Assembly (NCBI GenBank): GCA_000004985.1
Contig: GG738899.1
Reading direction: 5' to 3' (one strand)
Length of the DNA: 64,000 nucleotides
DNA from: Naegleria gruberi
Lineage: Eukaryota
Part shown: positions 1 to 64,000 of the stretch, piece by piece
Position numbering within the stretch: the stretch's first letter is position 1
Layout: every line of letters starts with the position of its first letter
The notes under the pieces: model-generated
What the model was told of the DNA's origin: nothing
The model's input: only the letters and a program-made list of their open reading frames with translations
The model's database searches: none
Program-made: the position numbers and the translations under genes

Positions 1-1
1 G

Positions 2-2467
2 GCTATCAAAGCTCTGTTTAATAGACCTGTTCATATTGCGATAGATCATTCAAATGGTGATCTGTATGTCACTGATCAGGGAAATCATGCTATCCGAAAG
101 ATTACTTGGGATAAGACCATCAGTACTGTTGCAGGCATAGGCAGATTTGGTACAGATTCCTTTATTGATGGAGTTCCTGCTACAAAGGTCAGTTTGGATA
201 CACCCATCAAGTGTGTGATCGTGGCAGGTGAACTGTACATTCAAGAAAATAGAGGAATTCTTAGAGTTGGTAAAGATGGTACCATTTCTATAGTTATTGA
301 CATCAAGAAGCACTTTTACTATGCAAAGCAATTCGAATTGTTGACATTCGACATTTCCCAAGATGGATCCATTGTTTACGTTGCCATGAGCTTTGATAAT
401 TCAGTTTTTATCAAGCAGTATCATGAAAGTAATGAAACTTGGACTCATGTAATGGGTACAGAAAATTCTGAAAGCAGTTGTCTCTCTCTTCCCAATTGGG
501 AAGAAGGTTATTATTTGAATCCTTCCAATTATACACTCTGCCATGTTACAGATATGATATTTACAAAAGATGGAGCGATGATTCTCATAGACACTTATTC
601 CAAAAATTATACTGAGATTACTAATTCTGATGTTCCAATGGATATTCAACCAATGTCTGCAATTCATCGTTTAGAACAAGATGGAACGCTTTCTGTATTA
701 ATGACCTCAACTAGAGGCTATACATTCGGTGGACTGGGGGTTTATCCAAATGGAGATTCAATAATTTATACTGTCCAAGAAGAAAATGTGAAGAAAATTA
801 TTGAAACTCATATTACTTGTAGAGAATATTTGAAACTGTCCAGTGAAAGAAGGAACTGTGTACCAGTATGTGACACCAGACCAGCTGATGATCCAAAGGT
901 CTGTGGTGGACATGGCACTTGTCAAGATACTAATAAGTGTGTATGTAATGATGGTTTCAATCCTGAAACATTTTGTAAATCTCCAATGTGTTTTGGAGAT
1001 TTTTCAGAAACTGGAGGATGTTCTGGTCATGGCAAATGCGTTGATTATGATAAATGTTCATGCAATTATGGCTATTGGGGGGACAATTGTCAATATCCAT
1101 GGAGTTTTACAATTATCATTATTGGTTGTATCATTTTGGTTGTAGCTTTAATGTGTGAGTTCAGTACTATCTTTGGTTGTTACATTTACTTGGACAACAA
1201 GAGGAAACATAAAGTGTTGGAGGGTGAACATTCAGACATGCTGGACGACTACAAGAGTGCTCAACAAGATGTTGCCGATATGAGGGGAATAGTTAAAGTG
1301 GTAGAATTTACAAATGCCATTTCCAGTAATCAAAGGTCCACCTTCAATATTAATGGAGAAAGCTATCCATGTTCGTTTGAGGCAAGAAAAAGGTACTTAC
1401 ATATTGAACCCAATGATTTTGGTGTTAAAACTGTGCTATGCAACAATTTAAGGCCATTACTAGTTTACAGCAAAATCTGGCAATTTACAATAGAGAGAAA
1501 TGATCAGATTGCAAGTATTCGTAATGTTGCTTACTTTGTAAATAGTTTAAAATCCAAACCATCCGAGTCCAAATCATCTGAGTATGAAGCTTATCCATAC
1601 CTATTTGTGACATTGAAACACTATCCACTTAGTAACCTTTCCATAAGGACTGAAAAAAGAATTTTACAAAAACTGTTTACAAAAGAAGGAATGAGAAAGG
1701 CATGTCTTAGTATGGCAAAAGCAATAGCTCGATTCCACAATACTTTGGGCTTAATCCATTGCGATATTGCTCTCAAAAATTTCGTAATTGAAGAACTTGG
1801 AAATGGAGAATTAGTTTTCATTTTGATAGATTTTGATGCAGCAAGATTCATCAAGCCAGAAGATGCCACAAAAATGTTACAGAACAATAAGCGAGTATCA
1901 GTGGATAGTTCACAAGGAATCCAACCGCTCTCAGACAATTCCCTAGATGAATATACTATTTCACATTTAACAGGAAACGAGGATTACCAAAATACGACAC
2001 AGAGGGATCTTTATGCCTATGGGGCAACCATTGAAGAACTTTACGATATTTTCCTTTTTCAAATTACAAACATAATTAATGAACTCACTGATATGATTTC
2101 TAATTCCAAGTTTACTGAAGAAAAAGAACGTTTAACAATGGAGATTAAGGCATTTGAAGAAGTAATTCCAAATCACTCTGAAATGTTGAACTATTTCGAA
2201 AGCAATGTGAAGCCAATTGTTGCAAAATTGAAAAATCATGAGTATCAAACAGACTACAAATCAGAAATGTATCTCATTGAACTATTTTCAGATGAAACAT
2301 TTTCTCAAACTCTAAAGAATGAACAACAAGTTTCACCTTTGTCTCACAATACAGCATCAGTCATAACTCCACATCAAAATCCAACACAAACAACAACAAC
2401 TTTAAGCTCAAATCAACCAGAAGAGATTGATGATGAACAAAGTATTCTTTTGCGCAATAGAAGATAA
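2..2467 (+). CDS. Receptor-like transmembrane protein, 5'-truncated at the window edge. Extracellular NHL repeats, two EGF-like modules, one TM helix, and an atypical intracellular kinase-like domain of aminoglycoside-phosphotransferase type (HCDIALKN...IDFDAA)
   Basis: The frame is open from nt 2 and continuous with ORF 194..2467. The translation starts mid-repeat with NHL consensus (AIDHSNGDLYVTDQGNHAIRKI). EGF-like Cys spacing is CxCxxGFxxxxC (CGGHGTCQDTNKCVCNDGF, CSGHGKCVDYDKCSCNYGYWGDNC). The hydrophobic stretch FTIIIIGCIILVVALMC follows. The C-terminal HxDxxxxN...DFD motif marks a protein-kinase-like fold but lacks the HRD/DFG of canonical kinases. Confidence 0.6.
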   Translation, partial: AIKALFNRPVHIAIDHSNGDLYVTDQGNHAIRKITWDKTISTVAGIGRFGTDSFIDGVPATKVSLDTPIKCVIVAGELYIQENRGILRVGKDGTISIVIDIKKHFYYAKQFELLTFDISQDGSIVYVAMSFDNSVFIKQYHESNETWTHVMGTENSESSCLSLPNWEEGYYLNPSNYTLCHVTDMIFTKDGAMILIDTYSKNYTEITNSDVPMDIQPMSAIHRLEQDGTLSVLMTSTRGYTFGGLGVYPNGDSIIYTVQEENVKKIIETHITCREYLKLSSERRNCVPVCDTRPADDPKVCGGHGTCQDTNKCVCNDGFNPETFCKSPMCFGDFSETGGCSGHGKCVDYDKCSCNYGYWGDNCQYPWSFTIIIIGCIILVVALMCEFSTIFGCYIYLDNKRKHKVLEGEHSDMLDDYKSAQQDVADMRGIVKVVEFTNAISSNQRSTFNINGESYPCSFEARKRYLHIEPNDFGVKTVLCNNLRPLLVYSKIWQFTIERNDQIASIRNVAYFVNSLKSKPSESKSSEYEAYPYLFVTLKHYPLSNLSIRTEKRILQKLFTKEGMRKACLSMAKAIARFHNTLGLIHCDIALKNFVIEELGNGELVFILIDFDAARFIKPEDATKMLQNNKRVSVDSSQGIQPLSDNSLDEYTISHLTGNEDYQNTTQRDLYAYGATIEELYDIFLFQITNIINELTDMISNSKFTEEKERLTMEIKAFEEVIPNHSEMLNYFESNVKPIVAKLKNHEYQTDYKSEMYLIELFSDETFSQTLKNEQQVSPLSHNTASVITPHQNPTQTTTTLSSNQPEEIDDEQSILLRNRR

Positions 2468-2650
2468 TCAGTTATTAGTTTAAAATCGTTTGATTTCTTA
2501 CAAAATTATCTTGCATAAAATTCAATTATACAAATTGAAATTACAATATTTTGATGTTAGCACAATCTTGTTGACTAACTCAAAGAATATTCAACCTTCC
2601 TTATTGTAATCCAACTCTTCCCAATTTGTAAATATTCATTAATAAGTACG

Positions 2651-4451
2651 ATGATGGAGCAAATAAGAAACACATCCTTCCAAAACTTGCCTATTTCTCT
2701 CTCACTACTGCCGAATTTCAAAAAAATCAACACCTTTCGATTCAAAAAACCATTCGAAACCTTTGGTCCCATCATATCTCTAAACTTTAAAAAAACTAAA
2801 CCAGCATGTCTTCACTGCCCACAACTCATAATCAACACCACACAAAATACTACAATAGAAAGTCTTCCACCGAGTCCAACTAATTCGTCCAACTCTAAAC
2901 GAAAGAGTTTCGAATTAAAATTCAATCCACATGATTACGTTCTAGTTTTCGAACACGTCATGAATGATAAAGAATGTAAAGATCTTTTCCATGAATATTT
3001 GACGAAACATGCAAAATCTGCTGAATTGTTGGATTTTCTTAATGATTATCGTGAATATGTGGTTTATTACTTTAGTTTGAATTTGAGGGCGAAACCTTCG
3101 TGTTTGATAAAGGACGTTTGGAAGAAAGTGCCAGAGAGAAAGACTGAACCTGAGAAGGAAAGCGAAGAAGTGTTGGTTATTCGAAAGAATAAGAAATTAG
3201 ACGATTTTCATGCAATGGCAAGGAATTTAATGGAAAAATATATTATCGAGGGTTCACAACATGAAATTAATATTAGTTCTTGTAGGAAAGATATCATACA
3301 GAGATGGAATAACATTAATAACTTTTTGATATCTGACAGTATTAGGACGACAGTTCAAGGATTGACACAAGTTATTGATTTGTTGAATCCTGAAACCTTG
3401 TTCAGAAGTTCAAGTAATTTAGTTCGAGTTGATTTGGAATATGATCAATTTCCTCGTTTTGTTAGAAGTGATTTAGTTTATCAATTCCTAAAAAGGAAAG
3501 GTGAAGGATTTACTCGATCTGTGGCTTTGAATGTTTCACAGGGATACAGATTAGATATTAGATTTAAACCTCACGAGTTGGTTTCCAAGAAAATTGACGA
3601 CAAGATGATTTATTTCGGTAAGTTGTTGAATATTCGAAATGTTTAATGATTTTGTGAAATAATTAATAGGTTACACCCTCCTACAAGATACACCTGACTG
3701 GGAATGTATTCATGACAAGAATGAATCTCAAGTTTTCATCTCCAAAACCAATTACACATTCGGTCTGAATTCGAATAATTTGAAACTAAAGAAACTTACC
3801 TTCTCAATTCCTTACAGTTTAGAGAACTTTTGGGCAATCTACGTAGATACAGAACTATACACGAAATACAAAATATTCCAAACGAAAAACTACAAATTTC
3901 GTCAATATATTGAACCAAATTCAGGTAAAACCGATCAGTCAACTGGAGAATTATTGGATAATCAACTGGCAATGGCTCAAGTTCAATCCTCACTTCGTCT
4001 CGTTCCATTTACCAAATCTAGACAATATTCAGTGATTACTACAGTGATTTATGAACCTCTTCTTGATTGTATCGTTCAAATTTCACCAACTTATAGAGAT
4101 CCAAATGTTGGAAATGAAAATGTGTTGGTTATTGGACTTTCGTACAGTTTTTTCTTTAGAATGAGAGATGGCTCGACTAGAGTAGTTTTGATTACGTATT
4201 CTGATATGAATTTTAATATTCCTTCCTTTGTAGAATCTCGAGCTCTGGTATTTAGTGTCAAAAATTTCAAAAAGGGAATTGTCAAAGCTTTGGATGAATT
4301 GACAGGAAAAGACAAGTCAAAAGTAATTGAATACAAGGATGATCAAGAACGTCCTTGGAATATCATCATGGAGGTCAATAAGAACATGTTCCCAAATCGA
4401 TCTTGGTTTAAGGAATGGAATGAACAAATGGAAGAAAAAGAAGAGCAATAA
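2651..4451 (+). CDS. RGS-domain protein with a C-terminal START/Bet-v1-like lipid-binding-type domain. Two exons: join(2651..3617,3670..4451)
   Basis: The ORFs at 2651..3646 and 3780..4451 are joined by a 52-nt intron (GTAAGT at 3618, AATAG acceptor ending 3669) that keeps the frame: ...MIYFG|YTLLQDTPDWECIHD.... An RGS-like motif is present (LVFEHVMNDKECKDLFHEYLTKHAKSAELLDFLNDYREY). Confidence 0.55.
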
Positions 4452-4813
4452 GGAGTTGTTTATAAATGGAATTTTTACTTATTCTATAACATCAACAACA
4501 AAAGTTCGCCTCTCTCTCACCTGATTGAATCTTCTCCTGGGTGTTGAGGGGAAATTTGGAGTTGTATTCAATTTTTGGGTTCCTTATTCGAGATATGAAA
4601 ATCCTTCACCACCTGCATTCTCAATTTCGATGGGAACTGATCTAATCTTGTCTCAATACGAGGAGGTAGTGACAAGACTCATTTACACTTTCAATGTTCA
4701 AGAAATTAAATTTACCAGAGAGTAGGTAAACCATAAAATTCATTAGTAAATATAACATTCAGTTCACTTTCTAATAATTAATTGGTCACCAATTCTAACT
4801 TAGTAAAATAAAA

Positions 4814-4885
4814 AGCCCTAGAGATGTTTCGATCATCTGACCTCAACCTTATGAGGGTTATGCTCTCCCACTGAGCTACGAGGGC
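4814..4885 (-). tRNA. tRNA-Met: tRNA-Met (anticodon CAT), eukaryotic initiator-type (A54, A60 in the T-loop), with one acceptor-stem mismatch
   Basis: The minus-strand sequence GCCCTCGTAGCTCAGTGGGAGAGCATAACCCTCATAAGGTTGAGGTCAGATGATCGAAACATCTCTAGGGC folds as a cloverleaf: U8, A14, G18G19, D-stem GCTC/GAGC, anticodon loop CTCATAA. The T-loop ATCGAAA is the initiator hallmark (human tRNAi-Met has GGATCGAAACC). Acceptor pair 6:67 is a C:T mismatch. Confidence 0.7.
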
Positions 4886-5366
4886 TTTGATCAACAAAAC
4901 CAAAAAATATCAAAATTATCGTAAACGAAAAAGATTTTAAATTCCAAAAATTCATTTAAATTAAACTTTAAAGTTTGTTAAAATTGGTTTTTACAATGTC
5001 ACCGTAGTGTGAACACCAAACTGTAAAGTGTTGAACTCGTCAATTAGAAATATTTGAACTTTACAATAAAAAATTCTTGCCTGAATTAATTGACAATTGT
5101 AGCCATGCACTTCCACTCCTGTTTTAAAGAACCATTACAATGAACATTTTTCCGTACAAAGATAAAATGTGCTAAGTGATAATTCCTTGTTAATAACCAG
5201 CTTAGATGTTTGGGTTTCCAAATTCTGTTTCTGGCCATAACAAGCTGTCATTCTACTTTATTGATCACTGACAGCTACCAAATGATTGGATTGAACAAAA
5301 ATAAACACTTCAAAAACCTCTTCATTGTTCTTTTTAAAAATAATAAATTTAAAAAAAACCAAACAA

Positions 5367-6461
5367 ATGAAATCACTATTGCTACTTTTCACACTCTTGG
5401 CAACTGCAATTCTCATTGCTGGCCACAAAGTCACAGAAAAGACAATCATCAGCTCTGAAAAGATAGGTTACGGTGTGTTGAAGGGTCCAGAATCTATTGT
5501 GTGGGATCCAGTCCATGCTGATGTATTATATACTGGTATTAATGATGGTAGTATCATGAGAGTAAATGTCACGTCAGGTGTCAGTACTGTTTACGCTTAT
5601 TCTGTCCCAGCTTTGAATGCCACACAAAGAGCTGTCTGTGGTACAAGCGTGTTATATGAAGGTACCTGTGGTAGAGTTTTGGGAATGGTATTTGATAAGA
5701 ATAACAATTTAATTGTCGCTGATGCTTACAAGGGATTGTTGAGAATTTCCAGAGCTAATCCAAGTCAAGTTGAAGTTTTGGTCAATTCATACAATGGAGT
5801 CCCATTCAAGATGACAAACTCAGTTGTCTTGTTGAAGGATGGTAAGACTGTCTATTTCACTGATTCTTCCCTTCTCTATTCAAGACTTTACTTTGTGTCC
5901 ATCGTTGTGGCCAACAATCCAGATGGAAGATTATTCAAATTCGATTTGGAAACCAAGCAATTGCAAGTTGTCATTTCTGATTTGAAATTTGCCAATGGTA
6001 TTGCTGTTTCCAAAGATGAATCCTTCCTCGTTATCAATGAATGTTCATCTGGCTCATTAAGAAGATTCTACTTAAAGGGAAGAAAGGCCGGAACTAATGA
6101 TGTTTTCGTTCAAGATATTGGTGGATATGCTGATAATATCAAGACTGATGATGATGGCAATTTCCTAGTTGGTTTATTCTCAAATACCACTCAAGAAGTT
6201 ACTGCCATTCATGATTCTGCCAAGTTGAAGAATATTTTCCTGACCATTGTGCCAGCAACTACCACTTTGGGAATGATTGTTCCACAAGGATTGGTTAAGA
6301 AGGTCAATCAAAAGGGAAAGATTACAACTGTTTATTCTGATAAGACTGCTACTTTTGCTTTGCAAGTTTCTGAAGCTGATGTCAGAGGTGGATATTTGTA
6401 TTTGTGTTCAGTTTTGAACCCTTGGTTGACCAGAGTTAACTTGTCAACTGGTTTGCAATAA
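5367..6461 (+). CDS. Strictosidine-synthase-like / APMAP-like six-bladed beta-propeller protein with an N-terminal signal anchor
   Basis: Single 365-aa exon. N-terminal MKSLLLLFTLLATAILIAG, then GPESIVWDPVHADVLYTGINDGSIMRV and FTDSS.. motifs typical of the strictosidine synthase/SMP-30 superfamily. The ATG at 5367 is the first in-frame ATG; the track ORF begins upstream at 5325 with a non-ATG codon. Confidence 0.7.
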   Translation: MKSLLLLFTLLATAILIAGHKVTEKTIISSEKIGYGVLKGPESIVWDPVHADVLYTGINDGSIMRVNVTSGVSTVYAYSVPALNATQRAVCGTSVLYEGTCGRVLGMVFDKNNNLIVADAYKGLLRISRANPSQVEVLVNSYNGVPFKMTNSVVLLKDGKTVYFTDSSLLYSRLYFVSIVVANNPDGRLFKFDLETKQLQVVISDLKFANGIAVSKDESFLVINECSSGSLRRFYLKGRKAGTNDVFVQDIGGYADNIKTDDDGNFLVGLFSNTTQEVTAIHDSAKLKNIFLTIVPATTTLGMIVPQGLVKKVNQKGKITTVYSDKTATFALQVSEADVRGGYLYLCSVLNPWLTRVNLSTGLQ

Positions 6462-7021
6462 GTGTATTATATTGAATGTGTTGATATTTTCACATTTGTA
6501 AATAAAATTGTAAATTAAAGTTTCAACACAAATAATCAAATTTTCAATTTTTTAGAAATAATTAAAAAAAAATTAAAATCATGATTTCTGTTGCTCTTTC
6601 TTGATATCGATTATTATTCGAGATGCTTGATTTTTGTGATTAGATTAACAACAACAAGCACTGGAAAGTCCTCGTCTTCGGAACGACACTTCCAATTTTC
6701 TTCTTCTCAATTAATATTAATCAACTTTACCTGATGACTGATGTAATATTGTCATCATGAATGATGAACAAAAGTACTTTGTTTTCACCAGATCACACAA
6801 TTAGATTAATAACAAACAACTCGAACAAACAACTGAAACAAGCCTTACAATATCACCACAACAGAAAACTTCCATAATAATACCTCACGCAACAACACAG
6901 AGAACAAGAGAACAGGTTCACATCACCGTAAAACACTACCCAAAGAACAAAATTGCTGCAACAACAACAAATTGTGCAATGCTGCTCTCTCTGAAACGTT
7001 CACTTTGCACTGCGCATCTAG

Positions 7022-9331
7022 ATGCCTTCTTTGGCTCTGAAACTACTCTTGGTAGGAGTAAAGAAAATGTCTCTACAGCATCAGCAGCAACAGAAAGAAC
7101 AAGTACTGCAGTCAAATGCAAATAATGGACAAATTGTGGATGTTAGTACAGGTAGTGATGATGATAATAATGGATTGGAAGATGAAGGAAAAGGAGTGAA
7201 TTTGCATCATGTTCATAACATGTATGGACAAGTTAATAATGATGAAAATAATGGAGTAGTAACAACAACAATTGAAAGGACAATAGTAATGGATAATGAT
7301 GAGGATTCGGGTAGTAGAATAGCACTGGAATTGAATGCCATTCCACAGGAAGCTACACTGAATGGAAATGTAAAGACAACAACTTTGAATGATGTAATTG
7401 TTAAATCTACTTCACAGATCAAGTTGGAATTTCATGATGATCCCCTAGTTGAGGAACATGAGAGATGTTTCATGGAGTGGAGAAATGTGTGCTATCCAGT
7501 GGGAGGTAATAATTTAATTGTGAGAAATGTGAGTGGATTTGTTGCTCCTGGAAAGATTACAGCCATTATCGGTTCAGCGTTGAGTGGAAAAACAACTCTA
7601 TTGTCCATTCTATCACAAAGAGGAAATTACAAGGATTTTGGAGGATTAATTCTAATTAATGGAAAAGTTGTAAGGACATGTAAGGAAGGACCATGTGCTA
7701 AAATCTCATCAACTCAATACAAATCACTGATAGCTCATGTCCCAAAGCATTTTACAGCCTCTCATCCATTTCTTACTGTGAGGGAGATTTTGAATTTCAC
7801 AGTCAAACTGAAATTGACCAGTGTTAAAAGTGCACTCACCAAATGCAGAGAAGAACGATTAGAATACCTATTGACCAAGTATGAGCTGAAAGAAAAGGAG
7901 GATGAATTGTATTCAAAACTAGGAGTAGCAGAGAAGAGAAGATTGCACATTGCTGTACAGAATGTTCTCAAACATAGAGTTTTGCTACTGGAATATCCAA
8001 CTGATGGTTTGGAATTTGGAGAGGCATCCAGAATTATTAGAATTATGAAATCAATTGCCAAGATGGGAGTTGGTGTTGTTCTTACTTCACACAAACCAAG
8101 TTTATTAGAATTGGAATTATTCGACTACATTTCAATACTCAATAGAGGTAATCAATTATATTTTGGTCCTCCTGGTGAATTAATTCAATACTTTTCGAGA
8201 ATTGGTGTCAAACTTCACAACACCAACCATAATGAAGTGGGATTCTTGTTCCAAGTCATTTCTCTGCTTCAGGCAGAATCATTCCATCCAATGTACACCG
8301 ACACTTATGATACAAAGGAAAATACAGAGAGATTTTCCATAGAGTACGTAAGGCAAACAGAAGAGTTTTACATTCCAATGAAAAACAAGGAAGAAGCACC
8401 ATATTTGACCAATGACCTGACTCGTTTTCATTTTGAACCTTATTATGCCAACTTTTTCTATTCAGTATTCTTTCTGATGGCTAGAAATTACTTGAGCCGA
8501 ATTAGGAATTGGAAGGTTGAATTTCTAATTCCACTATTGGAAAAATTGGCTGTTTCAATATTTATTGGACTGCTTTATTTCCAAATTGATGAGGGAAATA
8601 TGTCGCTGAGAGGAAAGATTTTCACCTTTCTCAATCTTAATATCTCCCTTACTTTTACTGCGAGCTTGAAGAATCTTATCAATCAAATACCAATGTTAAC
8701 TCAGGAGAGAAACAGCTCTATCTACAGAACCAGTGTATTTTTCATTTCAAAAACCATTGAGGATTTGATAGAAACTTCGATTTTATCTCTATTATTTGGT
8801 TGGATTGTTTACTTTATGACTAACTTGAGATTGGAATATGACAGAGTATTAACGTTTGGACTGATTTTTGCAACCTACCATTGGACTTGTGTCAGTTTTG
8901 CGCAAATGCTGGTTTCTCTGATTCCTGTCCCACCATTGCTAAATTTAATTACACCAGTAATTAATATCATGTTCATATTAACGAGTGGGGTGTACGGTTT
9001 TCCGAACACTGATTGGTTGTCGTGGTTTAAATATTTGAACTATCTCTTTTATGGTTTCAAAGCAATGTCTCTCAATGAATTTGATATTCAATTGGAAATT
9101 CCAACAAATACTACCTGGCCTGCTAATTATTATACCAATGGAACCTATTTCCTCTACAAAAATTATGGATATTCAGATCCTCATTACATGATGTGGGTCT
9201 ATTTTGGAATTCTCACTTCTTTTTGGATTGTTTGTAAGATTCTGAGCTATGTTGGATTAAGATTAGTGTATGGAAAGAAGAGTTATATTCGACTTGCCAA
9301 GAAACTACTACGTTCATGGAAGAATACTTGA
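7022..9331 (+). CDS. ABCG-type (White-like) half transporter, NBD-TMD order, with a degenerate nucleotide-binding site
   Basis: Walker A-like GSALSGKTTLLSIL. The ABC signature is degraded to GVAEKRRLHIAV (consensus LSGGQRKRVSIA). Walker B reads VLLLEYPTDGLE (consensus LLLDEPTSGLD), so the catalytic Glu is replaced by Tyr. Six predicted TM helices follow (ABC2_membrane-like). Low-complexity Q/N-rich N-terminus. Confidence 0.65.
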   Translation: MPSLALKLLLVGVKKMSLQHQQQQKEQVLQSNANNGQIVDVSTGSDDDNNGLEDEGKGVNLHHVHNMYGQVNNDENNGVVTTTIERTIVMDNDEDSGSRIALELNAIPQEATLNGNVKTTTLNDVIVKSTSQIKLEFHDDPLVEEHERCFMEWRNVCYPVGGNNLIVRNVSGFVAPGKITAIIGSALSGKTTLLSILSQRGNYKDFGGLILINGKVVRTCKEGPCAKISSTQYKSLIAHVPKHFTASHPFLTVREILNFTVKLKLTSVKSALTKCREERLEYLLTKYELKEKEDELYSKLGVAEKRRLHIAVQNVLKHRVLLLEYPTDGLEFGEASRIIRIMKSIAKMGVGVVLTSHKPSLLELELFDYISILNRGNQLYFGPPGELIQYFSRIGVKLHNTNHNEVGFLFQVISLLQAESFHPMYTDTYDTKENTERFSIEYVRQTEEFYIPMKNKEEAPYLTNDLTRFHFEPYYANFFYSVFFLMARNYLSRIRNWKVEFLIPLLEKLAVSIFIGLLYFQIDEGNMSLRGKIFTFLNLNISLTFTASLKNLINQIPMLTQERNSSIYRTSVFFISKTIEDLIETSILSLLFGWIVYFMTNLRLEYDRVLTFGLIFATYHWTCVSFAQMLVSLIPVPPLLNLITPVINIMFILTSGVYGFPNTDWLSWFKYLNYLFYGFKAMSLNEFDIQLEIPTNTTWPANYYTNGTYFLYKNYGYSDPHYMMWVYFGILTSFWIVCKILSYVGLRLVYGKKSYIRLAKKLLRSWKNT

Positions 9332-10018
9332 ATGCATTCGTCCTTCCTCAATAAAGATAAAGATCATATACAATCAAACAACTACAGCAGGGTAAAGATA
9401 ATATATCCTCAACAACACTGTTTTAACATGTCCATAAGTAAATAATTTTACATGACTAAACAAGTCTTCTACATCCAAACTAGAACATCAAACCAATTGG
9501 CCATCAAATCATCATTCCACTACATCCTCCTTTCCATTTCATGATTGTATTCATTTCTACTCTGGCCCGAAATATCACACTACGTTACATTCCAGCATAC
9601 TTTCACCCATCATGTACTTGCTTATCACAAGAGATCTTTCAAACAACAACATTTAATCATTCATATTATAAGCAGCAAATAATTACCTTCCTTTCCCCTC
9701 ATCTCATCCATCACCAAATGCTTGCTGTGCTGCTTGACGAGGACACAATTTTTTCATCATTAAAAAAAATCACTAAAATTTTAAGCGGGAACCTTCAAAG
9801 CCTTTGTTCTTCCTCCTTTCCTTCACTGCACACGGCAAGAAACAACAACAACATCATCAGATTATATTGTTGTAGTAATAGTATTTGAAAAGGATACCTT
9901 AGTTATAACTAATTGTTATATTTCCGCTAACGAACGATTATTAAAATTATATATTTCTAGAAGAAGTATTATCATCATTGTCATCATCATTGTACTATAT
10001 TATTATTATTATTAAAAT

Positions 10019-11490
10019 ATGAGAGTATTTAAACAACGTATTAAAGTTAAACTTGGAAAGGCTGAATCTACTCAAGACCCAGAAGGATACAATGACTTAC
10101 GTGATCAAGTGAAAAAGACTGAAAATTATGCTAAAGGAGCTTTAAAGATTGTGAGAGGATATTGTCAAAAATCCGAAGCAATTACAAAGGTTCAAAATGA
10201 AGTTGGTCAATACTTGGTAGAAAGTGGTATGCAAACAAATGATGAAGGTAAGTTAATTTCTAGAGGATTCGGCTCAGTTAATAATTTTATGATGTTTGAT
10301 TGATGAAAATGACGAATTGACACAGTTGGTGAATCTTTGATGAAAATTGGAGAAGGATTAAAATCACTTGCTACTATTCACCATGCCATGTTGGTTAACA
10401 TTGTTGAAAAGTTTATTCAACCAGCTACAGAATTCAAGAAGGAAGTCAAGGATTCTGAAGTTTCTCATAAAAAGTATGACAAGAAGCGTTTGGAATTTGA
10501 TGCCCAAGTAGATCTTGTCAATTCATTAAAGCAAAAGGGTGAAAAGGTAGATCCACAAAAAGTTCAAACAGAAGAAGAAAAACAAACACAATTTGACAAT
10601 GAAAAGGATGAAGCTTTTGAAGAAACATTGGAAGAAACTTGTGATGTTTTGGTAAAGAGACAAACCAAGCACTTGGCACAACTCAATGAATTACTTTTGA
10701 GTTTCCACCACTTTTTTGCTGAAGGTTATACTCTTACACACGATTTGAAGGAACCATTGGAAAAATTAATGGAAAAATCCAACAAGAAAGCTTCCACATT
10801 CAAACAACAAACAGTGGAAAGTGTTTTGGGTGGAGGAGGATCTATCAGATCAACACCATCACAATCTTCATTCACACCTTCAACTAAATCAAACACTGAA
10901 ACATCAACTTCAACAGTCACAACAACCTCAACAGCCAAGTCATCAACTAATACTACTTCAACTAGTGCTGTTGGTGGTATGGGAGCTGCCTTCTCAGCTG
11001 CCAAAAAGACAGAAAGTGCTGCAGCAACAGTTTTGTGTAAATGTAAGGCCATGTATACTTATGATGCTCAGGATAGCACAGAAATTTCATTCACTGAAGG
11101 TGAAACTATTTTGGTTTATGAAAAGGAAGAAGGTGGATGGTGGAGAGGTGCTAGAGAAGCTACTCCAACCAAGTCTGGTATCTTCCCATCTAATTTCGTT
11201 GTAGATTCTAGTGCTTCTTCAGGTAGTGGAAAAACAACAACTGCATTGTATGATGTAAGTATTATTTGTTTTATTGGAATTGATTTATTAATTATTTTAT
11301 CATTTAAAATTATTTTGTTAAATTATTTAAATAGTATGAAGCTCAAGAATCAAACGAATTAACTTTCAAAGCAGGAGAAGTTATTGAAGTCATTGAGGAA
11401 GCAGATGGAGGGTGGTTTATGGGCAAGAATTTGTCAACAAACAAGGTTGGTCTTTTCCCTTCAAACTTTACAGAACTAGGAGCACAATAA
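10019..11490 (+). CDS. BAR-domain protein with two C-terminal SH3 domains (amphiphysin/Rvs167/endophilin-like). join(10019..10247,10326..11254,11334..11490)
   Basis: Intron 1 is 10248..10325 (GTAAGT...CACAG) and intron 2 is 11255..11333 (GTAAGT...AAATAG). The exon 2-3 junction restores a complete SH3 domain (ALYD|YEAQESNELTFKAGEVIEVIEEADGGWFMGKN...GLFPSNF). The first SH3 domain is CKAMYTYDAQDSTEISFTEGETILVYEKEEGGWWRG. The N-terminal 250 aa are helical and BAR-like. Confidence 0.7.
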
Positions 11491-11609
11491 ATATAAATAA
11501 AAATATTAGAAATTAATTTATTAAATTTAAATGTTATTATAATTCCAATAATTCCTAATTATTTAATTGATATTTATTTAATTAATAAATAAAATATTTC
11601 AAAAATAAT

Positions 11610-12344
11610 TTAATTACTCTTAATAATTCCATCAATCATTGAAATCCAATCAGCAGCAGTGAAATCATATCCATTGAAAACATTAACACCATTAACAAAG
11701 AAGAATGGAGTTCCATACAATCCTCTTGAAGTAGCATAACCAAACATTGAAGCAGCTTGAGCAAATGATGATTGACTATTCATTTCACTCAAATATTGTT
11801 CATAACTAATCAATCCCAATGGTTGAACATAGGTAGCATAGATCAAGTTGAAAATTTGAGCTTGATTCATATTCTTCAAATTAGCATTTGAAGCAGGTGA
11901 TTGATTACTAAAGAATAAATCCAAAAACTTCCAACAAACATTTCTATCAGCCTTTGAAAACTTGGAAACAATCGAATAGGTTTGAGCAGAATAAAATCCA
12001 GCAATATGCATTGGCAATGGCATCAAATGAAGACTAAAAACAACCTTATCTTGATTTCCAGAAGTTCCATTATTAAAATAATATTGAACAAGAGGCTTGG
12101 TAATACTTTGGAAATGTGTAGCACAATCAGGACAAGTCAAATCCAAGAACATTTCAAATTCAACAAGTGTATTCGGAGAGGAATTTCCAATAGTCCATGA
12201 ATTTTTCAAATTACTAATTCTTGGTCCGACTGGTGTAATGGCGAGTGATGATTGAGTAGAAAGGAATAAAATCATCATTACCATCATCACGATGGAAGCA
12301 AAAAGAGCGCGTGATGAGCGGGTGCTGCTGAGATGTTGAGACAT
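11610..12344 (-). CDS. DsbA-like thioredoxin-fold protein (Thioredoxin_4 / DSBA family, CPDC active site) with an N-terminal signal anchor
   Basis: Single 244-aa exon. Hydrophobic N-terminus IVMMVMMILFL. The motif EFEMFLDLTCPDCATHF matches the F-x-D-x-x-CPxC pattern of DsbA/Com1-type oxidoreductases. Confidence 0.55.
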   Translation of the reverse strand: MSQHLSSTRSSRALFASIVMMVMMILFLSTQSSLAITPVGPRISNLKNSWTIGNSSPNTLVEFEMFLDLTCPDCATHFQSITKPLVQYYFNNGTSGNQDKVVFSLHLMPLPMHIAGFYSAQTYSIVSKFSKADRNVCWKFLDLFFSNQSPASNANLKNMNQAQIFNLIYATYVQPLGLISYEQYLSEMNSQSSFAQAASMFGYATSRGLYGTPFFFVNGVNVFNGYDFTAADWISMIDGIIKSN

Positions 12345-12799
12345 TTTTTTTTGATGATTCTTCTCCGAACGGAGTTAAAACGGATCAGTTCAAATAGATT
12401 AATCTTTCAGAAAGAAGGAGATTCTGTCTTAATCTTTGACAATATTCGAATATGAACTGTTTCGATTAATTTTTATGAGAAATCTGAATATTAAATCATA
12501 CAAGAAATTGAGATTAATTGGATGAGTCAAACCCTTACTGTTCAACTATTCATAACCTTGAAACTGTCATTGTAACAAAAAACTGTAAGACTTTACAATA
12601 AGAGTGTTGTAAAGGAAACATTTCACATCACATCTGACATCAAACAATTTATTTGTGATTTTTGGCAAGTGTTTGCCATCCTCCTAATTAATAGGCATAC
12701 CCTATTTGTTGGTGCACTTCCGTATTCACATCAGTTCGATAATATTTATTTAAACTACCGCTTCTTTTATTAGAATCTCACAAAAAACAGAAAAAAAAT

Positions 12800-13475
12800 A
12801 TGCAAACTAAATCTTCCCTCCTCGTTTTATATTTCACACTAGTTGCAACTGTTTTGTGTGTTTTGACTTGTTCGGCTCAAGCTTCTATCAACTTGAACGT
12901 TCCAATGAAAACTCAAACTTTTCAGTCAACTTTCAAGTATCCTAGCGCTCAAGCTGCTTATCAAGTTTTGAAGACAACTGAAGTTATGTTCAGTTTGCAA
13001 CCTTATGTGTAGGTATTTGTTGTTAAATTGTTGTTTTTCTTATCAATTTATTCCGTAAATTAACAATTATTAATTTGACATTTTGACATTTAACAGATAT
13101 TATGTTCAAATTATTTCTCAAACTGATACCTCTCGTGAATTAGATTTTGCTGAGAAAATCCCAGTCTTCTTTGGTGTTTTCAATTATGATACTGGTAAAT
13201 TGAGAGCTGTCCAAGCTTTTGACAATTCTCAAAGATCCATCGTGTCAAATGTCCCATTCCCAGGTGGTTTAGGAACTTTGGTTGCTAATCTTTCATTCAC
13301 TGAATCTGCAGATGTCGACGAAAATGGCTTAAAGACAATTACTTGTAATGAAATTGTCAATGGTCAAGTTTTCTTGCTTGCTAAATTATTTGTTGAAGAT
13401 AGTGTTAAGAGTGCTCATACTCAATTGGTTGCTGATATTGCAAATTATTTCACTACTCATCCAGCTAGTGCTTAA
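12800..13475 (+). CDS. Small secreted protein of unknown function. Two exons: join(12800..13008,13097..13475)
   Basis: Signal peptide MQTKSSLLVLYFTLVATVLCVLTCSAQA. An 88-nt intron (GTAGGT at 13009, AACAG acceptor ending 13096) removes the in-frame TAG and joins ...SLQPY-V-YYVQIISQ... in frame with ORF 13083..13475. No recognised domain. Confidence 0.4.
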
Positions 13476-13589
13476 ATAAAAAGTTAACATTTTCCCGCCA
13501 ATTTACTAATTAGGACATTATTTCTCTTCATAGCAAGACTGGAAAATTGTTTTTTGGCTACCTGAAATCTGCGAAGTCAGTTTTTACCA

Positions 13590-13680
13590 GCTGATTATTT
13601 TTAGTCGCGAGTTTTTGATATGGTCTAGCTGGTTTTGACCATCCCAGCGCTGGGATGGTAAGCTTAAAAATTCTCCACCA
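13590..13680. repeat. Nested palindrome / cruciform-forming inverted repeat in a convergent 3'-3' intergenic region
   Basis: A perfect 20-bp palindrome ccatcccagcGCTGGGATGG is nested inside a second inverted repeat (ctagctggt ... accagctag). accagctg recurs upstream. Confidence 0.5.
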
Positions 13681-13756
13681 GCTAGTCTTGCTATGTCTTT
13701 AACTAAACAATGAGAATTTGCTAGTGGAATATGAAAATATTTAATGTAGTTTAAAC

Positions 13757-16700
13757 TTATTTAAAATATGGATATTTGAGTAATTGTCTAGCTTGTGGTC
13801 TTGTTGCGCTATCTTTACCAACCATTTCAATAACGAGTTCAATAAGCTCAGTTGAGTAAATATTTGGTTTTTGCATATTTTCTGTAAGGATTTGTTTAAC
13901 TTGAGAACTGTCTTTAGAAAAATGGAGATGACTGATGGCAGTTGTAGTGTCATGTGTCATTAATTGATAAATAGTTACACCCAAACTGTAAACATCTGTG
14001 TTAAAACCATAACTTGCTCCCAAACCTAGTTCTGGACTCTGTGAAAATTGTTAACTTTCGAATAGCAATATACTAAACTTACCAAAAACATTGGAGTTCC
14101 ACAATAACTGTTATTTGCAGAAAGTGAATTATCCCTCGCCAATCCGAAATCTGCCAAAACTACCTGAATGTAATCTTGAGTCAATTCCTTAATAAAAATA
14201 TTCGATTCCTTAACATCTCTGTGAATCAGTTTCTTCTCTTCATGAATATATTCTAAAGCATTCAACATTTGGAACAATACACTTTTCAACAAGGTTTCGG
14301 ATATTTGAACTTTAAGTAAACTTGTCAAATCTCCCTTGTCATAATATTCCATCTCAATAACCAATAATTCATTCTTATCAACGAACATGTCATTCACCTT
14401 AATAATATTTGGATGTGCCATGTTCAATAATTGTAAACCTTCTTTCATGAATTGGTTTAGTTCAGAATAGGATTGGAATTTGATAGCTTTTAGAGCTTTG
14501 AAAGAATTGGTTTTGACATCGAAAGCTCTAAAGACAGATCCGAAACCTCCACTTCCAATCTTTACCATGTCCTTGAAACGACTCAATGGATCAAAAGAAG
14601 AAGAACTTGAGCTAGTTCCATTTGTGGAAGACGAAACTGATTGGAATTCCATGGTTGGTCGGAAGAATATGGAAGCTTCAGATTCGGGAAAATCGGTTGC
14701 TGTTATATCATTCTTGGATTCTATCATTTCCAAGTTGAGGTTTTCATTTGATTTCTTTTTTTTCCTAAAATAGAAAATTAGAATGATAATCAAAATTACA
14801 ATAATGACAATTAATAGAAAGACTGAAAGGATGGGAACTAGAGTTGCTATCAGAACTACTTGAGTTTCTTGTTGCTTTGAACTTTCTGGTGAGATTCGTA
14901 ATTGAGAACATTCGTTTCCAGAATAGTTTAAAGTACAGTTACATTGATTAGGAGAAACACATTGTCCTCTTTCTATGCCATTACATGCATCACTTGAATT
15001 CTTACCATAACAAATTGGAAGGCAATTCTCAAAATTTGAAATGAAATATCCAGTTGGACAGTTGACTGAAATTTTGTAAACAGTTCTAGCATTTGCAAAA
15101 AATATTTCACCAGTAGATTCACTAACAACAATCGAATTAGGATTACTATAAAAAACCATAATAATATCAACCTTTCCTTCCTTGTTTAGTTTCTTCAATC
15201 TTCCATTCTCAGCAAAATAAACTATTCCATTAATATTCGAAACATAAAGTGTACTAACAGCCTGTTGAGGGATATAAACAGTCGTTACAATTCCATTGCT
15301 ATCAATTTTCCTTATACCAACCGTATCTACATAATAGATTGAATCGGATAAACTATCGTAGCTTAATGAAACAGCACTTGAAATGATAAAATCAGTTGCT
15401 AGGGATCCGTCTGAGGAACGAGTGCCTCCACCAGCTACTTTTGAAATGGTATTATTTGAGGCCAATCTTATCAAGATATTATCTGAAAAGAATAAATAAC
15501 CACCTTCCTTATATGGTACAATTAATTTTGGACGTGGAATGTCTGTTAATCGATTGTTGACAACAGAACTTCCAGATCCAAACAAATCAAACGTTATCGT
15601 ATCAGTGAATGCTCGTACAATACAACGACACTGGTAGAAATTCTTGAGAAAAGGTTTTCAGGCATAATTGAGTCAACTACCACAACACTGCCTTGGAGTT
15701 TGGCTAATTTTAAAAATGCATGGGGCAATCCGGAGTGCCCTGTCTGTAGGGTATTGTCATTGTATTGTTCTGTGATTTCCATAATCTGCAAAGATATATT
15801 GGTTTGCAACTTTAGTAATTCCTGAAATTCCAGAAAGTTTTGTTTTCCTATTGTCAAACTCTGAGTTGTAATAACCTCCCAAACAAGGACCAATCAGATT
15901 TTTAACTCCCTTGCTTTGTAGATTGTATTGGAGTACTAGATTTTCACTTTGACTATATAAAATTAAATTATTTCCTGACATGGCTAAATTGGCCGAAAGG
16001 TCAACAAATTGTGGATCTTCACCATTGTATTCTCTGTAAACAGCTCCATAACCAGCTATTGTACTTAGTTTAGATGTTGTGTCGTTATACTTTCTTATTA
16101 ATTGATTTCCAGAATCGCAAATAATAAGTGTTCCATTTTGGTCAACTGTAAACGCAGTTGGATATCTTAATTTGTTATCATCAAAACCTGGTACGGTTCC
16201 AATCTGCGTGTTGCCGGCATTAGTAAGGTATCCATCTTCTGAATTGGTGTAAAACGACATTCCCTTATAGCGTCCCATATTTGTTACCTTGTATGGAAAA
16301 GTTGTAAGATATTGGAAAATATTTTCTATTATGATTGCAACAGAATTACCATCTGTAACAAATATACTTGTTTGTGATTGAATAGTTTCTACATAGATTG
16401 AGGTTGGTGCCTTAAAAAGATAATCAATATTCGAAACTATTCCATTCGAAACTATTCTAATTCTTCTATTTCCAGTATCTGAAATATAGAGAATACCATT
16501 ATTGTAGAATAAACCATTTGGATTGTTAAGCTGACAATTTATGGCCAAACCTTCTCCATTATATCCAGCAGTTCCATTTCCAGCTACTCTATAAACAGTA
16601 TCTGAGCTAATATTATAACGAATTACTCTATGATTATTCGAATCTGATATATACAATGATTGATAACTACTATCCATTACCAATGATTGAGGAAAATTCA

Positions 16701-18009
16701 GTAAAGTCTTGGTTCCTGCCATTCCATCAATGTCCGATAAAAACCCCGCTAATCCGGAATCTGCCCCAACCACTATTTTCAAAGTTTTGGTAGAAATGTC
16801 CAATTTCAATACTCGATTTGCATAACTTTCACTCATATAAATATTTCCCTCCAAATCTACAGCAATTCCTCTACATGCTGTCAATAGTTGAGTTTCGGCC
16901 ATGTAGACGAAACCTTGTCCTAAAGATTGAATTCTTTCAGTATTTGGGGAGAAACCAGCAAAGTTGTGCACATAGTTTTGTTCAATCACTCTAATTTTTT
17001 GATTATTTTTTTCTAAAAAGTAAACATTTCCATCAGACGAAACTTCAATACTTGTTGGATTGTAAAGAAAAAATTCAGTATCAAAGTGTTGCATTCCATT
17101 TCCTGCAATTGTTGTGATAGAACCATCTGTTGTTATCTTTCTAATACGATTATTTGCAGAATCTGCAAAGTAAACTTCATTATTCGAAACTCTAATGGCC
17201 TGTGGATAGTTTAGTTTAGTTTCAGTAGCACGTTTTCCATCTACATCAAACCCACATCCATTGTATCCTGCAATTGTTTCCATTTGTCCATTAAAAACTC
17301 TTCTCAATTTGCAATTGAACGTGTCAGCAATATAAATTTCACCTGTAGTATTCGAAACATGGACAGAATGTGGATAATTCAACATGGATAATGTTGCCAC
17401 ACCATCCGAATAACCAGCAGTTCCATTTCCAGCAATTGTCGTAATATTATTCGTAACAAACGAAAGCTTTCGAATAATATGATTTTCTTCTTCAACAAAA
17501 TACAATTCTCCACCATTTCTCTCAACTACAAATAAACCTCTTGGATTTTTCAAATTTGTTACCAATGCATTTCCATCTCCATTCCAAGAATCAACAAAAG
17601 TTCCAGCAACAATTGTTACCTTACTCAACAGATCGGAAGTAAAATTAAAAATTTGCTTTCCAGTCGAAACATAGATCGTATCCAGGGAGCTGCCACTCAT
17701 TCGTATTGAAGTAATTGCACGGTAGTCATTTCCGTTTCTTGTTGAAATGACAGTTTGACTAGTGACATTTATGGCGGTCAATTGGGAATCGTGAAGAACA
17801 TAAAGTGTGTCAATGCCATTGAAGGACATGTCAAGGGGTTGATAGAGTTTCAAGTTTCTGGCATGTTGGGATTGTCCAATAAATTTGGAGAGTTTATATT
17901 CGAGGGGAAGATTTTGGCCTTGTGTAAAAATTGGCAGCAATAATAAAAATGTCAAAGTCACTACACAAAATATCAGATAATTTGGCAAGTGACAGATGGC
18001 GTGTAACAT
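13757..18009 (-). CDS. NHL-repeat receptor Ser/Thr(/Tyr) protein kinase: signal peptide, about 20 NHL repeats, two EGF-like modules, TM helix, canonical kinase domain. The gene model is interrupted by two frameshifts at about 15590-15760 (possible pseudogene or assembly error)
   Basis: ATG at 18009 gives signal peptide MLHAICHLPNYLIFCVVTLTFLLLLPIFTQG. ORF 15757..18141 is wall-to-wall NHL repeats and ends ...ADYGNHRTIQ followed by TGA. Skipping one nt after that stop gives an NHL-like +1 frame (DNTLQTGHSGLPHAFLKLAKLQGSVVVVDS...). A second shift enters ORF 14026..15585 (more NHL, EGF CxCxxxYSGNEC, TM VVLIATLVPILSVFLLIVIIVILIIILIF, kinase with HRDVKESN, DFGLA). A 44-nt intron at 14039..14082 (GTAAGT...CACAG) joins GTPMFL|SPELGLGASYGFNTDVYSLG. 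There is no GT dinucleotide around the first shift, so it cannot be an intron. Confidence 0.5.
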
Positions 18010-18162
18010 GCTGAATTTTTTTTTGTTGGTTTGGAGTGTGACTCCGCCCTTTCCAGACTGAAATCTTTCAAAGGTTCCAACAAGACACTTCAATCTCTTT
18101 AAGCTTCTAAAAAGAGAAATTAATCGAATTTGTAATTTCACAAAAAATTCAAAAAAAATGAA

Positions 18163-20274
18163 ATGATCGTTGGTGGCGCCTTAAAAGGTCTCGGAATGAT
18201 TTTTCCCGCCAATTTGGAGCATATCGTAAATGAGGAGAATGAAGAGGAATTTATTTTGATTCGGAAGGGATTTGATAATAGAAAACAAGTTGCTTTAATT
18301 TCTGGTTAGTAACATATTCATTTGTTGGATTTGGATATATAAATTGGTGATACTATTTAATTTTATTATTTGATGATTTGATGAATTTAATTTGATTTTA
18401 ATATTATTGATGGTGATGAACAAATATGAAAAGGAGGAGGATCTGGACATTCACCATCACATGAAGGATTTGTTGCAAAAGGAATGCTCACAGCTGCTGT
18501 TTTGGGAGCTGTTTTTACTTCTCCGAGTGTTTTGCAAATCTTCAAGGCAATCACTGCTGTTACAAGCAGGAGACGAGTTGATGAAGAAGGAAAGGGATGC
18601 TTGTTGATTGTGAAGAATTATACAGGAGATATATTGAATTTTAGATTGGCTAGAGAAATGGCCATTCAAGATGGATATAATGTGGAGATGATTATTGTGG
18701 GAGATGGTATGTTGTTTGAATATATATGTGAAGATTGTAAAGTTTTTGAATGATTAGATGTTACTCATCAGAGAGGAGTTGCTGGAACTGTTTTTATTCA
18801 TAAATTGTGTGGAGCTATGGCTGAGAGAGGTGATTCATTGAGTGAGATTTTTGAGTTTATGAAATCAAAATTAAAAATCACATCGGAACAAGTATTGAAT
18901 AATGGAAATGAATCATTTATTAGGAGTATTGGAATTGGATTGAATAGTATTTCAATGCCAGGTAATTCGGAACCACTCTATGAATTGAGTGACAGCGATC
19001 CTGTCTATGAGCTCGGCTTGGGAATTCATGGAGAGAAGGGCGTTTGCAGACTTACATTTTCTCCAACTAATCCAGTCACTGAAATTTCCAACACAATGAT
19101 TGAACATTTATTACCAAAGGAATTCAGTGCCGAGAATCTCAAATTTGCTCTCATGATTAATAATTTAGGATCTACCACCTTGTTGGAAATGTACAATATT
19201 GCAAGGGTGGTAATTACCTTATTGGAAAATCAAAACATTTCTATTGAGAGAGTGTATGTTGGAACATTCATGACTGCTCTGAATATGCATGGATTCTCTC
19301 TCAGCTTGCTTAATTTAGCTCAAAACTCTGAACAATTATTAGAACTCTTGGACACTCCAACAGAGTCAATGTTTTGGCCAACTAGTTTGAATCTCTCCAA
19401 AAAATCAAACAATTCTTCGAGAACTAGTCACTCAACTGGAGGTATTAAACTGTCCCCTCAAATAGGAATAACAGCCACAACAAAATCCATCATATCTACT
19501 GAGGAAAATTCACAAGTAGAAAAATTCCTCTCACTCACAGGGGTCGTTTGTGATTTTATCTTGACAAGAATTAAAGAATATAATTCTTTGGACAGTGAAG
19601 TTGGAGATGGGGATTGCGGGAGTGCCATTGAAAGGTATGTACAAAATATCACATTATGTAATTATATAATTTATAACTATTTTATATATTTGGAATATTT
19701 TAGAGCTTGTGAATCAATTCAACAACACATCCTCAAAAAACAAGATTTGAAAATGACACTTGCCGAATTGGTTTATCAAATTGGAATTTGTGTTCAAAAT
19801 AGTGGAGGTAGTTCAGGAGCTATTATTTCCATGTTCTTTTTAAGATATTCCAAATCATTGAAAACGAATTCATTCGATCACAAGAAGGCATTCATTGAGG
19901 GAGTGCACGGAATGATGGAATTGGGTGATTCAAAGAAGGGAGACAGAACAATGCTCGATACTCTCATTCCAGTCAGTGAATATTTACAGGAACAAGAAGA
20001 ATCTATCGATGTGGAAACCATTGTTAAAGTTGCAAATGAAGGAATGGATAGTACAAAATCAATGCTTGCCAAAAGGGGTAGATCTCGTTATCTTGGAGAC
20101 AGAGTTTTAGGATTCTTAGATCCTGGTGCACTTTGCATGTTTGATATTGTCAAAATTTGGTCATTGTGGATGTTAGATAAATCACGGGTGGCTAACTCTA
20201 GCGATTTTTTTCGTGAAGTCTCCGACCCACGAGTTTTTTTTGCCACAGTAAATATTACAAGTTGTACTATTTGA
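18163..20274 (+). CDS. Dihydroxyacetone kinase / triokinase (DhaK + DhaL domains). join(18163..18304,18434..18741,18772..19634,19704..20274). The 3' end runs into the transposon, whose TIR supplies a 30-aa C-terminal extension
   Basis: Exon 1 is [15 protein letters not shown]...[10 protein letters not shown] 129-nt intron (GTTAGT...AAAAG) leads to [34 protein letters not shown] is the DhaK signature. A putative 30-nt intron (18742..18771, GTTTTT...ATCAG) removes an in-frame TGA and gives the same length between GDG and RGVAGT as in human TKFC. A 69-nt intron (GTATGT...TTTTAG) lies inside the DhaL domain, which carries GDGDCG. The reading frame reaches its stop only at 20272..20274, inside the element. 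Confidence 0.75.
20175..20182. repeat. Target-site duplication, left copy (AGATAAAT)
   Basis: Identical 8-mer immediately outside both TIR ends. Confidence 0.75.
20183..20241. repeat. Left terminal inverted repeat of the transposon
   Basis: CACGGGTGGCTAACTctagcgattttttttcgtgaagtctccgaCCCACGAGTTTTTttt. The capitalised blocks have reverse-complement partners at the right end. Confidence 0.7.
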
Positions 20275-20554
20275 ACCAATATACAATCAATAAATGTTTT
20301 GAAAATGTAAATAATCATATTTAAAGACTAGACTCTATCGTTTACCTGTTGACGAAAAATCTTGGGGTTTTATCAACCCCTAATAAAGAATTTGATGTGT
20401 GCAACAATCATAAAAATAAATATAACCATAAAAGGTATTGAAAAATGACTAACCGAGCTCAAAATCAAATATAACGAGTTTTATTCGAAATACTAATACA
20501 AAAATTGGTAAGTACCTTTCTTCTTACTTCAATAACGAAATGTAAAATTTTGAA

Positions 20555-23500
20555 TTAAATATCTTGAGAGTTGATGATTTGAGAAGGTTGCGGTTCAATT
20601 TCAATTTCCTCAAATAAGCAATTATTGCACCATCTTTCAAATTTAACACATGAATCACAAATAAGAGATCCACAATCATGACATCTACGTACTGACTGAG
20701 TTCTGAAGTGACATGATTCACAGACAAATTGAGGGAAATGAGTGGAACAATTTTTACAAACTCCTTGAAATTCACATAAATTACAAATCTCCACTCCACA
20801 TTGATTACACTCATCAAGTGATTTTGTGTATCCTAAACAAATGTGGCATGGATAAATTGGATAGAAAAGTTCTGTAAAACAATCTATGCAATATAATTGA
20901 TGCCAACATGAATCACAAAACAACCTGAAACAATCACCACACTTATTAATTCCTCTCTCATGTCTACAATAGTTGCAACCTTGTTGTTCACAAATATCTG
21001 GATCACATTTACAAGTATTTGGAAAGCAATATCGTTCATTCTTCTTACAGGAGCATTTAAGGTTTGAGCAACTGGTTGTACAACGGCATCCTGTTACCTT
21101 AGTAAGCTTGGATTCTGAATTTGATTTCTTTCTTTTTTTCTCAATATTTGAGGTTTTAGAGAATTCTTGAATATTCGAAATGGCTGTGTTAACATCATCA
21201 AAAAATTTGTTTAAAATATTAAATAATCCAATTACATCAAAGAATGCACAATGACAATCCGCAACATTTCCCACTTGGAAATGTTCAATTAACATTTCTT
21301 CTTTGAATGCAGTTCTTCCACTACTCTCTTTTTTTGGTAATTTGTGATGTAGATCTTTGTGGCTTTTCATTAATTTCAAGGAATCTACGAAAACTATATT
21401 TTCAAACTTTGATTCTCTTTTCGGATAAAACTCTTTCTTAAATACTTTGAAATCAAGTATCTCACCATTGTGCGCAATTAAGAAAGTTTTCCCTTTAGTA
21501 TTACTAATAAAATCAATAATAAAATCAAGCTCCTTTTCAATGATTGGTTTGTCTCTTACATAATTCAAATTGATTCCAGTAATCTTTGTTGAATGATATG
21601 AAATTGATTTTGTTGGATTTACTAATCCATAAATTGATTCACCTGTTGCCATATTTAAAAAGCAATATTCTGTTATTTTTGGTGGATCATCATTTGTCCA
21701 AAATCCTGTTGTTTCAAAATCAAACAGAATATATTTGTCATCTCCAAAATCATGTTGAAATGGAAGACCCTTATTGTGTGTGTACAAATCATCATTGAAT
21801 AAAATTCTGGAAGCTCGTGGGATTGGTTCTGAAGGTCTAATTTTTTGATCTACTATTGATTTATCAACAGTATTTGTAATAAGTGTTAATAAATTATCAC
21901 TGTCCAATAGGTTGGAAGAATCTGACTGTTTGATTGATTTCAATAAAGCTTCAATCATTGACTGCTTTCCCTCTGAAAATGAATAATTATGAACGTTCAT
22001 TACATGTTTCAAAAATGATTTCAATCTCACAAAAGGTTGATTACATTCTTTACAAAGAATGTAAATATTATTCATGATGTTTTTTGAGTCAATGTTCGGT
22101 GGATTTTTACACATGAATTCTCGTATGAGCATAGTGTTTCTTTGAGGTTCAAATCCTTCTACAGCATCCAATATATAATCGAACATTTCAGTAAAACTAT
22201 TTTCTTTCTCTAATATTTGATCTTCTTCTTCCTCTGTAAGTTTTTTCTTATTCTTCTTCTTATACTTCTTTCTAGTTAATTCCTCATACTCCAATTCCAA
22301 ATCTATTTTTCCATAACAATTCGAATAACTCTCATTTCTCAAAACAAATGGTCCGTCACTTAGTTTTGCTTTTAACACTAACCAAACAGATCTATAACAG
22401 GAACAATAATCCATAAATGTTGGATATCTAATTTTGGATCTAACAATGCTGAAACAATGTTCTACCATTAATGTAGATAAGCTACAAGTACATAGCTCAA
22501 TTGTTGGAAATCTTGTCTTAAGCTCCTTTAAGGATTTTAATGTAATTATAATATGATCAAATAATTCATTATTTAAAGAAATATCGTTTGATTTTTGCCA
22601 TGGATTAATAAATTGAAAAACAGAGTCTAACAGAATCTCTTTTGCTTCCCAACAATAATCATTTTTGAAAATATAATAAATATCCTGCATTAGTTTTAAA
22701 TATTTAGAGACTGTTTGACAAGTAGTATTTTTTGATTTGGCCAAACCATCAATTAAATTAGTTTCTAATAATGCAAATACGGGATCCATAGCCATTTTGT
22801 CAGTAGGATAAATCACAGAATTAGGTAGCCAATCAGTTAAATTTGATTCAGATTTGGCAATCAATAACGTCTCAATTGAAAATGAAATGCCATCTATAGT
22901 CATGGTTTCATTTAGTAATCTATTTCGTAATCGTTTTAGTAGATGAGAGTAATCAAAGAAGTGAACAGTATTGGGAAATATTTTTTGTGTTTGGAAAAAT
23001 GTTAAATTTCCAGTCAATCCATCGCTACTGAAACCTACAACTTGGAAAGAATAATTATTTAACTGAATTCTTTCAAACTGTTCCTTAATCTTTTTTACTT
23101 GATCTTCCAAAAAATCTGCATGACTTGATTTTGTACAACCTGCAAACATTAAAGGGAAAGAAACACTTCCATCAATTGTAGTAGCAAAGAATTGGCAAAT
23201 GTGAGAAGCAATTTGGGAAGGTACAATTTCTTCTTTAGATTTGTATAGCTGATCAAAATCTTTTTCATTATAATCTGCAAATCCTATAACTTTTCCAGAA
23301 TCTTTAAGAACACATAACCCTCCTCTTATTTCTATTTCATCATATGAAATTATTATATTATTCGTAACTTTCTTTTTCTGTATAGATTTCAATAAAGATT
23401 GCAAATCTAAATCAGAGGTTTGCCCTGTAGATAATTTGGGAAGATAAGATTTCACTGTTGCTAGAGATGGAAGTAATAAATTCACTTCATCAAGGGCTGT

Positions 23501-24226
23501 TTGAGAATTCAAAGCTGAGCCATTTCCTTTCAATATTTTCCATATTTTTGATCCACCAAAATATCTTAAAATTAGACACCAATGAATAATAGATTCCTTA
23601 TACTGATATCCTCTTGACTTATTATAATTAGTGATATTTTCCAAAGTATTTTCCATTAATTGGTAGAAAAATTGTTGTTCATGCAGTTTTTCATCTTCAA
23701 TAGCAGCAATCACCAATTTTACAAGTTTGTGATGATGAATTTTGGATAGTTTTTCCTCTAATGAATCCAATTTTTCTTCCCGTCTTGTTAACATAGATTT
23801 TAATTGAGATACTTTCTTTCTTAATTTCTCTATTTGATCTTTTTGTTTGATTAATTTTTCGTCAGAGTTGTTTGATTTAGTGGTTGTCATATGTCGCAAT
23901 TTTTCATATAATTGATAACAATCTGTGCAAACTCCATTCCGATTTAAATTAATATTTCCACATTTCAATGATTTGAAAATGAAATTTCCATTATCATTAA
24001 ATGATACAATTCCTACTTCATTGTTTCGTTTGTCACAAACTTTTCCATCATAATTTAATAAATTCCATACTTTTTCCACAGCAACTCCTTTACATGTAGT
24101 ATTATTATTTTTACAGTTAGCACATGATCGTGTATCAGCATGTTTACATTTCCCCATGCCTTCTTTAATTTCCGAAAATCCTTTTTCTGAATTATATTCA
24201 ACTTTGATCGTTTCATCATTTGCCAA
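20555..24226 (-). CDS. Transposon-encoded 1223-aa polyprotein. N-terminal Cys-cluster region, coiled coil, central region of about 600 aa (putative transposase core, unclassified), DEDDh 3'-5' exonuclease domain, C-terminal array of at least 8 B-box/zinc-ribbon-like CxxC...CxxC modules
   Basis: Intronless 3.7-kb ORF in a genome whose host genes have an intron every few hundred bp. Exo I motif ILFDFETTGF, Exo II LIAHNGEILDFKVF, Exo III CHCAFFDVIGLFNIL (H-x-A-x-x-D): the complete DEDDh triad set. Coiled coil around DQIEKLRKKVSQLKSMLTRREEKLDSLEEKLSKI. The C-terminus carries repeated pairs of the type CQQGCNYCRHERGINKCGDC, CDSCWHQLYCIDC, CHICLGYTKSLDECNQCGVEIC, CEFQGVCKNCSTHFPQFVCESCHFR, CHDCGSLICDSCVKFERWCNNC. 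Confidence 0.75.
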   Translation of the reverse strand: MANDETIKVEYNSEKGFSEIKEGMGKCKHADTRSCANCKNNNTTCKGVAVEKVWNLLNYDGKVCDKRNNEVGIVSFNDNGNFIFKSLKCGNINLNRNGVCTDCYQLYEKLRHMTTTKSNNSDEKLIKQKDQIEKLRKKVSQLKSMLTRREEKLDSLEEKLSKIHHHKLVKLVIAAIEDEKLHEQQFFYQLMENTLENITNYNKSRGYQYKESIIHWCLILRYFGGSKIWKILKGNGSALNSQTALDEVNLLLPSLATVKSYLPKLSTGQTSDLDLQSLLKSIQKKKVTNNIIISYDEIEIRGGLCVLKDSGKVIGFADYNEKDFDQLYKSKEEIVPSQIASHICQFFATTIDGSVSFPLMFAGCTKSSHADFLEDQVKKIKEQFERIQLNNYSFQVVGFSSDGLTGNLTFFQTQKIFPNTVHFFDYSHLLKRLRNRLLNETMTIDGISFSIETLLIAKSESNLTDWLPNSVIYPTDKMAMDPVFALLETNLIDGLAKSKNTTCQTVSKYLKLMQDIYYIFKNDYCWEAKEILLDSVFQFINPWQKSNDISLNNELFDHIIITLKSLKELKTRFPTIELCTCSLSTLMVEHCFSIVRSKIRYPTFMDYCSCYRSVWLVLKAKLSDGPFVLRNESYSNCYGKIDLELEYEELTRKKYKKKNKKKLTEEEEDQILEKENSFTEMFDYILDAVEGFEPQRNTMLIREFMCKNPPNIDSKNIMNNIYILCKECNQPFVRLKSFLKHVMNVHNYSFSEGKQSMIEALLKSIKQSDSSNLLDSDNLLTLITNTVDKSIVDQKIRPSEPIPRASRILFNDDLYTHNKGLPFQHDFGDDKYILFDFETTGFWTNDDPPKITEYCFLNMATGESIYGLVNPTKSISYHSTKITGINLNYVRDKPIIEKELDFIIDFISNTKGKTFLIAHNGEILDFKVFKKEFYPKRESKFENIVFVDSLKLMKSHKDLHHKLPKKESSGRTAFKEEMLIEHFQVGNVADCHCAFFDVIGLFNILNKFFDDVNTAISNIQEFSKTSNIEKKRKKSNSESKLTKVTGCRCTTSCSNLKCSCKKNERYCFPNTCKCDPDICEQQGCNYCRHERGINKCGDCFRLFCDSCWHQLYCIDCFTELFYPIYPCHICLGYTKSLDECNQCGVEICNLCEFQGVCKNCSTHFPQFVCESCHFRTQSVRRCHDCGSLICDSCVKFERWCNNCLFEEIEIEPQPSQIINSQDI

Positions 24227-24356
24227 TTTTTCAACAAATCTTATTAGCTTCTGATAATGACTGTGACATAAACGTGACGTTTTTTTGTTGATTATTATAT
24301 TATCAGGAACATTTCTTGTGCCAGGCTGTTTACAACAACAACAACTTGTACGTTGT

Positions 24357-24408
24357 TTTCTTCATGACATTTTTTTGTTTTTTACTCAAAAAAATGTCAT
24401 GAAGACCC
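24357..24408. repeat. Second subterminal hairpin inside the transposon, just upstream of the ORF start
   Basis: cttcatgacattttttt gttttttactc aaaaaaatgtcatgaag (17-bp perfect inverted repeat). Confidence 0.6.
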
Positions 24409-24612
24409 AACACAGCCGGAGTTCTTTACCTAGGATGTTCAAGCCAAGTATTATTCTCAAGAAACTAGAACCAATTCATAAATTAAATATTTAATTAGAT
24501 TACTAGTAATAACCCGCCAGGTTCATACAATGAATAAACATTTAAATTTTTTTATTTTTTAACGGAATTAATTTGCTTTGATGAAAATATAATGGAGACT
24601 GTTGGTATGTTT

Positions 24613-24721
24613 CATGCAAAGTTCCACGTTGGTCAAATAATTATTAACATCAACAAGTAGTAGAAAACAGTAGGTTTTAAATTATTGGATTAGTTTTTTG
24701 ACCAACGTGGAACTTTACATG
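24613..24721. repeat. Subterminal hairpin inside the transposon (25-bp inverted repeat, one mismatch, about 60-nt loop)
   Basis: catgcaaagttccacgttggtcaaa ... tttgaccaacgtggaactttacatg. Confidence 0.65.
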
Positions 24722-24934
24722 AACGAGGGCACACTTTGAAGATTATTTTTCTGTGGCTTTATGTTATTCTTGTAATATATCTACAGACTCGGAAAGTTGC
24801 CAAGCAATAAATAAACAATACTAGTACTCATATGTTCAAAAGAATGACAAAGATCAACTTTAGATGTATTATAAATCGATTTAAAAGTTGAAAATTATTT
24901 ATTGATGAGCAACAACAAATTCCAATTTTATTTA

Positions 24935-24999
24935 AAAACTCGTGGGACACAAATGCTCGATTGCCTGAGCCAAAAATGACCCATAGTTAGCCACCCGTG
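24935..24999. repeat. Right terminal inverted repeat of the transposon
   Basis: AAAAACTCGTGGGacacaaatgctcgattgcctgagccaaaaatgacccatAGTTAGCCACCCGTG. Confidence 0.7.
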
Positions 25000-25007
25000 A
25001 GATAAAT
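25000..25007. repeat. Target-site duplication, right copy (AGATAAAT)
   Basis: Identical 8-mer immediately outside both TIR ends. Confidence 0.75.
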
Positions 25008-25194
25008 GATTGAGTTTTGTGAAACAGCTCATCAACGGAAATTGGTTGTATCCAATTAATTTTCAAAAAAGAAATCCATTATCTTACTGTAATCAATTAT
25101 TACAATCTAAAATTGATTACAAGTAGCATCTGATACCAACACCATTATAACCAAACTGTTGAAACTTGACGAAACTTTTTCATCTTTAAAAAAA

Positions 25195-26496
25195 ATGAAA
25201 AGATTCATTGGTGGTTTATTTCTCGTACTAATCTTTGCCACTGTTGCCATGTGTGCCAGCAGTGATGCATTCGACACCTTGAGTGATTACATCTCTCTCG
25301 CAGACTCCCTCAGAGGAGGTGGTTCTTCAGGAGGTGGAGGTGGCAGAGGAGGTGGATCCGGTGGTGGTGGCAGAGGAGGAGGTAGCTCTGGAAGTAGAGG
25401 AGGATCCAGCAGAGGAGGAAGTAGCTCTGGAAGATCAAGCACTGGAGGTAGATCAAGTACTGGTGGTAGATCAAGAAGTACTGGAGGAAGAGTTTCTGGA
25501 CCTGGTCGTTCACCAACTGGACCTTCTAGATCAATTGGTGCAACTAAAGGTGGAAGAGTTGGAGGAAGAGTTGGTGGAAGAGTTTCTGGACCAGGTAGAT
25601 CACCAACTGGACCTGCCAGATCAAGAGTTGGAAGAGTTTCTGGACCAGGACGTGCTCCAACATCTGTTTCCATTCAAAGAAATGCCATTCAAAGTAGAAT
25701 TAATGCTGCATTTGCTGGATTGAGTAAGGTTTCTACCAATCCTGCCTTGTCAGCTGCTCTTTCTAGATATGCCTCAATGAAAGCTGCTTCCTTGAAAGCT
25801 CCTTCAGTAACTAGTGCATTATTCTCCAAGACTCCATTGGGTCCAGTGAGTACTTTCTCAAAGGTCAACCCATCCTTGCCAACCAACAAGTTCACTAAAC
25901 CTGCAACTGTTGCCAATGTTCCTATTCCACAACCTCGTCCTGCCAATTTGGCCAAACCAGCAACTCAAACTGTTGCTGCTACTACCAGTGTCAAGAATCC
26001 AATTAATCCTGCTGGTGTCCAAAGAGTTGCTCGTAGTAAGCAACTTACTGGACCACAAGTAGCTCAAAAAGCAATTAAGGAATTAGCTGCTGCTGGTGTT
26101 ACTTTATCAGCCGATCCAAAACAAAGAATTGCTCAAATTGCTGACCAAATGGCCAACCCAGGATCATTACACAAATGTGCTGGTTATGTTGCTGCTGCTG
26201 TTGAAGCTGCTACAGGAGTCTCTCTCAGCAGACCTGCCTCAGCTGAAGCTAAGGATTACGGAACTACCATGGCCAAGGCTGGAATGAAGTCAATTCCAAA
26301 TAATAGCACTCCACAAATTGGTGATGTCAGAGTGATTGGACCATCTCCAACCAATGCCAAGTACAGTATTGGTCATATGGAGACCTATACTGGACCAAAG
26401 AGTGGATGGGTTTCTGATTATGCTCAAGGAGTATCTGCTGTTGATAATCCAAAGAGTGCTTATCATGGAGCTTCTGTTTCTACCTATCGTTTCTAA
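25195..26496 (+). CDS. Secreted protein with a Gly/Ser/Arg-rich repetitive region, an Ala/Pro/Ser-rich linker and a C-terminal CHAP-like (cysteine, histidine-dependent amidohydrolase/peptidase) domain
   Basis: Signal peptide MKRFIGGLFLVLIFATVAMCASS. Degenerate tandem peptide repeats (GGGSGGGGRGG..., RVSGPGRSPTGP x3). The C-terminal module HKCAGYVAAAVEAATG ... IGDVRVIGPS ... YSIGHMETYTG ... WVSDY has the Cys...G-D-V...G-H-hydrophobic spacing of CHAP/NlpC-P60 peptidoglycan hydrolases. No introns. Confidence 0.55.
   Translation: MKRFIGGLFLVLIFATVAMCASSDAFDTLSDYISLADSLRGGGSSGGGGGRGGGSGGGGRGGGSSGSRGGSSRGGSSSGRSSTGGRSSTGGRSRSTGGRVSGPGRSPTGPSRSIGATKGGRVGGRVGGRVSGPGRSPTGPARSRVGRVSGPGRAPTSVSIQRNAIQSRINAAFAGLSKVSTNPALSAALSRYASMKAASLKAPSVTSALFSKTPLGPVSTFSKVNPSLPTNKFTKPATVANVPIPQPRPANLAKPATQTVAATTSVKNPINPAGVQRVARSKQLTGPQVAQKAIKELAAAGVTLSADPKQRIAQIADQMANPGSLHKCAGYVAAAVEAATGVSLSRPASAEAKDYGTTMAKAGMKSIPNNSTPQIGDVRVIGPSPTNAKYSIGHMETYTGPKSGWVSDYAQGVSAVDNPKSAYHGASVSTYRF
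25310..25680. repeat. Coding low-complexity tandem repeat (GGN/AGA-rich, irregular 9-36-nt units)
   Basis: The repetitive ggtgg/aggagg/agagg runs generate the spurious overlapping ORFs seen in all frames of the ORF track at 25283..25723. Confidence 0.5.
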
Positions 26497-26694
26497 TTTT
26501 TATTTGATAATAAATATATTGATTTAGGTAAATAATAACTTGCTTATTCACACAATTCTTTTCAATCCAATTTGGAATATTTCAATTTCACTGGTTGCTC
26601 AAGTCATACCTCTTTTGATTCCTAATTGGAGAGTGATACGTAATATTAATATTGAAAACTTTTACAACGACATCATCAAAATAATTCAAAAAAA

Positions 26695-28386
26695 ATGTCT
26701 TCACTGCTAACAAGCAAACAAATTTCTCAACTTGTTTCTCTCCCAGGCAACAATAAATGTGCCGATTGCCAAGCACCAAATCCCCGATTTGCCGATATTA
26801 AACAATTCACACTTTCGTGTATTTCATGTGCAGGAATTAAACGAACCAAGATTGGAACACATGTTTGTCAGTTGAGAGTTGTTGGACTGGATACTTGGAA
26901 AGAAGAACACTTTAATGCAATGATTGAACAAGGAGGAAATGATGCAGTGAATCGAATTTTGGAAGCCGAATTGAAAGATCAAGATAGGAAGGAAGAAATG
27001 AAGGATATGACACGTTTTATTCGTGCAAAGTATGAAGAGATGCGATGGAAGGGATGTAAAGCATTGAATGAGGTGTTTATGAAGAGCTACTGGTGTAATT
27101 TGAAGGAATTATTGGAAAGGAATGGAGCAGTTGGTAGTATTGAAATAGTTTTGAAGAGTGTAAATTCGAATGATTGTGTGAGAGTTAAACAAGGTCAGAA
27201 AATGTATGAAATTAATTTGAGAGATTTTACAATGGAACAGATAGAGAATTCAACCGATAGCTCAATTGAATTGAGTTTAAACTCTTATCAATCAATTGAC
27301 AAACCAATCTATCAAGCAATGATTGATCAGTCAGACGAAATTTCAATATTTAGTAATGGAAGAGGATTTTTCAAACGTTCAGGGACGAGATTGTTTGATT
27401 TTAATTTAGAAAATGATTTTATTTTACAAATTATTTCTACAATTAATGGAATTTTTGTAATTGACAGGAATTTGAAAGTTTACAAATATTATTTCTTGAA
27501 AATTTGTGAAAATGAAAAGTTTACAAATGGAATTACTCTTCAAAAATGCGAGAGAGATGAAACTCCATGTGGATTGACCTATTTTAAATCATTCATTTCA
27601 AGAATTTATCCTAATTTGTATAAATTCATTGAAAATGATAATTTGTTAACAAATGAGGAAATTGGAACGCTAAATATTATATTCAACATGTTACTATATG
27701 ATAATTATGATATTAATGGCATTGATTTATTTTCATTAGCTTGTATTATTAATAATTCAACCCCAGATTTGGATTTTTTTATGGAAAAACTTGAGTTTTT
27801 AACATTTAAAGATATGAATGGAATACAAACTGTTATTGAAAAGGTTAAGAATTATATTGGTGAAAATTCTACTAGATCAGTATCATTTCTTAAATTATAT
27901 TTATTTAAATGTTTACAATTTATTTCCAATTATGGAAATGTTAATAATATCAAGATTTACTTACCATTCAATTATAGTTTGAAACCTAAATCGAAAGAAA
28001 ACTTGACATGTCTATTTAATTGTCAAAAAAGTAGTGATATTACTATAAAAATAGAAAATGAATTATTTTATTTGCATCGAACAGTATTAACAAGTAAATC
28101 TTCAGTATTTAAAATAATTTTGGACGAAAATAGTAAATTTAATGATGTGAAAAATAATATTTTGGAAATTGATTGTGAAATATTTAAAAATTCCAAAAAT
28201 GGAAATGTTCCAAATTTAATGGTTAAATGCTTTACAATACTATTTAACTATTTTTATGATTTTGAAATTGATTTATCAAAATTTAACTTTTATCTAATGT
28301 CTACATTATTAGAAATGTCTCAATTTTATCAACTCGATCAATTCCATGATAAAATCAACAATGAATTGAAATTTTTTCGATTTTGA
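26695..28386 (+). CDS. ArfGAP-domain protein with a C-terminal BTB/POZ-like region
   Basis: N-terminal ArfGAP zinc finger CADCQAPNPRFADIKQFTLSCISCAGIKR (C-x2-C-x16-C-x2-C) plus the conserved R. BTB-like DITIKIENELFYLHRTVLTSKSSVFKIIL near the C-terminus. Single exon. Confidence 0.7.
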   Translation: MSSLLTSKQISQLVSLPGNNKCADCQAPNPRFADIKQFTLSCISCAGIKRTKIGTHVCQLRVVGLDTWKEEHFNAMIEQGGNDAVNRILEAELKDQDRKEEMKDMTRFIRAKYEEMRWKGCKALNEVFMKSYWCNLKELLERNGAVGSIEIVLKSVNSNDCVRVKQGQKMYEINLRDFTMEQIENSTDSSIELSLNSYQSIDKPIYQAMIDQSDEISIFSNGRGFFKRSGTRLFDFNLENDFILQIISTINGIFVIDRNLKVYKYYFLKICENEKFTNGITLQKCERDETPCGLTYFKSFISRIYPNLYKFIENDNLLTNEEIGTLNIIFNMLLYDNYDINGIDLFSLACIINNSTPDLDFFMEKLEFLTFKDMNGIQTVIEKVKNYIGENSTRSVSFLKLYLFKCLQFISNYGNVNNIKIYLPFNYSLKPKSKENLTCLFNCQKSSDITIKIENELFYLHRTVLTSKSSVFKIILDENSKFNDVKNNILEIDCEIFKNSKNGNVPNLMVKCFTILFNYFYDFEIDLSKFNFYLMSTLLEMSQFYQLDQFHDKINNELKFFRF

Positions 28387-28665
28387 AAATAAATTTTGAA
28401 TTTCTAATAAAAATTAAAATCTTTCTAATTTTTATTTGTAAGTAGATTCGAATATTCTTCTTATTATTTTTGTTGGAATGTTCAGTTTGGTAAAATTAGT
28501 TTCTAATAGAAAGAAATTTCATTGGAAACAAAACTGATCTAATCATTCCACATTGTAAAAACCAACAATATTAAAATAAACTGTCAACTCCGTGCCAACT
28601 TTCCATTTTCCTTCAACAAGAAATAGGAGTTTTCTTTCCGAAACTCACCGAAACTTCAAAAAAAA

Positions 28666-29597
28666 ATGGCCAAACACCATCTCATCATTGGAACCCTTCT
28701 CCTGATAACCTTCTTGCTATTCGAAAGTAGCATCCTCGCCCAAACCTGTTCCATTACCCTCTCCGATGGTACTTCAATTGATGTTTCCAAATTGGATACC
28801 ACAAATGGCTATGTTTCGAATGATGACAAGGATCCAAACTATAAATTCTACTTGTATGTTGTTATTAGTTTAAATTAGACCAATTTGTGTGTTAAATAAT
28901 TTATCATGTTAATGATGAAATTGATGTTCCTTTCGAATATTGTGAAAAAAAAATCTTGAAAAAAATCTTTATTCGAAACTATAGTAATATTTGTGGAGGA
29001 TTGAAGAAACCATCTGATGTGTGTCTTGTTGATGGTCAAGCATTCCAATATTCAAATGATATCAATCTTTGCTATCCAATTTCAAAGCCAAATACTCCAA
29101 CCGTTACCTTGTTAAATCCAGCAGATGAAAAGGCAGGTGTCAAAGTTGTCCATCAACCTGTCTCAATGGATAGAACTTCCAGACAATTATCTTTGGAAAT
29201 TTCATGTGATGTTAATGGTCCAGCTGCTCCATCATTCAAATACATGAAAGAACAAATCAATGGTGGAATTATTGTCTACTCTTTCAGTGGTTCAACCAAG
29301 TCAATTTGTCCAGGTGTCAAACCAGATCCAAATAATCCAACCAATGACAGTGATTTACCATTGGGTCAATATGGTATTGGAGGTTTAATAATGACCTTGG
29401 CATTGGTCGCCTTGATTTTATATTTCATTATTGGATTTGCAATTTTAAAGTTCAAAATGCAAAAGACTGGAACTGAAGTTATTCCACAATTTACATTCTG
29501 GAAGGATTTGCCATTCCTTTTCATTGATGGTATCATGTTACCTGTTGATTTAATTAAGGGATGTATGGGAAAGAAGAATTATCAAGAAATGGCTTAG
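28666..29597 (+). CDS. Type I membrane protein with a mannose-6-phosphate-receptor-homology (MRH)-like luminal domain. join(28666..28853,28985..29597)
   Basis: Signal peptide MAKHHLIIGTLLLITFLLF. A 131-nt intron (GTATGT at 28854, TATAG acceptor ending 28984) keeps the frame (KFYF|NICGGLKK). Cys pattern and Y/G spacing are MRH-like (CSITLSDGTSIDVS...NICGGL...CLVDG...CYPIS...ISCDVNG...VYSFSGSTKSICPG). TM helix LIMTLALVALILYFIIGFAIL and a short tail. Confidence 0.5.
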
Positions 29598-29740
29598 TTT
29601 TTTTCATCATTAAAAAAGAATAAATGTAATTCTATCTAAATACTTGATTGACTGACATCTGTACTGGAGTGAGTTTTGAGAAGATAACGTTTTTACATTC
29701 TGAAATTGCAATTTTTATTGTAAACTATTTTTCAAAAAAA

Positions 29741-30373
29741 ATGAAACCACAGAAGGAAGCGATTTGGTCGCTCAAACTCGATGAAATTTTTAGTTGCTAC
29801 TCGCCACGTGATCTTCCCGATGCCATTCGTAATTATTTCGAAGAGGATTGTGATGAAATTTATTTGGAAATTGGAAATTCTTCTGCTGGATTGAAGCACA
29901 TCATGGAAAGACATGAAAATCAATTTATAATTCCAAAATTGAGGAAATTGAATGATGAGAAGGGAGGTGATGATGATGATATTGAGAGGAGTATGAGTTC
30001 TTGTTCATCATCCGAAGGTTTGGAAATTGATTTTACAAATAATATTAATGATGATCGGAATGAAAATATTGAAAATAAAGAAATGGAAAATATGAAAAAT
30101 TGTAATGAGAATGATACTGATTCAATACCATCATTGGAAAGGAATTATCAACTAGTTTCTGAATACATCTACAATATTATGAAAAGAGCAGATTATTACT
30201 ATTATGGATATAAAATTCTGCCAGGAAAGAAAATTCCAGAACGTGTAACTCTTGCCTTGCTATATCAATTGGATTTTAATAAGTTTTTGAGGGTTTCAAT
30301 GGGAACGAATGGTTTCATTGTGACTGCAGTGCCTCAAAGTATCAATAATTATGTTCACACTTCATTGTGTTGA
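29741..30373 (+). CDS. Hypothetical protein (acidic, no recognised domain)
   Basis: ORF 29648..30373. The first ATG with plausible context is at 29741 (MKPQKEAIW...). The 5' structure is uncertain. Confidence 0.3.
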   Translation: MKPQKEAIWSLKLDEIFSCYSPRDLPDAIRNYFEEDCDEIYLEIGNSSAGLKHIMERHENQFIIPKLRKLNDEKGGDDDDIERSMSSCSSSEGLEIDFTNNINDDRNENIENKEMENMKNCNENDTDSIPSLERNYQLVSEYIYNIMKRADYYYYGYKILPGKKIPERVTLALLYQLDFNKFLRVSMGTNGFIVTAVPQSINNYVHTSLC

Positions 30374-30654
30374 AAAAGTATTTCACAATTTCATCTTTAG
30401 AGAACTATATGAAATGCAAGACTAAGGACTCACTATTTAACCAACTAGATTTGACAAGATTATGAAATATATCATTTGTAACATTATCAATAATCAAGAT
30501 GATACAATAATTTTGAAACCATTTTCACACACTCTTCTTTGATTAGGAAATCAAAAAAAAAAATGACTAGAAAACAAAGCAAAAGTCATCATCAAACTCT
30601 CAGCAACAACACCAACATACAACAACATCAAAGGCTTCTGGTTCTTCTCCTGCT

Positions 30655-33600
30655 TTGGAAGGAAAGGAAAAGAAGAGAAATTCGGATCCGCCTCCTCCGA
30701 ATGATCAAGTTGTTGCTCAGCAAATTGTTGTTGAACAATCATCATCGGATGAGAAAGAAAAGAAGAAGAATTTGGAAGAAGAAATTCCAGAAGTTGTCTA
30801 TCAAGATGGAGAACAGGATGCTCTTGATCGATCACAGGAAATTGAAGTTTTACAATCAATTTATGGAGAAGATTTTGCTATGATTGATGCAGAACAATGT
30901 TTTGAAATTACAATTAGAGGAAAATTAAATTTTGAATTACCAAGTGATTCGGATATTGCTAATAATCACTTTTCAATTTCGGAAATTCCTTTCAAATTGA
31001 GTCATGTTGGTTTGAAGCTTTGGGTCAAGTATGTGAATGGTTATCCATCTCAAACTCTTCCCAAGTTTAAATGTATTCCCTTGATAGATTTGAATAGAAT
31101 TATGAGTTTGGTAAGAAGTGCTTCTCAAGTTCATGCTCAATTGTCTTTGAAAAGTCAAATGCAAGAGGAGGAAATTGAAAGCATTTATGCAAAAATTAGA
31201 GCCAAATCAAGTGAATTATTAGGATATGCGATGGTGTATTCTTTCATTCAGGAAATTGAGGAATATTTGGAGAGTAATAATGTATCTGTCTCTCTTGCTG
31301 AGGAACAATTCCAATTCCAACAGAAGGAAAAGAAGATTATCAAAACATCTGTCGTATTGACAATGATTGGAGATGCTGCTCTCACATCAGACAATGTTCT
31401 CAACGTGGAAACAAGTGCCAAGTACAAAAACAAGGAGAATCACGAGGAGGAAGATAGGAAGAAGAAAGGCTGCACTAAAAATAATGCCGTATGGGAAAAT
31501 ATTCAATACTTTAAGGCAAAGAATAGAATTTCCATCGAGAGTTATGTCAAGGTTGAGGCCTCGTATAGCAAGAATAGCATTAGTTCAAACTTTTGGCTAA
31601 ATAGATATGGCCATGCTGTGGCTAGTAACGGTAATCACTTGTGGTTTAGTTTTGGTGGTATTCATGAAGGAAGGGTGACTGCTGATTTGATTTCGTTCAA
31701 TGATTCAGGAATAGCCAAACCTGCCCTTCTTAAGGAAACCATTAATCCAAGAATTTTCCACACATTCACCTACATTGTTACTGCAGAAATATTTGTTATC
31801 TTGGGGGGCATGTCTGAGAATCGTGACTATTATTCGGATGCATATCTCATTGACTGCCAATTCAATCATCCTAACGTACAAAGATTGCCCGTATTTCCAT
31901 CCAAGATTGCTGGACATTCAGCAACCAATTTTGAAGACAAGCTCTACGTGTTTGGCGGATTTTCTGGAGATACTTATTCTAACCACCTGTACAGTTTAAC
32001 ACTCAGAAAGCCAAAAATTGGAAATGCTCCAAGTAATTCTTGGATTAGAATTGACGCACCTAATGGACCTTCTCGCAGATGCGGATGTAGTTCAGTCGTT
32101 TTCAGAGATATTTTGTATGTATACGGAGGAAACAATAAGGGAGCCTTTCTCGATGATTTGTATGCCTTTGATTTGAACTTGAAATATTGGACCAAAATTG
32201 TCACTTTTGGAACTAGCACTGCACTTTCACATGCTCAATTATTTGCCACTGCCAATAATACACTCACTCTTATTGGTGGTATTTATGTATACCGTAATTG
32301 GAATACTACAGTATTGGAGTTTTCTATTGACAGTTCCACTTGGAGTGCTTTAAAATGTGAACAGACCAAGAAATTTAACGACAGAACTGCCCTCTGTAGT
32401 GTTTTACAAGATAATCAAAATTTTATCTACACTGGAGGTATTAAGAATTTGGGTTTTACTTCCCTTGCCAAAATTTCACAATCTAACCCAATCATGGCAA
32501 AGGAAATGCCAGAAAAGGTTGATTCCGTAAGAAAGATGGTTAAACGATACGTTGGAGGATTAGAATATACCAGAACCTTATTCGACGTATATTATGACAT
32601 GATTACCTCCCAAATTGAAAATAATTCTGACCTTATTATTAATTACTATGAAAAGGATGAGAATGGATGCACTGATCACCGTAAAATCTTTGCTCACCAA
32701 TACGTTGTAATTTCAAATCCAGTTTTAAGAAGATTATTGGCCATTCAAAATGTTAGAGATCACTTGAATCAACAAGATTATCAATATAGTATGGAGGCTG
32801 ATGAGGAAAATGTGCTCTCATTTAAAAATGTATATATAGACATTCAAACATTCAAAGGTTTTGAAGATTTGACTTTTAATGGTATTATGGGTTGCTTACA
32901 ATTTGTGTATTCATACTCGTTTGACCCTGAATTAGTAAGAACAGATAAGGAATGCTTAGAGCTCTATCAAGCTGCCAAGAAATTCAAATTAACATTATTG
33001 TGTGAAATGTTGTGTAACTCTATCACTGCCGATTCTCTCCAATTGACCATTGGTGATTTCATTGAACAATCAATGCAAGAATTCTTAAAACCTGCAGCTG
33101 TTGGACCAGAAGAACAATACTTTTTGAATACTGCCAATGAATTTGAAACATTTTCATCAGAACAAACCAAAGACACTCCATATGTTAGAATTATTGCTCC
33201 TGATCTTTATAGCAAGTTGAATTTGGAGAGAGCAAGATACATCAAGTCCATGAATGAAGAATCTTTGGAAGAATCAGCTATTCCAGAGGAAATGCCAGAA
33301 GTGGAATCATTTGATGAGGAATTATTTGAGGAAATTGATAGTGCAAAGGGAGAAGGATTCAATTGGATGACTGATGTTCCAAAATCAGCCGATGATTTAC
33401 CAGAACTTGAATGGAAGTACATTATTGTTCACAAGAGTATTTTAGTATATAGATCCAAGTTCTTCCGTACAATGTTTAACATGGATTTCTCAGAGAGTAA
33501 GACTAATGAAATTAGATTGAATGATACCTCAATGCAATCTATTGAAGCAATTCTATATTGGATGTATTCTGGAAAGTTCCCAACCATCTTGTCAGAAAAT

Positions 33601-33885
33601 GCCATTGAACTATTCGTTGCTGCAAGTCAGTATGATTTGCCAGAGGTGAGAGATTGGGCCAGATCTTTTATTGAAAAGTTTATTGATGTTAATAATGTGA
33701 TTACTGTTTTGGATATTGCAGACATGATTGGTGATGTTAGTTTGAAACGTTTCTGTATCTATTTTATTGCCAATAGATTAGATATCATTTGCAGAGATCC
33801 ACTCTTTAATGAAATTCCACATAATACCAGATTTGAAATTAGATCACTCAACAGTAAGATTAATAGAAAAAAGGTTAAAAAGTAA
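30655..33885 (+). CDS. LZTR1-like Kelch-repeat / double BTB protein with an N-terminal RWD domain. The 5' end is unresolved: no in-frame ATG before the RWD domain, while an out-of-frame ATG lies at 30563
   Basis: RWD start RSQEIEVLQSIYGEDFAMIDAEQCFEITI. Kelch-type blades (NRYGHAVASNGNHLWFSFGG, HSATNFEDKLYVFGGFSG, RCGCSSVVFRDILYVYGG). Two BTB domains (..YQAAKKFKLTLLCEMLC.. and YIIVHKSILVYRSKFFRTMFNMDFSESKTNEIRLND...AILYWMYSGKF). The frame is open upstream to 30571 with no Met. The ATG at 30563 sits in the +1 frame after an A11 homopolymer. Confidence 0.55.
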   Translation: MEGKEKKRNSDPPPPNDQVVAQQIVVEQSSSDEKEKKKNLEEEIPEVVYQDGEQDALDRSQEIEVLQSIYGEDFAMIDAEQCFEITIRGKLNFELPSDSDIANNHFSISEIPFKLSHVGLKLWVKYVNGYPSQTLPKFKCIPLIDLNRIMSLVRSASQVHAQLSLKSQMQEEEIESIYAKIRAKSSELLGYAMVYSFIQEIEEYLESNNVSVSLAEEQFQFQQKEKKIIKTSVVLTMIGDAALTSDNVLNVETSAKYKNKENHEEEDRKKKGCTKNNAVWENIQYFKAKNRISIESYVKVEASYSKNSISSNFWLNRYGHAVASNGNHLWFSFGGIHEGRVTADLISFNDSGIAKPALLKETINPRIFHTFTYIVTAEIFVILGGMSENRDYYSDAYLIDCQFNHPNVQRLPVFPSKIAGHSATNFEDKLYVFGGFSGDTYSNHLYSLTLRKPKIGNAPSNSWIRIDAPNGPSRRCGCSSVVFRDILYVYGGNNKGAFLDDLYAFDLNLKYWTKIVTFGTSTALSHAQLFATANNTLTLIGGIYVYRNWNTTVLEFSIDSSTWSALKCEQTKKFNDRTALCSVLQDNQNFIYTGGIKNLGFTSLAKISQSNPIMAKEMPEKVDSVRKMVKRYVGGLEYTRTLFDVYYDMITSQIENNSDLIINYYEKDENGCTDHRKIFAHQYVVISNPVLRRLLAIQNVRDHLNQQDYQYSMEADEENVLSFKNVYIDIQTFKGFEDLTFNGIMGCLQFVYSYSFDPELVRTDKECLELYQAAKKFKLTLLCEMLCNSITADSLQLTIGDFIEQSMQEFLKPAAVGPEEQYFLNTANEFETFSSEQTKDTPYVRIIAPDLYSKLNLERARYIKSMNEESLEESAIPEEMPEVESFDEELFEEIDSAKGEGFNWMTDVPKSADDLPELEWKYIIVHKSILVYRSKFFRTMFNMDFSESKTNEIRLNDTSMQSIEAILYWMYSGKFPTILSENAIELFVAASQYDLPEVRDWARSFIEKFIDVNNVITVLDIADMIGDVSLKRFCIYFIANRLDIICRDPLFNEIPHNTRFEIRSLNSKINRKKVKK

Positions 33886-34223
33886 ACTGTTAGTTGTGTG
33901 GATTATTTAATTAGTGGATTCCCTTTGTAATCTTTTGTTTAGGACCCATTTCGTAATAGTGAAGAAGAAATGCAATTCAGAAGGATGTAGTAGCACAGTT
34001 AAATCCCCTATTTCAATTCTATCAAACCAAGTAAGCTGTATTTACGAACCAATTGTAAAACTGTAAATGTAATGAATATAGTTAATGGAAAGTTCATTGT
34101 TTTCTAAAAGGTTACGCCCACAATTAATATTTTCATGTAGATCTCTTTGTCAACTGTGTAACCTTTCAAACTGACTTTTATAATCCAGCTCTAAATATGA
34201 TTGGCTATTAAATATCAAAAAAA

Positions 34224-34673
34224 ATGGCAAAAACAATCTTTCCTCTCCTCGATTTACACGAGGACTTCAAGTTCCTATCTGTCAAACAAATACCAACACT
34301 TCTCCTACTAAACAAATCCACTCACGGTCAATTGGTACAATCAGAAAGATTTTGGAAAGGAGCTGCCTTTAACTATGCAAGAGCATTCTCTCTCGAATTA
34401 CCAGTAGAAGATTTATCAACCGCAGATTTGCCTCAATCTTTAAGAGGACTAATTGAGGAAAAACAATCAAAAATCCACATACTCCAACAAGAAATTCATG
34501 CCGCCGAAAGTAAGGCAAGTACCTACAGGGCACAAGCAGCTAAGATTAAAGGACAAACACCAAGTGCAATGAATCTTTTTATAACAAAAACTTATGAATC
34601 TGAGACGAAGGAATTGGAGATGCATTTGAAGGAATTGAAGAAAAATGTTCAAGATTTGACATTGGAAGAGTGA
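34224..34673 (+). CDS. Small coiled-coil protein, function unknown
   Basis: 149-aa ORF. Heptad-rich C-terminal half (EEKQSKIHILQQEIHAAESKASTYRAQAAKIKGQ...). No recognised domain. Confidence 0.35.
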   Translation: MAKTIFPLLDLHEDFKFLSVKQIPTLLLLNKSTHGQLVQSERFWKGAAFNYARAFSLELPVEDLSTADLPQSLRGLIEEKQSKIHILQQEIHAAESKASTYRAQAAKIKGQTPSAMNLFITKTYESETKELEMHLKELKKNVQDLTLEE

Positions 34674-34899
34674 ACTTTTCTCTTGTTGCATATTATTCTA
34701 TAATGAACTGATTTTCCAATTAAGGTATTCTTTTTAAGAGATTTAAACATGCTTGAATGGAAGGACATATTGACTTGGATCCATATTTTGAATATTATTC
34801 TTTACACCATTTGGGTATTACGCTAATACATCATTATTCCTCAATATATATTCTTGTAATTTCTCCAATAAATTGCATTTTCATACAAGTTCATTTAGT

Positions 34900-35961
34900 T
34901 CAACTTGATAACACTTGTAAAACCTTGTCAATACAAACGTCTCTATTCAAGATACTGGCATGATCTCCCTTCACATAAACCAACTCTGTATGAGGTGAAT
35001 CCTTCAAATGAAGAGGGATTGAAGCTGTCTGTTCATCTACAGTGAGAACCAAATCAGAGAAGAGAGATGGTTCATTTTGTTGGAATTCTGTCATCGAAGT
35101 GACAATATTGGTCATTCTAACCTTATTACTTAAAACAGAATCTTGTGCCCACCAAAATGATTTGGCAAATACTTCATCCCATCCATCACTTTCAACATGA
35201 TTCATAAATTGTTCCACAATGGTTGGTTCCTCTGGATAACTTCTCAAAACCTTAGCCATAGGATGAAGAAATTTCAAATCTCTTGCCAATTTTACTCTAC
35301 CACTCAACAGAGGAGAAATTTGAATCAATTTCAGAGCATCCTGTTTCAGTAAATTATCACAAATATTGCCATCATTGATATCTAAATTATTTTGTACATT
35401 ATTGACCAAAAAGTTTCTGACAATCATACTCCCCATCGAATGGGTTACAAAGTGAAAACTTTCATCTTCATTACTAATCTCATCACTTGTTTCTTGTTGC
35501 TGTTGTTCCTTAACATAATTTGAATACCATACAGAAGCACTTCTCGACAAGACATGATCTCTGCTCTGTCGATGCTCATTCAAAAAGTCATACAATCCAC
35601 TCGATGATCTTTCTATTGATTGTCTATAGGAAGGATACCAATAATTTAAAACTCTGAATTTTCCACTCTCAATAAGCTTCTTTTCAATAAAGAAGAATTG
35701 AGAGGCAAAGCCAAAACAACCATGACATAATACAACAGTGGTTCTTTGATTATTTGTAATGTTGGACATTGGATGAGAAATTGTGGTTCCGGAACCTTCT
35801 TCTTGATGATGGAAAGATAATGTTGAGAAGGTTCTTCCTTTGAGGTGATGATGAACATTCATAAAAGACCAATGTCCAATATTATTACTACTATTAAAAT
35901 CAATCAAAATCTTTTCGCTTCTTCTTCCGACAAGTCCTCCCACACTATTTAATCTCTTCAT
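34900..35961 (-). CDS. Putative serine esterase/lipase of the DUF676 (FAM135-like) alpha/beta-hydrolase family
   Basis: VVLCHGCFGFASQFF (oxyanion-region motif of DUF676) and GxSxG nucleophile elbow FVTHSMGSMIVRNFL. Single exon. ATG at 35961. Confidence 0.6.
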   Translation of the reverse strand: MKRLNSVGGLVGRRSEKILIDFNSSNNIGHWSFMNVHHHLKGRTFSTLSFHHQEEGSGTTISHPMSNITNNQRTTVVLCHGCFGFASQFFFIEKKLIESGKFRVLNYWYPSYRQSIERSSSGLYDFLNEHRQSRDHVLSRSASVWYSNYVKEQQQQETSDEISNEDESFHFVTHSMGSMIVRNFLVNNVQNNLDINDGNICDNLLKQDALKLIQISPLLSGRVKLARDLKFLHPMAKVLRSYPEEPTIVEQFMNHVESDGWDEVFAKSFWWAQDSVLSNKVRMTNIVTSMTEFQQNEPSLFSDLVLTVDEQTASIPLHLKDSPHTELVYVKGDHASILNRDVCIDKVLQVLSS

Positions 35962-36195
35962 ATTTTTTTCTAATTATTATTTAAATTATTATTAATATTA
36001 TTAATAATCTTTAACAGCTTACCAATATAATATTGTTTCCGCATCATCATCATAGATAATGATTATTTTGATTAAAATTAATTCTTCATCATCGGGCGTT
36101 TTTTAAAAAGTTTTGGAAAATTTTTCAAGGCTTTGAAGTTTCTTTCAAATTTTCTTCCGTTTGAATTGCAACGAATTTCTTAGGAGCGTAAAAAA

Positions 36196-37638
36196 ATGCG
36201 TCAACCACTCGAAAATACCACAAGGCTTTCATTTCATAGTAATATCATTAATAATAACAATAATATTTGCCGGCTAGTAGTGGTGGTGCTGATAGCAATA
36301 ATTGTTGTTGGCTTTTTTGGCTCATCATCTTTGGTAAATGCTATTAATCAACAAGAAGAAGAATATAAAACTCTGGATAATCTTCCATCATTTAGCAAGT
36401 TGAAGAATTTGACAGTGTCGGGATTTGGTGCTGGAGCTTCTATGGCTATCATGATGCAAGTTGCTCACTCACAAAAGGTTGGAGGTGTTGCTTCGTTTTC
36501 AGGCCTTCCATATTATTGTGTGAAGAATAACATGTCTCGTTTGGAAACTTGTTTTAAACATACTGAGAAAATTCCAATGTCTGAATTTATGGAAATGTTC
36601 GACAAGTTTATTTATTTCAATTTGATTGATAATTTGGATCATCTTCCTTCCCACAAGATTTATTTGCAAAGTGGAAGTAAGGATAAGAGTTTGACTCAAC
36701 AAGCAGCTTTGAAATCTAAGGAAATGTATGAAACTTTGGGTGTTCCAAAGGGAAATATCAAGACTGTTCTTGATATTCCATCCGGTCACTCTATGGTCTC
36801 TGTTGATTATGCTAATGCCGAAAAGAATCAATGTGGAGAGAAAATCAAGGAACCATACATTCAAAATTGTGGATTTGATTTAGTAGGAGATGCTCTCAAA
36901 TTTGTCATTGGTGAAGATAATTTTGTTAATGAGGCCAATTTTGTTGCCAGTGCCGAGAATGTAAGTTTTTCATATTTAAACTTGAATTTCATGATAACAC
37001 AATGATAGCTCTTTAAAATTGACCAAAGACCATTCGATTCTGAAAGACACTTGATGGGAGATTTTGGATACATTTACATTCCATCAGCTTGTCAAAAGGA
37101 TGAAACTAAATGCAAACATATTGTAAGTTGAATTGCAAATGATTAATCATTAATTCACTATATTATAGCACGTTGCATTCCATGGTTGTGATCAAACTGG
37201 TGATGAATTCCCTCTCTACTCTGGTTACAATAGAATTGCTGAACAAAATAACATTGTTGTCTTGTATCCAAGAACTGCAGTACAAGATAGATTTAATCCT
37301 CATGCATGGTAAGTTCCATTATTATTATTATTTCTAAATTATAAATTTTAAATTATTTAAATATTCAATCAATTTTTGGAATATTGTAAAATAGTTGGGA
37401 CTTTTTTGGAACTGAAAATGGTGACGATTATCGTGCTGAATTGTATCCATCAAGAATTGGTCCACAAATGCAAACTGTTGCAAGAATGATTGAACAAGTT
37501 GGTCACGATATGGACATGAAGAGATTAATTGAACGTAGTGCTAAGGAAGCTCTTCTTCTTCTTGGAGCTCTTGTTGTCATTGTTGTCTATCAAATGTACA
37601 AGTTGACTATTGGTTCAAAGAAGGAGAAATCTGATTAA
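36196..37638 (+). CDS. Esterase of the PHB-depolymerase / feruloyl-esterase family (Esterase_phb-like), with an N-terminal signal anchor and a C-terminal TM segment. join(36196..36960,37009..37122,37169..37308,37395..37638)
   Basis: Three introns of 48, 46 and 86 nt, all GTAAGT...(T)AG, keep the frame. The G-x-S-x-G-like SGFGAGASMA region and the family-diagnostic NPHACWDFFG motif (CWDWWG in bacterial and fungal members) are split across the exon 3/4 junction and are only restored by splicing. Confidence 0.65.
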
Positions 37639-37651
37639 ATTTTAAAAACAC

Positions 37652-38701
37652 TTATTTATTTTCCATCATTCTTTGTTTGAATTTTGACACCTTCTTTGGT
37701 TGTTCATGTGTGGTATTACCTGGAGAGGCCTTAAATATCGATGATTGACTTGGTAAAGCATCTCTTTCGACAATGTTAAATGAAGTGGTATCTTTCATGG
37801 TGGAGGAAGATTGTTTTGGTGGTTGTTGAGACTTCTTTGGTTGTTGTTTTGGCTCAGTACTTGCACCACCAGTAGCTCTATGGAAATATTTGAGAATGTC
37901 TTGTTGGAGTCTCTTTTCTTCTTCACCAAATTCTTCACCTTCATCTTCTTCATCTTCCTCCTCTTCGATATGCTTATTCAAGTTAATATTCACACCACCC
38001 TTCTTCATATCTGTTGCTTCCTCTCTTTCTAATTCTTCCAAAATTTCCAAGATATCCTCTTCATCCTTCCTTGTTGTTTTGTGACGATAGTACAATTCAT
38101 CCCGATCCATTCCCTTTGAATTATATGGCAATTCAATATCCTCCATTTCTGAAAAATCAGGTAATGATCCATTACTATTCATCTCCATTTCTCTAAACAT
38201 TTGTTCAAGCTTGGTAGCTTCGGACATGTCTTGATATTCTTCCTCCTCTCGCTTTGATTTCTTTTGTTCTTCCTTGAGAATATTCGAGTGTTTACTCAGA
38301 CCAATTCCTTCATAAACTGTGTGTAATAATTTTCTCTCTTGTTCCAATTTTTCCATCACCTTTTTAATTCTTCTCTTGAGTATTTCTCTAGCTTGATAAG
38401 CAGAAGTTTTAATAAAGTAATTTTCTCCCAGCGAAACTGTAATTTCATTAGTTTGTACCAATTGTCCAGGCATGAAAGCCAATTGATGTGTTCCGATCGG
38501 TATCATACAACTTTGTTTTAAACTTTGTGGAATGAAGGTGAGAGTTTTATATAATTCCTTGTATTCTTCGAGAGTTTTTTCATAGTCTTGAATAGCTTTT
38601 CGGTGTCTGAGAGCAACTTCAGTGAATTGTCTTTCCAATTCCTTCTTGTTCAAATTATTGTTATTTGACGACGATGTTCCCTTTGATGATGATTGCAACA
38701 T
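37652..38701 (-). CDS. Prefoldin-alpha-like protein, URI1/RMP-type (unconventional prefoldin RPB5 interactor-like), with an acidic C-terminal region
   Basis: Prefoldin-like hairpin region IPIGTHQLAFMPGQLVQTNEITVSLGENYFIKTSAYQAREILKRRI, followed by EEEEDEEDEGEE acidic stretches. Single exon. ATG at 38701. Confidence 0.5.
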   Translation of the reverse strand: MLQSSSKGTSSSNNNNLNKKELERQFTEVALRHRKAIQDYEKTLEEYKELYKTLTFIPQSLKQSCMIPIGTHQLAFMPGQLVQTNEITVSLGENYFIKTSAYQAREILKRRIKKVMEKLEQERKLLHTVYEGIGLSKHSNILKEEQKKSKREEEEYQDMSEATKLEQMFREMEMNSNGSLPDFSEMEDIELPYNSKGMDRDELYYRHKTTRKDEEDILEILEELEREEATDMKKGGVNINLNKHIEEEEDEEDEGEEFGEEEKRLQQDILKYFHRATGGASTEPKQQPKKSQQPPKQSSSTMKDTTSFNIVERDALPSQSSIFKASPGNTTHEQPKKVSKFKQRMMENK

Positions 38702-38959
38702 TTTTTTTAATTTAATTATTTAATAATATTCCTGATGAAGAATTCTTCTTTAATTAATCAATTAATAACCATCATCACATCGGATTCGATATTTGTATTA
38801 TTGTTCTATATTTTGATGATGAGCAATACGAGGAAGAGACTAATAGTGCTTGCCTCCAAAATATGTAACAGTAATAAATTTAAGGTTTGGCGCCCAATTT
38901 TGAATCATCAAAAAAAATAGGAAAAAACACATCAAAGCCTTATTGCTTTGTTTTAAAAC

Positions 38960-41110
38960 ATGTCTTCGGCTGCGAACAACAATACTAACAACAATAATTT
39001 TCCATATGGGAAGAGAATAACCCACACTTCCTCGACAGTAGGGTCTTCATCTAATGTTGGTTCTGCCTCATCAAATTCTAATAGTACTAGTATGAAGTTG
39101 GGTAATCTCTCACCAATACAACATTATAGGAGCTCAAATTTACATGGCACCTATTCTCACTCTGATATCAGAGGGGAACAAACAAAGAATATGGATGAAG
39201 TCATTTTGCATAATACTCAAACCTTGATGGATTACAATACTCCAAGGGGAGCCAATAACAATGATTTTGAATTGAAGAGTAATACTTCTCCACTTTCTTC
39301 AACATCAGAGAGTAGTGCCATTTTCAATAAGCCCTTGGATCAGTTGGTAAAGTGTTTTTTATGTTTCAACAAACCTTCATCACCTCACTTGTGCCCTTGC
39401 TGTTCCAAAATTGTCTGTTTGGGATGTGCAAAGAAGTGGATCTCGGAAAAGAGTTCTTGTCCAAACTGTAGATCACCCCTTTCAACAAGTCAATTAGTTA
39501 ATTGTAAATTTGTAACAGAGATTTCATCTGAGTTGGAAAAGCTTCAAACTCAAATCAAGAAGGACAAAACTATTGTTCCTTCAAGAGCAAGTTTAGTGAA
39601 TGAACATTGTTCTAGCCACGATCTTCCTCTGATTTATTATTGTGAAACTTGTAAGGAGCCAATCTGTTCTGATTGTGCAATGTTTGAGGAAAAACACAAA
39701 AATCACAAATTTAAAAAGGTCAATGAAGTTTACAAGGAATGTGTTGACATTGTAAAGGTAGAATCTGAAACTGTTAAAACTCGTCTGAAAGATTTGAACT
39801 CTCTCACACTGAGTATCGAAGAAAATATTAAGAGAATTACCAAAGCAAAGGAGGAAACCTTAAAAACAATCAATGAAACTGTCGAAGAAATGCGTACTAA
39901 TTTGGATTCACTCTATAAGAGCAAGCTTTCATCATTGGTCTCCCAAAAGAATATGATTATTGATGAAATTGCCATGTTAGAGAAGCTAACCAAAGAGTTG
40001 GGAAGACAAATTGAGACGAGTCCACAATGTGTTTTGATATCCAAAACTCCAGACATTGTCCGTGTAGTGGATGAAATCAATAAGAAGCCAACAGTTGCCT
40101 TCAATAAGATTGCTGTAACAGAAAGTTTCCCTAATGAAATTGTTCCACCATACGAAGGAGGCCAGTTTCGTATAGAAAACTATTCTGAATTACTTAAAAC
40201 AACCGAAGTTATTTATTCTGATCCAATCACTATTAATGGATTGCAATGGAGGTTGAAGGTTTATCCAAATGGTACAGGAGTTGCCAAGGGAGTTTTTATA
40301 TCTGTCTTTTTAGAAATGTTCAAAGGGTTGACTGAACCTAAAAAGTACCACTACAAGGTTGAAATGGTAAATAAGAGAGATACCTCAAAGAATATTGAAA
40401 GATCATTTGCCTCAATTTTCGAATCTGGAGAATGTTGGGGGTATAATAGATTCTATCGAGTTTCAGAGTTGGCTGGAAATGGGTTTATTGATGTAGATGA
40501 TGATGTTTTGAACTTGAATTTCTTTGTGAGACCAACATCATACTTTGAATTATGTTTAGAGCAAGCAAGATACATTAAAGACCTGGAAGATTTCAAAAAG
40601 ATGAATCCAATTACGAGTGTTACAACTGAGGAGGAAGTTGCAGAAGAGGCAAACAACCTATTGAAGGAGGAAGCATTCAACAATCCAAATCTCTCCCCAA
40701 TTGAAGAAACAGAGACTTATCAATTCCTTGTGGAAAGTGAGGAAACAATCGGCAATCACCAAGTTCAAGAGCAAGAAAATACTTCCTTAAAGATAGAAGA
40801 AGATAATTCTTTCTCGATCAATACCCAAATAACCCCTGAAGCTGATGAATCCATATCTCCAACAGTTTTTATCAATCCAATAGATGAAGATATTGTCACT
40901 ATCGAGCAAGACACAAGCATTATATCTTCTGATGGTAGCCAACTGGTTATTGAACAGGTTGAAGAAAAATCAGACAATAAGGAACCATCAACGGCAGGAT
41001 CTGTCTGGTCCAAGTCCCAACAAGAGCAAGCATTCTCATTGCCATCAGTTGGAAACCATAGTAGTGACACCGTTAATGTTTCAATATCATCAATAGAAAA
41101 CAGTGATTAG
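38960..41110 (+). CDS. TRIM37-like tripartite-motif protein: RING finger, B-box, coiled coil, MATH/TRAF domain, acidic C-terminus
   Basis: RING CFLCFNKPSSPHLCPCCSKIVCLGCAKKWISEKSSCPNCRS. B-box CSSHDLPLIYYCETCKEPICSDCAMFEEKHKNHKF. Long coiled coil. MATH domain QFRIENYSELLKTTEVIYSDPITINGLQWRLKVYPNG...FFVRP. Confidence 0.7.
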   Translation: MSSAANNNTNNNNFPYGKRITHTSSTVGSSSNVGSASSNSNSTSMKLGNLSPIQHYRSSNLHGTYSHSDIRGEQTKNMDEVILHNTQTLMDYNTPRGANNNDFELKSNTSPLSSTSESSAIFNKPLDQLVKCFLCFNKPSSPHLCPCCSKIVCLGCAKKWISEKSSCPNCRSPLSTSQLVNCKFVTEISSELEKLQTQIKKDKTIVPSRASLVNEHCSSHDLPLIYYCETCKEPICSDCAMFEEKHKNHKFKKVNEVYKECVDIVKVESETVKTRLKDLNSLTLSIEENIKRITKAKEETLKTINETVEEMRTNLDSLYKSKLSSLVSQKNMIIDEIAMLEKLTKELGRQIETSPQCVLISKTPDIVRVVDEINKKPTVAFNKIAVTESFPNEIVPPYEGGQFRIENYSELLKTTEVIYSDPITINGLQWRLKVYPNGTGVAKGVFISVFLEMFKGLTEPKKYHYKVEMVNKRDTSKNIERSFASIFESGECWGYNRFYRVSELAGNGFIDVDDDVLNLNFFVRPTSYFELCLEQARYIKDLEDFKKMNPITSVTTEEEVAEEANNLLKEEAFNNPNLSPIEETETYQFLVESEETIGNHQVQEQENTSLKIEEDNSFSINTQITPEADESISPTVFINPIDEDIVTIEQDTSIISSDGSQLVIEQVEEKSDNKEPSTAGSVWSKSQQEQAFSLPSVGNHSSDTVNVSISSIENSD

Positions 41111-41141
41111 CTCAAACAATTCAATCTCCGAACAGTAAAAA

Positions 41142-44100
41142 ATGCTTCCATTTCCGCACAGGTTGTCTTATTTGTGTTTGTTATTTCTCTTCTTGGTACT
41201 CTTTACCCACCACAGCAACACAACAAACACTTTCTATCCTGTTGAATATTCTATGGAAGCAATTGTTGGCAACAGTCCAAATAGTACTTGGCATGCTTTG
41301 GATTACTTCTTCAAAGTAATACCTTCTTTCCGAGAGCCTGATAGATTCATCTACGTTCATGCAGCCAGAATGGGTGATGGTAAATTCAGTCTTCATAAAT
41401 TTGATAAATTAGAAGGAAATTATCAAAATATTGCTCCTGATGTGATGTATTTCACACTTGTTGCTCACATAACAGATGACAACTCTGTCCATGATGTGCT
41501 TTATTATGCTACCGATTCTACATGTACTTTTTACAAGTATAACGAAACAAACAACTCAACCACAAAAATTGCTGGTAATGGAGTTTGTGATACAAATTGC
41601 AATGCACGTGAAAAGCAATATAATGAGAGTCTTTGCAGGGGTTATTTAATGTCTTATCCACATAAATTCAATAATGAGAGTGAATTGTCCTTCTACTTAT
41701 ATGGTGGACAAGAAATTTATCGATTGAAGAATAATTTGGTACAGATTGTGGCAGGTCATGGAAAATCAACTTCCTTAGAAGATCAACCAGCAACAAATGT
41801 TACATTGGGTATATCTGGAACTTGTACCAACTCACTTGGAGAGATTTATATACTACAAAATTATCGAGAAGGAACAGGATATTATATTAGAAAGATTTAT
41901 CCAAATGGTATAATTACTACTGTCCTTTCGTTGATGGGAAATTATGCATATTCTGGTACTTGTTTGTTTGATAGTACTGTTTACGAGGTGGAAAATAAGA
42001 AAATGGTGTTGGATAGGTTATATATTTACGAACATCCAGCATCTACTGTAACAAAGTTTGAGCTTACTTTCGAATATCCAAACACTGGAAAGCCAACATT
42101 GCTTAATTATTCACAAACTACTCTAATTGGAAAATATAACTCTTTTGTACAAGCTGGAGATGGTGGCAAAGCAATCGATGGCAGAATTAGTACTGTAAAT
42201 GTCGACGCTTTTGATGGATTTGTTGCACTTTCTGCTCTGGGTAATGTTAGATTTATTGACAATCAAACTGGAATAATATCAGAGGTACTTTCGGCAAAAG
42301 GACATGGATTTTACACAGCAATTAATAATTTCAAATTCATACCAAAGGATATTATTTACTCTTACAATGAGGGAAATCCAGAAATTCACATAGCTGACCA
42401 TGTCTCATCTTCAATTTTGAAATATTCTTTGAAGAGCAAGAGTATGGAGCCAATGAAAAAGTATTTTATTAGCGATTTGAATAATGCCCCATCTACAGCA
42501 AAACCCTACTCTATGGCATTGGATTCCTATTCTAATTTACTTGTTTCTAATGATTTAAGCTATTGGAGCCCCAACTTTTTAGTTAATATAACCAAACTTG
42601 GACCAAAGGTGATATTTGGACAAAACAAAAAAATTGATGATTCTATTAGTTTGGATTCCTCAATATTGGGTAGGCCCTATTCCAGTTTTTTCATTATGTA
42701 CAATCAGGCGTACTATAGCATAGTTTCAGACAGAGGCAACAATAGACTCTTGCTTATTGACTTTGATGGAAGGAATATTACAACAATAGCTAGTATGAAA
42801 GATGGTATCAATGGACCAACTGGTATTTGCTATCTGAGCGATAGAAGTATGGTGATATTTTCAGATACTGGTAATCACGTCTTGAGATATTACAATATTA
42901 GGACACGTGAATTGGGAATATTTGCTGGAAGATTAGGAAAGAAAGGATTTACTGAAGGTTCTTTGCTCAACGCAACATTCAATCAAGTAAGTTTTAAAAT
43001 GAAACCAAACTAATTATACTAACTCAAAACACAGCCTGTTGGATTATCTTGCACTTTAGATAAAATTCTTGTGGCTGATTCTCATAATCATGCAATCAGA
43101 TTAATCAATATATATGCAAGCACTGTGGAAACTATTGCAGGAACTGGTAAGTGTTTTTGTTACAAAATTAAAGATCTTAATGCTCAATTCAGGAGAGGAA
43201 GGTTTTAATGGAGATTTCTTGGTACCTTTGAGTACTACATTCAATAATCCAATGGGAGTTTGCTTCCAAGAGCGTAATATTATAGTTGCTGACACGAATA
43301 ATCATAGAGTTAGAGTTATTGATGTAAACAACAGATATGTTTCCACAATCGCAGGATCTTTTTTGGATGGAGATAGTGGAGATGAAGGATTGGCCTCAAA
43401 AAGTTTACTCAATTCACCTCATGATGTTCAATATGAAGATAATGTAGTTTATATTGCTGGTATGTTTCAGGTATTTTTTGTTCAAGCTTCTAATCATTTC
43501 AGATTCTGGAAATAACAAAATTAGAGTAATTAAAGACCAAACTATTAGTTCCTTAATAGGGAGAAGTGGTAATTCTGGATTTGAGGGAGATGGAGGTCCT
43601 GGTTTAACAGCAAAGCTCAATTTCCCAACAGGATTGAGTCTTTCTACGAAATATATTGTAATTTCTGATTCAAAGAATAATAGACTTAGATTTTATTTAA
43701 AAGAAGAAAAAACTATTTATACATTAGCGGGTGGTTTTGGAGATAATGGGCCATCTGAGAATGGTATTGGAACACCGTTCGGAGTTACAATCTCTCCAAA
43801 CAATGAAATTTATGTCTCAGATGTGTTGAATAATTTAATTAGACGAATTAAGAATGGAAAAATTACAACAGTAGCAGGTTCTGGAGCATATGGATATAAT
43901 GGCGATGATATTAGTGCATTGAAAGCTTCTTTGGCATCACCTTCGAACATTGTTGTCAATCCTCTAACAAATGACATTATATTTTCAGATACAAACAATC
44001 ATAGAATTCGAATAATTTACAGTGACGGAAATATATCTACATTGGCTGGAACTGGACAAGCAGGTTATAATGGTGATGGAGTGGCTTCAGCTACTCACCT

Positions 44101-46057
44101 CCACTCACCTTCTTTTATCAAATTCATTCCACCACAATTCGAAGTGATAGTTTTTTCTGATTCTGCAAATGGAAGAATACGAAAGATTAGCAAGGTGAAT
44201 AATATTTATATGGTATCGACAATTGCAGGACCTCCTGACTTGATTGGAGTACCTGAGGGATTATCAATTTCAAACGAAGGAGATGTATATTTTGCAGATT
44301 CAAAGAATTTAAGAATTTCAAAACTAATTCCAACCTGTCAACCAGGATATGTACTCAATTTGGAAAAAACAAAGTGTATTCCTATTTGCTATGATATTTC
44401 GGCCCTTGATCCTTCCTCTTGCTCCAGTCATGGAAGTTGCATCGATAGAAACAATTGCCAATGCATGAATGGATATACTGGAAATTCCTGTCAATATTCA
44501 ATCTGTCATGGAATTTCTGGACAAAATATTAGTGTTTGCTCATATTCGGGAACTTGTGTATCTCCAAATAAGTGTGAATGTGTTTCAGGCTATGCTGGAG
44601 ATCAGTGTGAATTACCTACTTGTTTTGGAAAAACTGGAAGAGAGGGTTGTAATAATCGTGGAAAGTGCCATGCTAGAAATTTTTGCATTTGTGAAAATGG
44701 TTATGCAGGAACAACGTGTGAAACAAATGTAATATTGATTGGCTCTCTAGTTGCGGTCTTTGCTGTTGCATTGATTATTATTGGCATTGTGGTGTTAATT
44801 TTAATATTTGTCTTTTCCAAATATAGGAAACAGAAGAAGATTATTGATACCGATCTTACACTGGATGAGAGATTGTTATCACAAACTGAATTGGAAATTA
44901 GCAATACAAGTTCTAATCGTACATATCATCAAGAAGAAGACAAGTTTATCATTCCAATTGAACAATTGAATATGGATAAACCAATTAAAGTAAGTATAGC
45001 AAAGGAAATCAACATTAACAAATTTAACCTATTTTACACAGAGACTTGGAGAAGGAGGAATGGGAAGCGTATTCATGACCAAATATAATGGAATGAAGAT
45101 TGCTGTCAAAGTATTTGATTTGAACAATTTTAACATTTCCGAAGATGATTTCAAGATTGAAGCAATTTTATTAAGCAAGCTTAGACATCCAAACATTATC
45201 AACTTCTATGGCATATCGTCTACACCTACAAAGAGATTCATAGCAATGGAGGTAAGTTTCAATTATTTCCACGAGTGAAAACTGAACTATTTGAAATATA
45301 ATCACAGTGTATGGACAAGAGCTTGGAGTCCATGATTAGTTCACTGCAAAAAGGTACCTCTACATGTTCTCTTAAAATGAAACTATCCATTATTCTAAAT
45401 GTAGTGAGTGGTATCAATTATTTACATCATTTGGAGCCTAATTTTATTATTCATAGGTATGTTTTCACAAAGTGGCCTTTCACAATTTCTTATTGAATTA
45501 TATATAGAGATTTAAAACCAGCAAATATTCTCTTGGATAAAAATGGAATTGCAAAATTGTGTGACTTTGGATTGGGAAGGGCATTATCTTCCAATACAGT
45601 ATCAGCAATCACTAGTAAGGTTGGAACATATAATTATATGTCGCCAGAACTTTTCTCAGATGATATAGAAAGAGGAGATGCTCGATCAATTGATATTTAC
45701 AGTTTAGCCATCATTCTATGGCAACTCGTATTCGAAATTATGGAACCATATCAAAGCTCGGATACAAAAGTTCTTCAAAAATTGAATTTGGAAAAACCAA
45801 AAACCTTTAACAGCACTTATCATTTCCACAAAAGTATCTGTGAAGAGAAATTGAGACCAATTATTCCATTTTCCACATTGGAGGAATGTCGTGAGTGGTG
45901 TGAAAAATTCCTAGACCAAGAACAAGCCAAGTACTATGAGGTAATTTATGAGATGAGTCAATTGATTGAACAATCGTGGAGTCATGAGCCAAGTAAGAGA
46001 CCAACAAGTGTTCAGATTTTGGAAAAGATTGAGGAATGGGATGAACGAGTTTTGTAA
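41142..46057 (+). CDS. NHL-repeat / EGF-like / TM receptor protein kinase, 7 exons. join(41142..42986,43035..43146,43193..43459,43503..44989,45042..45251,45308..45456,45508..46057)
   Basis: Six introns of 48, 46, 43, 52, 56 and 51 nt, all with GTAAGT/GTATGT donors and CAG/TAG acceptors; each removes in-frame stops and joins conserved motifs (IYIA|DSGNNKIRVI; IIH-R|DLKPANIL). Signal peptide, many NHL repeats, four EGF-like modules (CSSHGSCIDRNNCQCMNGYTGNSC ...), TM helix LIGSLVAVFAVALIIIGIVVLILIFVF. Kinase with GEGGMGSVF (G-loop), AVK, HRDLKPAN, DFGLG, YMSPEL. Confidence 0.7.
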
Positions 46058-46130
46058 AATTTAATTTTCAATTCAATTTCTGCATTGAGTTCAGGTTCAA
46101 AGTTTAATTTTCCAATTTCTAATAAAAAAA

Positions 46131-46472
46131 ATGAGTACCAGATCATCTGCGATTGATCGATTCACTATTAGCAATGGACCACAAAGGTGTGAAAATCAAA
46201 TTAATAGAATTTGTCCATTGTTTCTTCGGAATTTGTGTAGAAAAGGAGATGCATGCAATTTCCTTCATGAAATGCCATCAATTTCAGTGTGTCCTTTCTA
46301 TCAAGGTGGATTTTGCAAAGATGGACCAAAATGCAAATTAAAACACATCAAATCCGTGGCTTGTCCTGATTATTTATCTGGATTTTGCATCAATGGTCCA
46401 AATTGCAACTATTCACATCCTAAACTTGAATCTGATCAGATTTTCAACATGAAGTGCCAATCTGATCAATGA
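46131..46472 (+). CDS. Small CCCH-type zinc-finger protein (three C-x7/8-C-x5-C-x3-H fingers, CPSF30/ZC3H-like)
   Basis: CPLFLRNLCRKGDACNFLH, CPFYQGGFCKDGPKCKLKH, CPDYLSGFCINGPNCNYSH. 113 aa. ATG at 46131. Confidence 0.6.
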   Translation: MSTRSSAIDRFTISNGPQRCENQINRICPLFLRNLCRKGDACNFLHEMPSISVCPFYQGGFCKDGPKCKLKHIKSVACPDYLSGFCINGPNCNYSHPKLESDQIFNMKCQSDQ

Positions 46473-46921
46473 TTATCCATGAAATCCTACTCCGATTGTA
46501 TCAAGATTACAAAAAATTCATTCTTTCAAATTCCACTCCAATTCCTCTCTCTCAACATAATCCATCCTCTCATCCGACCGAAACAAATTTCAAAATACCC
46601 ACTGTTCCCGCCAAAATCATTGTAAACATGCACATGCACACCGAACTAACTCATGTCTTGCCTTAATTACTCCTAATTGTCCTGTTGAACGTGCGCTATT
46701 GCATTTTATAGCCTTTATATTGTTGCAGAGCATTTAGCCTTTGGCTCGAGAATCTTTTTGAAAACGACAATTTTTCAAAGCACTCGAAAAACGACGCTAA
46801 AAAACTCTCGAAAAAAAAATTGTCGTAATTGGTCGGTGATTGAACCACGCAAATTTCAAAGCCTAAAAGAAGATTTTTCACTACTGCAAGCCTTGACTAG
46901 ATTTAAACAGCTGTTTTAAAG

Positions 46922-48490
46922 ATGCAAGAAGCACATGAGGGAAATAACATTGAAGGAGTTTCGACTTCTGTAGAATTAGAAATTGTTGATAGTAATAATA
47001 ATAATAATGGAGAGCAACAACATGATGTAGAGGTGGTGGCGAGGAATGAAGAACAATCGACGCAGCATCAACAACAACAACAACAGTTTAATGTAATGAT
47101 AGAAGAAGAATCTCCTCAAGCTTCGAATAAGCCAATCACATATTACGAATCTTCACCAACAGCCATTGATAATAATTCTTCAATAACAACAACAACAACA
47201 AATAAGAAAAAGGTTAAATTACCTCCTCCAATGATAACCAAAAGCATTCAAACTAAGCAATGGCAAGTTGACTTCTCCAAGTTTCCCATAATCGAAACTG
47301 ACAAGGCAACTAAACTTAAAAAGCGAGTTTCCAAATTTTACGAAAAGCAAAACGAACTGGTTGAAGGTTTTGCTGATTTATATACGAATACCATTACGAA
47401 AGATTTTCTGGTAGACGGAGAAGACGGATATTTAGAATTGAACGACGAGCTTAAGGAAGAAAATCCAATTGACTCTTCAGCAAAGGACGATAGATATGCA
47501 AACTTTTGCATTCAAGCAAGTTTTTGGGTGAATATCTTGTTATTGTTTTTAAAGGTTTCAGCTAGTTTCTTATCAATTTCACTATCAGTTATTACTTCAA
47601 CTGTAGATTCGATTCTTGACATTGTTTCTGGGCTAATCCTTGTGTATACGAATCATTTGAGAAAAAAGAAGGGAGATTCTCACAAATATCCAGTTGGTAA
47701 GGATAGATTAGAACCACTGAGTTTCATTATTTTTGCAACATGCATGGCAACTGCAAGTCTTCAAATTATTAAGGAAGGTGTTGTGACAATTATTCAAGGA
47801 TTAGTGACAGGAGATCCATATTTACCTGCAAATAATGAAAACTTGATCAGTTGGAGTTCTCAACCAGAAACTCTTTCAGGTGAAATGGAATGGATGCTTG
47901 GAATCAAAGTTCCTGCCACCTTCAAGTTATTTGCCTATTCCTACAGTTTGGCTGTCATGTTGGTTGCTGTCGTTTTGAAAACCATCTTGTATTTCTTGTG
48001 TATTAGAGCTAAATCTGCTTCATGTGAAGCCTATGCCTTCGATCACAGAAATGATGTGCTCAGTAACTCATTCCTAGTTGCCTCCCTTTTCATTTCAATG
48101 TGGGCTTGGTGGGTTGATCCATTCAGTGCAACAGTTCTCTCCTGTTATATTATCTATGGATGGGTAGGTGAATCAATGGAACATGTGACCAAGCTTGTTG
48201 GTTTATCAGCTGAAAGTGATCTCATTCAGAAATTGACATTTATTGCTTACAACCATTGTGAAAAAATTGTTAAAGTTGATTTGGTCACTGCTTGGTATAG
48301 TGGAATGAATATTATTGCTGAAATTCATGTTGTCTTGCCACCTGACATGTCACTTAAGGAAGCACACAATATTGGAGCCAAGTTACAGACAAAGATTGAA
48401 TCTGTTCCAGAAGTGGAAAGATGTTTCGTCCATTTGGATTTCAACGACACTCACAAGAATGAAAGATCATTAATTGGAAAAGATGTATAA
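46922..48490 (+). CDS. Cation diffusion facilitator (CDF) family metal (Mn/Zn) efflux transporter with a low-complexity N-terminal extension
   Basis: Cation_efflux TM core (ANFCIQASFWVNILLLFLKVSASFLSISLSVITSTVDSILDIVSG ... HVVLPPDMSLKEAHNIGAKLQTKIE). The N-terminus is rich in N/Q/T repeats. Confidence 0.7.
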   Translation: MQEAHEGNNIEGVSTSVELEIVDSNNNNNGEQQHDVEVVARNEEQSTQHQQQQQQFNVMIEEESPQASNKPITYYESSPTAIDNNSSITTTTTNKKKVKLPPPMITKSIQTKQWQVDFSKFPIIETDKATKLKKRVSKFYEKQNELVEGFADLYTNTITKDFLVDGEDGYLELNDELKEENPIDSSAKDDRYANFCIQASFWVNILLLFLKVSASFLSISLSVITSTVDSILDIVSGLILVYTNHLRKKKGDSHKYPVGKDRLEPLSFIIFATCMATASLQIIKEGVVTIIQGLVTGDPYLPANNENLISWSSQPETLSGEMEWMLGIKVPATFKLFAYSYSLAVMLVAVVLKTILYFLCIRAKSASCEAYAFDHRNDVLSNSFLVASLFISMWAWWVDPFSATVLSCYIIYGWVGESMEHVTKLVGLSAESDLIQKLTFIAYNHCEKIVKVDLVTAWYSGMNIIAEIHVVLPPDMSLKEAHNIGAKLQTKIESVPEVERCFVHLDFNDTHKNERSLIGKDV

Positions 48491-48563
48491 CAATTTTATT
48501 ATTATAAATATTACAAAATACCATTTATTAATTTTTTCAAGATAGTTTCCTGTTCTCAACAAT

Positions 48564-51113
48564 TTACAAATTGAAATGTGGTGTGAACAAGCTCAACAAG
48601 AATGGAATCAAACATAAAATGACCAAAATCAATGGTGTGACTGATGCATTCATTAGAGAAGCACCAGAAGTGGCATTTCTATTCAAAGATCCAGTTGGAA
48701 TTGTTGAATTGTTACCATTATTGTCATTATTTCCAATGGTGGTTTGACATTGAGCTCCAGTATGTTTGGAATCACATGTGCAGGTGTCATTCTTGAGACA
48801 AGTACCAAATCCAGAGCAAACAGTGGCTGAAGTATTTGAAATTCCATAACAAACAACAACTGGTTGACTTGGTTGAGTAATGGTAGTTTCACATTTGGCT
48901 CCAGTATGCTTTGAATCACATGTACAAGTATTGTTTTTGACACAGGTGCCGAATCCAGAACAAACACTTGGTGAACTACTCAAAATTCCATAACAAACAA
49001 TCACTGGTTGAGCAATCACATTTTCACACTTTACACCAGTATGTTTGGAATCACATGTGCAGGTATCATTCTTGAGACAAGTTCCAAATCCAGAGCAAAC
49101 GCTTGGTGATGTGCTCAAAATTCCATAACAGACAATTGGAATGGTATTTTCACATTTAGAGCCTGTGTGAGATGAATCACAAGTACATGTATCATTCTTT
49201 AAACATTTACCAAATCCAGAACAGACAGCAGCTGAAGTATTTGAAATTCCATAACACATAATCACTGGTTGACTTGGTTGAGTGATGGTATTTTCACATT
49301 TGGCTCCAGAATGAGATGCATCACAAGTACATGTATCATTCTTTAAACATTTACCAAATCCAGAACAAACAGCAGCTGAAGTATTGGAAATTCCATAACA
49401 AACAACAACAACTGGTGGGTTATTATTGTTGCTATTCACATTAAAGGATGGAACAACCAATAAACTTGCACTTCTTGCATCCAATGAAACAGTTACCTTA
49501 CCATCAACTGAGCTAGTAGTCAGAGTTTGAGAATTCTTTGAAATAGTTCCAGGAGAAACAAATGTCCAAGTGGTGATGGATTTGCTCTTTCCAACGTCAC
49601 CTGCCAATTGTAAACTAACACTTGAAGCTGAAGTTAACTTGTTCACAAGGACAATGTACAATGTATTTGAGGCAGAGTTGACAAATGAGTAAGCTCCAAC
49701 ACTGTCAACATTTGAACTAGTGGTATTGACATAGGCTCCATTAATGCCAGCTCCCTTTCCGTCATAATTCATTAAAAATTGGAATGATTTCTCAACCATT
49801 GAACCACTTTTTGGAACTGTAAAACGAGTTGCCAAATCAACTCCTTCTCTACCAAAAATGGTTAAAATTTCAACTTGGGCCAAAGCAGAAGACCAAAGAT
49901 TGTCAGCTCCAAAATTATATTCAGTAATGGCCAACTTCAACTCTGGACAATACTTGGCAATGGATGCTTTCATACGTGGAATGAGTGCAACCCTTGAAAG
50001 TGGTCCATTAGATTCAGCATCAGTAATCCAACTTTCATCAACATAATTAAAATCATACAAGCTCTTGACAGTTCTCAAACGAAGATCTGAATTCGTATCT
50101 GCTGTTTGAGTGTCATCATAAATTCCACTTGCTTGTGGATAATAGTGAATATCCAAATAGTCAACCAACAAAATTCCAGTATTCTTCTTATATTCACAAA
50201 CCTTTGTCAAGTAATAATCAATGAGTGGTAAATTGGAATGAGCTTGACGATCAGCACCAGAGGAACAACCATCTGCAGGGGAATAATAATATCCGCAATG
50301 TCCCCATGAATTTGGACCAAATGTCTTGATTGTGGAATCTTCTGTCTTGATTGCTTTGGCATATTTCTCAGTTAAGGTCCACATTTCATCGTAGGTTATT
50401 GGATTTGGATGGACATCATGATGGGTGGAATGCCACAAGTCCATTTCATTATCCAATGACCACAATTTGACAGGTGTTCCTCTACTTTTCATGTATTTGA
50501 TCCAGTTGACTACATAATTTTCATCAATGACTTTTGAAGTTTCTGCTGGATCATTTCCAGTAACATAGATATTACCAGTCTTTTTACCATTACCAGCATC
50601 TCCCATACACCAACTAGGAAAACCAGTTCTAGTACATTCAGTTTCCAATTGACTACCATATTTAGCAACTGAAAAACCCCACTTTTTAGAACGATCATCC
50701 AATGGAGTATAACCAATCAAACTAGCAGTCAGCATCAACTTGGATCCATGCTTATTAGCTGTGTCCATAAACATTGTAGCTGCAGATCCATTCGGCAAAA
50801 TTTGTCCGCTCTCAATTTCGTCTGGAATATTCATGAAAAACCAATCCTGAGCCGTGTTATGAATATTCTGTTGCCAATTATAACGAGTATCTGAATTACC
50901 ACCTTTACGATTGATTGTATATTTAACAGATTGAAAATTGGCTTCTTGTGCGTAGTTGACTCCAAAAATGTCTTGGTTGAGTTGGTTGCCGATTGGGAGG
51001 GAAGAATCAATTTTAACGGTGAGTTGTTGGTGGGTGGGGAAGAGGAGGAAGCAGATGATTGTCAGAAATAACAATCGACATGATGGTGTCAAGAGTTTGT
51101 TGACTAGTGACAT
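48564..51113 (-). CDS. Secreted glycoside hydrolase family 44-like endoglucanase fused to five tandem EGF-like Cys-rich modules, with a C-terminal hydrophobic (GPI-anchor-like) tail
   Basis: ATG at 51113 gives signal peptide MSLVNKLLTPSCRLLFLTIICFLLF. The catalytic-region motifs WSLDNEMDLWHSTHHDVHP and LLVDYLDIHYYPQA match the GH44 pattern (YSLDNEP.LW..THP..HP ... VHWYPE) as I remember it. About 850 aa with no intron. The C-terminus reads ...GNNDNNGNNSTIPTGS...LILVILCLIPFLLSLF. Confidence 0.6.
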   Translation of the reverse strand: MSLVNKLLTPSCRLLFLTIICFLLFPTHQQLTVKIDSSLPIGNQLNQDIFGVNYAQEANFQSVKYTINRKGGNSDTRYNWQQNIHNTAQDWFFMNIPDEIESGQILPNGSAATMFMDTANKHGSKLMLTASLIGYTPLDDRSKKWGFSVAKYGSQLETECTRTGFPSWCMGDAGNGKKTGNIYVTGNDPAETSKVIDENYVVNWIKYMKSRGTPVKLWSLDNEMDLWHSTHHDVHPNPITYDEMWTLTEKYAKAIKTEDSTIKTFGPNSWGHCGYYYSPADGCSSGADRQAHSNLPLIDYYLTKVCEYKKNTGILLVDYLDIHYYPQASGIYDDTQTADTNSDLRLRTVKSLYDFNYVDESWITDAESNGPLSRVALIPRMKASIAKYCPELKLAITEYNFGADNLWSSALAQVEILTIFGREGVDLATRFTVPKSGSMVEKSFQFLMNYDGKGAGINGAYVNTTSSNVDSVGAYSFVNSASNTLYIVLVNKLTSASSVSLQLAGDVGKSKSITTWTFVSPGTISKNSQTLTTSSVDGKVTVSLDARSASLLVVPSFNVNSNNNNPPVVVVCYGISNTSAAVCSGFGKCLKNDTCTCDASHSGAKCENTITQPSQPVIMCYGISNTSAAVCSGFGKCLKNDTCTCDSSHTGSKCENTIPIVCYGILSTSPSVCSGFGTCLKNDTCTCDSKHTGVKCENVIAQPVIVCYGILSSSPSVCSGFGTCVKNNTCTCDSKHTGAKCETTITQPSQPVVVCYGISNTSATVCSGFGTCLKNDTCTCDSKHTGAQCQTTIGNNDNNGNNSTIPTGSLNRNATSGASLMNASVTPLILVILCLIPFLLSLFTPHFNL
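48738..49404. repeat. Five tandem, near-identical 117-144-bp coding repeats, each encoding one EGF-like module (CYGISNTSAAVCSGFGKCLKNDTCTCDxxHxGxKCE...)
   Basis: DNA-level near-identity between units, for example 49201..49285 against 49321..49405. The protein shows five CYGI(S/L)..S..VCSGFG.C.KN.TCTCD units. Confidence 0.6.
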
Positions 51114-51571
51114 TTTTTTTGAGTGATGGGTTTGTTGGGTGCTTTTCAAATTTGTTTGAATATTTTTATGTTGCGATGAGGCTACTGATTTGGTAATTGA
51201 TTGTTGTGGAAGGTTTTTGAAAATCAACTGTTTCGAATAATTATGTTGTAAAGGTTCACCAATTCAATAATTAAAATTCGATTAGGTAAAAACCTTCATT
51301 CTTGCCAACCACCTTAATAGCAACTTGAAGCAATATCCAATGATTCAAGTGGTAGTCACAAATCAATTAACAAAACATTCAAATATACCAACAATTTAAA
51401 ATACAAGTGTCAAATCCTTTGGATGTGAACAAGCCAGAAGCTTCAGCTGTGGCAATAACTTGTCCAGAACTATATTCTACATGATGACCTCTCCCCAATC
51501 ATTGTGCCCTTAAAACGAGGAATTGCCTATTTAGAGAATGGAAATGAAAATACCCTTTAATAAAACGGATT

Positions 51572-51643
51572 GGGGACCAGTGGGAATCGAACCCACGGCC
51601 TCTCGCACCCAAAGCGAGAATCATACCACTAGACCATGGTCCC
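51572..51643 (-). tRNA. tRNA-Pro: tRNA-Pro (anticodon TGG)
   Basis: Minus strand GGGACCATGGTCTAGTGGTATGATTCTCGCTTTGGGTGCGAGAGGCCGTGGGTTCGATTCCCACTGGTCCCC. Perfect 7-bp acceptor stem, anticodon loop TTTGGGT, T-loop GGTTCGATTCC. It closely resembles the human tRNA-Pro body (GGTCTAGGGGTATGATTCTCGCTT.GGGTGCGAGAGG). Confidence 0.85.
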
Positions 51644-51876
51644 TTACACATGGTTTTTCAAAAACACTTTCAGTAGGCAAGCCTTATTATCATTTGCCTT
51701 AATTCAAAGGACGTCTCTTCTTTCAGTCTTGACAAATTGCTCATATTTTGATTGACTGCTACAACAGCCACAAATGGTAATACTACGGCAAGTGTTTCAA
51801 CCTCAAAAAAAAATGTGCGTTCCTACTAGACATATGAAATAAGTAAAAAAATCCAACAATAACTCGAGCAAAGATA

Positions 51877-53763
51877 ATGATGATTCATCGTTTCCTCTTC
51901 CGAAGCAGCAATCCTTTAATATTTTGCATTCTATTCATCCTTGTTACTACTATTTTATTCTCCTCTCATCAAGGTACGATAAATTTTATTTAAATATTAA
52001 TTAATTAAATTAAATTAGCTTATTGTGATGAGAAGAATATTTTGATATTGTCATTACCATTTCCAGGCCATATTCGTCCGAATGTAGAGCTGATGGAATC
52101 CCTTTCAAATTCTCCAACTGTATCGAATATTACTTTGATGACTGTAAAGATTGGAATGATGGCTGATCCTAGATTGAAAAAGTGGTATTCTCAAGTGAAT
52201 GGTACAGACGCAGATAGAAAAGTTCATGTTGCAGTGATGGAGAGTGAGTCATTCTTATCTGAAAGTTCTGATCTTTCATATCTTTACAATGAAATGAGTA
52301 AGATTAGAGATTTGGATGTAATTGACCAATTCAAATTTACTTTCAATAGATTTATGATTCCATACGAACGTTTACTTATTCAAAGTTTGGAAATTGCTGA
52401 AGTTTTAAATGGAAAAGTTATTAATATTGTCCCATTGGAAGAACGTTTACAAAAATTAGCTAAAACTCCCCAAAAAGGTGTCAAGAGATTTATGAGAATT
52501 CGTAATGATCCATCTGAAACTCTATTCGATCAGGCAGTTGTCGATTTTGCTTTGATTTCAATGCAAGCTATCGTTGCTGGAGGAAATATTCCATGCACCA
52601 AGATTTATGCTGCCTACTTTAGACAATTCATGTTCCATTATCCAGCCATTTCGGTTGCTTCGATGGATTATTTCACAACCTACCCAAAGAGATTAATCAT
52701 GCCTTTCAAGGCCCTTAAAGACTTGTTCTTTATTACAGAATACATGGCCGGATTGGGTAGTTATTTTGAAATGGAAGAATTGGGAAAGAGTGATTATTCA
52801 TGTGCCTTGATTCAAACCACCAGTTTTGGATTCGAATATGCTTCAAGTAATGTGCAACAGTTTGGTGCTTTCCTTGTTGGTCCATTCATTAATGATAATC
52901 ACATTGCAAATGAAATTGACCATTTGAAACAATTGGCAGGCACCTCCAACGAAGTTTCCAATAAGTGGACAGAAACTTCTGGCTATGAAGGATTCTTTGA
53001 ATGGGTTGATGAACAACAAGATATCATGCTAATGATTCTTGGATCTACAATGGTTTTAGATGATAATATCATGGCCAAATTGATTAAGGGATTACAAATT
53101 GCCCTCCAAGAAAATCCAAACATTTCCATCATTACTGCATTTGGTCATATTAATATGGATCTTTTTGAAAAGTTGGCACAAACAAATGCTCCACTCGTTC
53201 AATCCGTACTGAACAATAAGAGATTCAAATTATTGAAGGGTTTCGTTCCTCAGAAAGCTTTAATGTCCATCGAGAAGGTCAAAATTTTCTTTACTCACTG
53301 TGGAGCTAACAGTGTAAATGAAGCTCTTTACTTTGGTAAATTGCTGATTGGATTCCCATATGCTTTCGATCAATGGAAGGTAGCTCATACTATTGAAGAA
53401 TTCCAACTTGGACGTGCCATCTATAAATCCAGAGAGGAATCTATGGTATGGAAATCAGAAAGTATTTCACAAGCCATTCACGAATTGCTCTACAATGAAG
53501 AAAAGAGAGAACTCTACAAAACCAAAGCAAGACACACCAAATCTCTCATGAGAAGATCAGGAGGCGTAAAGAGAGCTGCTGAAATTGTCGAAATGGTGTC
53601 GGAAGTTGATGGTGATCTCTCTTGGAAAATTGCAGACAAACACCTCACATGGTGGCAATACTATTGTCTTGATATTGTGTTAGTCTATTCATTCCTCATG
53701 TATCTTGTAGTCAAATTAGCATGCTTGCTTTGTTGCAACAGAAGAAAGGTAAAGAAGGAATAA
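51877..53763 (+). CDS. UDP-glycosyltransferase (GT1 family, animal UGT-like with a C-terminal membrane anchor). join(51877..51973,52019..53763)
   Basis: Exon 1 encodes signal peptide MMIHRFLFRSSNPLIFCILFILVTTILFSSHQ. A 45-nt intron (GTACGA...AAATTAG) leads into ...YCDEKNILILSLPFPGHIRP. The UGT signature is FTHCGANSVNEALYFGKLLIGFPYAFDQ. C-terminal TM helix YCLDIVLVYSFLMYLVVKLACLL and a basic tail. Confidence 0.7.
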
Positions 53764-53810
53764 CATATCACTCTCCAAGCTCAATGACTGAATGGGATGA
53801 CTATGAAAGT

Positions 53811-55046
53811 TCAATAAATTAAAATCCAAACATTTCCATCTATACCTATTTCACATTTGAATTTAATAGACGTCAATTGTCTCTTATCCTTGTTGAATAC
53901 CTTGAATACAACTCCTTCAGATCCACATTCCAATACTGAAATGAAATCATACTCCTCCTTTAGATCTTTGTAATAAAAATTGAGAATTTCAACTGACTTT
54001 GCAAACTCTCCATGTAATTCGTTATATTTGCCGAGTATTTCTTTGTAATTATCGAAAGTTTTCTCATCTTCCAGCCATTTTGTGGCGAACAGCATCAACT
54101 GTTGGATTTCCTTTTCGGTATAAAATGATGTATCAAACTTTTCTGAAATATATTCCACAACGTACTTCAATTCTTTCACATTAGTTGAAACAGCAGGATT
54201 ATCTTCCATAAATTTATCCAATCTAAAACAAAATAAGTAATAATCAATACTGTCTTCTTGACTAACCTCAATGTTAGATTCTGAATTATTAACTCTCATT
54301 AATATTTGAAATATAATCAACTTTTCCACAAAGCTGGGTGAGTAGTTGCGGTTGAACTTGAACAGAGTCTTCTTTAGTTTTGGATTCATATTTGGCAATT
54401 CGATACAATAAAATAGTTCAGTTTCATCACTGAAATTTTGATATAACTCAATAATATTCCGTGATAATTTGGTTTGGAGATTGTAATGTTCAATAATTTG
54501 TGTTAGATCAGGTGAATATTCTCTTGCTTTTGGTAAATTTTGTTTTGATAATAAATAAATAAATTTGACATTTGACTTCAATGATTCGCTGGCATATATC
54601 AGAGAAAATGCATTTTTCTTAACAGATTCCAATACAATTTCTTCATCTTTTTTAAATATTTCATTGGTATAGTACAGAACTAATCCATTTTTCTTGACAG
54701 CTTCCAAAATAAATTCTCTATCTTTTCGTAACGATTCATTTGCAAAATTGAGTGAAAATTCATTCAATTCAATAGCTTCCAACAAAAACCCTCTATCCCT
54801 TCTCAATGTTGAATTGGCATAATTCAAAGAAAAGCTATACTTTCCAACAGCAGCCAACAATATCTCTCTATCTATCCTAAACGATTCGTCTACAATTTCA
54901 ATTACTGATCCGTCCTGTTGAACAGCTTCCAATGCCAATTCTCTATCCTTCTCCAAGTCAATGGCATATACCAGTGCAAATCCGTTTTTCCTAACTGCCA
55001 ACAATATAAATTCACGATCCTTCCGAAGTGAAATGTTTGCTTTCAA
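53811..55046 (-). CDS. DUF4116-repeat protein
   Basis: At least six tandem copies of the about 37-aa motif L(R/K)KDREFILEAVKKNG.AL.YA...L(K/R)(K/R)D.E (DUF4116). The C-terminal half has no recognised domain. Single exon. Confidence 0.5.
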   Translation of the reverse strand: MKANISLRKDREFILLAVRKNGFALVYAIDLEKDRELALEAVQQDGSVIEIVDESFRIDREILLAAVGKYSFSLNYANSTLRRDRGFLLEAIELNEFSLNFANESLRKDREFILEAVKKNGLVLYYTNEIFKKDEEIVLESVKKNAFSLIYASESLKSNVKFIYLLSKQNLPKAREYSPDLTQIIEHYNLQTKLSRNIIELYQNFSDETELFYCIELPNMNPKLKKTLFKFNRNYSPSFVEKLIIFQILMRVNNSESNIEVSQEDSIDYYLFCFRLDKFMEDNPAVSTNVKELKYVVEYISEKFDTSFYTEKEIQQLMLFATKWLEDEKTFDNYKEILGKYNELHGEFAKSVEILNFYYKDLKEEYDFISVLECGSEGVVFKVFNKDKRQLTSIKFKCEIGIDGNVWILIY

Positions 55047-55532
55047 GAGACAAGAACAATCATTGCCAAAGGAGGGAATTTGTTGTAAAACGAATTGTTC
55101 ATTGGACTGGTAAAAGTTGGATTTATGAAAGTTAGTGATCAGAAAATGTTAAATACTAACCCATTGATTTTGCATTTTTTTCAAGTTGACCTAGTTGTTT
55201 ATTCAACCAATTCATGATAGGTTACCACTTGGTAACAAATTATGTTGTGCTGATAGAATTGATTGGTGGAATATTTACTACGGCGAATTAAATGGTAAAC
55301 TCCCCTAATTGATCAATTTCCTGCTGTTTTCACAAACTTGGTAAGACGAGATCGCATCTCTGAATACAATCCTAGCTCAAATTTAAAAGACATGCCAAAA
55401 CCATGTTTCCATGATGCATGCATCCAATTACATGTTTGCTTGTTGGTAACCATGTATCACAAACTTGATGGCCACACATTTTCATGCTCCATGAAAAGTG
55501 ATTTGTCATCAAAAATACATGCTCGCCCAAAG

Positions 55533-55880
55533 CTAATCACCAACTGCCTCTTGCAAGATGGCAAATATGACATGCAAAAGACCAGGTACGTAGCACAACA
55601 TGGTCAGCATGGCACAAACAACAATCTGTCTCACCTTCTCTCCCTTCTCCATTGGGTGCTTGAGATGGAATCTTAACAAGATCCCCATCGCCAAAGGAGG
55701 AAACAGGATAGCTGTCGTTAGCAACATTAAAGAGCAAGATGATGAGCCAGAATTTTCATCCTCCTTCCTCGAGGATGAATTCTTAGCCTTCCTAATTTCA
55801 TCATCAGATGATGCTGATGAGGGAATATTTACTATTACAACGCCTCCTCCTCCACTGCCAACACTACTTCCCTCTGTCAT
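55533..55880 (-). CDS. PMP3/UPF0057-family plasma-membrane proteolipid with a Ser/Gly-rich N-terminal extension
   Basis: The C-terminal 60 aa, ILFPPLAMGILLRFHLK...IVVCAMLTMLCYVPGLLHVIFAILQ, align with yeast Pmp3 (LFLPPVAVFLARGWG..IVDIILTILAWFPGMLYALYIVLQ). ATG at 55880. Confidence 0.45.
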   Translation of the reverse strand: MTEGSSVGSGGGGVVIVNIPSSASSDDEIRKAKNSSSRKEDENSGSSSCSLMLLTTAILFPPLAMGILLRFHLKHPMEKGEKVRQIVVCAMLTMLCYVPGLLHVIFAILQEAVGD

Positions 55881-56411
55881 GTAGTAGTGATTTCTGGTTG
55901 ATATTCCTCTCTCTGTTTATTTACACCACCAGTTCTTGGATGATTACCGAATATTCGTTTTGTGTTCTTTGAAAAATCAGAGTGTACGCTGCTGAAAACT
56001 TTTGTATTTTTTTTGAGGTGCGCACTGGAGTAGAATGGAAACGAGGCTACAAATGGCATGCTCGGGTTGACTTTTGTGGACTGGTATGAAATATTGTAGT
56101 GGCCACCACTTTACAACTCATTTGCATAATACTGTAATAGTACTTAATGAGCTTGAGGTACTTTTATGAAACCTTTTGCTTGTTGGGAGTAGATACAATC
56201 CACGAATGTAAGAGTAGAGAATATTTGGAAAGCAAAAAATTTGAAGTTTTACAATAGTTTACAATTTGTGAATTTACAAAAATTGGAAAGACGTTCCAAA
56301 CATCTTTCAAATCTCAAGTGATCGTTGGAGTGCAAAGGTATCAGTGATGCTGCAGGGTATTATTATTTTACAAGAGTCAAAAATGTTACTTTGGATCAAA
56401 GAAATATCAAA

Positions 56412-56927
56412 TCATTTTAGGAAGGAGGTGGAATAGGAAACAGACATTTGATATTTTGTTTGGTAATGGTTATTGTTACAATACGTCAATGAGTTAGCAA
56501 ATGCAGTTGTAGAGGCAGCAGAAGTATAATAACTGGAGGTAGTTGTTTGAGGAATCACTGCAAGTACATCTGCAGAAGATCGTTTGGTTCTCTTAGATTG
56601 TTTGTTCTTCTTTGGTTGTGCAGTGTTGGCATTTGAATTTGATTGAAGTAAATTCTCGAGGAAGGAACACACCATACTATCATCTTCAATATTGGTAACA
56701 TCCATAGATCCCTTTCTCTTTCTCTTTTTAGAAGAGTTTGAATCAGTCTTCATTGAAATATCTGAATCAGTTGTTCCTAACTCTAGTGAGCCGTTGCTGT
56801 TGGTGTTATTACAAAATAATTGTGGTGGAGATGAAAGGTTCAAGGAAGGAGAGTAAAGTGTCACCAAACAGTTTTGAGAAGGTGTAACTCCTTCGTTGCA
56901 ATGAAAGTTATCGTCCCATGATCTCAT
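56412..56927 (-). CDS. Hypothetical low-complexity basic protein (KKRKRK NLS-like motif)
   Basis: 171-aa ORF with ATG. The only ORF of any length in a roughly 3-kb gene-poor stretch. No domain. Confidence 0.2.
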   Translation of the reverse strand: MRSWDDNFHCNEGVTPSQNCLVTLYSPSLNLSSPPQLFCNNTNSNGSLELGTTDSDISMKTDSNSSKKRKRKGSMDVTNIEDDSMVCSFLENLLQSNSNANTAQPKKNKQSKRTKRSSADVLAVIPQTTTSSYYTSAASTTAFANSLTYCNNNHYQTKYQMSVSYSTSFLK

Positions 56928-59012
56928 TCTTCAATTAACTGTAGGTTGTTTGGAATTGTTTCTGTTCGGTTTGGTTTGAGTCCAATTTTTTGATGTTGAG
57001 TTATTCGTAAAAGAATCAATCTTCTTTCTAATCGAATCGTGTTATTAATAAATGTGTGCAGCAATTCAATGAAAGATGAGAAGGTTGATAAAGTTGATTG
57101 TCCAATATTGATCAACTTCTGTTTGTGAGTATTGTTCTTTTTTTGAGAATGTATTCATAATGTAAAAAGATTCATGCTTTTTCAATGTGCAAGAAATGTT
57201 ATTGTGAAAAACCAGATGAAGCAGATAGAATCGTGCATTGACAAACAAGTCATTTTTCTGTAAAAGGGTATTGAAATGGTAAAATATTGATAATACGAGC
57301 AGTTCATGTACTAGCTTGAAATGGTCTTTGGTTGATGCCGTACATTCATAAAATGAAAAACACTATCATTAAAAAAATTCATGAATTCATCTCATCATGT
57401 ACCTATAAACAATATTGGCATTAGCATGTTGACAATCATTAGACGGCATACCAATTATTGTACCAAGAATATTTCAGATAAATATCATAATCAGTGAGAT
57501 TAAAAAGTGTAACTTTTCGATATGTATTTCCATATGTTAACATGGAGAAGAATAATTTGTAAGAATTATTTGTTGTTGTTGCCTCCTCGGTGTATGAGTT
57601 TACAATTCATAATAACCGTAGTTATCTTGTTGTTGTAAATCTTGTTGTTAATTTCTGTAGATGATGTACACAGACGATGTAATGTTTGAAGGATGTGGTA
57701 AAATCACGTTGGTTGATGATACTAAACTATTGTCCTTCTTTTTGTTTAAACAACACCATGCTGTTTCAAAAATCAGTATTGATTTTGTTCTTGTTGTTGT
57801 GTAAACTTTTCTATTATTTTTGTCATCCTTCACAAAGTTTTCTAGTGACAATCAAATTTTTCTTTCAACGAAATCTCTCAGGGTTGATCTGGTACTAACC
57901 ACTTTCATCAAGATAGGAAGTTGAATTAGTGCATTTTTTTTAATTTTGCTTCAATTCAACCGCCACAAAATGTCATCTTGTTAAACAAGGCCAGACAAAA
58001 ATCTTGCTTACCCAGTGCTGATCTGATACTGCCAGATTGCTTGTGTGCTTTTCACAACTTTAAATGTATTATCTAAAGATGTCGTGTACTATTATTGGAT
58101 GCTCTTTTGGGGAACCATAGATTTTAAAGGGTGAATACGTCAGTAGCAATTTGTAATTCCATATTGCCATTCGAGTTCGTTAATTGGCGCGACACATGGA
58201 CTGTGTGTGAGTTCTTCAAAATCTACAACTGTAGTAATTGATAATACATTCAATAAAGAAAGAAGCACAATGGGGTAGGACAATGGACAATCTTCAAACC
58301 GAAACTAATTTTGTAAATTTTTACAATTTTGCATTGTAACAAAATGCACTACAGCAGTCGCGACATTCTGTCCATTAATATTATAATAATAAAATTGTAA
58401 TGTGGCAACCAATCTCAGTATCTGGTATCGTCGTGATAGCATGTTAAAGAAGGTTTCTGCCTTAAATTTGAGATTTCTAAACAGAGTACCATTCACCTGT
58501 TTAATGAAACAGCTGTTTCGTACATTATTTTCAATGAGGAAGTCACTCAATCATTCCTATTTCAATTATTCGAACAGTTAACGACAGCATTAATGAATAC
58601 TCCTTCCTCAAAACCTCACCCATCAAAAATATTATAAATATCTTTGCATCGTCATAATCGGCCAAACTATTAACTTCTTAATATTACCAATAAGCAACAA
58701 CAAGAATCTAACGATTAAAAATCCATTCATCCGAGACTATTTGTTCTCTTCCAAGTTAACATTCGAAGGAGAAAAATCTCATTTCCTTTGCCACATGTTT
58801 TCATCATCATCAGCAACCAATTCGGCACAAGGCAAACAACGGCGTATTTCGTGATGAATAGTATCTTTGCCTCATTTGCGTGTTTGTGTTGCCTTTCTAA
58901 AAGTGTTGTAGAAAACGCGCCATTTTTTTAAGCAGGCAAAAAATTTAGGCTTTACACTTCCACTTTACGCTGGAGAACTTGTGAGTCTTCCAAATTTATC
59001 AATTAAAAAAAA

Positions 59013-59747
59013 GTGAGAACAGACGTATTCAACAATTCTGTTAGAGATCTCTTCTGTGCTTTGATACAACCACAAAGAAGAAAATTTTCGTCTCGAGATA
59101 ATTTAATTATAATGAATGGTCAATCATTTGTGGTGATGACTAACAAGTCAAACAATGAACAACAATGGAATGAAAAGTGTTTATTTCGATCCTTGATACA
59201 CGATGAGGATATTTCGAATGTATTAATACATGATGAAGAGGAGGAAATGAATGATACATTGAGTCATGATGGTTGCTTAGCAATAGAGGATGGAATGGAA
59301 GAGGAATTATTTGATAATGTATTCTTTTTCAATGTGACGATGAAATTGAATGGTAAAATATTGTCCTGTGGAGTTTCCTTCTGTGATACTAATCAGGTCA
59401 ACCAGAGGAAGGACTCGTATATAATACTCACGACTGATATGATACCAATGAGTGACTCCATTTCGATACATCAGCTGTGTCTGTACATACCAGAAATCAT
59501 TCTCAATTATTCACATATGAAATACAAGTGCAATAACTTGCATATTGTCATTGAAATGAAACAAGCAAACCAAACAATAGAAATACAAATGAATTGCCAA
59601 ACAGAATGCATCTATTCAGAGCTTCTACCACTCAACAATGTAAATATTACGACCACCAACACGGTCAACAAGGATGGAAGGACGCTGCCACTATTACAAC
59701 TCAGACTGATGCAAACCCGTCTTCCTCTTTCATGGTCGGTTGATTAA
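59013..59747 (+). CDS. Hypothetical protein
   Basis: 244-aa ORF. No recognised motif. The model is uncertain. Confidence 0.25.
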   Translation: MRTDVFNNSVRDLFCALIQPQRRKFSSRDNLIIMNGQSFVVMTNKSNNEQQWNEKCLFRSLIHDEDISNVLIHDEEEEMNDTLSHDGCLAIEDGMEEELFDNVFFFNVTMKLNGKILSCGVSFCDTNQVNQRKDSYIILTTDMIPMSDSISIHQLCLYIPEIILNYSHMKYKCNNLHIVIEMKQANQTIEIQMNCQTECIYSELLPLNNVNITTTNTVNKDGRTLPLLQLRLMQTRLPLSWSVD

Positions 59748-59928
59748 TCACCTTCCCTAAATAACTATAATAAACCCTGAATAATTGTTTTGTAATGTAG
59801 ATCTGCATTTTCGCTCTTCCAAACCGAATACTACCACTTGCCAAGTATGGCAACACAATCTATTCATTTTCAAAAAAGTTACACCTTCTAAATACATAAA
59901 TGTAAAGGATATGGTTTTAATTTGGTAT

Positions 59929-61839
59929 TTAGTATGAACTTGCGAGTTTAGAATGCAATGCTTCGGCCATCATTTTGCCCTTGTTGTGAATTCTCTTGCC
60001 TTCGAGATATAAAATTGCTTCTAAATAAGTGTCTGGAACGACTTTGTAAACTATTGGTGAGTTGAATGCAAAGTGGAAAATGTTACAAAGCATCTTCTTT
60101 TGAGTTGGTGGATCCAAGACCCAAATTTCACATCGAATTTCCAATGATTTTTCACCAGCATAGACAATTTGTGAAGTGAATTCGACAACACTTCCTACTT
60201 CAACTGGACGTAAGAAACTGTTTTCATTCAAGGCAAGGAAAACTGGTTTGTGTTTAGTGAACATGTATGCAGTCAAGAATCCCAACTCATAGGCCTCTAT
60301 TTTAGTTCAATAAATTCCAAATTTCAAAAATTCCACAATATTAATTCCATAAATATATTATAATGGATTTGAGTAAAATTAAAAATATAAATTAACAATT
60401 AAAACATACCCTTCAAGAGGAAACCACCAAAGATTTTTCCATGAATATTTCTATTAGTTGGATGCATAATCTTAATATTGCTTTGACGAGTTGTTGCCAT
60501 TGGCATGCAAGCTTGAGGTTCTCCTCCATCCAAGGATAATTGGTGGACAGTGAGACAGTTTGGATTTGAATTATCAAAGTCAGTTGTGATTTGTGGTTGC
60601 TTCATCTTTTGAAGGAAAATATCGTGAATGAGTAATCTTTCTTCATCACTTGGTGGCTTCTTCATGAGACTTAGGTCGCTCATTAATTTTCTTCTTGTTT
60701 GATTTTCCTTACCAATTTCGAACAAAATCTTATCCTCTTGAGTGTCTGGACTAATACTGTGAACAACAGTGGACTTGTTGGAGGACTTGTCCAAGGCAAC
60801 CATGACGAAATAAGCAACCATGACAAGATCTCTTTGTTCACTCAATCCATTATTTGTGAAAGTATTGCTGTACAATGAGCTATCACTTGTTGGTGAGTCC
60901 TTCTTCAAACTGTGAACTTCAATTCTGATTTCCATACTAGATTTACCAGTACATGTAACTTTACCAACAATTTCCAAATCAAAGAAAGGAATAATTGGCT
61001 TTTGTAATTCAATTCTATCGATGGCTGCAGTGACAATGGTCAAAGGTCTTCTCTTATCAAAACCATCGGAGTGTTTATAAGCTACTTCTCCTGCAAGAGC
61101 ATCCAAATCTTCCAACTATTTTTCAATATATATGAATTCCAAATGTTAACATTGATTATTAGTAATATTTCAAATAGATATATAATAATAATATTAATAA
61201 TATTGTTAATGATATTATTCACATAATTTGATAGTAAAATAAAAACTTACAAGACGACCAATTCTCATTCCATTAAAAGCATTCATATAGATATCTCTCA
61301 ATTTAGAATCGGTAGAGAATGGCAATTTAATAACAACTTCACTTTCCTTTGGTGATTTTGACTTGATTTCGAAAGGCTTTTCCTCAGCAGGTTGTCCATT
61401 ATTTAACATTTCATTCATGTGATCTTCTTGTTGTTGAGAGAGGTATCTTCTTTCAAATCTGTGCTTGTTCAAATGATAATCAATACTTTAACATTATTCC
61501 GAAATAATATATTAATAGTAATAATAATAATAATAATGTAAAATCATCGTGATCATCCACAATTAATCCGATCATTAGAGAGAAGTAGAATAATATTAAC
61601 CAATAATCCGTAATGATCAAGATATATCAAAAAGGATTGAAAATAACCTACTCTTTAGCGACTCTTACAGACAAGGATTCGGCATCTTGTACTTCTGTTT
61701 CTTGAGTTTGATTTCTCATCAATTGATTGGAGTGATAACAGCCCTTTGATGATGCTGAGAATCTCACCACCAACAACGAACATGAGGAAGAACCAATTCT
61801 TCTTGTGGCTCTTGAAAGTGTTGAAGTGAATGATTTCAT
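59929..61839 (-). CDS. ACOT9-like acyl-CoA thioesterase (double hotdog fold) with a mitochondrial-type presequence, 4 exons (minus strand): 61839..61652, 61458..61251, 61115..60410, 60296..59929
   Basis: Presequence MKSFTSTLSRATRRIGSSS. The introns are 193 nt (GTAGGT...CACAG), 134 nt (GTAAGT...AAATAG) and 113 nt (GTATGT...AAATAG). Splicing joins ...HGKIFGGFLLKG|AYELGFLTAYMFTKHKPVFLALNENSFLRPVEVGSVVEF (thioesterase motif). The second hotdog domain lies in exon 3. Confidence 0.65.
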
Positions 61840-61984
61840 TTTTTTAAATTCTAATTTTAAATAATTTTAAGGAAAAATATTCTTTTTTTCATATTTATTT
61901 GAATTGAAATAATATCAACATGAAATTTACATTAAGAAAAACTATTTTTAAGACAAAATTGATTGAAAATTTGAGCATGTTAAC

Positions 61985-62692
61985 TTAAAGTGATTTGGAA
62001 GGTGTTGGTGCACGGGTCAATCTTAAATACCATTCAACAAATAAACATGAAGTCACCCAACCAGCAATGAATTCGAAAGCAAAGAGTTTGTGAGCTGTGG
62101 CAGTAACTAACCAAGCATCTGGAGCACAGAGGACATTCTTTGCAATGGTGACCAAAATTCTCATGTAGAAGACTCCAAAACAAAGAGCCCACATTCTACA
62201 AGCCCATTCTCTATGAGCTGCAAAGTCCTTTCTTCTAGCACTTTCGAATGATTTGTAAATACACACCAAGGTATAAGGTGCAAACACAAATGTTGCCAAT
62301 TGACACAAAATACCCATCTTGGAGGTCAAAACCAGCAAGATTGAAGAGATGACCGAAACAACAGCACTCACAAATGTAATCTGACCTAACAATTTGTGAA
62401 CTTTTCCACCAACCATCTTTCTCATCACACCCAACAATTGGAAAGGAGACAAAACAAAGACCACTCCTCCACAAACCACATGTCCCAAAAACAATGCATA
62501 CTTGACCAATCCACTCTCATGATAGGCCTTAAACCACTTATCATAAAATCCCTCTCCCAAACTCTCTGTTGTGCTGGCTCTATGATAGCTATCACTGTAC
62601 ATCATCAGACAATGAATGCCGAAATAGAGAGAGGCCAATGTCATTAAACTCCACAAGGAATAAGAAGCAACCGAAGATAAAAAAGCTTTCAT
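61985..62692 (-). CDS. Multi-pass integral membrane protein of unknown function (5-6 TM helices)
   Basis: 235-aa ORF with alternating hydrophobic helices (WSLMTLASLYFGIHCLMMY, ALFLGHVVCGGVVFVLSPF, ITFVSAVVSVISSILLVL ...). No catalytic motif recognised. Confidence 0.4.
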   Translation of the reverse strand: MKAFLSSVASYSLWSLMTLASLYFGIHCLMMYSDSYHRASTTESLGEGFYDKWFKAYHESGLVKYALFLGHVVCGGVVFVLSPFQLLGVMRKMVGGKVHKLLGQITFVSAVVSVISSILLVLTSKMGILCQLATFVFAPYTLVCIYKSFESARRKDFAAHREWACRMWALCFGVFYMRILVTIAKNVLCAPDAWLVTATAHKLFAFEFIAGWVTSCLFVEWYLRLTRAPTPSKSL

Positions 62693-63212
62693 TTCTGGTT
62701 ATTTGCTTGGATTATAGCAGTGTAGTTGTTTTTTTTGAATGTTACAAATGCAATGAGAATGTTGGTGCAAGGTTAGGTGGTGATTTAGTTGGTTTTCACA
62801 CAGAGTGCCAAAAGGTAAGTAGTTGTTGGTCGATTCGAAGATGATCCAACAACTCCTTAATTTCCCCGTTTGGAGCATATTAATAAGATCAATGAGATTA
62901 CAATAAAAATTGTCCGCATCGTTGACTAATATCTTGTGTTGTGAAAAATAATGATGGTTGTGAAAATAATTGACTCGATTTCAAAGAACACATAGGATTC
63001 ATTCGTTGATGATGCACTTTTTGTTAAGGCAAGTCAACAAGAGTTCCTAAGAGGATGATGTTTCTCAATGCCGTGAACAAACCTTTGTTATTGAGTATCA
63101 ATTATTATAAATTGAGATGGTAACCAAGTCGAAACCAATTTCCTTTTAGGTAATTTAAAAACAACTTTTGGTCATTGCCTATCAAACAATCCAATTAGAA
63201 AAAAAATCATTG

Positions 63213-64000
63213 ATGATGATTAGAACGATGACTCTAAATTTCCTTTGCATTGCTTTACCACTAGTTGCATTGCTTTTCATCAGCTCCCAGTGGATTGTCT
63301 TTTCGAAACCTGTCGAATATCAAATAGAAACACTATCAGCCACTTCCCAACCATTGTCTTTTTCCTTCACACTTGGTCGGCAATCTTCATCACAAAACGA
63401 ATTAATTTACTTTCTTTCTTTTTACCAATTATTCGAATTCAACCAAAATGGTGGAAAATTGTCACAATTAATTGGTTGTGATTCCTCTTCATCTGGCAGT
63501 AAATTGTCATGTGAAAGCTTTTCGCATTTCAAGAATGGTGCTAAATTCTCATCTGCCAATCGAACCAATATTTTGTTTTCCAGTTTTCATGTGGACGAAA
63601 GTGATGAAAATCAAATTTATCTTTCCAGTTTTTATCAAATTTATTTATTTAATAAGAGGGAAGGTATTATTACACTACTTTCCGATAAGGATTTTGATAA
63701 AAAAACGAATGCACGAGATGGAATGTTTCTAAACGAAACTGTATTTACTGAAATACGGTCAATTACGAAAGATTTTATTGGAAATATGTTTATTTGTGAT
63801 GATGAAGTAATTTACAAAGTTGGTTTAGATGGAATTTTACGAGAATTGACCTCTCGTGAGGGAACTTCACTTAAAAAACAAAACGGCTATTCGAATCAGA
63901 CTATTCTCCTGAACCCAACTTTTATTTCACATCATAAGGGTTATATATATGGATATGACATATTTTCCATCTTTAAAATCAATATAGAAACAGGTTGGTT
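63213..64000 (+). CDS. Secreted protein, N-terminal part (continues past the window end)
   Basis: ATG at 63213 (MMIRTMTLNFLCIALPLVALLFISSQW = signal peptide). The frame then stays open for 262 codons to the window edge. It is absent from the ORF track only because it has no stop inside the window. Confidence 0.4.
   Translation, partial: MMIRTMTLNFLCIALPLVALLFISSQWIVFSKPVEYQIETLSATSQPLSFSFTLGRQSSSQNELIYFLSFYQLFEFNQNGGKLSQLIGCDSSSSGSKLSCESFSHFKNGAKFSSANRTNILFSSFHVDESDENQIYLSSFYQIYLFNKREGIITLLSDKDFDKKTNARDGMFLNETVFTEIRSITKDFIGNMFICDDEVIYKVGLDGILRELTSREGTSLKKQNGYSNQTILLNPTFISHHKGYIYGYDIFSIFKINIETGW

Follow-up and report, generated by a model that had tools for sequence, protein, structure and literature searches.

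An NHL/EGF ectodomain plan shared by three receptor-like genes with differing kinase-fold tails

Introduction

PknD of Mycobacterium tuberculosis combines an extracellular NHL beta-propeller sensor, one transmembrane (TM) helix, and a cytosolic Ser/Thr kinase (PMC3322341, PMC1262709). According to the main text of a survey of protist kinases, protist transmembrane kinases diversify via recombination of lineage-specific ectodomains with kinase domains (PMC10463195), and that main text makes no mention of an NHL+EGF ectodomain. In the literature searched, we found no description of an NHL+EGF receptor-kinase ectodomain. An initial annotation of the DNA analysed here regarded NHL receptor kinases as outside the textbook architectures, which holds for eukaryotes but not for bacteria, where PknD has such a sensor.

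Results

A common ectodomain plan in three genes

The window (the whole stretch of DNA that was analysed, 64,000 nucleotides) is nuclear DNA of the AT-rich unicellular eukaryote type. Introns are short (43-56 nt), and the neighbouring genes are eukaryotic (BAR-SH3, ArfGAP, ATG27, RGS, Kelch-BTB, and TRAF-like MATH). Another neighbouring gene encodes a secreted GH44 glycosidase with the same EGF type as the genes described below.

Gene 1 (2..2467, plus strand), gene 2 (13757..18009, minus strand), and gene 3 (41142..46057, plus strand) share one order of features: NHL repeats, a Cys linker, one to three EGF modules, one TM helix, and a kinase-fold tail. The Pfam scores of these domains far exceed chance and, together with the sequence itself, confirm the earlier claim of at least three genes with NHL, EGF, one TM, and differing intracellular domains at these positions. 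The Cys linker follows the pattern C-x2-G-x9-10-C-x-P-x-C, the Cys, Pro, and Gly columns of which are invariant in genes 1-3 and two environmental homologues. Each gene has a single hydrophobic TM stretch, and the N-termini of genes 2 and 3 are hydrophobic and signal-peptide-like. Clear EGF modules number two in gene 1, one in gene 2, and three in gene 3; the two to four first proposed are reached only if the Cys-rich linker is counted as EGF-like. The long NHL run proposed for all three genes is clear in genes 2 and 3 (at least 10 repeats each); in gene 1, one repeat passes Pfam and the other blades are degenerate.

Protein identity among genes 1-3 is only 23-30%, and no nucleotide similarity was found among them. 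Therefore, they are not assembly duplicates, a concern raised with the initial annotation. Ectodomain identity is only 23-25% (blastp), with homology detected between genes 1 and 3 (2e-21) and between genes 2 and 3 (4e-17). The genes lie scattered along 46 kb, gene 2 on the opposite strand to the others, and the gaps of 11 kb and 23 kb that separate them hold unrelated genes. What had been called a cluster is a loose neighbourhood rather than a tandem array. As read from the sequence, the three products are a diverged group of predicted type I single-pass receptor-like proteins that have the NHL/EGF ectodomain in common and differ in their intracellular domains.

Canonical kinases of genes 2 and 3

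Gene 3 encodes a 1539-aa protein with a signal peptide, at least 10 NHL repeats, the linker, three EGF modules, a TM helix, and a TKL-like kinase. The splice model joins seven exons (41142-42986, 43035-43146, 43193-43459, 43503-44989, 45042-45251, 45308-45456, and 45508-46057, plus strand) into a stop-free 4620-nt CDS, and the six introns (43-56 nt) have GTAAGT or GTATGT donors. The exons match Pfam NHL (2e-16 and 7e-9) and EGF_2 (6e-12). The linker and EGF modules occupy 44333..44719 (linker, 44333-44392; EGF, 44420-44491, 44537-44608, and 44648-44719), and the TM helix occupies 44729..44815. The kinase domain (44984..46039; spliced, Pfam Pkinase 7.2e-48 and PK_Tyr_Ser-Thr 3.9e-38) contains GEGGMGSV (45048-45071), IAVKVF (45099-45116), HRDLKPAN split by an intron (45452-45526), DFG (45563-45571), and SPE (45641-45649). 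The best solved match is CTR1, followed by SOBIR1, MAP3K12, and IRAK4. These matches and the motifs suggest a TKL-like kinase.

Gene 2, with all features on the minus strand, has a signal peptide, at least 10 NHL repeats (Pfam NHL 7e-30; TEN_NHL 3.6e-20, 72.7 bits), the linker and a single EGF module (14908..15063; linker, 15063-15004; EGF, 14985-14908), a TM helix (14767..14859), and a Ser/Thr kinase domain (13757..14574; spliced, Pfam Pkinase 7.1e-54). GSGGFGSV lies at 14556-14533, ALKAIK at 14496-14479, HRDVKESN at 14223-14200, and DFG at 14151-14143; a clean 44-nt intron, GTAAGT..CACAG, interrupts the domain at 14082-14039. Like that of gene 3, the kinase carries GxGxxG, the beta3 Lys, HRD(L/V)K..N, DFG, and SPE, and both are thus the canonical HRD/DFG kinases originally described (Pfam Pkinase 7e-54 and 7e-48). 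The best solved matches of the gene 2 kinase are MST3/STK24, STK25, and MST4 (STE20-type), and its C-terminal end, ...RPQARQLLKYPYF, is as in non-TKL Ser/Thr kinases. Matches and motifs point to a generic Ser/Thr kinase, either STE20-like or Hanks-like.

The reading frame of gene 2 breaks after ...ADYGNHRT (15753..15777), and coding resumes in another frame. No canonical GT..AG intron repairing the break was found from 15757 to 15590. The resumed frame meets a stop unless a candidate 50-nt intron with an off-consensus donor (GTACGA...GGAAG, 15569..15618) is spliced, which would restore the downstream frame; otherwise, there is a second frameshift. The frame break implies that gene 2 is either a pseudogene or the site of an assembly error. 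A pseudogene, which would leave two functional family members in the window, would explain both the unmended break and the stop. It is a serious possibility but somewhat less likely than not, since about 1,390 codons are otherwise stop-free and every kinase motif is intact. The break also falls within a short direct repeat of ACAAT, at which an indel could plausibly have arisen in assembly or sequencing.

The kinase-like tail of gene 1

The 5' end of gene 1 is cut by the window start. Its open frame of 821 codons, in which no plausible intron was found within the window, ends with a stop at 2465-2467 and matches Pfam NHL, EGF_2, and EGF_Teneurin. The beta-propeller region (2..814, plus strand, as are all features below) has one Pfam-significant NHL repeat at nt 17-100 (Pfam NHL 8.5e-6; repeat HMM 3.4e-11). 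The remaining blades are degenerate and can be recognised only because they are homologous to the final blades of gene 3 (blastp 2.3e-21, 410 aa). The linker and two EGF modules follow (815..1090; linker, 815-874; EGF, 902-976 and 1019-1090; Pfam EGF_2 4.6e-7), then the TM helix, WSFTIIIIGCIILVVALMCEFSTIFGCYIYL (1100..1192), read straight from the sequence.

The divergent tail (1358..2254) has a degenerate Gly loop, NGESYPCSF (1352-1378), a putative beta3 Lys in FGVKTV (1418-1435), a putative alphaC Glu in FTIERND (1484-1504), the catalytic loop HCDIALKN (1757-1780), DFD (1829-1837), and subdomain IX RDLYAYG (2003-2023). It thus reads HCDIALKN...IDFD without GxGxxG, exactly the HxDxxxxN...DFD module lacking a glycine loop noted at the outset. 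The whole domain aligns with the eukaryotic-type protein kinase (ePK) profile (hhalign 97.5% probability, E 7e-12). In a MAFFT alignment, the Lys, the Glu, His-x-Asp, the Asn, Asp-Phe, and the ePK-specific subdomain IX Asp fall in invariant kinase columns, with low per-column hhalign confidence in the N-lobe, where Lys and Glu are assigned. The tail has accordingly kept the beta3 Lys, alphaC Glu, HxD Asp, catalytic Asn, DFx Asp, and subdomain IX Asp, and has lost the Gly loop, the HRD Arg, the DFG Gly (DFD instead), and APE.

The initial annotation took this tail for a module of the aminoglycoside-phosphotransferase (APH) or atypical small-molecule-kinase type, the pseudokinase member of one receptor-kinase family. 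The spacing of HxDxxxxN...D-F-D fits Brenner's motif, common to APH and choline kinases, and the missing Gly loop, a weak match in the PDB, to capreomycin phosphotransferase (E 0.66), and a Pfam Kdo match below threshold (19 bits) agree with this assignment. However, Pfam APH (PF01636) gives no match even at E<=10; the only Pfam matches are the sub-threshold one to Kdo and one to Pkinase_fungal over the catalytic loop. The PDB match is no better than those to RSK2 and MKK6 (E 0.7-0.8), and the full-length ePK alignment takes in the ePK-specific subdomain IX Asp and alphaF. Across about 15 billion proteins, the tail is essentially without relatives, and its only two database matches, among 1.84 billion representatives, are both ordinary ePKs. 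We therefore drop the APH label, which appears very improbable. The initial annotation named alignment of this domain as a canonical active kinase as an outcome that would refute it, and the domain does align as a kinase, with the catalytic residues all in place. With the K/D/D triad intact, the tail would not count as a pseudokinase under the usual K/D/D rule, so that this part of the claim is unproven; its catalytic status is a prediction.

The initial annotation had proposed AlphaFold models of this domain as a test for a pseudokinase. The one usable AF2 model has an MSA of ordinary kinases and is hence biased towards the kinase fold; IRAK3 and NFR5 are among its structural neighbours. An MSA-free model has a pLDDT of 35. 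The description that fits the tail best is an ePK-like domain that is very divergent and has a degenerate Gly loop. Catalytic residues are kept while the Gly loop, HRD Arg, DFG, and APE are lost, which suggests either a kinase of low activity or atypical regulation, or else a co-receptor or scaffold in signalling.

Environmental homologues and family history

Three environmental proteins, P0123, P0124 (locus L001, ENA ERZ929261), and P0125 (locus L002, JGI 3300002220), are 51%, 41%, and 32% identical to gene 3, respectively, and all resemble gene 3 only. P0124 and P0125 have its architecture (NHL, C..G..CxPxC linker, one to four EGF modules, TM, TKL-like kinase) and lie on two eukaryote-like contigs of similar GC (34-37%), L002 with a short 42-nt GTAAGT intron. 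P0123 is limited to the juxtamembrane and kinase part. An 'LRPIIPF...C..WC' insert in the gene 3 kinase is common to P0123 and L002. For the gene 2 kinase and the gene 1 tail, these homologues yielded no counterpart.

On one phmmer scale, the gene 2 and gene 3 kinases score 56 bits against each other, gene 2 scores 110 bits against MST3, and gene 3 scores 118 bits against CTR1 and 397 bits against P0123. The two canonical kinases thus appear to come from different lineages, a grouping by best matches and motifs, not by phylogeny. We propose, with a probability of about 0.6, that genes 1-3 are an old, diverged receptor family set by its ectodomain, the sensor cassette of which has recombined with tails of three kinase lineages (TKL-like, generic Ser/Thr, and an orphan diverged ePK-like domain). 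Domain shuffling of the cassette among kinase domains would be the simplest history. Alternatively, the tails of one ancestral NHL-EGF receptor kinase could have diverged beyond recognition without shuffling, gene 1 being an extreme, catalytically dead case of decay. The ePK fold of all three tails, the deep divergence of the ectodomains as well, and the losses in gene 1 would fit, but on the same scoring scale the similarity of the gene 2 kinase to human MST3 and to bacterial Hanks kinases is double its similarity to gene 3, the gene 3 kinase is much nearer plant CTR1 than gene 2, and every catalytic residue is kept in gene 1, unexpected under free decay. Divergence without shuffling is consequently unlikely. 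Under the shuffling history, the locus would exemplify one sensor on three kinase types, not a new kind of system.

Proposed working of the receptors

Predicted to be of type I, each protein would cross the membrane once, with the signal peptide first and a cytosolic kinase-fold domain last. The NHL blades probably form two or three six-bladed propellers, and the disulphide-rich Cys linker and one to three EGF modules would serve as a stalk. The propellers may bind an extracellular ligand or surface, and ligand binding may alter receptor oligomerisation, upon which the kinases of genes 2 and 3 would trans-phosphorylate and signal. The proteins could instead be mainly adhesion or matrix molecules of the tenascin/teneurin-like NHL+EGF kind, with kinase tails that tune adhesion or phagocytosis. 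In favour, the closest eukaryote-like ectodomain relative, P0001, has NHL and about 15 EGF repeats without a kinase, teneurin-type NHL and EGF models match in Pfam, the EGF type recurs on the secreted GH44 glycosidase, and the PknD propeller mediates laminin adhesion (PMC3322341). However, gene 2 and gene 3 each have an intact kinase with the full set of motifs, which implies a signalling output, and adhesion and signalling are compatible. A mainly adhesive role is thus unlikely.

Discussion

The tail of gene 1 resembles those of HER3, IRAK3, and plant NFR5/BIR2 in being a divergent kinase-fold receptor tail with active kinases as relatives. Unlike these receptor pseudokinases and atypical kinases, it has no detectable sequence family and keeps the Lys, Glu, Asp, Asn, and Asp, and its sequence gives no sign that catalysis has been lost.

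PknD and bacterial NHL-sensor Hanks-type kinases (e.g., P0075 and P0095) show the same propeller-TM-kinase coupling as the present proteins, and identity between the bacterial NHL repeats and those found here is 30-35%. The topology is opposite, with the kinase N-terminal and the propeller C-terminal, and PknD has just one propeller, of six blades, and lacks both an EGF stalk and a signal peptide, whereas the present proteins are eukaryotic, with intron-containing genes and 10 or more blades. Teneurins and tenascin-like proteins likewise pair NHL blades with EGF modules of the tenascin type in a protein that crosses the membrane once. However, teneurins are type II, have EGF before NHL, a YD shell, and a toxin-like C-terminus, features absent here, and lack a kinase. 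Oomycete and plant LRR-RLKs and amoebozoan transmembrane kinases are also type I, and join a lineage-specific ectodomain to a TKL-like or other Ser/Thr kinase.

Three receptor genes share one ectodomain plan

All three receptor genes reported in the initial annotation are found at their coordinates. Gene 1 (2-2467, +) reads as one continuous frame, truncated by the start of the window. In gene 2 (13757-18009, -), the kinase is split by a clean 44-nt intron (14082-14039). Gene 3 (41142-46057, +) has six canonical short introns, and its spliced coding sequence of 4620 nt encodes 1539 aa with no internal stop. The three proteins are 23-30% identical, and alignment of the window with itself by blastn reveals no DNA similarity among the genes, indicating that they are not assembly duplicates. 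The sole internal DNA repeat detected in this alignment is the EGF array of a GH44 gene.

The genes lie among densely packed, ordinary eukaryotic genes, with a GC content of 29-37% throughout the 64-kb window. The neighbors include an ABC transporter-like ORF, BAR-SH3, dihydroxyacetone kinase, ArfGAP-BTB, ATG27, RWD-Kelch-BTB, and RGS genes, a RING-B-box-MATH protein, a UDP-glycosyltransferase, GH44, and a DUF4116 repeat protein. The introns measure only 43-56 nt and have GTAAGT or GTATGT donors, and the best matches to the window proteins come from metagenome contigs at 31-51% identity. The RING-B-box-MATH (TRAF/TRIM37-like) gene (38960-41110, +) ends only 31 nt before the gene 3 start codon at 41142. 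This spacing is very tight, and the promoter of gene 3 must reach into its upstream neighbor.

The Pfam domain scores of the receptor genes are far beyond chance. NHL repeats are recognized in gene 2 (7e-30), gene 3 (2e-16), and gene 1 (8.5e-6), and EGF_2 E-values reach 6e-12. With a repeat HMM, genes 2 and 3 each show 10 or more NHL-type blades. The long NHL run ascribed to all three genes holds for genes 2 and 3, but gene 1 has one strong repeat. The remaining visible ectodomain of gene 1 shows homology, across 410 residues, with the final blades of gene 3 (blastp 2.3e-21).

A linker that reads C-x2-G-[YWH]-x(9-10)-C-[LIV]-P-[IVM]-C separates the final blade from the first EGF module in all three proteins. 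The linker, with its invariant Cys, Pro, and Gly columns, is also present in two environmental proteins. It is followed by two (gene 1), one (gene 2), or three (gene 3) tenascin-type EGF modules and then by the TM helix. The proposed count of two to four EGF modules is reached only if the linker is counted as EGF-like. The overall plan of NHL repeats, EGF modules, and one TM helix is nevertheless borne out. The family is defined by the collinear linker-EGF-TM cassette. The domain order, motifs, and homology of the receptor genes are plain from these data.

The GH44 gene (48564-51227, -) encodes a secreted glycoside hydrolase (PF12891, 7e-69). Behind the hydrolase come five near-identical EGF modules of the tenascin type in tandem (nt 48735-49409), whose DNA units are 73-82% identical, and then a hydrophobic C-terminus. 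The receptor genes have EGF modules of this type too; therefore, the module is being reused locally.

Genes 2 and 3 carry kinases of different kinds

As read directly from their sequences, the spliced proteins of genes 2 and 3 contain an N-terminal signal peptide, the ectodomain, one TM helix, and a C-terminal kinase with all catalytic motifs. Pfam Pkinase scores are 7e-54 for gene 2 and 7e-48 for gene 3. Both genes have the features of type I single-pass receptor Ser/Thr kinases, with the full frame intact in gene 3 and broken in gene 2.

The best solved match of the gene 3 kinase is CTR1 (2.7e-33, 118 bits), with SOBIR1, MAP3K12, and IRAK4 after it, all of them TKL kinases; in third place stands a reconstructed Src-Abl ancestral tyrosine kinase. 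PF07714 (PK_Tyr_Ser-Thr) scores 131.7 bits, nearly as good as the 163.7 bits of PF00069 (Pkinase). By its best matches and Pfam scores, the gene 3 kinase is predicted to belong to the TKL group.

The gene 2 kinase best matches the STE20-type kinases MST3, STK25, and MST4 among solved structures (9e-31, 110 bits). It scores 183 bits with PF00069 versus 107 bits with PF07714, and its C-terminal end, '...LLKYPYF', is typical of non-TKL Ser/Thr kinases. As judged from these comparisons, it would be a STE20-like or generic Ser/Thr kinase, its STE20 matches being outscored by bacterial Hanks kinases, and is clearly not of the gene 3 lineage. The two kinases align with each other at only 56 bits (phmmer); on the same scale, gene 3 aligns with its environmental homologues P0123, P0124, and P0125 at 397, 219, and 153 bits. 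Genes 2 and 3 thus carry two canonical kinases, as originally read, but not two of the same kind.

For the gene 2 kinase (13757-14574, -), bacterial Hanks-type kinases reach up to 149 bits (P0126-P0138), above the 110 bits of MST3, the best solved eukaryotic match. Most best matches of the NHL repeats are bacterial as well.

The two long ORFs of gene 2 are separated by a break in the reading frame. Coding shifts frame at ~15753-15777 (-), past '...FADYGNHRT', and the original frame is back ~150 nt downstream. A canonical intron does not mend the break; all frame-open GT..AG combinations either lose a canonical NHL motif or have poor splice sites. The return to the original frame reflects either a 50-nt intron (15618-15569) whose GTACGA donor is off consensus or a second indel. 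Because gene 2 is otherwise intact across ~1,390 codons, it is either a very young pseudogene or affected by assembly errors. The break at 15753-15777 (-) sits in a short direct repeat (ACAATACAAT), and loss of one 5-nt repeat unit would account for it (GNHRTIQY... restored). Replication slippage or an assembly indel could produce such a loss.

The gene 1 tail is a divergent ePK-like domain

The most unusual element of the locus is the orphan kinase-like tail of gene 1. No Pfam family reaches threshold on the tail, and Pkinase is absent even at E<=10. Two matches fall below threshold: Kdo with 19.0 bits (cut-off 21.3) and Pkinase_fungal with 13.2 bits over the catalytic loop. A custom HMM built from 60 kinase domains matches the tail with 22.7 bits over alphaE, the catalytic loop, and DFG. 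Scanning all six frames of the window with the kinase HMM brings up, besides genes 2 and 3, only the tail (E 3.9e-6). When aligned to the same profile by hhalign, residues 56-354 of the tail cover the whole kinase domain (97.5% probability, E 6.9e-12). Judged by these profile comparisons, the tail is a superfamily member that lies outside any curated family.

The initial annotation assigned the tail to the aminoglycoside-phosphotransferase (APH) or atypical-kinase type. Its motif reading, HxDxxxxN...DFD with no glycine loop, is accurate: the tail has HCDIALKN, aligned to HRDLKPxN, and IDFD, aligned to DFG, and the loop reads NGESYPCSF, retaining only the first Gly while the second and third Gly of GxGxxG are gone. 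The APH identity itself is rejected, as the APH profile (PF01636) gives no match and APH structures fit no better than ePKs. In addition, RDLYAYGATIEEL of the tail aligns to DiYSlGvvlyEL of subdomain IX, in which the Asp column is invariant. The subdomain IX Asp in alphaF is specific to ePKs and absent from APH-type kinases. With the whole ePK domain aligned and this Asp present, the tail is a very divergent ePK-like domain and not an APH-type module.

The tail had also been called a pseudokinase. By the Manning criterion, a pseudokinase lacks at least one of the VAIK Lys, the HRD Asp, and the DFG Asp. In a MAFFT alignment with 21 kinases, the Lys of FGVK, the His-x-Asp of HCD, the Asn, the Asp of DFD, and the Asp of RDLYAYG occupy invariant columns; two further residues, the alphaC Glu (FTIERND) and the one retained Gly of the Gly loop, fall in near-invariant columns. 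Both MAFFT and hhalign place the beta3 Lys (FGVKTV) and the alphaC Glu, with low column confidence in the N-lobe for hhalign. All three residues of the K/D/D rule, Lys476, Asp588, and Asp610 of the 821-residue partial protein, are present in the alignment, which argues against the pseudokinase label; on this alignment, the catalytic residues appear to be kept. The tail departs from the canonical pattern in having no HRD Arg (HCD), no DFG Gly (DFD), and an empty APE column. We looked for hidden in-frame introns that might conceal an APE motif in gene 1 and found none plausible. The catalytic loop D-I-A-L-K-N has Ala at the place of the Lys of Ser/Thr kinases and a basic residue two positions on. 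HRDLAARN is the catalytic-loop pattern of tyrosine kinases, and the resemblance of the gene 1 loop to it may serve as a lead.

AlphaFold2 gives a pLDDT of 35 for the tail without an MSA. With a kinase MSA, the pTM is 0.68 and the C-lobe pLDDT is 85-93. Because the latter model is biased by its MSA, we take it as corroboration only.

Searches for relatives of the tail return little. A word-indexed search of 5.8 billion clusters yields no relative, and tblastn-confirmed scans of metagenome and viral contigs yield none. Full HMMER over 1.84 billion representatives yields two weak matches (E 1e-4 and 5e-4), both to ordinary ePKs whose catalytic loops read HCDIKP(E/D)N. No phmmer match to the PDB falls below E 0.01, and the top one, RPN6, is spurious.

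Environmental relatives of gene 3

The membrane-proximal 600 residues of gene 3 as a query return three informative proteins. P0123 covers the kinase region only and is 51% identical to gene 3. P0124 (41% identity) contains NHL repeats, the linker, four EGF modules, a TM helix, and a kinase, and is encoded on contig L001 (1-4860, ENA ERZ929261). P0125 (32% identity) contains a signal peptide, ~9 NHL repeats, the linker, one EGF module, a TM helix, and a kinase, and is encoded on contig L002 (1-6829, JGI 3300002220). Both contigs are short, with a GC content of 34-37%, the same range as the window. On L002, a 42-nt GTAAGT intron splits the kinase just past the activation segment; on L001, the ORF stops at a likely donor in the corresponding kinase region. 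L001 and L002 probably derive from relatives of the window's organism. Since P0124 and P0125 lie on environmental contigs, the gene 3-type receptor exists in unsampled, probably related organisms. Neither the kinase type of gene 2 nor the tail of gene 1 has a counterpart among these environmental relatives.

A BTB gene lies upstream on L002. We set aside a comparison of intron positions around the APE motif in gene 2 and L001/L002, because these positions are 0-2 codons apart and have different phases.

When the whole gene 3 protein is the query, the top matches are bacterial NHL-repeat proteins. The matches include the PknD-like P0075 and P0095, with reverse domain order, and the eukaryote-like P0001, with NHL and multiple EGF modules and no kinase.

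Other genes in the window

Between genes 2 and 3, a 1223-aa ORF (20555-24226, -) has an N-terminal TNP-like RNase H domain (P-element/THAP9-type transposase, PF21787), a Cys-rich C-terminus, and a further region that reads as an exonuclease-like domain. Just upstream lies a 47-nt palindrome (24359-24405). The ORF is possibly a domesticated or active DNA transposon. At 25159-26496 (+), a secreted-looking protein with long Gly/Ser/Arg-rich repeats and a C-terminal globular part has no Pfam match and coincides with a local GC bump of 0.37. The ORF of the DUF4116 repeat protein (1e-46; 53811-55046, -) ends in '...ECGSEGVVFKVFNKDKRQLTSIKFK', which resembles a kinase Gly loop and beta3 strand and may run on past an intron. 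The kinase HMM picks up no downstream kinase exon after this ORF.

Discussion

The receptors would have type I topology, with the propellers and the EGF stalk outside the cell. The six-bladed propeller of PknD is an extracellular sensor (PMC3322341, PMC1262709), and by analogy the propellers may be sensors that bind a ligand or a surface. Ligand-dependent oligomerization would then lead to trans-phosphorylation by the gene 2 and gene 3 kinases and to a signal, with gene 1 acting as an atypical kinase or a non-catalytic partner.

The family may have evolved by recombination of one sensor cassette with differing kinase domains. Such recombination accords with the overall pattern that PMC10463195 describes for protist transmembrane kinases. 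We put at about one in four the chance that the NHL-linker-EGF unit is a portable cassette that was joined, in separate events, to three or more unrelated kinase-fold domains in a poorly sampled protist lineage, and that the gene 1 tail founds an ePK-like family with no detectable relatives in ~15 billion proteins, which keeps its catalytic residues and binds nucleotide without a Gly-rich loop. If so, the tail would be no pseudokinase but an active kinase representing a new subtype.

Receptor kinases beyond animals and plants are poorly charted; PMC10463195 puts protist transmembrane-kinase ectodomains without annotation at ~40%. One ectodomain plan on three kinase lineages within 46 kb would offer direct material on receptor assembly by domain shuffling, and the orphan tail of gene 1 a compact system in which to ask if kinases can function when they lack a Gly-rich loop. 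The locus extends the receptor-kinase catalogue and does not overturn current ideas.

The receptor Ser/Thr kinases of protists, plants, and animals share their logic with the window genes but not the NHL-EGF ectodomain. Our literature search, in which coverage is incomplete and 'NHL' mostly means lymphoma, finds no eukaryotic NHL-EGF receptor kinase; automatic annotations may hold such architectures unremarked. The view that NHL propellers on receptor kinases are not textbook thus stands for the eukaryotic NHL-EGF form, but bacterial NHL-sensor kinases are established.

Teneurins have NHL and EGF modules in common with the window genes and nothing else. They are type II proteins with EGF before NHL, a YD shell, and a toxin-like C-terminus, whereas the window genes have an N-terminal signal peptide and NHL followed by EGF. 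Pfam reports no teneurin-region model beyond NHL and EGF in the window receptor genes.

Bacterial NHL-sensor kinases of the PknD type share both the NHL sensor and the kinase with the window genes. In the PknD type, however, the kinase is N-terminal and cytosolic, the NHL propeller is C-terminal and extracellular, and there is no EGF stalk, whereas the window genes run from NHL through the TM helix to the kinase. In accordance, the bacterial matches P0075 and P0095 run from kinase to NHL, opposite to the window genes. The locus would therefore be a eukaryotic, inverted-topology counterpart of the bacterial PknD sensor.

Follow-up and report, generated by a model that had tools for sequence, protein, structure and literature searches.

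A transposon with a P-element-type catalytic core and a fused DEDDh exonuclease on the stop codon of a Naegleria gruberi dihydroxyacetone kinase gene

In a 64,000-nucleotide stretch of Naegleria gruberi DNA (contig GG738899.1, assembly GCA_000004985.1; hereafter the window) we found a transposon of 4,817 bp at 20183–24999, which sits directly on the stop codon of a dihydroxyacetone kinase (DAK) gene and is most probably a cut-and-paste DNA transposon of autonomous type, with a single gene, that belongs to the P-element/THAP9 superfamily. It represents an atypical P branch, in which a 4-Cys zinc module stands in place of the THAP domain, the NKSD motif is not conserved, and a DEDDh exonuclease and a cysteine-rich tail are present. 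An earlier note on this DNA had already recognised an autonomous cut-and-paste element on the DAK stop codon, and our data agree that it is genuine and of the DDE kind. It left the type unassigned among four candidate superfamilies, however, while the catalytic core is clearly of the P-element type, one of those four.

The boundaries of the element are sharp. An exact 8-bp target site duplication (TSD), AGATAAAT, is found on both flanks, at 20175–20182 and 25000–25007, just as the earlier note had read it. The final T of the left copy opened the original DAK stop codon, and the right copy restores the original TGA together with the GA at 25008–25009. The length of 8 bp was seen independently in the N. 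lovaniensis copy, where the TSD is likewise exact (GATTTTAT), and probably in a metagenomic relative, which carries the matching 8-mer GCAGTTTT on opposite flanks. Inside the TSDs we find the terminal inverted repeats (TIRs) CACGGGTGGCTAACT at 20183–20197 (plus strand), the 3' end relative to the transposase gene, and at 24985–24999 (minus strand), the 5' end. The termini had been described as 16/16 identical. The inverted repeat is indeed perfect, but its true length is 15 bp (15/15); the sixteenth base lies in the flank, where it can pair solely because A opens the TSD and T closes it. With up to three mismatches allowed, CACGGGTGGCTAACT matches only these two termini in the 64 kb (0.36 matches expected). 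The same terminus is present in N. lovaniensis and N. fowleri, whose copies have CACGGGTGG..AACT in common, with C at the start of the repeat in the N. lovaniensis copy; the metagenomic relative shows the related terminus TACGGG(G)TG.CTGACT. At the 3' end, the alignment with these two species shows a conserved block of about 36 bp, consisting of the TIR and the subterminal ...CTCTAGCGATTTTTTTCGTGAA (20183–20218, plus strand). A second motif near each end, also noticed before, is CCCACGAGTTTTT at 20226–20238 (plus strand), 44 nt inside the end, with an inverted copy at 24934–24946 (minus strand), 54 nt inside. The N. lovaniensis 3' end has its ACGAG core as well, and the motif is a candidate internal transposase-binding site. 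The two subterminal hairpins of the earlier note are real palindromes, 275–640 bp inside the element end: one with a perfect 19-bp stem at 24359–24405 (z=-9.2), overlapping the displaced start codon discussed below, and an imperfect one with 33-nt arms at 24611–24723 (z=-9.0) in non-coding DNA at the 5' side. A look at the same part of three related elements found no such palindrome in their 5' regions.

The 3' part of the host DAK gene (Dak1+Dak2) covers 18805–20182 on the plus strand, and the Dak2 match runs to profile position 170 of 174, nine residues before the insertion. With the element in place, the DAK frame continues for 30 more codons into the terminal repeat, to 20274; because the target AGATAAAT overlaps the TGA stop, the annotated kinase ends in 30 transposon-derived residues. 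Removal of the element in silico gives back ...WMLDK-TGA, as had been proposed, and DAK orthologues end 3–11 residues past the same W-x-(K/L)-(W/L) motif. The DAK proteins of N. lovaniensis and N. fowleri end shortly after this conserved C-terminal motif and have no read-through tail.

The interior is filled by one long open reading frame at 20555–24226 on the minus strand, with 1,223 codons from a TTG and 1,200 amino acids from the first ATG. The ORF as annotated (20555–24157, minus strand; ATG 24157–24155, stop 20557–20555) is 100% identical to the NCBI entry 'predicted protein [Naegleria gruberi]'. That a single long ORF is present had been seen correctly; missed were the displaced ATG at 24365 and the fact that the frame stays open for another 204 nt upstream. 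This 5' extension (24158–24365, minus strand) encodes ...QRTSCCCCKQPG..LCHSHY..., a Cys finger (CCCC...CxxH(Y)) with homologues at the N-termini of the copies in N. lovaniensis and N. fowleri. The ancestral ATG at 24365–24363 (MKK) has lost its frame to a single surplus A in the stretch 24356–24359, and removal of one A yields an ORF of 1,269 amino acids. As assembled, this one-base frameshift cuts 69 N-terminal codons, including the Cys finger, off from the ATG at 24365, from which the finger is untranslatable.

Pfam, profile and structure matches all point to a catalytic core of P type at 22238–23689 (minus strand), which has an RNase-H fold and contains an alpha-helical insertion domain, with the DDE triad D273 (23341–23339), D379 (23023–23021) and E566 (22462–22460). 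PF21787, the only P-element Pfam domain detected, scores just above threshold on the N. gruberi protein (25.8–27 bits versus a cut-off of 24.6) and matches 24 of 40 relatives, with a best value of 1.3e-13. The family profile finds the Drosophila P transposase (6p5a) with E=8.5e-16, and this alignment sets D230/D303/E531 against D273/D379/E566 and FDEM/SDLG/VEHFF against DEIE/SSDG/VEHCF. An AlphaFold model of the transposase (pLDDT 84.1, pTM 0.79) was used for a Foldseek search, a kind of check suggested in the earlier note; it returned the P transposase 6pe2_A at E=4.6e-15 (TM 0.65, 491 columns), again with the triad aligned, followed by Hermes at E=1.6e-4 and TM 0.2. The closest known systems are the Drosophila P transposase (6p5a/6pe2) and human THAP9. 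In common are an RNase-H-fold DDE core in which a large alpha-helical insertion separates the second Asp from the Glu, a triad that aligns residue for residue, and aligned D-x2-H and VE-x-FF motifs. Shared as well are one transposase gene, the 8-bp TSD and short TIRs that begin with CA, with sequence motifs lying internal to them. The repeats of Drosophila P are 31 bp long, compared with 15 bp here, and the sequences are unrelated. Unlike P and THAP9, the protein has no THAP domain, and neither Pfam nor fold searches gave a THAP, BED or MULE hallmark, as had been judged by eye. Its place is taken by a family-specific zinc module, C-x-G-[IV]...C-x(8-12)-C-x2-C (residues 22–80; 23918–24094, minus strand), of which C22, G24, C66, C77 and C80 are invariant in 21 sequences. 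Fold searches gave no PDB match for this module, which we presume to be the DNA-binding domain. The alignment with the P transposase shows no conservation of the NKSD GTP-specificity motif.

The protein is 1,200–1,269 amino acids long and, unlike P and THAP9, has three extra segments, all encoded on the minus strand: a C2H2-type zinc finger with weak matches (residues 702–723; 21989–22054), a DnaQ/PolC-like DEDDh 3'-5' exonuclease (21203–21742; D813, E815, D902, H969, D974) and a C-terminal cysteine-rich tail (20618–21088). The tail, with 33 Cys in the last 177 residues, opens with a CxC-like cluster, continues in repeated CxxC pairs and is without a Pfam match. The exonuclease domain matches PF00929 with 29.6 bits (cut-off 24) and finds in the PDB the PolC exonuclease (2.6e-22), DnaQ (1e-16), Cas2-DEDDh (6e-13) and ExoX (1e-10), with weaker matches to RNase T (5e-4) and ERI1 (6e-3). 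Of the 37 relatives that reach 900 amino acids, 26 have it, and its catalytic residues are conserved among relatives, in 38 distinct domains. In the N. gruberi copy, the DDE and DEDDh residues are all intact, and judged by residue conservation the fused exonuclease is catalytically intact.

For transposition, we envisage that the N-terminal zinc module would recognise the element ends, likely at CACGGGTGG..AACT and at the subterminal ACGAG-type motifs, and that the DDE centre would excise the element. The 3'-OH ends would then be joined to target phosphates with an 8 bp stagger, and gap repair would create the 8-bp TSD, here by insertion into a AGATAAAT target overlapping the DAK TGA. In CRISPR adaptation, the exonuclease of Cas2-DEDDh trims 3' overhangs on DNA destined for integration. 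Modelled on this, our preferred though tentative reading is that the exonuclease may trim the 3' single-stranded ends from P-type staggered cleavage, whether these belong to the excised element or to the broken donor. Cas2-DEDDh fusions (8fy9) also carry a DnaQ-like DEDDh exonuclease covalently on a DNA-integrating machine, but Cas1-Cas2 is a prokaryotic integrase unrelated to DDE transposases, and the analogy is functional only.

The DEDDh domain could instead act outside transposition, on RNA or on host defences, for example by ERI-1-like degradation of element-silencing small RNAs or by TREX-like removal of free DNA. DEDDh enzymes do include ERI1, RNase T and TREX, to which we see weak matches, and the DNA itself offers no link between the domain and the chemistry of transposition. 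We consider this unlikely, as the best matches by far are the DNA proofreading exonucleases PolC and DnaQ, with RNase T and ERI1 far behind, and as those 26 of 37 long relatives carry the domain covalently joined to the transposase. We regard it as highly improbable that the P signal reflects only general RNase-H-fold relatedness and that the element should instead be assigned to hAT, Mutator/MULE, KDZ/Zisupton or Novosib, which also have 8-bp TSDs. In favour of this, classifications of RNase-H-fold transposases put hAT next to P (PMC3985635), THAP is missing, and the P assignment was made against a comparison set with no Novosib or Zisupton sequence or structure. With hAT (Hermes, Ac) the element shares the 8-bp TSD and an RNase-H-fold DDE core with an insertion domain, and Hermes is the second structural match. 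The P transposase match is, however, 11 orders of magnitude stronger, with a TM of 0.65 against just 0.2; the hAT C-terminal dimerisation domain and the BED finger are absent and the termini do not follow the hAT pattern. The hAT dimerisation, MULE and KDZ Pfam families gave no match to the N. gruberi protein at E<=1 and none to the 40 relatives at E<=0.001, whereas the D-x2-H after the second Asp (FDYSHLLK versus SDTPHLIK) and the VE(N/H)FF glutamate motif align with P. Novosib and KDZ/Zisupton resemble the element in TSD length, large transposase, Cys-rich regions and protist hosts, Novosib being compared by these features only, but the KDZ and CxC Pfam families are not matched.

Even less credible is a domesticated, transposase-derived host gene. 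The protein database has a single N. gruberi protein of this family, and neither a further copy nor an empty site turned up for this species in the window and that database; the ORF is long and open, and homologues exist in three Naegleria species with host-like identity (45% versus 47% for DAK). Against this, TIRs and a TSD are present, a host stop codon is interrupted, the N. lovaniensis and N. fowleri DAK proteins lack a tail at this site, relatives are multi-copy, and the homologues occupy loci that are not orthologous, where each has terminal repeats and flanks of its own. The state of the N. gruberi copy is a different question. The earlier note called it intact and probably recently active. 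The copy is indeed young, given its exact TSD and 1,200 open codons, but it has probably just been crippled or weakened, since the extra A parts the start codon from the first 69 codons. The near-identical termini, also taken as a sign of recency, give no insertion date, because different species have kept the same terminal sequence. A relic that is dead or non-autonomous, in a genome with no other source of transposase, is possible but somewhat doubtful, and would be at odds only with recent activity, not with the P classification. In its favour are the frameshifted finger, which N. fowleri and N. lovaniensis conserve, the single family protein and the scarcity of transposons in Naegleria genomes (PMC6125883; bioRxiv 10.64898/2026.06.24.734286). 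Conversely, the exact TSD, the 1,200 codons kept open in DNA of about 30% G+C with intact DDE and DEDDh residues, and the 4-Cys module, which lies downstream of the frameshift and is kept in the annotated protein, speak against a relic, and the extra A may stem from a sequencing error or be polymorphic among strains.

Outside N. gruberi the family has recently been mobile, because the N. fowleri and N. lovaniensis copies are 97–98% identical, compared with 74% for their DAK proteins. The suspicion of a poorly described lineage was fair at the level below the superfamily: we see a separate protist branch of the P superfamily, for which we found no description and which may already be catalogued in Repbase. 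The branch occurs in Heterolobosea, Amoebozoa, Rotosphaerida and soil metagenomes. The family comprises 219 representatives at E<=1e-3, which come from Amoebozoa, Rotosphaerida and metagenomes, and the metagenomic relative is present on six contigs with 99.3–99.98% identity.

Read directly from the sequence, the element occupies 20183-24999 (4,817 bp; 29.7% G+C vs 34.2% in the remaining window) and is flanked by an exact 8-bp target-site duplication (TSD), AGATAAAT, at 20175-20182 and 25000-25007. Directly inside the duplications we find a 15-bp terminal inverted repeat, CACGGGTGGCTAACT, at 20183-20197, with its reverse complement at 24985-24999. This 15-mer has two matches in the 64-kb window, one at each terminus, even when three mismatches are allowed (0.36 expected by chance). 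The earlier note had given the termini as identical over 16 of 16 bases; the inverted match holds, while the true repeat is 15 bp long, because the TSD starts with A and ends with T, so that the sixteenth pair is formed by flanking bases. A second motif had been seen inside both ends, and it is indeed present as an inverted pair of CCCACGAGTTTTT, 44 nt inside the left and 54 nt inside the right end. Both hairpins noted near the right end are real palindromes, one at 24359-24405 with a perfect 19-bp stem (z=-9.2), the other at 24611-24723 with 33-nt arms (z=-9.0). As a family feature they were discarded, since a search of the 5' region in the elements from N. lovaniensis, N. fowleri and the metagenome found none. 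The single long ORF said to fill the interior was likewise recovered at 20555-24226 on the minus strand; it encodes 1,200 aa from the first ATG, and its product is 100% identical to the NCBI entry 'predicted protein [Naegleria gruberi]'.

The insertion lies on the stop codon of the dihydroxyacetone kinase (DAK) gene, as proposed: removal of the element with one TSD copy gives ...TGG ATG TTA GAT AAA TGA, and the predicted empty allele at the DAK 3' end is TTAGATAAATGA. The structural description in the earlier note is thereby confirmed as a whole, from the TSD, inverted termini, second motif and hairpins to the ORF and the restored stop; its interpretation proved partly right. The left-hand gene carries Dak1 and Dak2 domains, and the Dak2 match reaches profile position 170 of 174, nine residues short of the insertion. 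DAK orthologues stop soon past a W-x-(K/L)-(W/L) motif, ending with ...WAKWFSENRK in N. lovaniensis, ...WAKWFSGETHCRE in N. fowleri and ...FWSKLI in Willaertia, as the N. gruberi protein does after in-silico excision. In the public N. gruberi DAK model P0174, the last 30 residues are translated from the transposon end (20183-20274). Its C-terminus is a chimera made by the insertion, and this tail should not be read as a part of the enzyme. The ORF that runs through DAK (18805-20274) additionally holds 22 residues, at about 19560-19640, that are missing from the annotated protein and are probably a short in-frame intron.

The earlier note had left the type of the element unassigned, and here our analysis leads to a different result. 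The sole significant Pfam family in the transposase region of the N. gruberi protein is PF21787, the 'TNP-like RNase H N-terminal domain' of the P-element/THAP9 family (25.8-27 bits vs a cut-off of 24.6). Because this score is thin for one protein, we collected relatives with HMMER in an exhaustive search, using as query residues 180-800 of the 1,223-codon ORF. At E<=1e-3 this gave 219 cluster representatives, of which 117 also pass E<=1e-10. PF21787 is matched by 24 of 40 long relatives (best 1.3e-13), and a profile of the 40 finds 6p5a, a structure of Drosophila P transposase, with E=8.5e-16. The P segments AFD230EM, VSD303LG, SDTPHLIKLVRN and VE531HFFGSMRSR align with DEIEIR, SSDG, FDxxHLxKxxRN and VENFFSxxRxK of the family, and the D-x2-H motif after the second Asp reads FDYSHLLKRLRN in N. 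gruberi where Drosophila P has SDTPHLIKLVRN. With hmmalign, D273, D379 and E566 of the annotated N. gruberi transposase fall on D230, D303 and E531 of P, which are reported to be its catalytic residues (Ghanim et al. 2019). The alignment of the 40 sequences served as input for an AlphaFold2 model (mean pLDDT 84.1, pTM 0.79), whose best PDB matches by Foldseek are the P transposase strand-transfer complexes 6pe2_A (E=4.6e-15) and 6p5a_A (6.2e-15), with a TM score of 0.65 over about 490 columns. In the Foldseek comparison with RNase-H-fold transposases that had been suggested, P transposase is the best match.

The other superfamilies with which the element was compared fare worse. The hAT transposase Hermes is the next structural match of the model, far below P (E=1.6e-4, TM 0.2), and Pfam found neither the C-terminal dimerisation domain PF05699 nor BED in the N. 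gruberi protein and the 40 relatives. For Mutator/MULE, no MULE Pfam family appears at E<=1 in the N. gruberi protein, and these elements usually have long terminal inverted repeats, in contrast to the 15-bp repeats here. KDZ/Zisupton, for which no solved structure exists, was compared by Pfam profiles; no KDZ or CxC family appears at E<=1 in the whole protein or its C-terminal 423 aa. Novosib we know from the literature only, by its existence and small size. The 8-bp TSD characteristic of the P superfamily is found in the window and in N. lovaniensis and is probable for a metagenomic relative; its N-terminal THAP (C2CH) DNA-binding domain is absent from the N. gruberi transposase. Given the PF21787 match, the relatives, the 6p5a profile match, the Foldseek result, the lack of hAT, MULE or KDZ Pfam families and the 8-bp TSD, we conclude from sequence profiles and the predicted fold that the element is a member of the P superfamily.

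Within this superfamily the branch departs from canonical P elements in several respects. The model predicts an alpha-helical insertion domain (491 alignment columns vs the 456-residue P chain), and the NKSD motif of P transposase (residues 376-379) has no counterpart in the family alignment; the branch is probably without the GTP-specificity motif. The domain order includes a C2H2 finger followed by a DEDDh exonuclease, and the last 177 residues of the transposase form a tail with 33 cysteines that has no Pfam match. A full-text literature search, with Repbase outside its scope, yielded no account of a P-type transposase that carries a fused exonuclease and none of P-type elements in Naegleria. 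The earlier suggestion of a poorly described or new lineage therefore holds only in part: the superfamily is a known one, and the element is apparently an undescribed, atypical protist branch of it with a fused exonuclease.

The exonuclease region matches PF00929 with 29.6 bits (cut-off 24), and its best PDB relatives are DNA proofreading enzymes, namely the PolC exonuclease (2p1j, 2.6e-22) and DnaQ (1e-16), followed by Cas2-DEDDh (6e-13) and ExoX (1e-10); RNase T and ERI1 match far worse. All five DEDDh catalytic residues are present (D813, E815, D902, H969 and D974), giving Exo I (DxE), Exo II (D) and Exo III (H-x4-D) on an RNase_T/DnaQ fold. Among 38 distinct sequences, 27-35 keep these residues, nearly all others being gaps in truncated sequences, and of the 37 family proteins that reach 900 aa, 26 have the domain. 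Because of this conservation and the presence of the domain in most long relatives, the exonuclease is a selected and probably active part of the transposase. As to its role, we tentatively favour a trimming function at single-stranded 3' ends, either of the donor or of the excised element, to which we would give a little under an even chance. It is favoured because the nearest relatives act on DNA and because of the analogy with Cas2-DEDDh, which trims 3' overhangs of CRISPR prespacers. The alternative is that the enzyme degrades small RNA or free DNA and so blunts host responses. If trimming or another part in end processing is indeed its task, the fused exonuclease would be a eukaryotic parallel to Cas2-DEDDh and would open an approach to the handling of the unusual 3' overhangs that P-type cleavage produces.

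P transposition proceeds by binding at internal sites, formation of a paired-end complex and staggered cleavage with long 3' overhangs, after which the 3'-OH ends attack the target DNA 8 bp apart and host repair follows. The element studied here has a P-type DDE centre, conserved termini and 8-bp staggered integration. By analogy with P, the N-terminal zinc module or modules would bind the terminal repeat and candidate ACGAG-type subterminal motifs, the DDE core would excise and integrate the element, and gap filling would give the TSD. A more far-reaching reading, which we regard as rather doubtful, is an undescribed ancient protist P branch ('P-Exo') in which a non-THAP zinc module recognises the ends, an active DnaQ-like exonuclease is obligatory for transposition, for example as a step that trims the 3' overhangs on donor or excised element, much as Cas2-DEDDh does with CRISPR prespacers, and copies pass between amoeba species by horizontal transfer, the pathogen N. 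fowleri among them. P elements are the textbook model of cut-and-paste transposition and have a human relative in THAP9; to our knowledge, neither has been reported without a THAP domain, and their known occurrence is essentially limited to animals. The P catalytic core is now found in deep lineages of protists, where it is joined to another, presumed DNA-binding module and to a proofreading-type exonuclease. In the searchable literature, we came across no DDE transposon that combines a fused exonuclease with a non-THAP module and the probable lack of the GTP-specificity motif. As a native element with an 8-bp TSD, defined short ends and a single gene, it is also a candidate genetic tool for Naegleria, a genus that includes the brain-eating amoeba.

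Both the TSD length and the termini are independently confirmed by N. lovaniensis, where a homologue with 45% identity lies inside a 4,620-bp unit (locus L001, 5087-9706) that has CACGGGTGGCCAACT and CACGGGTGGACAACT at its ends and GATTTTAT, an exact 8-bp TSD, on either side. N. fowleri has several copies or fragments (locus L002, 6329-10087 and 15327-15370; L010, 5744-9710; L011, 3534-8146). One N. fowleri locus has the ends CAGGGGTGTCCAACT...CACGGGTGGACAACT in an A-rich target, and another copy ends with CACGAGTGGACAACT. About 36 bp of the 3' end (CACGGGTGG..AACTC.AGCG..TTTTTTCGTGAA) are conserved across all three species. The N. fowleri and N. lovaniensis copies occupy different loci and share 97.2-98.2% nucleotide identity over 3.5-4 kb (dS ~0.03, dN/dS ~0.27), whereas between the DAK proteins of these species identity is only 74%. 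These findings argue that the transposase is under purifying selection and that the copies were passed on horizontally not long ago or stem from one recent source. Retroelements interrupt two of the N. fowleri copies. In L002, about 5.2 kb of unrelated DNA (10088-15326) splits the element just inside its 3' end and holds two genes (10100-13709) that encode reverse-transcriptase and RNase H domains. L010 and L011 are 99.4% identical except for a 4.8-kb segment (L010, 787-5545) in the 5' part of the element, which includes a reverse-transcriptase gene.

More distant relatives occur in Amoebozoa (Soliformovum, Protostelium), Pompholyxophrys and soil metagenomes. One metagenomic relative, a protein of 1,201 aa with PF21787 and RNase_T, is present on six contigs from peat and soil (L003-L008; stretches L003 4411-8655 and L004 5015-5065) at 99.3-99.98% identity, which indicates a family currently expanding in a soil eukaryote. 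Its ends are TACGGGGTGCTGACT and TACGGGTGTCTGACT. The 8-mer GCAGTTTT abuts the element on the left in one contig and on the right in another; no single contig carries matching flanks, probably owing to chimeric repeat assembly. A poly(A)/(GA)n tract lies just within the 3' end of the element, and one copy adjoins a chromodomain Ty3/gypsy-type retroelement. A further relative (L009) has a degenerate right terminus, and a search for its left terminus found none. Scanning metagenomes for the conserved 35-nt 3' terminus gave no matches, and a search of metagenome contigs for relatives with a single protein gave 600 pattern matches, none of them confirmed.

The N. gruberi copy itself is less complete than the earlier description as intact and recently active had it. 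Its frame continues without a stop for 204 nt ahead of the annotated ATG and encodes ...QRTSCCCCKQPGTRNVPDNIIINKKTSRLCHSHY...; homologous stretches form the N-termini of the copies in N. lovaniensis (MGRPNRCCCCSLN...LLCNTHH) and in N. fowleri (MKRRRCCLCSKN...LLCNTHY). An ATG-AAG-AAA at 24365 is out of frame by one A within an AAAA run, and deleting one A in silico gives a 1,269-aa ORF that begins MKKQRTSCCCC. As assembled, the protein starts at M70 of this ORF, so that the first finger is lost and the family-wide 4-Cys module is kept. We had considered an in-frame stop at codon 3 (ATG-TCA-TGA) as the 5' defect; the start of the N. fowleri protein, MKRRRCC..., favours the one-A frameshift after ATG-AAG-AAA. 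A second ORF or upstream exon with a DNA-binding domain was also rejected, as upstream there are only short ORFs and the upstream finger lies in the frame of the main ORF. Within 24356-24405, the perfect 19-bp palindrome TCTTCATGACATTTTTTTG/CAAAAAAATGTCATGAAGA includes the displaced start codon and ends exactly at the AAAA run with the extra A; the origin of the palindrome and the frameshift may be connected. The exact TSD, the 1,200 open codons in AT-rich DNA and the full set of catalytic residues speak for the earlier description, while the frameshifted first finger and the single N. gruberi family member in the protein database speak against it. The nearly identical termini, previously taken as a sign of a recent insertion, lose this meaning: the same terminal sequence is conserved among three species, and the identity of the two ends therefore reflects function, not youth. 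The insertion is likely young; whether this copy is still autonomous is uncertain.

Directly downstream of the insertion, an ORF at 25159-26496 on the plus strand encodes a protein whose N-terminus seems hydrophobic and which contains long Gly/Ser/Arg repeats (GGRVSGPGRSPTGP...), and because of this repeat composition two out-of-frame ORFs overlap it. The window is otherwise gene-dense, with 21 ORFs of at least 300 aa, and contains a tRNA-Met (CAT) at 4813-4886 and a tRNA-Pro (TGG) at 51572-51643, both on the minus strand.

Follow-up and report, generated by a model that had tools for sequence, protein, structure and literature searches.

Terminal exons and poly(A) sites that stem from transposons occur in animals and plants. 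A bacterial protein end of this origin has been described in Coxiella burnetii, where the last 33 residues of EnhC stem from a QMITE2 insertion (PMC5896051). The dihydroxyacetone kinase/triokinase (DAK) gene of Naegleria gruberi resembles that case in that an element is located at the gene's 3' end, the context of the stop codon is replaced, the reading frame runs on to the first in-frame stop codon of the element, and the extension is about 30 residues long. It differs from EnhC in that the insertion is that of an autonomous eukaryotic P-type transposon of full length and not of a MITE, that the cut lies within the stop codon, and that the element end also carries a predicted canonical eukaryotic poly(A) site.

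The element shares with the Drosophila P element and human THAP9 an 8-bp target-site duplication, short terminal inverted repeats (TIRs) starting with CA and a predicted RNase H-like core fold. Compared to Drosophila P, the TIRs are 15 nt rather than 31 and a THAP domain is undetected by Pfam, while the Naegleria transposase appears to have a C-terminal DEDDh (TREX/PolC-like) domain and a Cys-rich tail that are absent from the Drosophila enzyme. In the literature searched we found no report of P-type elements in Naegleria, of Naegleria DAK or of fusions between a P transposase and an exonuclease.

We analyzed a window of 64 kb, i.e., the whole stretch of 64,000 nucleotides from contig GG738899.1. 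The event at the DAK gene is of an ordinary, textbook-like kind and alters no general principle. An offset of one base in the target cut was enough to make a serine codon of the former stop codon, and a conserved metabolic enzyme would thereby gain 30 foreign residues. We consider it likely that the overall account given here is correct, namely that a P-type element inserted in the DAK stop codon, that the coding region was extended by 30 codons and that the element donated a predicted poly(A) site.

The ancestral part of the DAK coding region is located on the plus strand at positions 18163-20181 and ends ...WMLDK. In the model of this analysis the exons are 18163-18304, 18434-18706, 18758-19634 and 19704-20181, and the spliced translation is in frame. 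The three introns are 51-129 nt long, and two of them start with GTATGT. The protein matched N. gruberi XP_002672186.1 (NAEGRDRAFT_72653) at 100% identity. That record (UniProt D2VUG3) lacks the first two exons and includes the transposon tail unflagged; the public protein model P0001 has the same tail. The DAK protein cluster has a single member, and no second N. gruberi DAK was found among the best 120 protein matches listed.

N. gruberi DAK has both domains of the two-domain DAK/triokinase family (Dak1 plus Dak2, TKFC-type). The Pfam matches to Dak1 (E 1.2e-36, 126.7 bits) and Dak2 (E 8.3e-31, 107.6 bits) were both above threshold. The protein retains every invariant column of a 61-sequence alignment, and the GLGIHGE, DGDxG, GGSSGA and DPG motifs all lie in such columns. 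The preliminary description had held that the DhaL (Dak2) domain is intact. This is borne out, as the match runs to profile position 170 of 174, and ends nine residues before the junction with the element, and the domain is complete. Identity was 55% to the DAK of N. lovaniensis, 53% to that of N. fowleri and 48% to that of Willaertia.

The homologues also show where the protein used to end. From the DPG motif to the C-terminus the reconstructed protein has 21 residues; in 60 homologues (range 17-36) the median is likewise 21, and the orthologues of Naegleria and Willaertia end 18-26 residues past DPG. The present protein has 51 residues past DPG and exceeds all 60 homologues, i.e., relative to the DAK family it carries 30 additional C-terminal residues that have no counterpart in any of them. 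An orthologous empty site was sought by synteny, but tblastx of positions 10000-34000 of the window against the DAK locus of N. lovaniensis matched DAK only. With no flanking gene common to the two loci, the comparison is confined to the protein termini. A further protein search, in which the last 127 residues served as query and which was directed at fragments, other strains and transcript-derived reading frames, returned six distant bacterial DhaL proteins only and missed the N. gruberi protein itself, and was uninformative. A 24-mer from the DAK 3' end gave no match in a scan of metagenomes.

The DAK stop codon is interrupted by a complete DNA transposon of the P superfamily, 4,817 bp long (20183-24999), with its transposase gene on the minus strand. 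The element is bounded by perfect 15-nt TIRs, CACGGGTGGCTAACT, at 20183-20197 (plus strand; encoding tail residues S(R)VAN) and at 24985-24999 (minus strand), which occur nowhere else in the 64-kb window; the number of such inverted-repeat pairs expected by chance in the window is 0.01. The repeat can be followed for about 29 nt at 79% identity. Both flanks carry a perfect copy of an 8-bp target-site duplication, AGATAAAT, at 20175-20182 and 25000-25007. The ancestral TGA began with the last T of the left copy. The right copy is followed by GA (25000-25009, plus strand), so that the orphaned ancestral TGA is found at 25007-25009. Beyond it lies the orphaned ancestral 3' flank of DAK (25010-25194, plus strand), which extends over 185 nt as far as the start codon ATG (25195) of the following gene and is now 4.8 kb from DAK. 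The insertion and its boundaries are thereby established, and the earlier proposal that a transposon with TIRs rewrote the C-terminus of DAK is confirmed at the DNA level, the element having split the stop codon.

When the element and one copy of the duplication are removed in silico (20182 joined to 25008), the reading frame ends ...WMLDK-TGA. The reconstructed empty site reads ...GATAAATGA with the junction GGATGTTAGATAAATGATTGAGTTTTG, while the junctions of the filled site are GATAAATCACGGGTGG and CCACCCGTGAGATAAATGA. Together with the median distance from DPG, this establishes the ancestral terminus and agrees with the ...DK-stop proposed in the preliminary description. A cut-and-paste transposon of the P superfamily entered the 8-bp target AGATAAAT at the extreme 3' end of DAK, by a staggered cut that parted the T of the TGA stop codon from its GA. 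Because the cut split T from GA, the T of the stop codon and the opening CA of the element now form a TCA serine codon. Translation past TCA would then run through 30 element codons and end at 20272-20274, where the frame meets its first TGA. The insertion also severed DAK from its native 3' flank.

Two related copies of the element in N. lovaniensis (L001 and L004) are located at unrelated loci. They have the same termini, CACGGGTGG..AACTC, and carry their own 8-bp duplications, GATTTTAT and AAAAAAAT. An 8-bp duplication is therefore found in all three complete copies, the N. gruberi element included, and the target was AT-rich in each of these three insertions. A copy from N. fowleri (L003) is without the terminal approximately 30 bp and without an inverted repeat and is not usable as a third bounded copy. 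In N. gruberi, the copy described here was the only one found for the transposase. A scan of metagenomes with the repeat pattern CACGGGTGGNNAACTCNAGCG gave 19 matches, all of them in bacterial contigs of 55-77% GC and with no similarity beyond the pattern, and we ascribe these to chance.

The new C-terminal extension continues the last DAK exon on the plus strand (frame 1 of 20161-20274) and consists of 30 codons (20182-20271) followed by the stop codon TGA (20272-20274). It had been stated that the frame runs 90 nt into the TIR and ends at a TGA inside the element. The position of the stop codon and the reading of 30 element codons stand; the TIR, with 15 perfect nt, accounts for only the first five or so residues (SRVAN), and the remainder is encoded by subterminal element sequence. 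Part of this is a 13-mer, CCCACGAGTTTTT, at 20226-20238 (plus strand), which encodes tail residues DPRVF and has its partner at the opposite end of the element (24934-24946, minus strand). The two copies are the only ones in the window, are inverted and lie 43 and 53 nt from the termini, with 0.05 expected by chance; the 13-mer is a candidate transposase-binding motif. The first approximately 55 nt of the tail-coding DNA can be aligned with an N. lovaniensis copy, at its transposase-3' end, which shows that the tail DNA stems from the transposon.

The length of the extension is unremarkable, as the three frames that enter this element end reach a stop codon after 3, 22 and 29 codons. Inspection of the tail revealed no SKL-type C-terminal signal, and its Cys is at position -3, which leaves no CaaX box. 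An AlphaFold model of DAK with the tail, made without alignment support for the latter, was helical in the tail (pLDDT 78/68/47) and uninformative on whether the tail is tolerated. An mRNA and a protein extended by 30 codons are plausible, with indirect support from the AAUAAA site described below, and the enzyme may tolerate the tail, as the preliminary description had cautiously suggested.

The poly(A) sites of N. gruberi are determined mainly by AAUAAA, and cleavage takes place 15-20 nt downstream of it; 3' UTRs have a median length of 39 nt, with UGUA upstream and a U-rich stretch downstream serving as auxiliaries (PMC11529991). The left end of the element holds a predicted poly(A) site of this kind on the plus strand (20263-20301), composed of UGUA (20263-20266), AAUAAA (20289-20294) and U-rich TGTTTTG (20295-20301). 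The hexamer starts 15 nt past the new stop codon. On the DAK strand no other AATAAA occurs between position 18100 and this one, and the gene contains none earlier. Cleavage is predicted near 20310-20315, and an mRNA cut at this site would carry a 3' UTR of approximately 36-41 nt. As these signals match the published rules for N. gruberi, an extended mRNA is plausible. As a local control, eight of 24 long open reading frames in the window were found to have an AATAAA no more than 60 nt from the stop codon, compared to 5.9% of random positions. Neither of the N. lovaniensis copies has an inward-facing AATAAA at its matching end, and the hexamer was rejected as a conserved or selected terminator. 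Its presence at this element end is probably due to chance, given this lack of conservation.

No AAUAAA or AUUAAA was found in the native 185-nt 3' flank of DAK. DAK may hence have used a variant hexamer, e.g., a GAUAAA that overlaps its last two codons. This GAUAAA is retained in the left copy of the duplication (20176-20181) and could direct cleavage within the extension, ahead of any stop codon. Cleavage approximately 15-20 nt downstream of it would yield non-stop mRNAs that are degraded, or else the hydrophobic tail might destabilize the enzyme, and the gene would then be a hypomorphic or null allele and not a working chimera. Besides the bare native flank, a U-rich run (20204-20211) that follows the retained GAUAAA is in line with this, as are the overlapping or dual-use signals and very short 3' UTRs that are common in N. 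gruberi (PMC11529991). The perfect TIRs and duplication and the uninterrupted transposase reading frame also suggest that the insertion is recent and has maybe not yet been tested by selection. On the other hand, AAUAAA is the dominant signal in N. gruberi (PMC11529991), and a perfect copy with both auxiliaries lies just past the new stop codon. With no second DAK among the 120 matches listed, a null allele would moreover delete the only copy detected, although the enzyme may be dispensable in culture. We regard such a loss of function as unlikely on balance. Somewhat more probable, yet still doubtful, is that the insertion is polymorphic, being either heterozygous in the sequenced strain or specific to the laboratory lineage, with an intact ...DK-stop allele that carries the function and a chimera that is inconsequential. 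The same signs of youth, among them the intact frame of 1,223 codons, would fit this, and so would the transposase being the sole copy found in N. gruberi. An empty-site sequence was not found, and the single-member DAK cluster and the metagenome scan without matches speak against it, but these searches are a weak test as N. gruberi read sets and other strains are beyond their reach. A polymorphic insertion is compatible with the main account at the DNA level.

Two further explanations have very little in their favor. If the 4.8-kb element were spliced from DAK transcripts as an intron, the terminus might be restored or altered; GGGTGG close to the left end indeed contains a GT, and at the right junction GTGAG, directly before ATAAATGA, provides an AG. 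However, DAK introns are only 51-129 nt long, the candidate donor GTGGCT is poor compared to the GTATGT of two of the three, the resulting splice would not give back DK-stop, and a strong predicted poly(A) site lies 100 nt into the element. Splicing of this kind is highly improbable. That the tail is native to DAK, with the repeat and the duplication present by chance, is less probable still and can be considered refuted. The open frame agrees with a native tail and nothing else does: the repeat pair has the low chance expectation given above, the empty-site reconstruction yields an exact stop codon, the tail DNA is homologous to the ends of the N. lovaniensis element, and none of the 60 homologues has a C-terminus of such length.

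The transposase gene is located on the minus strand at 20555-24157 and encodes 1,200 amino acids from the ATG; its reading frame is open from 24226 (1,223 codons) and uninterrupted. The protein was found to comprise a P-type RNase H-like core with the putative catalytic residues D296, D402 and E589, a C2H2-like finger, a predicted DEDDh exonuclease domain (approximately 825-1015) and a Cys-rich C-terminus. In 35 relatives the D/D/E residues are conserved as well. The motifs DE..I, SDG..N and E..FS..R are conserved features shared with the Drosophila P and human THAP9 transposases. The Pfam match to TNP-like_RNaseH_N (PF21787) scored 25.8 bits against a cut-off of 24.6, with relatives scoring up to 51.8 bits. 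Searches of the PDB by sequence only, with either the transposase or a three-sequence profile, did not reach the P-element transposase, whereas a fold search did. The core, as modeled by AlphaFold (pLDDT 86), matched the Drosophila P-element transposase in Foldseek (6pe2_A, E 1.4e-16, TM 0.71; 6p5a_A, E 3.8e-16); the top alignment spanned 515 columns for a chain of 456 residues, and the next fold had an E of 3e-5. According to this model the transposase has the P-element fold. The N-terminus is Cys-rich, and no Pfam match to a THAP domain was obtained at E <= 5 in the proteins of N. gruberi, N. lovaniensis or N. fowleri.

A profile built from these three proteins matched the exonuclease of PolC (E 2.7e-9) and TREX1 (E 1.9e-5). 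For Pfam RNase_T, the N. lovaniensis and N. fowleri proteins scored 23.4-24.2 bits, at the 24-bit cut-off, the N. gruberi protein gave no match, and relatives scored 44-51 bits. By these similarities, a DEDDh exonuclease domain is probably fused to the transposase.

A broader joint reading is speculative and, in our judgment, improbable as a whole. The element would represent an undescribed branch of the P superfamily with a fused DEDDh 3'-5' exonuclease, present throughout Heterolobosea and Amoebozoa, still able to move in Naegleria and passed between N. fowleri and N. lovaniensis by horizontal transfer. The element end in N. gruberi would act as a ready 3' cassette (open frame, stop codon and UGUA-AAUAAA-U-rich signals) that spares insertions at gene ends in a compact genome, and the DAK chimera would be a first step of exaptation. 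The locus offers a natural experiment on how insertions at gene ends are tolerated in a compact protist genome, and public direct RNA-seq exists, the nanopore reads of PMC11529991 having been aligned to the assembly analyzed here (GCA_000004985). It also brings to light what appears to be an exonuclease-fused family of P-type transposons in Naegleria, the pathogen N. fowleri included.

The reading frame at 20161-20274 (+ strand, frame 1; a 37-residue translation) is the end of a long plus-strand ORF in which Pfam detects Dak1 (E 1.2e-36) and Dak2 (E 8.3e-31). The model that we built for this dihydroxyacetone kinase gene (DAK) has four exons (18163-18304, 18434-18706, 18758-19634, and 19704-20274, + strand) and a product of 620 residues. 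Its three introns measure 51-129 nt, and two of the three start with GTATGT. The top database match, with 100% identity, was 'predicted protein [Naegleria gruberi]' (XP_002672186.1, NAEGRDRAFT_72653, UniProt D2VUG3), a 556-residue model already closed by the same 30-residue C-terminal extension (the tail). No second N. gruberi DAK was found among the best 120 matches. The public model begins MLTAAVLG and lacks the upstream exon 18163-18304 and the start of 18434-18706, and the missing sequence encodes the conserved ISGGGSGH motif region. The N-terminus of our model is still about 15 residues short relative to the N. lovaniensis and N. fowleri orthologues. The locus is compact: a large protein rich in NHL-like repeats (15757-18141, - strand) lies head-to-head with DAK, and the outermost possible starts of the two ORFs are only about 20 nt apart.

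DAK abuts a transposon of 4,817 bp (20183-24999) bounded by identical 8-mers, AGATAAAT, at 20175-20182 and 25000-25007. Its two ends carry the 15-mer CACGGGTGGCTAACT (20183-20197, +; 24985-24999, -), which has no further copy in the 64-kb window; 0.01 matches would be expected by chance. The inverted repeat continues imperfectly to about 29 nt (79%). Farther in, 43 nt from one terminus and 53 nt from the other, is another inverted motif, CCCACGAGTTTTT, with no other copy in the window. Joining 20182 to 25008 reconstructs an empty site reading ...TGG ATG TTA GAT AAA TGA (...WMLDK-stop), which places the staggered cut inside the stop codon, after its T and before GA. This T now precedes the CA opening the element, creating TCA (Ser). 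Past the junction the frame is open for 30 codons, to a TGA at 20272-20274. This length is unremarkable, as the three frames entering this end of the element close after 3, 22, and 29 codons. The preliminary description had the frame run 90 nt into the left terminal inverted repeat (TIR) to a TGA within the element; the length and the stop were correct, but only 15 nt belong to the TIR while 75 nt are subterminal.

The ancestral C-terminus was assessed in a 61-sequence alignment by counting the residues that follow the invariant DPG motif. Their number has a median of 21 in 60 homologues (range 17-36), and is 23 in N. lovaniensis, 26 in N. fowleri, 18 in Willaertia magna, and 20 in Acrasis kona. 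Reconstructed N. gruberi DAK has 21 residues after DPG, exactly the homologue median, while the present protein has 51, exceeding every one of the 60 homologues. The ancestral ...DK-stop proposed from the sequence is thus borne out. The Dak2 match extends to profile position 170 of 174, stopping nine residues short of the junction, and every invariant alignment column is kept, including GLGIHGE, DGDxG, GGSSGA, and DPG. On this sequence evidence the catalytic domains are intact, as had been stated for the DhaL (Dak2) domain. AlphaFold gave helices for the tail (pLDDT 78, 68, and 47) without alignment support, and these were given no weight.

A search of 5.8 billion proteins with the minus-strand ORF of the element (20555-24226; 1,200 aa counted from an ATG at 24157) yielded no more than three homologous clusters: one is the N. 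gruberi protein (XP_002672253.1, NAEGRDRAFT_72654), one holds three proteins each from N. lovaniensis and N. fowleri, and one is a further N. fowleri protein. Two N. lovaniensis copies lie at unrelated loci. The first, L001 (5087-9706), has termini CACGGGTGGCCAACTC and GAGTTGTCCACCCGTG and the duplication GATTTTAT; the other, L004 (2537-7050), has the same terminal core, CACGGGTGG, and the duplication AAAAAAAT. The N. lovaniensis element, at its transposase-3' end, can be aligned with the first ~55 nt of the end abutting DAK (CACGGGTGG.yAACTC.AGCG.TTTTTTCGTGAA...ACGAG), so that the tail-coding DNA is conserved sequence of the element end. The inverted repeat encodes SRVAN and the subterminal 13-mer DPRVF; the other residues come from less conserved subterminal DNA. 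The TIRs, the 8-bp duplication, and this homology agree with the proposal that a transposon rewrote the DAK terminus; the observation is confirmed, and its interpretation is supported at the sequence level once the TIR is corrected.

In animals and plants, terminal exons and poly(A) sites derived from transposons are common. Mobile elements extending or replacing protein C-termini are well documented, and Coxiella EnhC likewise has a mobile-element-derived end, of 33 residues from QMITE2 (PMC5896051). DAK adds a new case, unusually clean and from a deep-branching protist, of a kind of event already known.

The insertion also cut off the native 3' flank of DAK, 185 nt (25010-25194) ending at the ATG of the next gene at 25195. 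Direct RNA sequencing of N. gruberi identified AAUAAA as the top hexamer and main determinant of poly(A) sites, with cleavage 15-20 nt downstream, a median 3' UTR of 39 nt, and UGUA upstream and U-rich sequence downstream as auxiliary elements (PMC11529991). Between 18100 and 20288 the DAK strand lacks AATAAA; the hexamer first appears at 20289-20294, 15 nt beyond the new stop, with TGTA before it (20263) and TGTTTTG after it. Read by the N. gruberi rules, these signals predict cleavage near 20310-20315, and with it a 3' UTR about 36-41 nt in length. A local control found AATAAA within 60 nt of the stop in 8 of 24 long ORFs of the window vs. 5.9% of random positions. The element end thus appears to supply codons, stop, and poly(A) site to DAK. 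The transposase gene converges on DAK and has its own AATAAA at 20485 (minus strand); with both sites in use, the DAK and transposase transcripts could avoid overlapping. A selected terminator function for the element end lacks support, because the N. lovaniensis copies do not share the inward AATAAA.

The native gene could instead have used the variant GAUAAA, and cleavage there would now yield a non-stop mRNA. The native flank contains neither AAUAAA nor AUUAAA, and a GAUAAA overlapping the last two DAK codons persists at 20176-20181, within the left copy of the duplication, with a U-run after it in the repeat; we nevertheless consider this unlikely. The sizes and donor sequences of the DAK introns, together with the predicted poly(A) site just inside the element, make it very unlikely that the element is spliced out of DAK transcripts. 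The insertion may be heterozygous or strain-specific, since it looks young (perfect duplication and repeats, an intact 1,223-codon ORF) and only one element copy was detected in N. gruberi.

Pfam assigned TNP-like_RNaseH_N to the transposase with 25.8 bits (cut-off 24.6). A profile search of 1.84 billion representative proteins returned 335 relatives; those named come from Amoebozoa transcriptomes (Protostelium, Soliformovum), and metagenome contigs 4-9 kb in length account for the others. Seven long relatives were scanned, and in four of them TNP-like_RNaseH_N (up to 51.8 bits) is joined by an RNase_T exonuclease domain at the C-terminus. Residues 150-720, modelled by AlphaFold with a 35-sequence alignment (mean pLDDT 86, pTM 0.84), best matched the Drosophila P-element transposase strand-transfer complexes 6pe2_A and 6p5a_A (E 1.4e-16 and 3.8e-16; TM 0.71 and 0.70), the next fold following at E 3e-5. 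D296, D402, and E589, the acidic residues of YDEIEI, SSDG, and VEHCFS, are conserved across relatives. Sequence, fold, catalytic residues, and the 8-bp duplication therefore place the element in the P superfamily. Unlike the Drosophila P/THAP9 type, it has 15-nt repeats and no THAP domain detected by Pfam, and its transposase carries a probable exonuclease domain of the DEDDh (TREX1/PolC-like) type (about residues 825-1015 of ORF 20555-24226, - strand) and a Cys-rich C-terminus (about residues 1040-1223). No description of a P-type transposase-exonuclease fusion was found in the literature searched, and the element family, with its apparently exonuclease-fused P-type core, is the more unusual by-product of the analysis.

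All three duplications seen (AGATAAAT, GATTTTAT, and AAAAAAAT) are AT-rich and end in AT. At L004 (7042-7060, PYSW02000004.1) the AT that ends AAAAAAAT also supplies the first two bases of the start codon (ATG 7057) of the next annotated gene. In these compact genomes, insertions of the family seem to be directed to AT-rich sequence at the very edges of genes. Directly downstream of the N. gruberi element, the gene at 25195-26496 (+) encodes a protein whose N-terminus is hydrophobic and signal-like (MKRFIGGLFLVLIFATVAMCASS) and which has long Gly/Ser/Arg-rich repeats; the insertion put 4.8 kb between DAK and the upstream region of this gene.

An N. fowleri copy, L003 (~9960-10125, VFQX01000034.1), matches the N. 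lovaniensis element end until about 30 bp remain to the terminus and then diverges. It has no inverted repeat, its protein lacks about 90 residues including the third catalytic region, and it is probably an immobilised, decaying copy. The element proteins of N. lovaniensis and N. fowleri (P0122 and P0123) share 98% identity over 437 residues and 92% over a further 411, whereas the DAK orthologues of the two species (P0002 and P0003) are only 74% identical. This gap suggests either a recent horizontal transfer or shared activity until very recently, with the pathogen N. fowleri involved. The 5' non-coding region of the N. gruberi element (24227-24984) contains a perfect 19-nt hairpin with a 9-nt loop (24359-24405) and a 33-nt inverted repeat (91%) with arms 47 nt apart (24611-24723), which are possible promoter or regulatory structures.

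Follow-up and report, generated by a model that had tools for sequence, protein, structure and literature searches.

An intact P-superfamily transposon of Naegleria gruberi with a DEDDh 3'-5' exonuclease fused to its transposase

The region between positions 20555 and 24226 on the minus strand of the 64,000-nucleotide stretch of Naegleria gruberi DNA analysed here (contig GG738899.1, hereafter the window) is very probably the single gene of an intact and probably recently mobile transposon of the P superfamily, in which a DEDDh exonuclease, joined to the transposase by an ancestral fusion, is proposed to act on DNA 3' ends. The encoded protein consists, in this order, of a Cys-rich N-terminus, a coiled coil, a helix-turn-helix (HTH) and DDE core, a C2H2 finger, the DEDDh exonuclease and a zinc-binding tail (Table 1). 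The original prediction of an uninterrupted, element-encoded reading frame of 1223 codons holds, with zero stops and one frame spanning all domains; the TTG listed as start is artefactual and stems from a bacterial ORF caller, and translation from the first ATG, at 24157, gives a protein of 1200 aa that is 100% identical to a 'predicted protein' of N. gruberi at NCBI (P0001). No coding exon was found upstream of this ATG, and the gene of the element is single and intronless.

Table 1. Positions of the transposon, its gene and its protein domains in the window.
Feature	Position	Strand	Basis
Complete autonomous DNA transposon, P superfamily, 4,817 bp	20183..24999	-	terminal inverted repeats and 8-bp target-site duplication
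Target-site duplication, left copy AGATAAAT	20175..20182		identical to 25000-25007
Target-site duplication, right copy AGATAAAT	25000..25007		same 8 bp as left copy
Terminal inverted repeat CACGGGTGGCTAACT, gene's 3' side	20183..20197	+	ends aligned
Terminal inverted repeat, gene's 5' side, reverse complement of CACGGGTGGCTAACT	24985..24999	-	ends aligned
Coding sequence, first ATG to stop	20555..24157	-	1200 aa plus stop
N-terminal Cys cluster, aa 1-100, putative zinc-dependent DNA-binding domain	23858..24157	-	Cys conserved in N. lovaniensis
Coiled coil, aa 101-150	23708..23857	-	heptad-rich; weak coiled-coil-type Pfam matches only
HTH and split RNase H-like DDE core, alpha-helical insertion domain	22238..23707	-	Pfam PF21787, profile, predicted fold
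Catalytic D273	23339-23341	-	aligned to P transposase
Catalytic D379	23021-23023	-	aligned to P transposase
D402-x-x-H405	22943-22954	-	aligned to P transposase
Catalytic E566	22460-22462	-	aligned to P transposase
C2H2-type zinc finger CKECNQPFVRLKSFLKHVMNVH, between core and exonuclease	21989..22054	-	sub-threshold Pfam C2H2 matches
DEDDh 3'-5' exonuclease domain, aa 808-982 (1200-aa numbering)	21212..21736	-	motifs, profiles, predicted fold
Exo I LFDFETTGFW	21698-21727	-	motif
Exo II IAHNGEILDFKVF	21440-21478	-	motif
Exo III HCAFFDV	21233-21253	-	motif
CXC-like 9-Cys cluster, C-x-C-x3-C-x4-C-x-C-x6-C-x4-C-x-C-x4-C	20978..21091	-	Cys conservation
Three 8-Cys modules in tandem, each with four CxxC dyads	20603..20977	-	Cys conservation

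The transposon status, which had been taken for granted in the original prediction, is borne out by the terminal inverted repeats and the 8-bp target-site duplication that enclose the gene. The repeats are 15 bp long and perfect, the termini, CACGGGTGG, are of the CA..TG type, and ~60 bp of imperfect subterminal similarity, CCCACGAGTTTTT included, follow them; the 14-nt repeat core CACGGGTGGCTAAC has exactly 2 matches in the window, against 0.04 expected. An element of the orthologous family in N. lovaniensis, with 43% amino acid identity, lies in another genomic context, has the termini CACGGGTGGCCAACTC and is flanked by an 8-bp duplication of its own, GATTTTAT; the terminal 16 nt are conserved between the two species. 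In N. gruberi the element is of low copy number, one intact copy having been seen together with relics, one of them internally deleted; several decayed copies are present in N. fowleri. The insertion looks recent because it displaces the stop codon of the adjoining DAK gene, and for the sole intact N. gruberi copy it is intactness alone that points to current activity. A scan of metagenomes gave no exact match to the empty insertion site, and a scan with the 16-nt terminal motif returned scattered single matches only, as expected by chance. In the metagenome relative L004, the gene is flanked by an 18-bp perfect inverted repeat (4901-4918 and 10748-10765) with no target-site duplication at the repeats, the flank being possibly chimeric; no terminal repeats or duplications were found in the relatives L005 to L007.

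The region of about 600 residues proposed earlier as the transposase core is indeed one, and of P-element type, as judged from profile, motifs and predicted fold. It matches Pfam PF21787, and the family profile matches the P transposase structure PDB 6p5a (5.6e-14 and 3.8e-9) with D, D, DxxH and E aligned; the profile was needed here, as single-sequence phmmer of the core against the PDB gave no transposase. An hhalign comparison with a canonical THAP9-like protein reached a probability of 97.6%. Residues D379, D402, H405 and E566 are conserved at ≥ 90% among 39 sequences, and D273 is invariant in a core alignment of 10 sequences. In the AlphaFold model the core has a pLDDT of 79.8, and a Foldseek search of the PDB returned 6p5a and 6pe2 as the sole significant matches (E 2e-16, TM 0.56/0.68; next E 0.04). 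The insertion domain is predicted to be helical and is collinear in the alignment with the GTP-binding region. Pfam PF21788, the model of the GTP-binding insertion domain, has no match in the exonuclease-bearing clade, although it does match the canonical relative P0174. Likewise, PF21789, which models the C-terminal portion of the RNase H domain, gives no match in this clade.

The N-terminal Cys cluster and the coiled coil behind it are both present, as had been described. The Cys region shows 44% identity to its N. lovaniensis counterpart with the cysteines kept; the cluster has no Pfam match of any kind, and a THAP domain was not found on aa 1-130 even at E up to 10. This domain is presumed to be an end-binding module that replaces THAP. 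The coiled coil presumably serves dimerisation, lying where the domain order of P transposase (PMC7776569) places the leucine-zipper dimerisation region. The lack of matches to THAP, PF21788 and PF21789 marks the clade as a divergent branch of the P superfamily. Between core and exonuclease, the C2H2 pattern C..C...H....H is kept in the family consensus.

All three exonuclease motifs occur in the canonical order, as first read from the sequence, and the checks then proposed, namely profile searches, alignment of the catalytic residues and comparison of other copies, place the domain among the DEDD/DnaQ-like exonucleases. Pfam RNase_T (PF00929) exceeds its cutoff of 24 with 31.5 bits, the best of the NCBIfam PolC/DnaQ models has an E value of 3.6e-15, and the family profile matches the PolC exonuclease 2p1j (1.4e-25), DnaQ epsilon (5e-20), TREX2 (1e-15) and TREX1 (4e-14), with weak matches to ERI1 and CRN-4 (4e-7 to 1e-4). 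The pentad D813, E815, D902, H969 and D974 aligns to the family and is conserved; almost all copies linked to a transposase have it intact, at 20-30% identity. Between the elements of N. gruberi and N. lovaniensis, conservation is highest in the exonuclease (54%, versus 50% for the core). The predicted model of the domain has a pLDDT above 90, and its top folds are TREX1, TREX2 and Plex9.1 (probability 1.00, TM 0.62-0.72). The DEDDh pentad and fold are thus shared with TREX1/TREX2 and DnaQ/PolC, 3'-5' DNA exonucleases acting on single-stranded DNA or frayed 3' ends, whereas identity to TREX is only ~19% and the Naegleria domain forms part of a transposase polyprotein. With PolC/DnaQ leading the sequence matches and TREX1/2 the fold matches, the RNA-type (REX/ERI-1/PAN2) exonuclease that had been expected is less likely than one of DNA type.

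The C-terminal tail contains 33 Cys in 185 aa. The cysteine-rich tail first noted is therefore real, but in place of at least eight CxxC...CxxC modules it is arranged as one 9-Cys cluster followed by three 8-Cys modules, with 12 CxxC dyads in the tail. In the CXC-like cluster, 9/9 Cys are kept in N. lovaniensis and 7-9 in two metagenome relatives; it has no family-level match. The 8-Cys modules follow the spacing C-x2-C-x8-9-C-x2-C-x4-C-x2-C-x5-6-C-x2-C, and putatively bind two zinc ions each; at an overall identity of 31%, N. gruberi and N. lovaniensis share all 24 of 24 Cys. Their spacing resembles a B-box1 or cross-brace by pattern only: the sole Pfam match, PF22586 (ANCHR-like_BBOX), stays below threshold, with 13.5 bits where 27 are required (E=0.08), and AlphaFold models the tail unreliably (pLDDT < 50), so that the B-box likeness first suggested lacks statistical support. 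Naming the tail as B-box, ZZ, CXC or tesmin was dropped, no significant match having been obtained in Pfam or the PDB and the model being unreliable.

An exhaustive HMMER search disclosed the extent of the family; a word-indexed homologue search, even with profile queries, had given almost only Naegleria proteins. Of the 31 homologues that continue for 250 aa or more beyond the core, 27 have the exonuclease, among them transcripts from Amoebozoa and numerous metagenome sequences, and the order core, C2H2, exonuclease recurs unchanged in 24 or more distinct clusters at 50% identity; both domains are Pfam-confirmed in assembled transcripts of Protostelium and Soliformovum and in metagenome proteins. 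For a whole P-like clade in amoeboid protists, the fusion of transposase and exonuclease is the ancestral state; it is no one-off capture. The original prediction knew of no such domain in eukaryotic cut-and-paste transposases; precedents have been reported, however, with DEDDh-type exonucleases in the P, piggyBac and Kolobok superfamilies (PMC3627910, PMC9587614). The P-superfamily element reported there has the same combination as the Naegleria element, in a single sentence without sequences, hosts, architecture or analysis. Likened by this description, the Naegleria element most probably belongs to that group, and it is a real new member of a known, uncharacterised kind.

With the Drosophila P element and the vertebrate THAP9 and Pdre elements, the element shares duplications of 8 bp (7-8 bp) and short terminal inverted repeats, and its protein shares the catalytic signature D, D, DxxH(LLK..RN), E, the predicted combination of HTH, split RNase H fold and helical insertion domain, and a zinc module at the N-terminus with a coiled coil behind it. 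It departs from the P element in having a different Cys cluster instead of THAP, in giving no match to the Pfam GTP-binding-domain and RNaseH_C models, in the C2H2 finger, DEDDh exonuclease and 33-Cys tail added after the core, and in its single intronless ORF and protist hosts. Duplications of 8 bp are also produced by hAT elements; this assignment was ruled out, no hAT transposase such as Hermes having emerged from profile or fold search. KolobokD, a eukaryotic DDE cut-and-paste transposon of molluscs, arthropods and cnidarians, encodes a TREX/ERI1-like DEDDh exonuclease that was suggested to degrade DNA intermediates from the 3' end (Kojima & Bao 2022, PMC9587614). It resembles the Naegleria element in this exonuclease, compared by description, and in the C/DxxH transposase signature. 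On the other hand, Kolobok elements have TTAA 4-bp duplications, 5'-RR..YY-3' termini and a zinc finger between DxxH and E (PMC9587614), unlike the two Naegleria elements with their 8-bp non-TTAA duplications and CA..TG termini; no conserved Cys/His pattern was seen between DxxH and E in the 39-sequence family consensus. Kolobok or KolobokD membership is thus ruled out by the length of the duplications, the nature of the termini and the lack of an internal zinc finger.

The likely role of the exonuclease, as we infer it, is 3'-end trimming of DNA intermediates of transposition. The DDE core would excise and integrate the element, leaving 8-bp duplications, and the tethered exonuclease would act on the DNA 3' ends made by transposition. 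TREX-like enzymes prefer substrates with 3' single-stranded extensions; with such a preference, the exonuclease could cut back 3' flaps or the overhangs of the donor flanks, and so may aid repair of the donor or target site. The Drosophila P element makes 8-bp duplications, and the cut by its transposase leaves 17-nt 3' single-stranded extensions on element and donor flanks (PMC7776569). This 17-nt staggered cut is established for no element other than Drosophila P and may not hold for the Naegleria element. As piggyBac and Kolobok elements are reported to carry the same kind of exonuclease yet make no long 3' overhangs, a role specific to P overhangs is not the sole possibility.

A different function has been considered, in which the exonuclease is an accessory against host defence or silencing that destroys small RNAs in the manner of ERI-1, or element DNA in the cytosol or outside the chromosomes in the manner of TREX1, and so evades host sensing or silencing. 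DEDDh enzymes include ERI-1 and RNase T, in line with the weak profile matches to ERI1 and CRN-4; TREX1 degrades retroelement DNA intermediates (as cited in PMC9587614), and the same domain type in three superfamilies of different cleavage chemistry argues for a role independent of that chemistry (PMC3627910, PMC9587614). We nevertheless regard this accessory role as quite unlikely, given that the nearest relatives in sequence (PolC, DnaQ) and fold (TREX1/2) are all DNA enzymes and that the exonuclease is covalently fused to the transposase in the large majority of the family (27/31). Its position in the fusion, between zinc modules of DNA-binding type, suggests action where the transposase acts.

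Two further readings, both extremely improbable, concern the nature of the gene. The fusion might be an artefact of annotation or reading, or a decaying chimera of a transposase beside a captured host exonuclease with no joint functional protein; gene models in N. lovaniensis and N. fowleri are truncated or differently split, and the N. lovaniensis copy has one frameshift close to its 5' end. Against this stand the single frame in the window, which runs through all domains without a stop, the domain order repeated across the clusters, with transcripts of Protostelium and Soliformovum among them, the catalytic residues kept at low identity and the leading conservation of the exonuclease between the Naegleria elements, so that this reading is already effectively refuted. 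It is equally hard to believe that the gene is a domesticated, immobile host gene descended from a P-like transposase and now employed in cellular DNA repair or genome rearrangement. Such P-derived genes exist, e.g. human THAP9 (PMC7776569), and the low copy number in N. gruberi, with one intact copy and relics, would fit; the gene is, however, enclosed by intact terminal inverted repeats and a perfect duplication, its insertion next to the DAK gene looks recent, the N. lovaniensis element sits elsewhere with a duplication of its own, and N. fowleri has multiple decayed copies. The mobile P-superfamily element with an exonuclease acting at DNA 3' ends thus remains the preferred reading.

A more far-reaching version of it, to which we give a rather low probability, holds that the clade is a distinct and ancient P-like branch in which a tethered, proofreading-type 3'-5' DNA exonuclease is obligatory in transposition, e.g. 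by trimming the long 3' overhangs of P-type cleavage for footprint-free donor repair. If so, it would be the first cut-and-paste system with its own break-processing nuclease, and the Naegleria-specific CXC and triple 8-Cys tail would represent a new module for targeting DNA or chromatin. In the usual view, cut-and-paste transposases rely on the host for break repair. An exonuclease that is fused, catalytically intact by sequence across the clade and the best-conserved domain implies that the nuclease is needed for the success of the element. The combination of transposase and exonuclease has had only passing mention in the literature, with no member characterised, and the Naegleria copy, which is intact and intronless, with defined ends and a perfect duplication in a culturable host, looks like a good starting point for learning what a 3'-5' exonuclease carried by a transposon does. 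Well-supported elements of the P superfamily are also extended to Heterolobosea and Amoebozoa.

The element-encoded ORF of 1223 codons foreseen in the original prediction was confirmed: the frame runs without a stop on the minus strand and lies between inverted repeats flanked by an 8-bp duplication. Its TTG start was set by the bacterial ORF-calling program; counted from the first ATG, the protein has 1200 aa, and this numbering is used here (that of the original prediction is higher by 23). The product is 100% identical to P0001, an NCBI N. gruberi 'predicted protein' from a 331-kb scaffold, the window being nuclear DNA of that species. Upstream of the ATG, no additional coding exon was seen. 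The 64 kb contain exactly two matches of the 14-nt CACGGGTGGCTAAC, inverted relative to each other (chance expectation 0.04), the perfect part of the terminal inverted repeat being 15 bp, and the 8-bp AGATAAAT abuts both ends externally; repeats and duplication therefore delimit an element of 4,817 bp. Inward of the perfect repeat, imperfect subterminal similarity, including CCCACGAGTTTTT, is found ≈ 50 nt from each end. Two hairpin-forming inverted repeats, situated within the 842 bp that separate the 5' terminal repeat from the ATG, might serve as promoter or regulatory elements, or as sites inside the element where the transposase binds.

The insertion hit the stop codon of a dihydroxyacetone kinase (DAK) gene with Dak1 and Dak2 domains precisely. 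The empty site would read ..TTA GAT AAA TGA (..L D K stop). In the occupied site, the DAK frame continues into the terminal repeat, which lengthens it by 30 residues. The repetitive half of a neighbouring 445-aa ORF is built on tandem direct DNA repeats, and this ORF is unrelated to the element.

Coordinates of the element, its parts and its neighbours in the window
Feature	Position	Strand	Remarks
P-superfamily transposon	20183-24999	-	4,817 bp
ORF, 1223 codons	20555-24226	-	TTG start
First ATG	24157	-	1200 aa
14-nt terminal motif	20183 and 24999		inverted
8-bp duplication	20175-20182 and 25000-25007
Hairpin-forming inverted repeat	24359-24405		19-nt perfect arms, 9-nt loop
Hairpin-forming inverted repeat	24611-24723		33-nt arms, 91% complementary, 47-nt spacer
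Dihydroxyacetone kinase reading frame	18484-20274	+	junction with element at 20175-20183
Stop codon of extended DAK frame	20272-20274	+
Neighbouring ORF, 445 aa	25159-26496	+	Gly/Ser/Arg-rich repetitive N-terminal half
Tandem direct DNA repeats	25311-25687		in 445-aa ORF

The transposase core suspected in the central region proved to be of the P type. The protein gave just a marginal Pfam match to TNP-like_RNaseH_N (PF21787, 25.8 bits, cutoff 24.6). An exhaustive HMMER search recovered 424 relatives, and a 39-sequence profile matched the Drosophila P-element transposase structure 6p5a with E 5.6e-14 (3.8e-9 for a core-only profile); the alignment pairs SYDEIEI with AFDEMKV, SSDG with VSDLG, FDYSHLLKRLRN with FSDTPHLIKLVRN and VEHCFS with VEHFFG, corresponding to D273, D379, D402xxH405 and E566. 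In hhalign, a canonical THAP9-like protein carrying all three Pfam TNP domains was matched at a probability of 97.6%, in a collinear alignment that starts before the first D and ends past the E. Modelled with AlphaFold, aa 150-700 (pLDDT 79.8, pTM 0.78) had two significant PDB matches only, each of them to the P-element strand-transfer complex (E 2e-16, TM 0.56/0.68, ≈ 490 columns; next match E 0.04). Transposase homology and predicted fold, together with the 8-bp duplication, thus place the element in the P superfamily, as a divergent branch (criteria of PMC7776569 and PMC9587614). Its protein is without a THAP domain according to Pfam, and the Pfam models of the GTP-binding insertion domain and of the C-terminal RNase H part matched no clade member tested. 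Kolobok, considered owing to the exonuclease-bearing lineage KolobokD, is excluded, as the duplication is not TTAA, the termini are CA..TG rather than RR..YY, and the DxxH-E interval holds no conserved zinc finger.

All three exonuclease motifs quoted in the original prediction were found in the ORF, and profile searches place the domain in the DEDD exonuclease superfamily as anticipated. The isolated region scores 31.5 bits with Pfam RNase_T (cutoff 24), NCBIfam PolC/DnaQ models match with a lowest E of 3.6e-15, and the family profile retrieves the PolC exonuclease 2p1j (1.4e-25), DnaQ epsilon (5e-20), TREX2 (1e-15), TREX1 (4e-14) and ERI1/CRN-4 (about 1e-7). In the AlphaFold model of aa 700-1200 pLDDT exceeds 90 across the exonuclease, to which TREX1, TREX2 and Plex9.1, a homologue of TREX1, come closest in structure (probability 1.00, TM 0.62-0.72). 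Stand-alone sequence relatives with 30-45% identity include the bacterial protein P0128, which has Pfam RNase_T alone and an ordinary bacterial gene neighbourhood. Because all its closest relatives are DNA exonucleases, sequence kinship favours DNA as the probable substrate.

The D-E-D-H-D pentad shows no variation among three Naegleria proteins, and it is complete in nearly all transposase-linked copies family-wide at 20-30% identity, the exceptions being mostly truncated predictions; its retention argues for selection, not decay. When the N. gruberi element is compared with that of N. lovaniensis, the exonuclease ranks first in conservation among the domains (54% identity), followed by the transposase core (50%), the N-terminal Cys cluster (44%), the CXC cluster (39%) and the 8-Cys modules (31%). 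As judged from the aligned copies, the predicted DEDDh active site is intact, under purifying selection and physically fused to the transposase. This fusion is a family trait: the exonuclease is present in 27 of the 31 homologues that have a complete core and at least 250 residues past it, and Pfam TNP-like_RNaseH_N and RNase_T occur together in assembled transcripts of the Amoebozoa Protostelium nocturnum and Soliformovum irregulare and in many metagenome proteins on contigs of 4-9 kb. Furthermore, the family consensus has a conserved C2H2-type finger ahead of the exonuclease. In four long clade members with at least 250 residues past the core (P0014/P0154, P0096 and P0125) no exonuclease was detectable, and these may carry a different accessory domain; one bears the source label 'CDGSH-type Zn-finger protein'.

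Two metagenome contigs deserve separate mention. On L004, a 1364-aa family member (P0052) is bracketed by 18-bp perfect inverted repeats (4901-4918 and 10748-10765), for which no target-site duplication was found. The genes downstream seem to be bacterial (FolB, MMPL, and a DEAD/Helicase_C helicase that faintly matches RecQ zinc-binding), and this contig is an assembly chimera or else an oddity. On the soil contig L005 (4411-8655), the exonuclease-bearing P-like gene P0181 directly adjoins a Ty3/gypsy-type chromovirus pol gene with RVT_1, RNase H, rve and Chromo domains, which suggests a transposon-rich region of a eukaryotic genome.

The Cys-rich tail is real, with 33 Cys within 185 aa, arranged as a single 9-Cys CXC-like cluster and three 8-Cys modules (C-x2-C-x8-9-C-x2-C-x4-C-x2-C-x5-6-C-x2-C). 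The searches assign it to no family, and its proposed B-box character amounts to a resemblance in spacing: the sole Pfam match, to an ANCHR-like B-box, is sub-threshold (E 0.08), a PDB profile search returned noise, and the AlphaFold tail model has pLDDT below 50. All 33 Cys are kept in N. lovaniensis, and two metagenome relatives have partial tails; since other clade members end soon after the exonuclease, the tail is specific to the Naegleria lineage.

The related N. lovaniensis element (locus L001, 5087-9706; 43% protein identity) supports these boundaries: its termini, CACGGGTGGCCAACTC and CACGGGTGGACAACTC, are almost unchanged, and it lies in other genomic surroundings with an 8-bp duplication of its own, GATTTTAT. 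A relic with an internal deletion (76-83% nucleotide identity) resides on a contig that encodes an N. gruberi protein, and N. fowleri has several decayed copies. A mobile family is typified by just such features: two independent duplications, termini that are conserved, deletion derivatives and copies in decay. Two peculiarities of L001 (≈ 6094-6152 and 9368-9474) are a frameshift between the N-terminal Cys-cluster frame and the main frame, and a public gene model, P0002, that omits the entire Cys-rich tail although the DNA encodes it in frame. Across most of their length, the proteins of N. lovaniensis and N. fowleri are near-identical.

The original prediction took the exonuclease to be unknown in cut-and-paste transposases, which is incorrect; KolobokD was described by Kojima & Bao 2022 (PMC9587614). 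In the papers searched, no description was found of the lineage linked to P, of how it is distributed or of the elements in Naegleria. The element accordingly joins a kind that is already known though largely unstudied, its zinc-rich tail being lineage-specific; the evidence is unusually clean, with the ORF intact, the duplication perfect and the termini conserved between species.

The DDE core is intact and of P type, the ends are defined, and integration was staggered by 8 bp. The N-terminal Cys cluster and HTH would recognize the element ends, and the coiled coil may serve in dimerization, as it does in P transposase (PMC7776569). Drosophila P transposase cuts the non-transferred strand 17 nt inside the repeat, leaving long 3' single-stranded extensions on element and donor flanks (PMC7776569). 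Such extensions are ideal TREX-type substrates, and the exonuclease may process DNA 3' ends arising in transposition; much the same was proposed for KolobokD by Kojima & Bao (PMC9587614). A role independent of this chemistry, for instance in the removal of element DNA or in an attack on small RNAs, is possible because piggyBac and Kolobok elements, whose cleavage differs, are likewise reported to carry DEDDh nucleases. If the exonuclease does trim 3' ends, removal of donor-flank overhangs or 3' flaps would make repair easier, which would be of value in a gene-dense genome.

Follow-up and report, generated by a model that had tools for sequence, protein, structure and literature searches.

A gene at 25195..26496 (+ strand) in a 64,000-nucleotide stretch of Naegleria gruberi DNA (the window) raises the question of what an enzyme resembling bacterial cell-wall hydrolases is doing in a free-living bacterivorous heterolobosean, and what it has to do with the transposon beside it. 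An earlier note had read its product as a secreted CHAP-like or NlpC/P60-like peptidoglycan hydrolase, a kind of domain that in eukaryotes usually signals horizontal acquisition. Our analysis points to a more specific answer. The gene probably descends from bacterial Tae3 and, as a nuclear gene of Naegleria gruberi, encodes a Dae3-type "domesticated amidase effector". Its codon usage is that of the host, its neighbours are eukaryotic, its signal peptide is of eukaryotic type and no immunity gene accompanies it.

The ORF listing and the sequence define a complete single-exon CDS for a probable Dae3-type (Tae3-derived) peptidoglycan amidase precursor, in which 433 codons run unbroken from an ATG at 25195, just preceded by a run of A residues, to a TAA at 26494-26496. 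The coordinates and the intronless structure given in the earlier note are thus both borne out. A mechanical ORF list opens the same frame earlier, at a TTG at 25159, and the resulting 445-aa product explains why that note numbered the catalytic part as residues 330-445. The 433-aa protein is made up of five parts: a signal-peptide-like start, an acidic motif, a Gly/Ser/Arg-rich region, an Ala/Ser/Pro/Lys-rich segment and a C-terminal globular part. Cysteines occur only at positions 20 and 328, leaving the mature protein, with a pI of 11.4, a single Cys. The next gene lies 198 bp past the stop codon, and an Rfam scan of 24000-27000 returned nothing.

Residues 1-23 (MKRFIGGLFLVLIFATVAMCASS; 25195..25263, + strand) resemble a signal peptide. 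The N-terminus reads MKRF, then IGGLFLVLIFATVAM, then CASS, and thereby combines a basic n-region, a 15-residue hydrophobic core and small residues at -3/-1, with predicted cleavage after Ser22 or Ser23. Mean Kyte-Doolittle hydropathy is 2.56 for residues 5-19 and at most 1.31 for any 15-mer past residue 25. Made by inspection and hydropathy, the call is consistent with the signal peptide proposed earlier, and a similar start (MKRSSCVLLCLLSLLALFCLVSAS) is found in an orthologue-like protein encoded by a metagenome contig, L001. The amidase therefore appears to have gained a eukaryotic-type secretion signal. Directly after the signal peptide lies a short acidic motif (DAFDTLSDYISLAD; 25264..25305, + strand) that is conserved in two orthologue-like contigs, L001 and L002; the stretch reads DAFDTLSDYISLADSL in the window, DMFDLLGDYLELADAM in L001 and HPYDELADAMVEMLSD in L002, and is possibly a pro-segment or sorting segment.

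Two low-complexity regions follow, which together form a polycationic extension of about 260 residues that is probably disordered. The first, Gly/Ser/Arg-rich by composition (aa 38-157; 25306..25665, + strand), contains 46 Gly, 27 Ser and 20 Arg among its 120 residues, carries a net charge of +21 at a pI of 12 and includes the motif GRVSGPGR[SA]PT three times, its DNA consisting in part of short tandem arrays with periods of 18 (x2.4) and 12 (x3); the repetitive Gly/Ser/Arg region described before is therefore real. Its GC3 is only 0.09, and the codons are therefore of host type. The second region, an Ala/Ser/Pro/Lys/Thr-rich cationic middle (aa 158-285; 25666..26049, + strand), carries a net charge of +17 (pI 12), shares the motifs I-x-SRI-x-x-AFA and GP-x-STFSKV-x-PSLPTNKFTK with L001, as seen by BLASTP and alignment with P0001, the protein called on L001, and contains no known domain and no Pfam match. 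Many PDB matches to scFv and MHC single-chain constructs reflect (G4S)n linkers aligning to the Gly/Ser region and were set aside as not homologous. In the L001 and L002 proteins the N-terminal extension has a net charge of about +19 and about +23, against a median of -3 in other family members with extensions of at least 40 residues. On comparison of these sequences, the charge of the extension is kept across the window, L001 and L002, while its sequence is not.

The C-terminal 148 residues (aa 286-433; 26050..26493, + strand) form a Tae3-type papain-fold domain in which Cys328, His394 and Ser407 are intact. A phmmer search against PDB sequences matches aa 316-432 to 4HZ9_A, Tae3 of Ralstonia pickettii (E 6.1e-10), and a 20-sequence family profile that includes the Naegleria sequence matches the same chain end to end (E 1.8e-39), which supplies the papain-fold amidase match the earlier note had anticipated. 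A Tae3-profile search of the window's six-frame peptides found the 25195-26496 product as its sole match (E 5.7e-39). Most of the family is visible only by exhaustive search: a word-indexed protein search yielded one relative (P0001), whereas an exhaustive search covering 1.84 billion representatives gave 272 relatives at E <= 0.001. AF2 gives a confident model when supplied with a 97-sequence alignment, and a pLDDT of 44.6 from the single sequence.

The catalytic residues can be placed with some precision. 4HZ9_A has the catalytic dyad C23/H81 (PMC11796386), and Tae3 has been described as having a Cys-His-Ser triad with the serine as third member (PMC10318531). Pairwise alignment places Cys328 (codon TGT, 26176..26178, in HKCAGYV) on C23 and His394 (codon CAT, 26374..26376, in IGHMETY) on H81, as the earlier note's choice of catalytic residues implied, and both fall in columns that are invariant in the 20- and 97-sequence family alignments. 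The remaining invariant positions are G-D (in G376-D377-V378), the Gly of G-H (G393-H394) and S-D, so that the Cys...GDV...GH arrangement noted previously is indeed present. The S-D pair is Ser407-Asp408 (26413..26418, in WVSDY; all three sites on the + strand), and by alignment Ser407 corresponds to the third member of the Tae3 triad.

The domain is 39% identical to Tae3 and carries lineage-specific insertions beside the catalytic His (TNAKYSI and GPKSG); given this divergence and these insertions, its substrate specificity may have shifted. A working enzyme could, in principle, have been repurposed away from peptidoglycan, for instance to remodel the cyst wall or the surface proteins of the amoeba itself, or to act on a different amide or isopeptide bond. 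We regard this as unlikely, as the residues that are invariant in peptidoglycan-cleaving Tae3 relatives are all retained, peptidoglycan is an abundant substrate for the bacterivorous Naegleria, and the characterised eukaryotic proteins derived from tae genes, which acquired signal peptides, keep their peptidoglycan-degrading, antibacterial activity (tick Dae2, 10.1101/2020.04.10.036376; sea-anemone Nematostella Dae4, PMC8713801).

The architecture of the protein recurs elsewhere. In the proteins encoded by the two short metagenome contigs, L001 and L002, a signal peptide and the acidic motif precede a low-complexity region that is again polycationic, and the Tae3 domain shares 33-47% identity with that of the window. 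The protein called on L001 is frame-shifted; read in the correct frame, the contig encodes its signal-peptide-like start and acidic motif, a G/S/R repeat ending GRVSGPGRS, the middle region and the Tae3 domain. In L002 (protein P0002; domain 47-49% identical) the tail of a signal peptide is followed by a ...YDELADAM... motif, and the basic linker differs in consisting of RPTT-type repeats. A metagenome scan with an alignment of the three orthologues returned distant relatives only (33-39% identical). Named eukaryotic members are CAG4718412.1 (P0150) of Naegleria fowleri and KAG2433258.1 (P0137) of Chlamydomonas incerta. At 30% identity, the N. fowleri domain is no closer to that of N. gruberi than is bacterial Tae3 (39%). 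The annotated acidic N-terminus at the N. fowleri locus is in the wrong frame; in an adjacent frame, a cationic RGG-rich stretch runs on into the helix ahead of the catalytic Cys. No signal peptide was seen at this locus. Catalytic and core residues and architecture are kept in L001, L002 and the N. fowleri homologue, at identities (30-47%) too divergent for dN/dS.

Several observations could be taken as signs that the gene is a decaying relic or pseudogene without current function. The domain is divergent, a transposon lies 187 bp upstream, and the N. fowleri homologue is, by appearance, frame-disrupted in the available assembly, although this disruption may be an assembly error, coverage being about 2x. 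The 433-aa protein is also missing from the protein collection searched, by exact look-up as well as by word-indexed search, and the gene is therefore without independent gene-model or EST support; its absence suggests that it may be unannotated, or modelled differently, in the reference annotation (an exact look-up of the window's ArfGAP ORF likewise returned no record). Against decay, the 433-codon frame is unbroken in a genome of 34% GC, the family's invariant catalytic and structural residues are all kept, the AF2 model is confident, the full architecture recurs in two divergent contigs, and the transposon lies outside the gene with a clean target-site duplication. Taken together, these points make a relic decidedly unlikely.

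The C-terminal domain is a papain-fold amidase of the CHAP/NlpC-P60-like kind only in the broad sense. The fold and the Cys...His order are common to Tae3 and to CHAP and NlpC/P60 enzymes, and the original assignment is thus right for the superfamily, within which the domain belongs specifically to Tae3. The Pfam models for CHAP (PF05257) and NlpC/P60 (PF00877) gave no match at E <= 10, whether to the complete protein or to its domain taken alone. When the complete protein and its two halves were scanned with Pfam and NCBIfam, nothing meaningful emerged, TafF (E 0.31) and Med25 (E 0.098) being low-complexity noise. The next PDB matches of the 20-sequence profile, a CHAP endolysin (E 7e-4) and the NlpC/P60 enzyme CwlO (E 0.13), fall far behind 4HZ9_A. 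These profile scores speak against a CHAP or NlpC/P60 enzyme proper, outside the Tae3 family, which we judge very unlikely.

Because the domain family is overwhelmingly bacterial, and because the protein is missing among annotated proteins, bacterial contamination or a chimeric assembly has to be weighed. Named bacterial family members come from Paraburkholderia, Hafnia, Minicystis and Planctomycetota; one member is fused to PAAR (Pfam PF05488), and others end Rhs-like or very large proteins. The Paraburkholderia and Hafnia alvei members are 120-121 aa long and are followed immediately 3' by a DUF3828 gene whose product matches the Tai3 chain 4hz9_B (E 7e-37). In the 64-kb window, a phmmer search with two Tai3 sequences against all six-frame peptides found no Tai3 homologue (E <= 10), and in place of T6SS delivery from a bacterial host we find a Naegleria gruberi gene with a eukaryotic-type signal peptide. 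Given this host and this signal, the protein is a Tae3 descendant and not itself a T6SS effector, and the missing Tai3 and T6SS contexts are as expected for a domesticated copy.

The surroundings of the gene are likewise those of a eukaryotic nuclear genome. Eukaryotic genes flank it on both sides, the window encoding ArfGAP-BTB, Kelch-BTB-RWD, ATG27, RING/B-box/MATH (RING-Bbox-MATH), NHL-kinase and GH44-EGF genes as well as an ABCG ORF (7022-9328) that matches a predicted protein of Naegleria gruberi at 100% identity. This match rules out a dictyostelid origin, which GC content and TRAF-like genes might have suggested. The amidase gene has a GC3 of 0.22, inside the host range, and its RSCU values correlate with those of the pooled ORFs of the host (r = 0.91). 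The higher overall GC of the gene is due to its Gly/Ala/Arg/Pro content. A single-protein scan of 185,579 bacterial and archaeal species (one genome each) found no close relative. The gene encodes a eukaryotic-type signal peptide and a low-complexity extension, lacks a Tai3 partner and has a homologue in N. fowleri (CAG4718412.1). On all these grounds it belongs to the nuclear genome of Naegleria gruberi and is not a contaminant, and we consider the contamination reading highly improbable. In an NJ tree the window's sequence clusters with mostly signal-peptide-bearing or eukaryote-like sequences, at bootstrap values of 0-21% (36% for the window with P0002); this support is negligible, too slight to count or date the transfers or to name a donor.

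The neighbouring transposon is a real and sharply bounded element and provides context only. It is a P-element-type DNA transposon of 4,817 bp (20183..24999, - strand) whose ends, at 20183 and 24999, are perfect 15-bp terminal inverted repeats (CACGGGTGGCTAACT). An 8-bp target-site duplication (AGATAAAT) flanks it at 20175-20182 and 25000-25007, and its 1,223-aa ORF contains a TNP-like (P-element/THAP9-type) RNase H domain. The element lies upstream of the amidase gene, whose ATG is 187 bp beyond the duplication. The dihydroxyacetone-kinase (DAK) gene on the far side of the element now reads 30 codons into it, and in silico removal of the transposon with one copy of the duplication restores the DAK stop (...WMLDK*). 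The sharp boundaries, the restored stop and the 187-bp gap therefore mark a later, independent insertion that did not serve as the vehicle of the amidase, and the adjacency remarked on earlier is incidental. That the gene was carried in by this 4.8-kb P-type element, or is part of it, is barely conceivable despite their immediate proximity, as the gene lies outside the repeats and duplication that bound the element (20175-25007), removal of the element repairs the upstream gene, and no such element is present in the available sequence of L001 or L002.

A domesticated Tae3-type amidase in a bacterivore suggests a simple course of action. [quoted passage not shown] The weakened sacculus of the prey would then help the bacterivore to kill and digest it. 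More speculatively, the polycationic extension (pI ~12) may tether and thereby concentrate the enzyme on anionic bacterial envelopes, through LPS or teichoic acids, a suggestion made from its charge alone, and it may also ease passage through the outer membrane. The acidic motif, in turn, may mask the charge of the extension or serve in sorting.

These elements could be combined into a bolder proposal, in which the extension is a functional module and the protein a natural "outer-membrane-breaching lysin". The extension would bind and disorganise LPS or teichoic acids, giving the Tae3-derived endopeptidase access to peptidoglycan from the outside with no need for a T6SS, and the acidic motif would be a pro-segment that masks this charge until delivery. 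We hold this proposal to be possible yet doubtful. If true, it would overcome an access problem described for tick Dae2, which is unable to cross the Gram-negative outer membrane unaided (10.1101/2020.04.10.036376). The recurrent fusion of an amidase to an Arg-rich polycation offers a testable idea of how a eukaryote might deliver a periplasm-acting toxin without an injection machine, and such a fusion could guide the design of lysins against Gram-negative bacteria. The conserved extension is the sole feature here that merits experiment.

More broadly, with this gene a free-living bacterivorous heterolobosean joins the eukaryotes known to hold captured bacterial type VI "weapons", in a genus that includes the pathogen N. 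fowleri, itself with a homologue, and the gene indicates that the Tae3 lineage, beyond Tae2 and Tae4, has been domesticated with a secretion signal. The N. gruberi gene may be unannotated and the N. fowleri model is seemingly mis-framed, so that proteome-based surveys of horizontal transfer would miss or misread both. The capture of tae genes as such has been described before, in ticks and sea anemones among other eukaryotes, and the newer points are correspondingly modest: the conserved polycationic extension and the apparent absence of the gene from the protein collection searched. Protist dae3 genes have reportedly been described. In the open-access literature searched, we found no paper linking Naegleria or amoebae with amidase effectors.

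Among known systems, the protein is best grouped with the domesticated amidase effectors, as one of Dae3 type. Bacterial Tae3 (R. pickettii, PDB 4HZ9/4HZB) is about 120 aa long, lacks a signal peptide, is delivered by a T6SS and is encoded beside Tai3 (DUF3828), whereas the Naegleria protein starts with a signal peptide, bears a polycationic extension of ~260 aa, contains one additional N-terminal helix as well as insertions by the catalytic His, and has no Tai3 partner. In its signal peptide and its lack of Tai3 it follows the Dae proteins, whose capture by eukaryotes entered the literature in 2015 (Chou et al. 2015, Nature 518:98, as cited in PMC8713801 and bioRxiv 10.1101/2020.04.10.036376). 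As in Dae2 of Ixodes scapularis and Dae4 of Nematostella vectensis, a tae gene was captured by a eukaryote, a signal peptide was gained, the catalytic Cys and His were kept, and the immunity partner and secretion apparatus were lost. By analogy the Naegleria protein is expected to act on bacterial peptidoglycan, and the earlier suggestion of a horizontally acquired antibacterial enzyme fits this published paradigm. It differs from Dae2 and Dae4 in deriving from the Tae3 lineage, not Tae2 or Tae4, in having a free-living bacterivorous heterolobosean and not an animal as host, and in its long Arg-rich low-complexity extension, none being mentioned for those proteins in PMC8713801 or 10.1101/2020.04.10.036376.

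Among protist enzymes, Trichomonas vaginalis NlpC_A1 (PDB 6BIM) is a laterally acquired NlpC/P60 protein (C40, with SH3b domains) of another family and bond specificity, and the Tae4 of Giardia muris likewise belongs to a family other than the Tae3 type of Naegleria, the Tae4 bond being gamma-D-Glu-mDAP. For the extension, the nearest parallel is an engineered one. Artilysins are endolysins fused to polycationic peptides in order to cross the Gram-negative outer membrane, and the Naegleria protein shares their design, a peptidoglycan hydrolase joined covalently to a segment of strong positive charge; the parallel concerns possible mechanism and not homology. Unlike Artilysins, the Naegleria protein is natural, and its extension, at about 260 aa, is far longer.

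The amidase gene, a single-exon gene on the plus strand (25195-26496) for the precursor of a predicted Tae3-derived peptidoglycan amidase, lies next to an intact-looking P-element-type transposon of 4,817 bp (20175-25007, including the target-site duplication). The termini are perfect 15-bp inverted repeats, CACGGGTGGCTAACT, flanked by an 8-bp target-site duplication, AGATAAAT. Because this duplication is clean, the sequence suggests that the insertion was recent. The transposon landed exactly on the stop codon that had ended the upstream Dak1/Dak2 (dihydroxyacetone kinase) ORF; this frame now extends 30 codons further, into the transposon. The TNP-like transposase ORF (20555-24226, minus strand; 1,223 aa) also contains, outside its TNP-like RNase H domain, a YILFDFETTG stretch, which we take to recall motif I of DEDD 3'-5' exonucleases, and it ends in a long, Cys-rich C-terminal tail; neither the stretch nor the tail gave a Pfam match at E <= 0.001. 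Elsewhere in the window, a RING/B-box/MATH (TRAF-like) gene (38960-41110, plus strand) and NHL-repeat and NHL-kinase ORFs lying next to each other (14026-18141, minus strand) are ordinary members of the N. gruberi gene complement and not, as they might suggest, a sign of dictyostelid origin.

The exact 433-aa product of the amidase gene has no record in a collection of 15 billion proteins, and a word-indexed search with its residues 156-433 did not return the amidase itself. Other N. gruberi proteins encoded in the window do occur in the protein collection at 100% identity. The reference annotation probably lacks the amidase gene or carries a different model of it.

Among the relatives of the amidase, protein P0001 as called on a metagenome contig (L001, 402-1332) is frame-shifted, and its Val/Gln-rich N-terminus comes from reading a Gly/Ser/Arg repeat in the alternative frame. 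ORF 402-752 holds the true N-terminus, with a signal peptide and a Gly/Ser/Arg region like those of the amidase gene. At the Tae3-like locus of Naegleria fowleri (contig L016, 5985-6555; ENA ERZ2098899; protein CAG4718412.1, records P0150 and P0299), the annotated Asp/Glu-rich N-terminus is a wrong reading frame. A cationic stretch rich in RGG and Gln, continuous with the pre-catalytic helix, is encoded in an alternative frame (5985-6248), whose stop codon is shifted by 1 nt relative to the register of the Tae3-like domain. This break could be a frameshift, an intron or, at a coverage of about 2x, an assembly error. No signal peptide is visible at this locus, and its neighbors, GH31 and adh_short genes, are unlike those in N. 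gruberi.

In five very large proteins of 2,200-2,800 aa (P0020, P0026, P0050, P0113 and P0146), a Tae3-type domain lies close to the C-terminus; in P0026 it is followed by a further region that is similar to a lysozyme or to a tape-measure-like tail. These proteins have the appearance of polymorphic toxins or of phage/tailocin structural lysins. A Tae3-like domain is also found in the green alga Chlamydomonas incerta (KAG2433258.1, P0137) and in P0036, a protein from an apparent eukaryote, on whose contig the neighboring GH32 and WD40 genes are broken up in the way that introns would split them. Captures of the Tae3 lineage may reach wider than the animal cases of Dae2 and Dae4.
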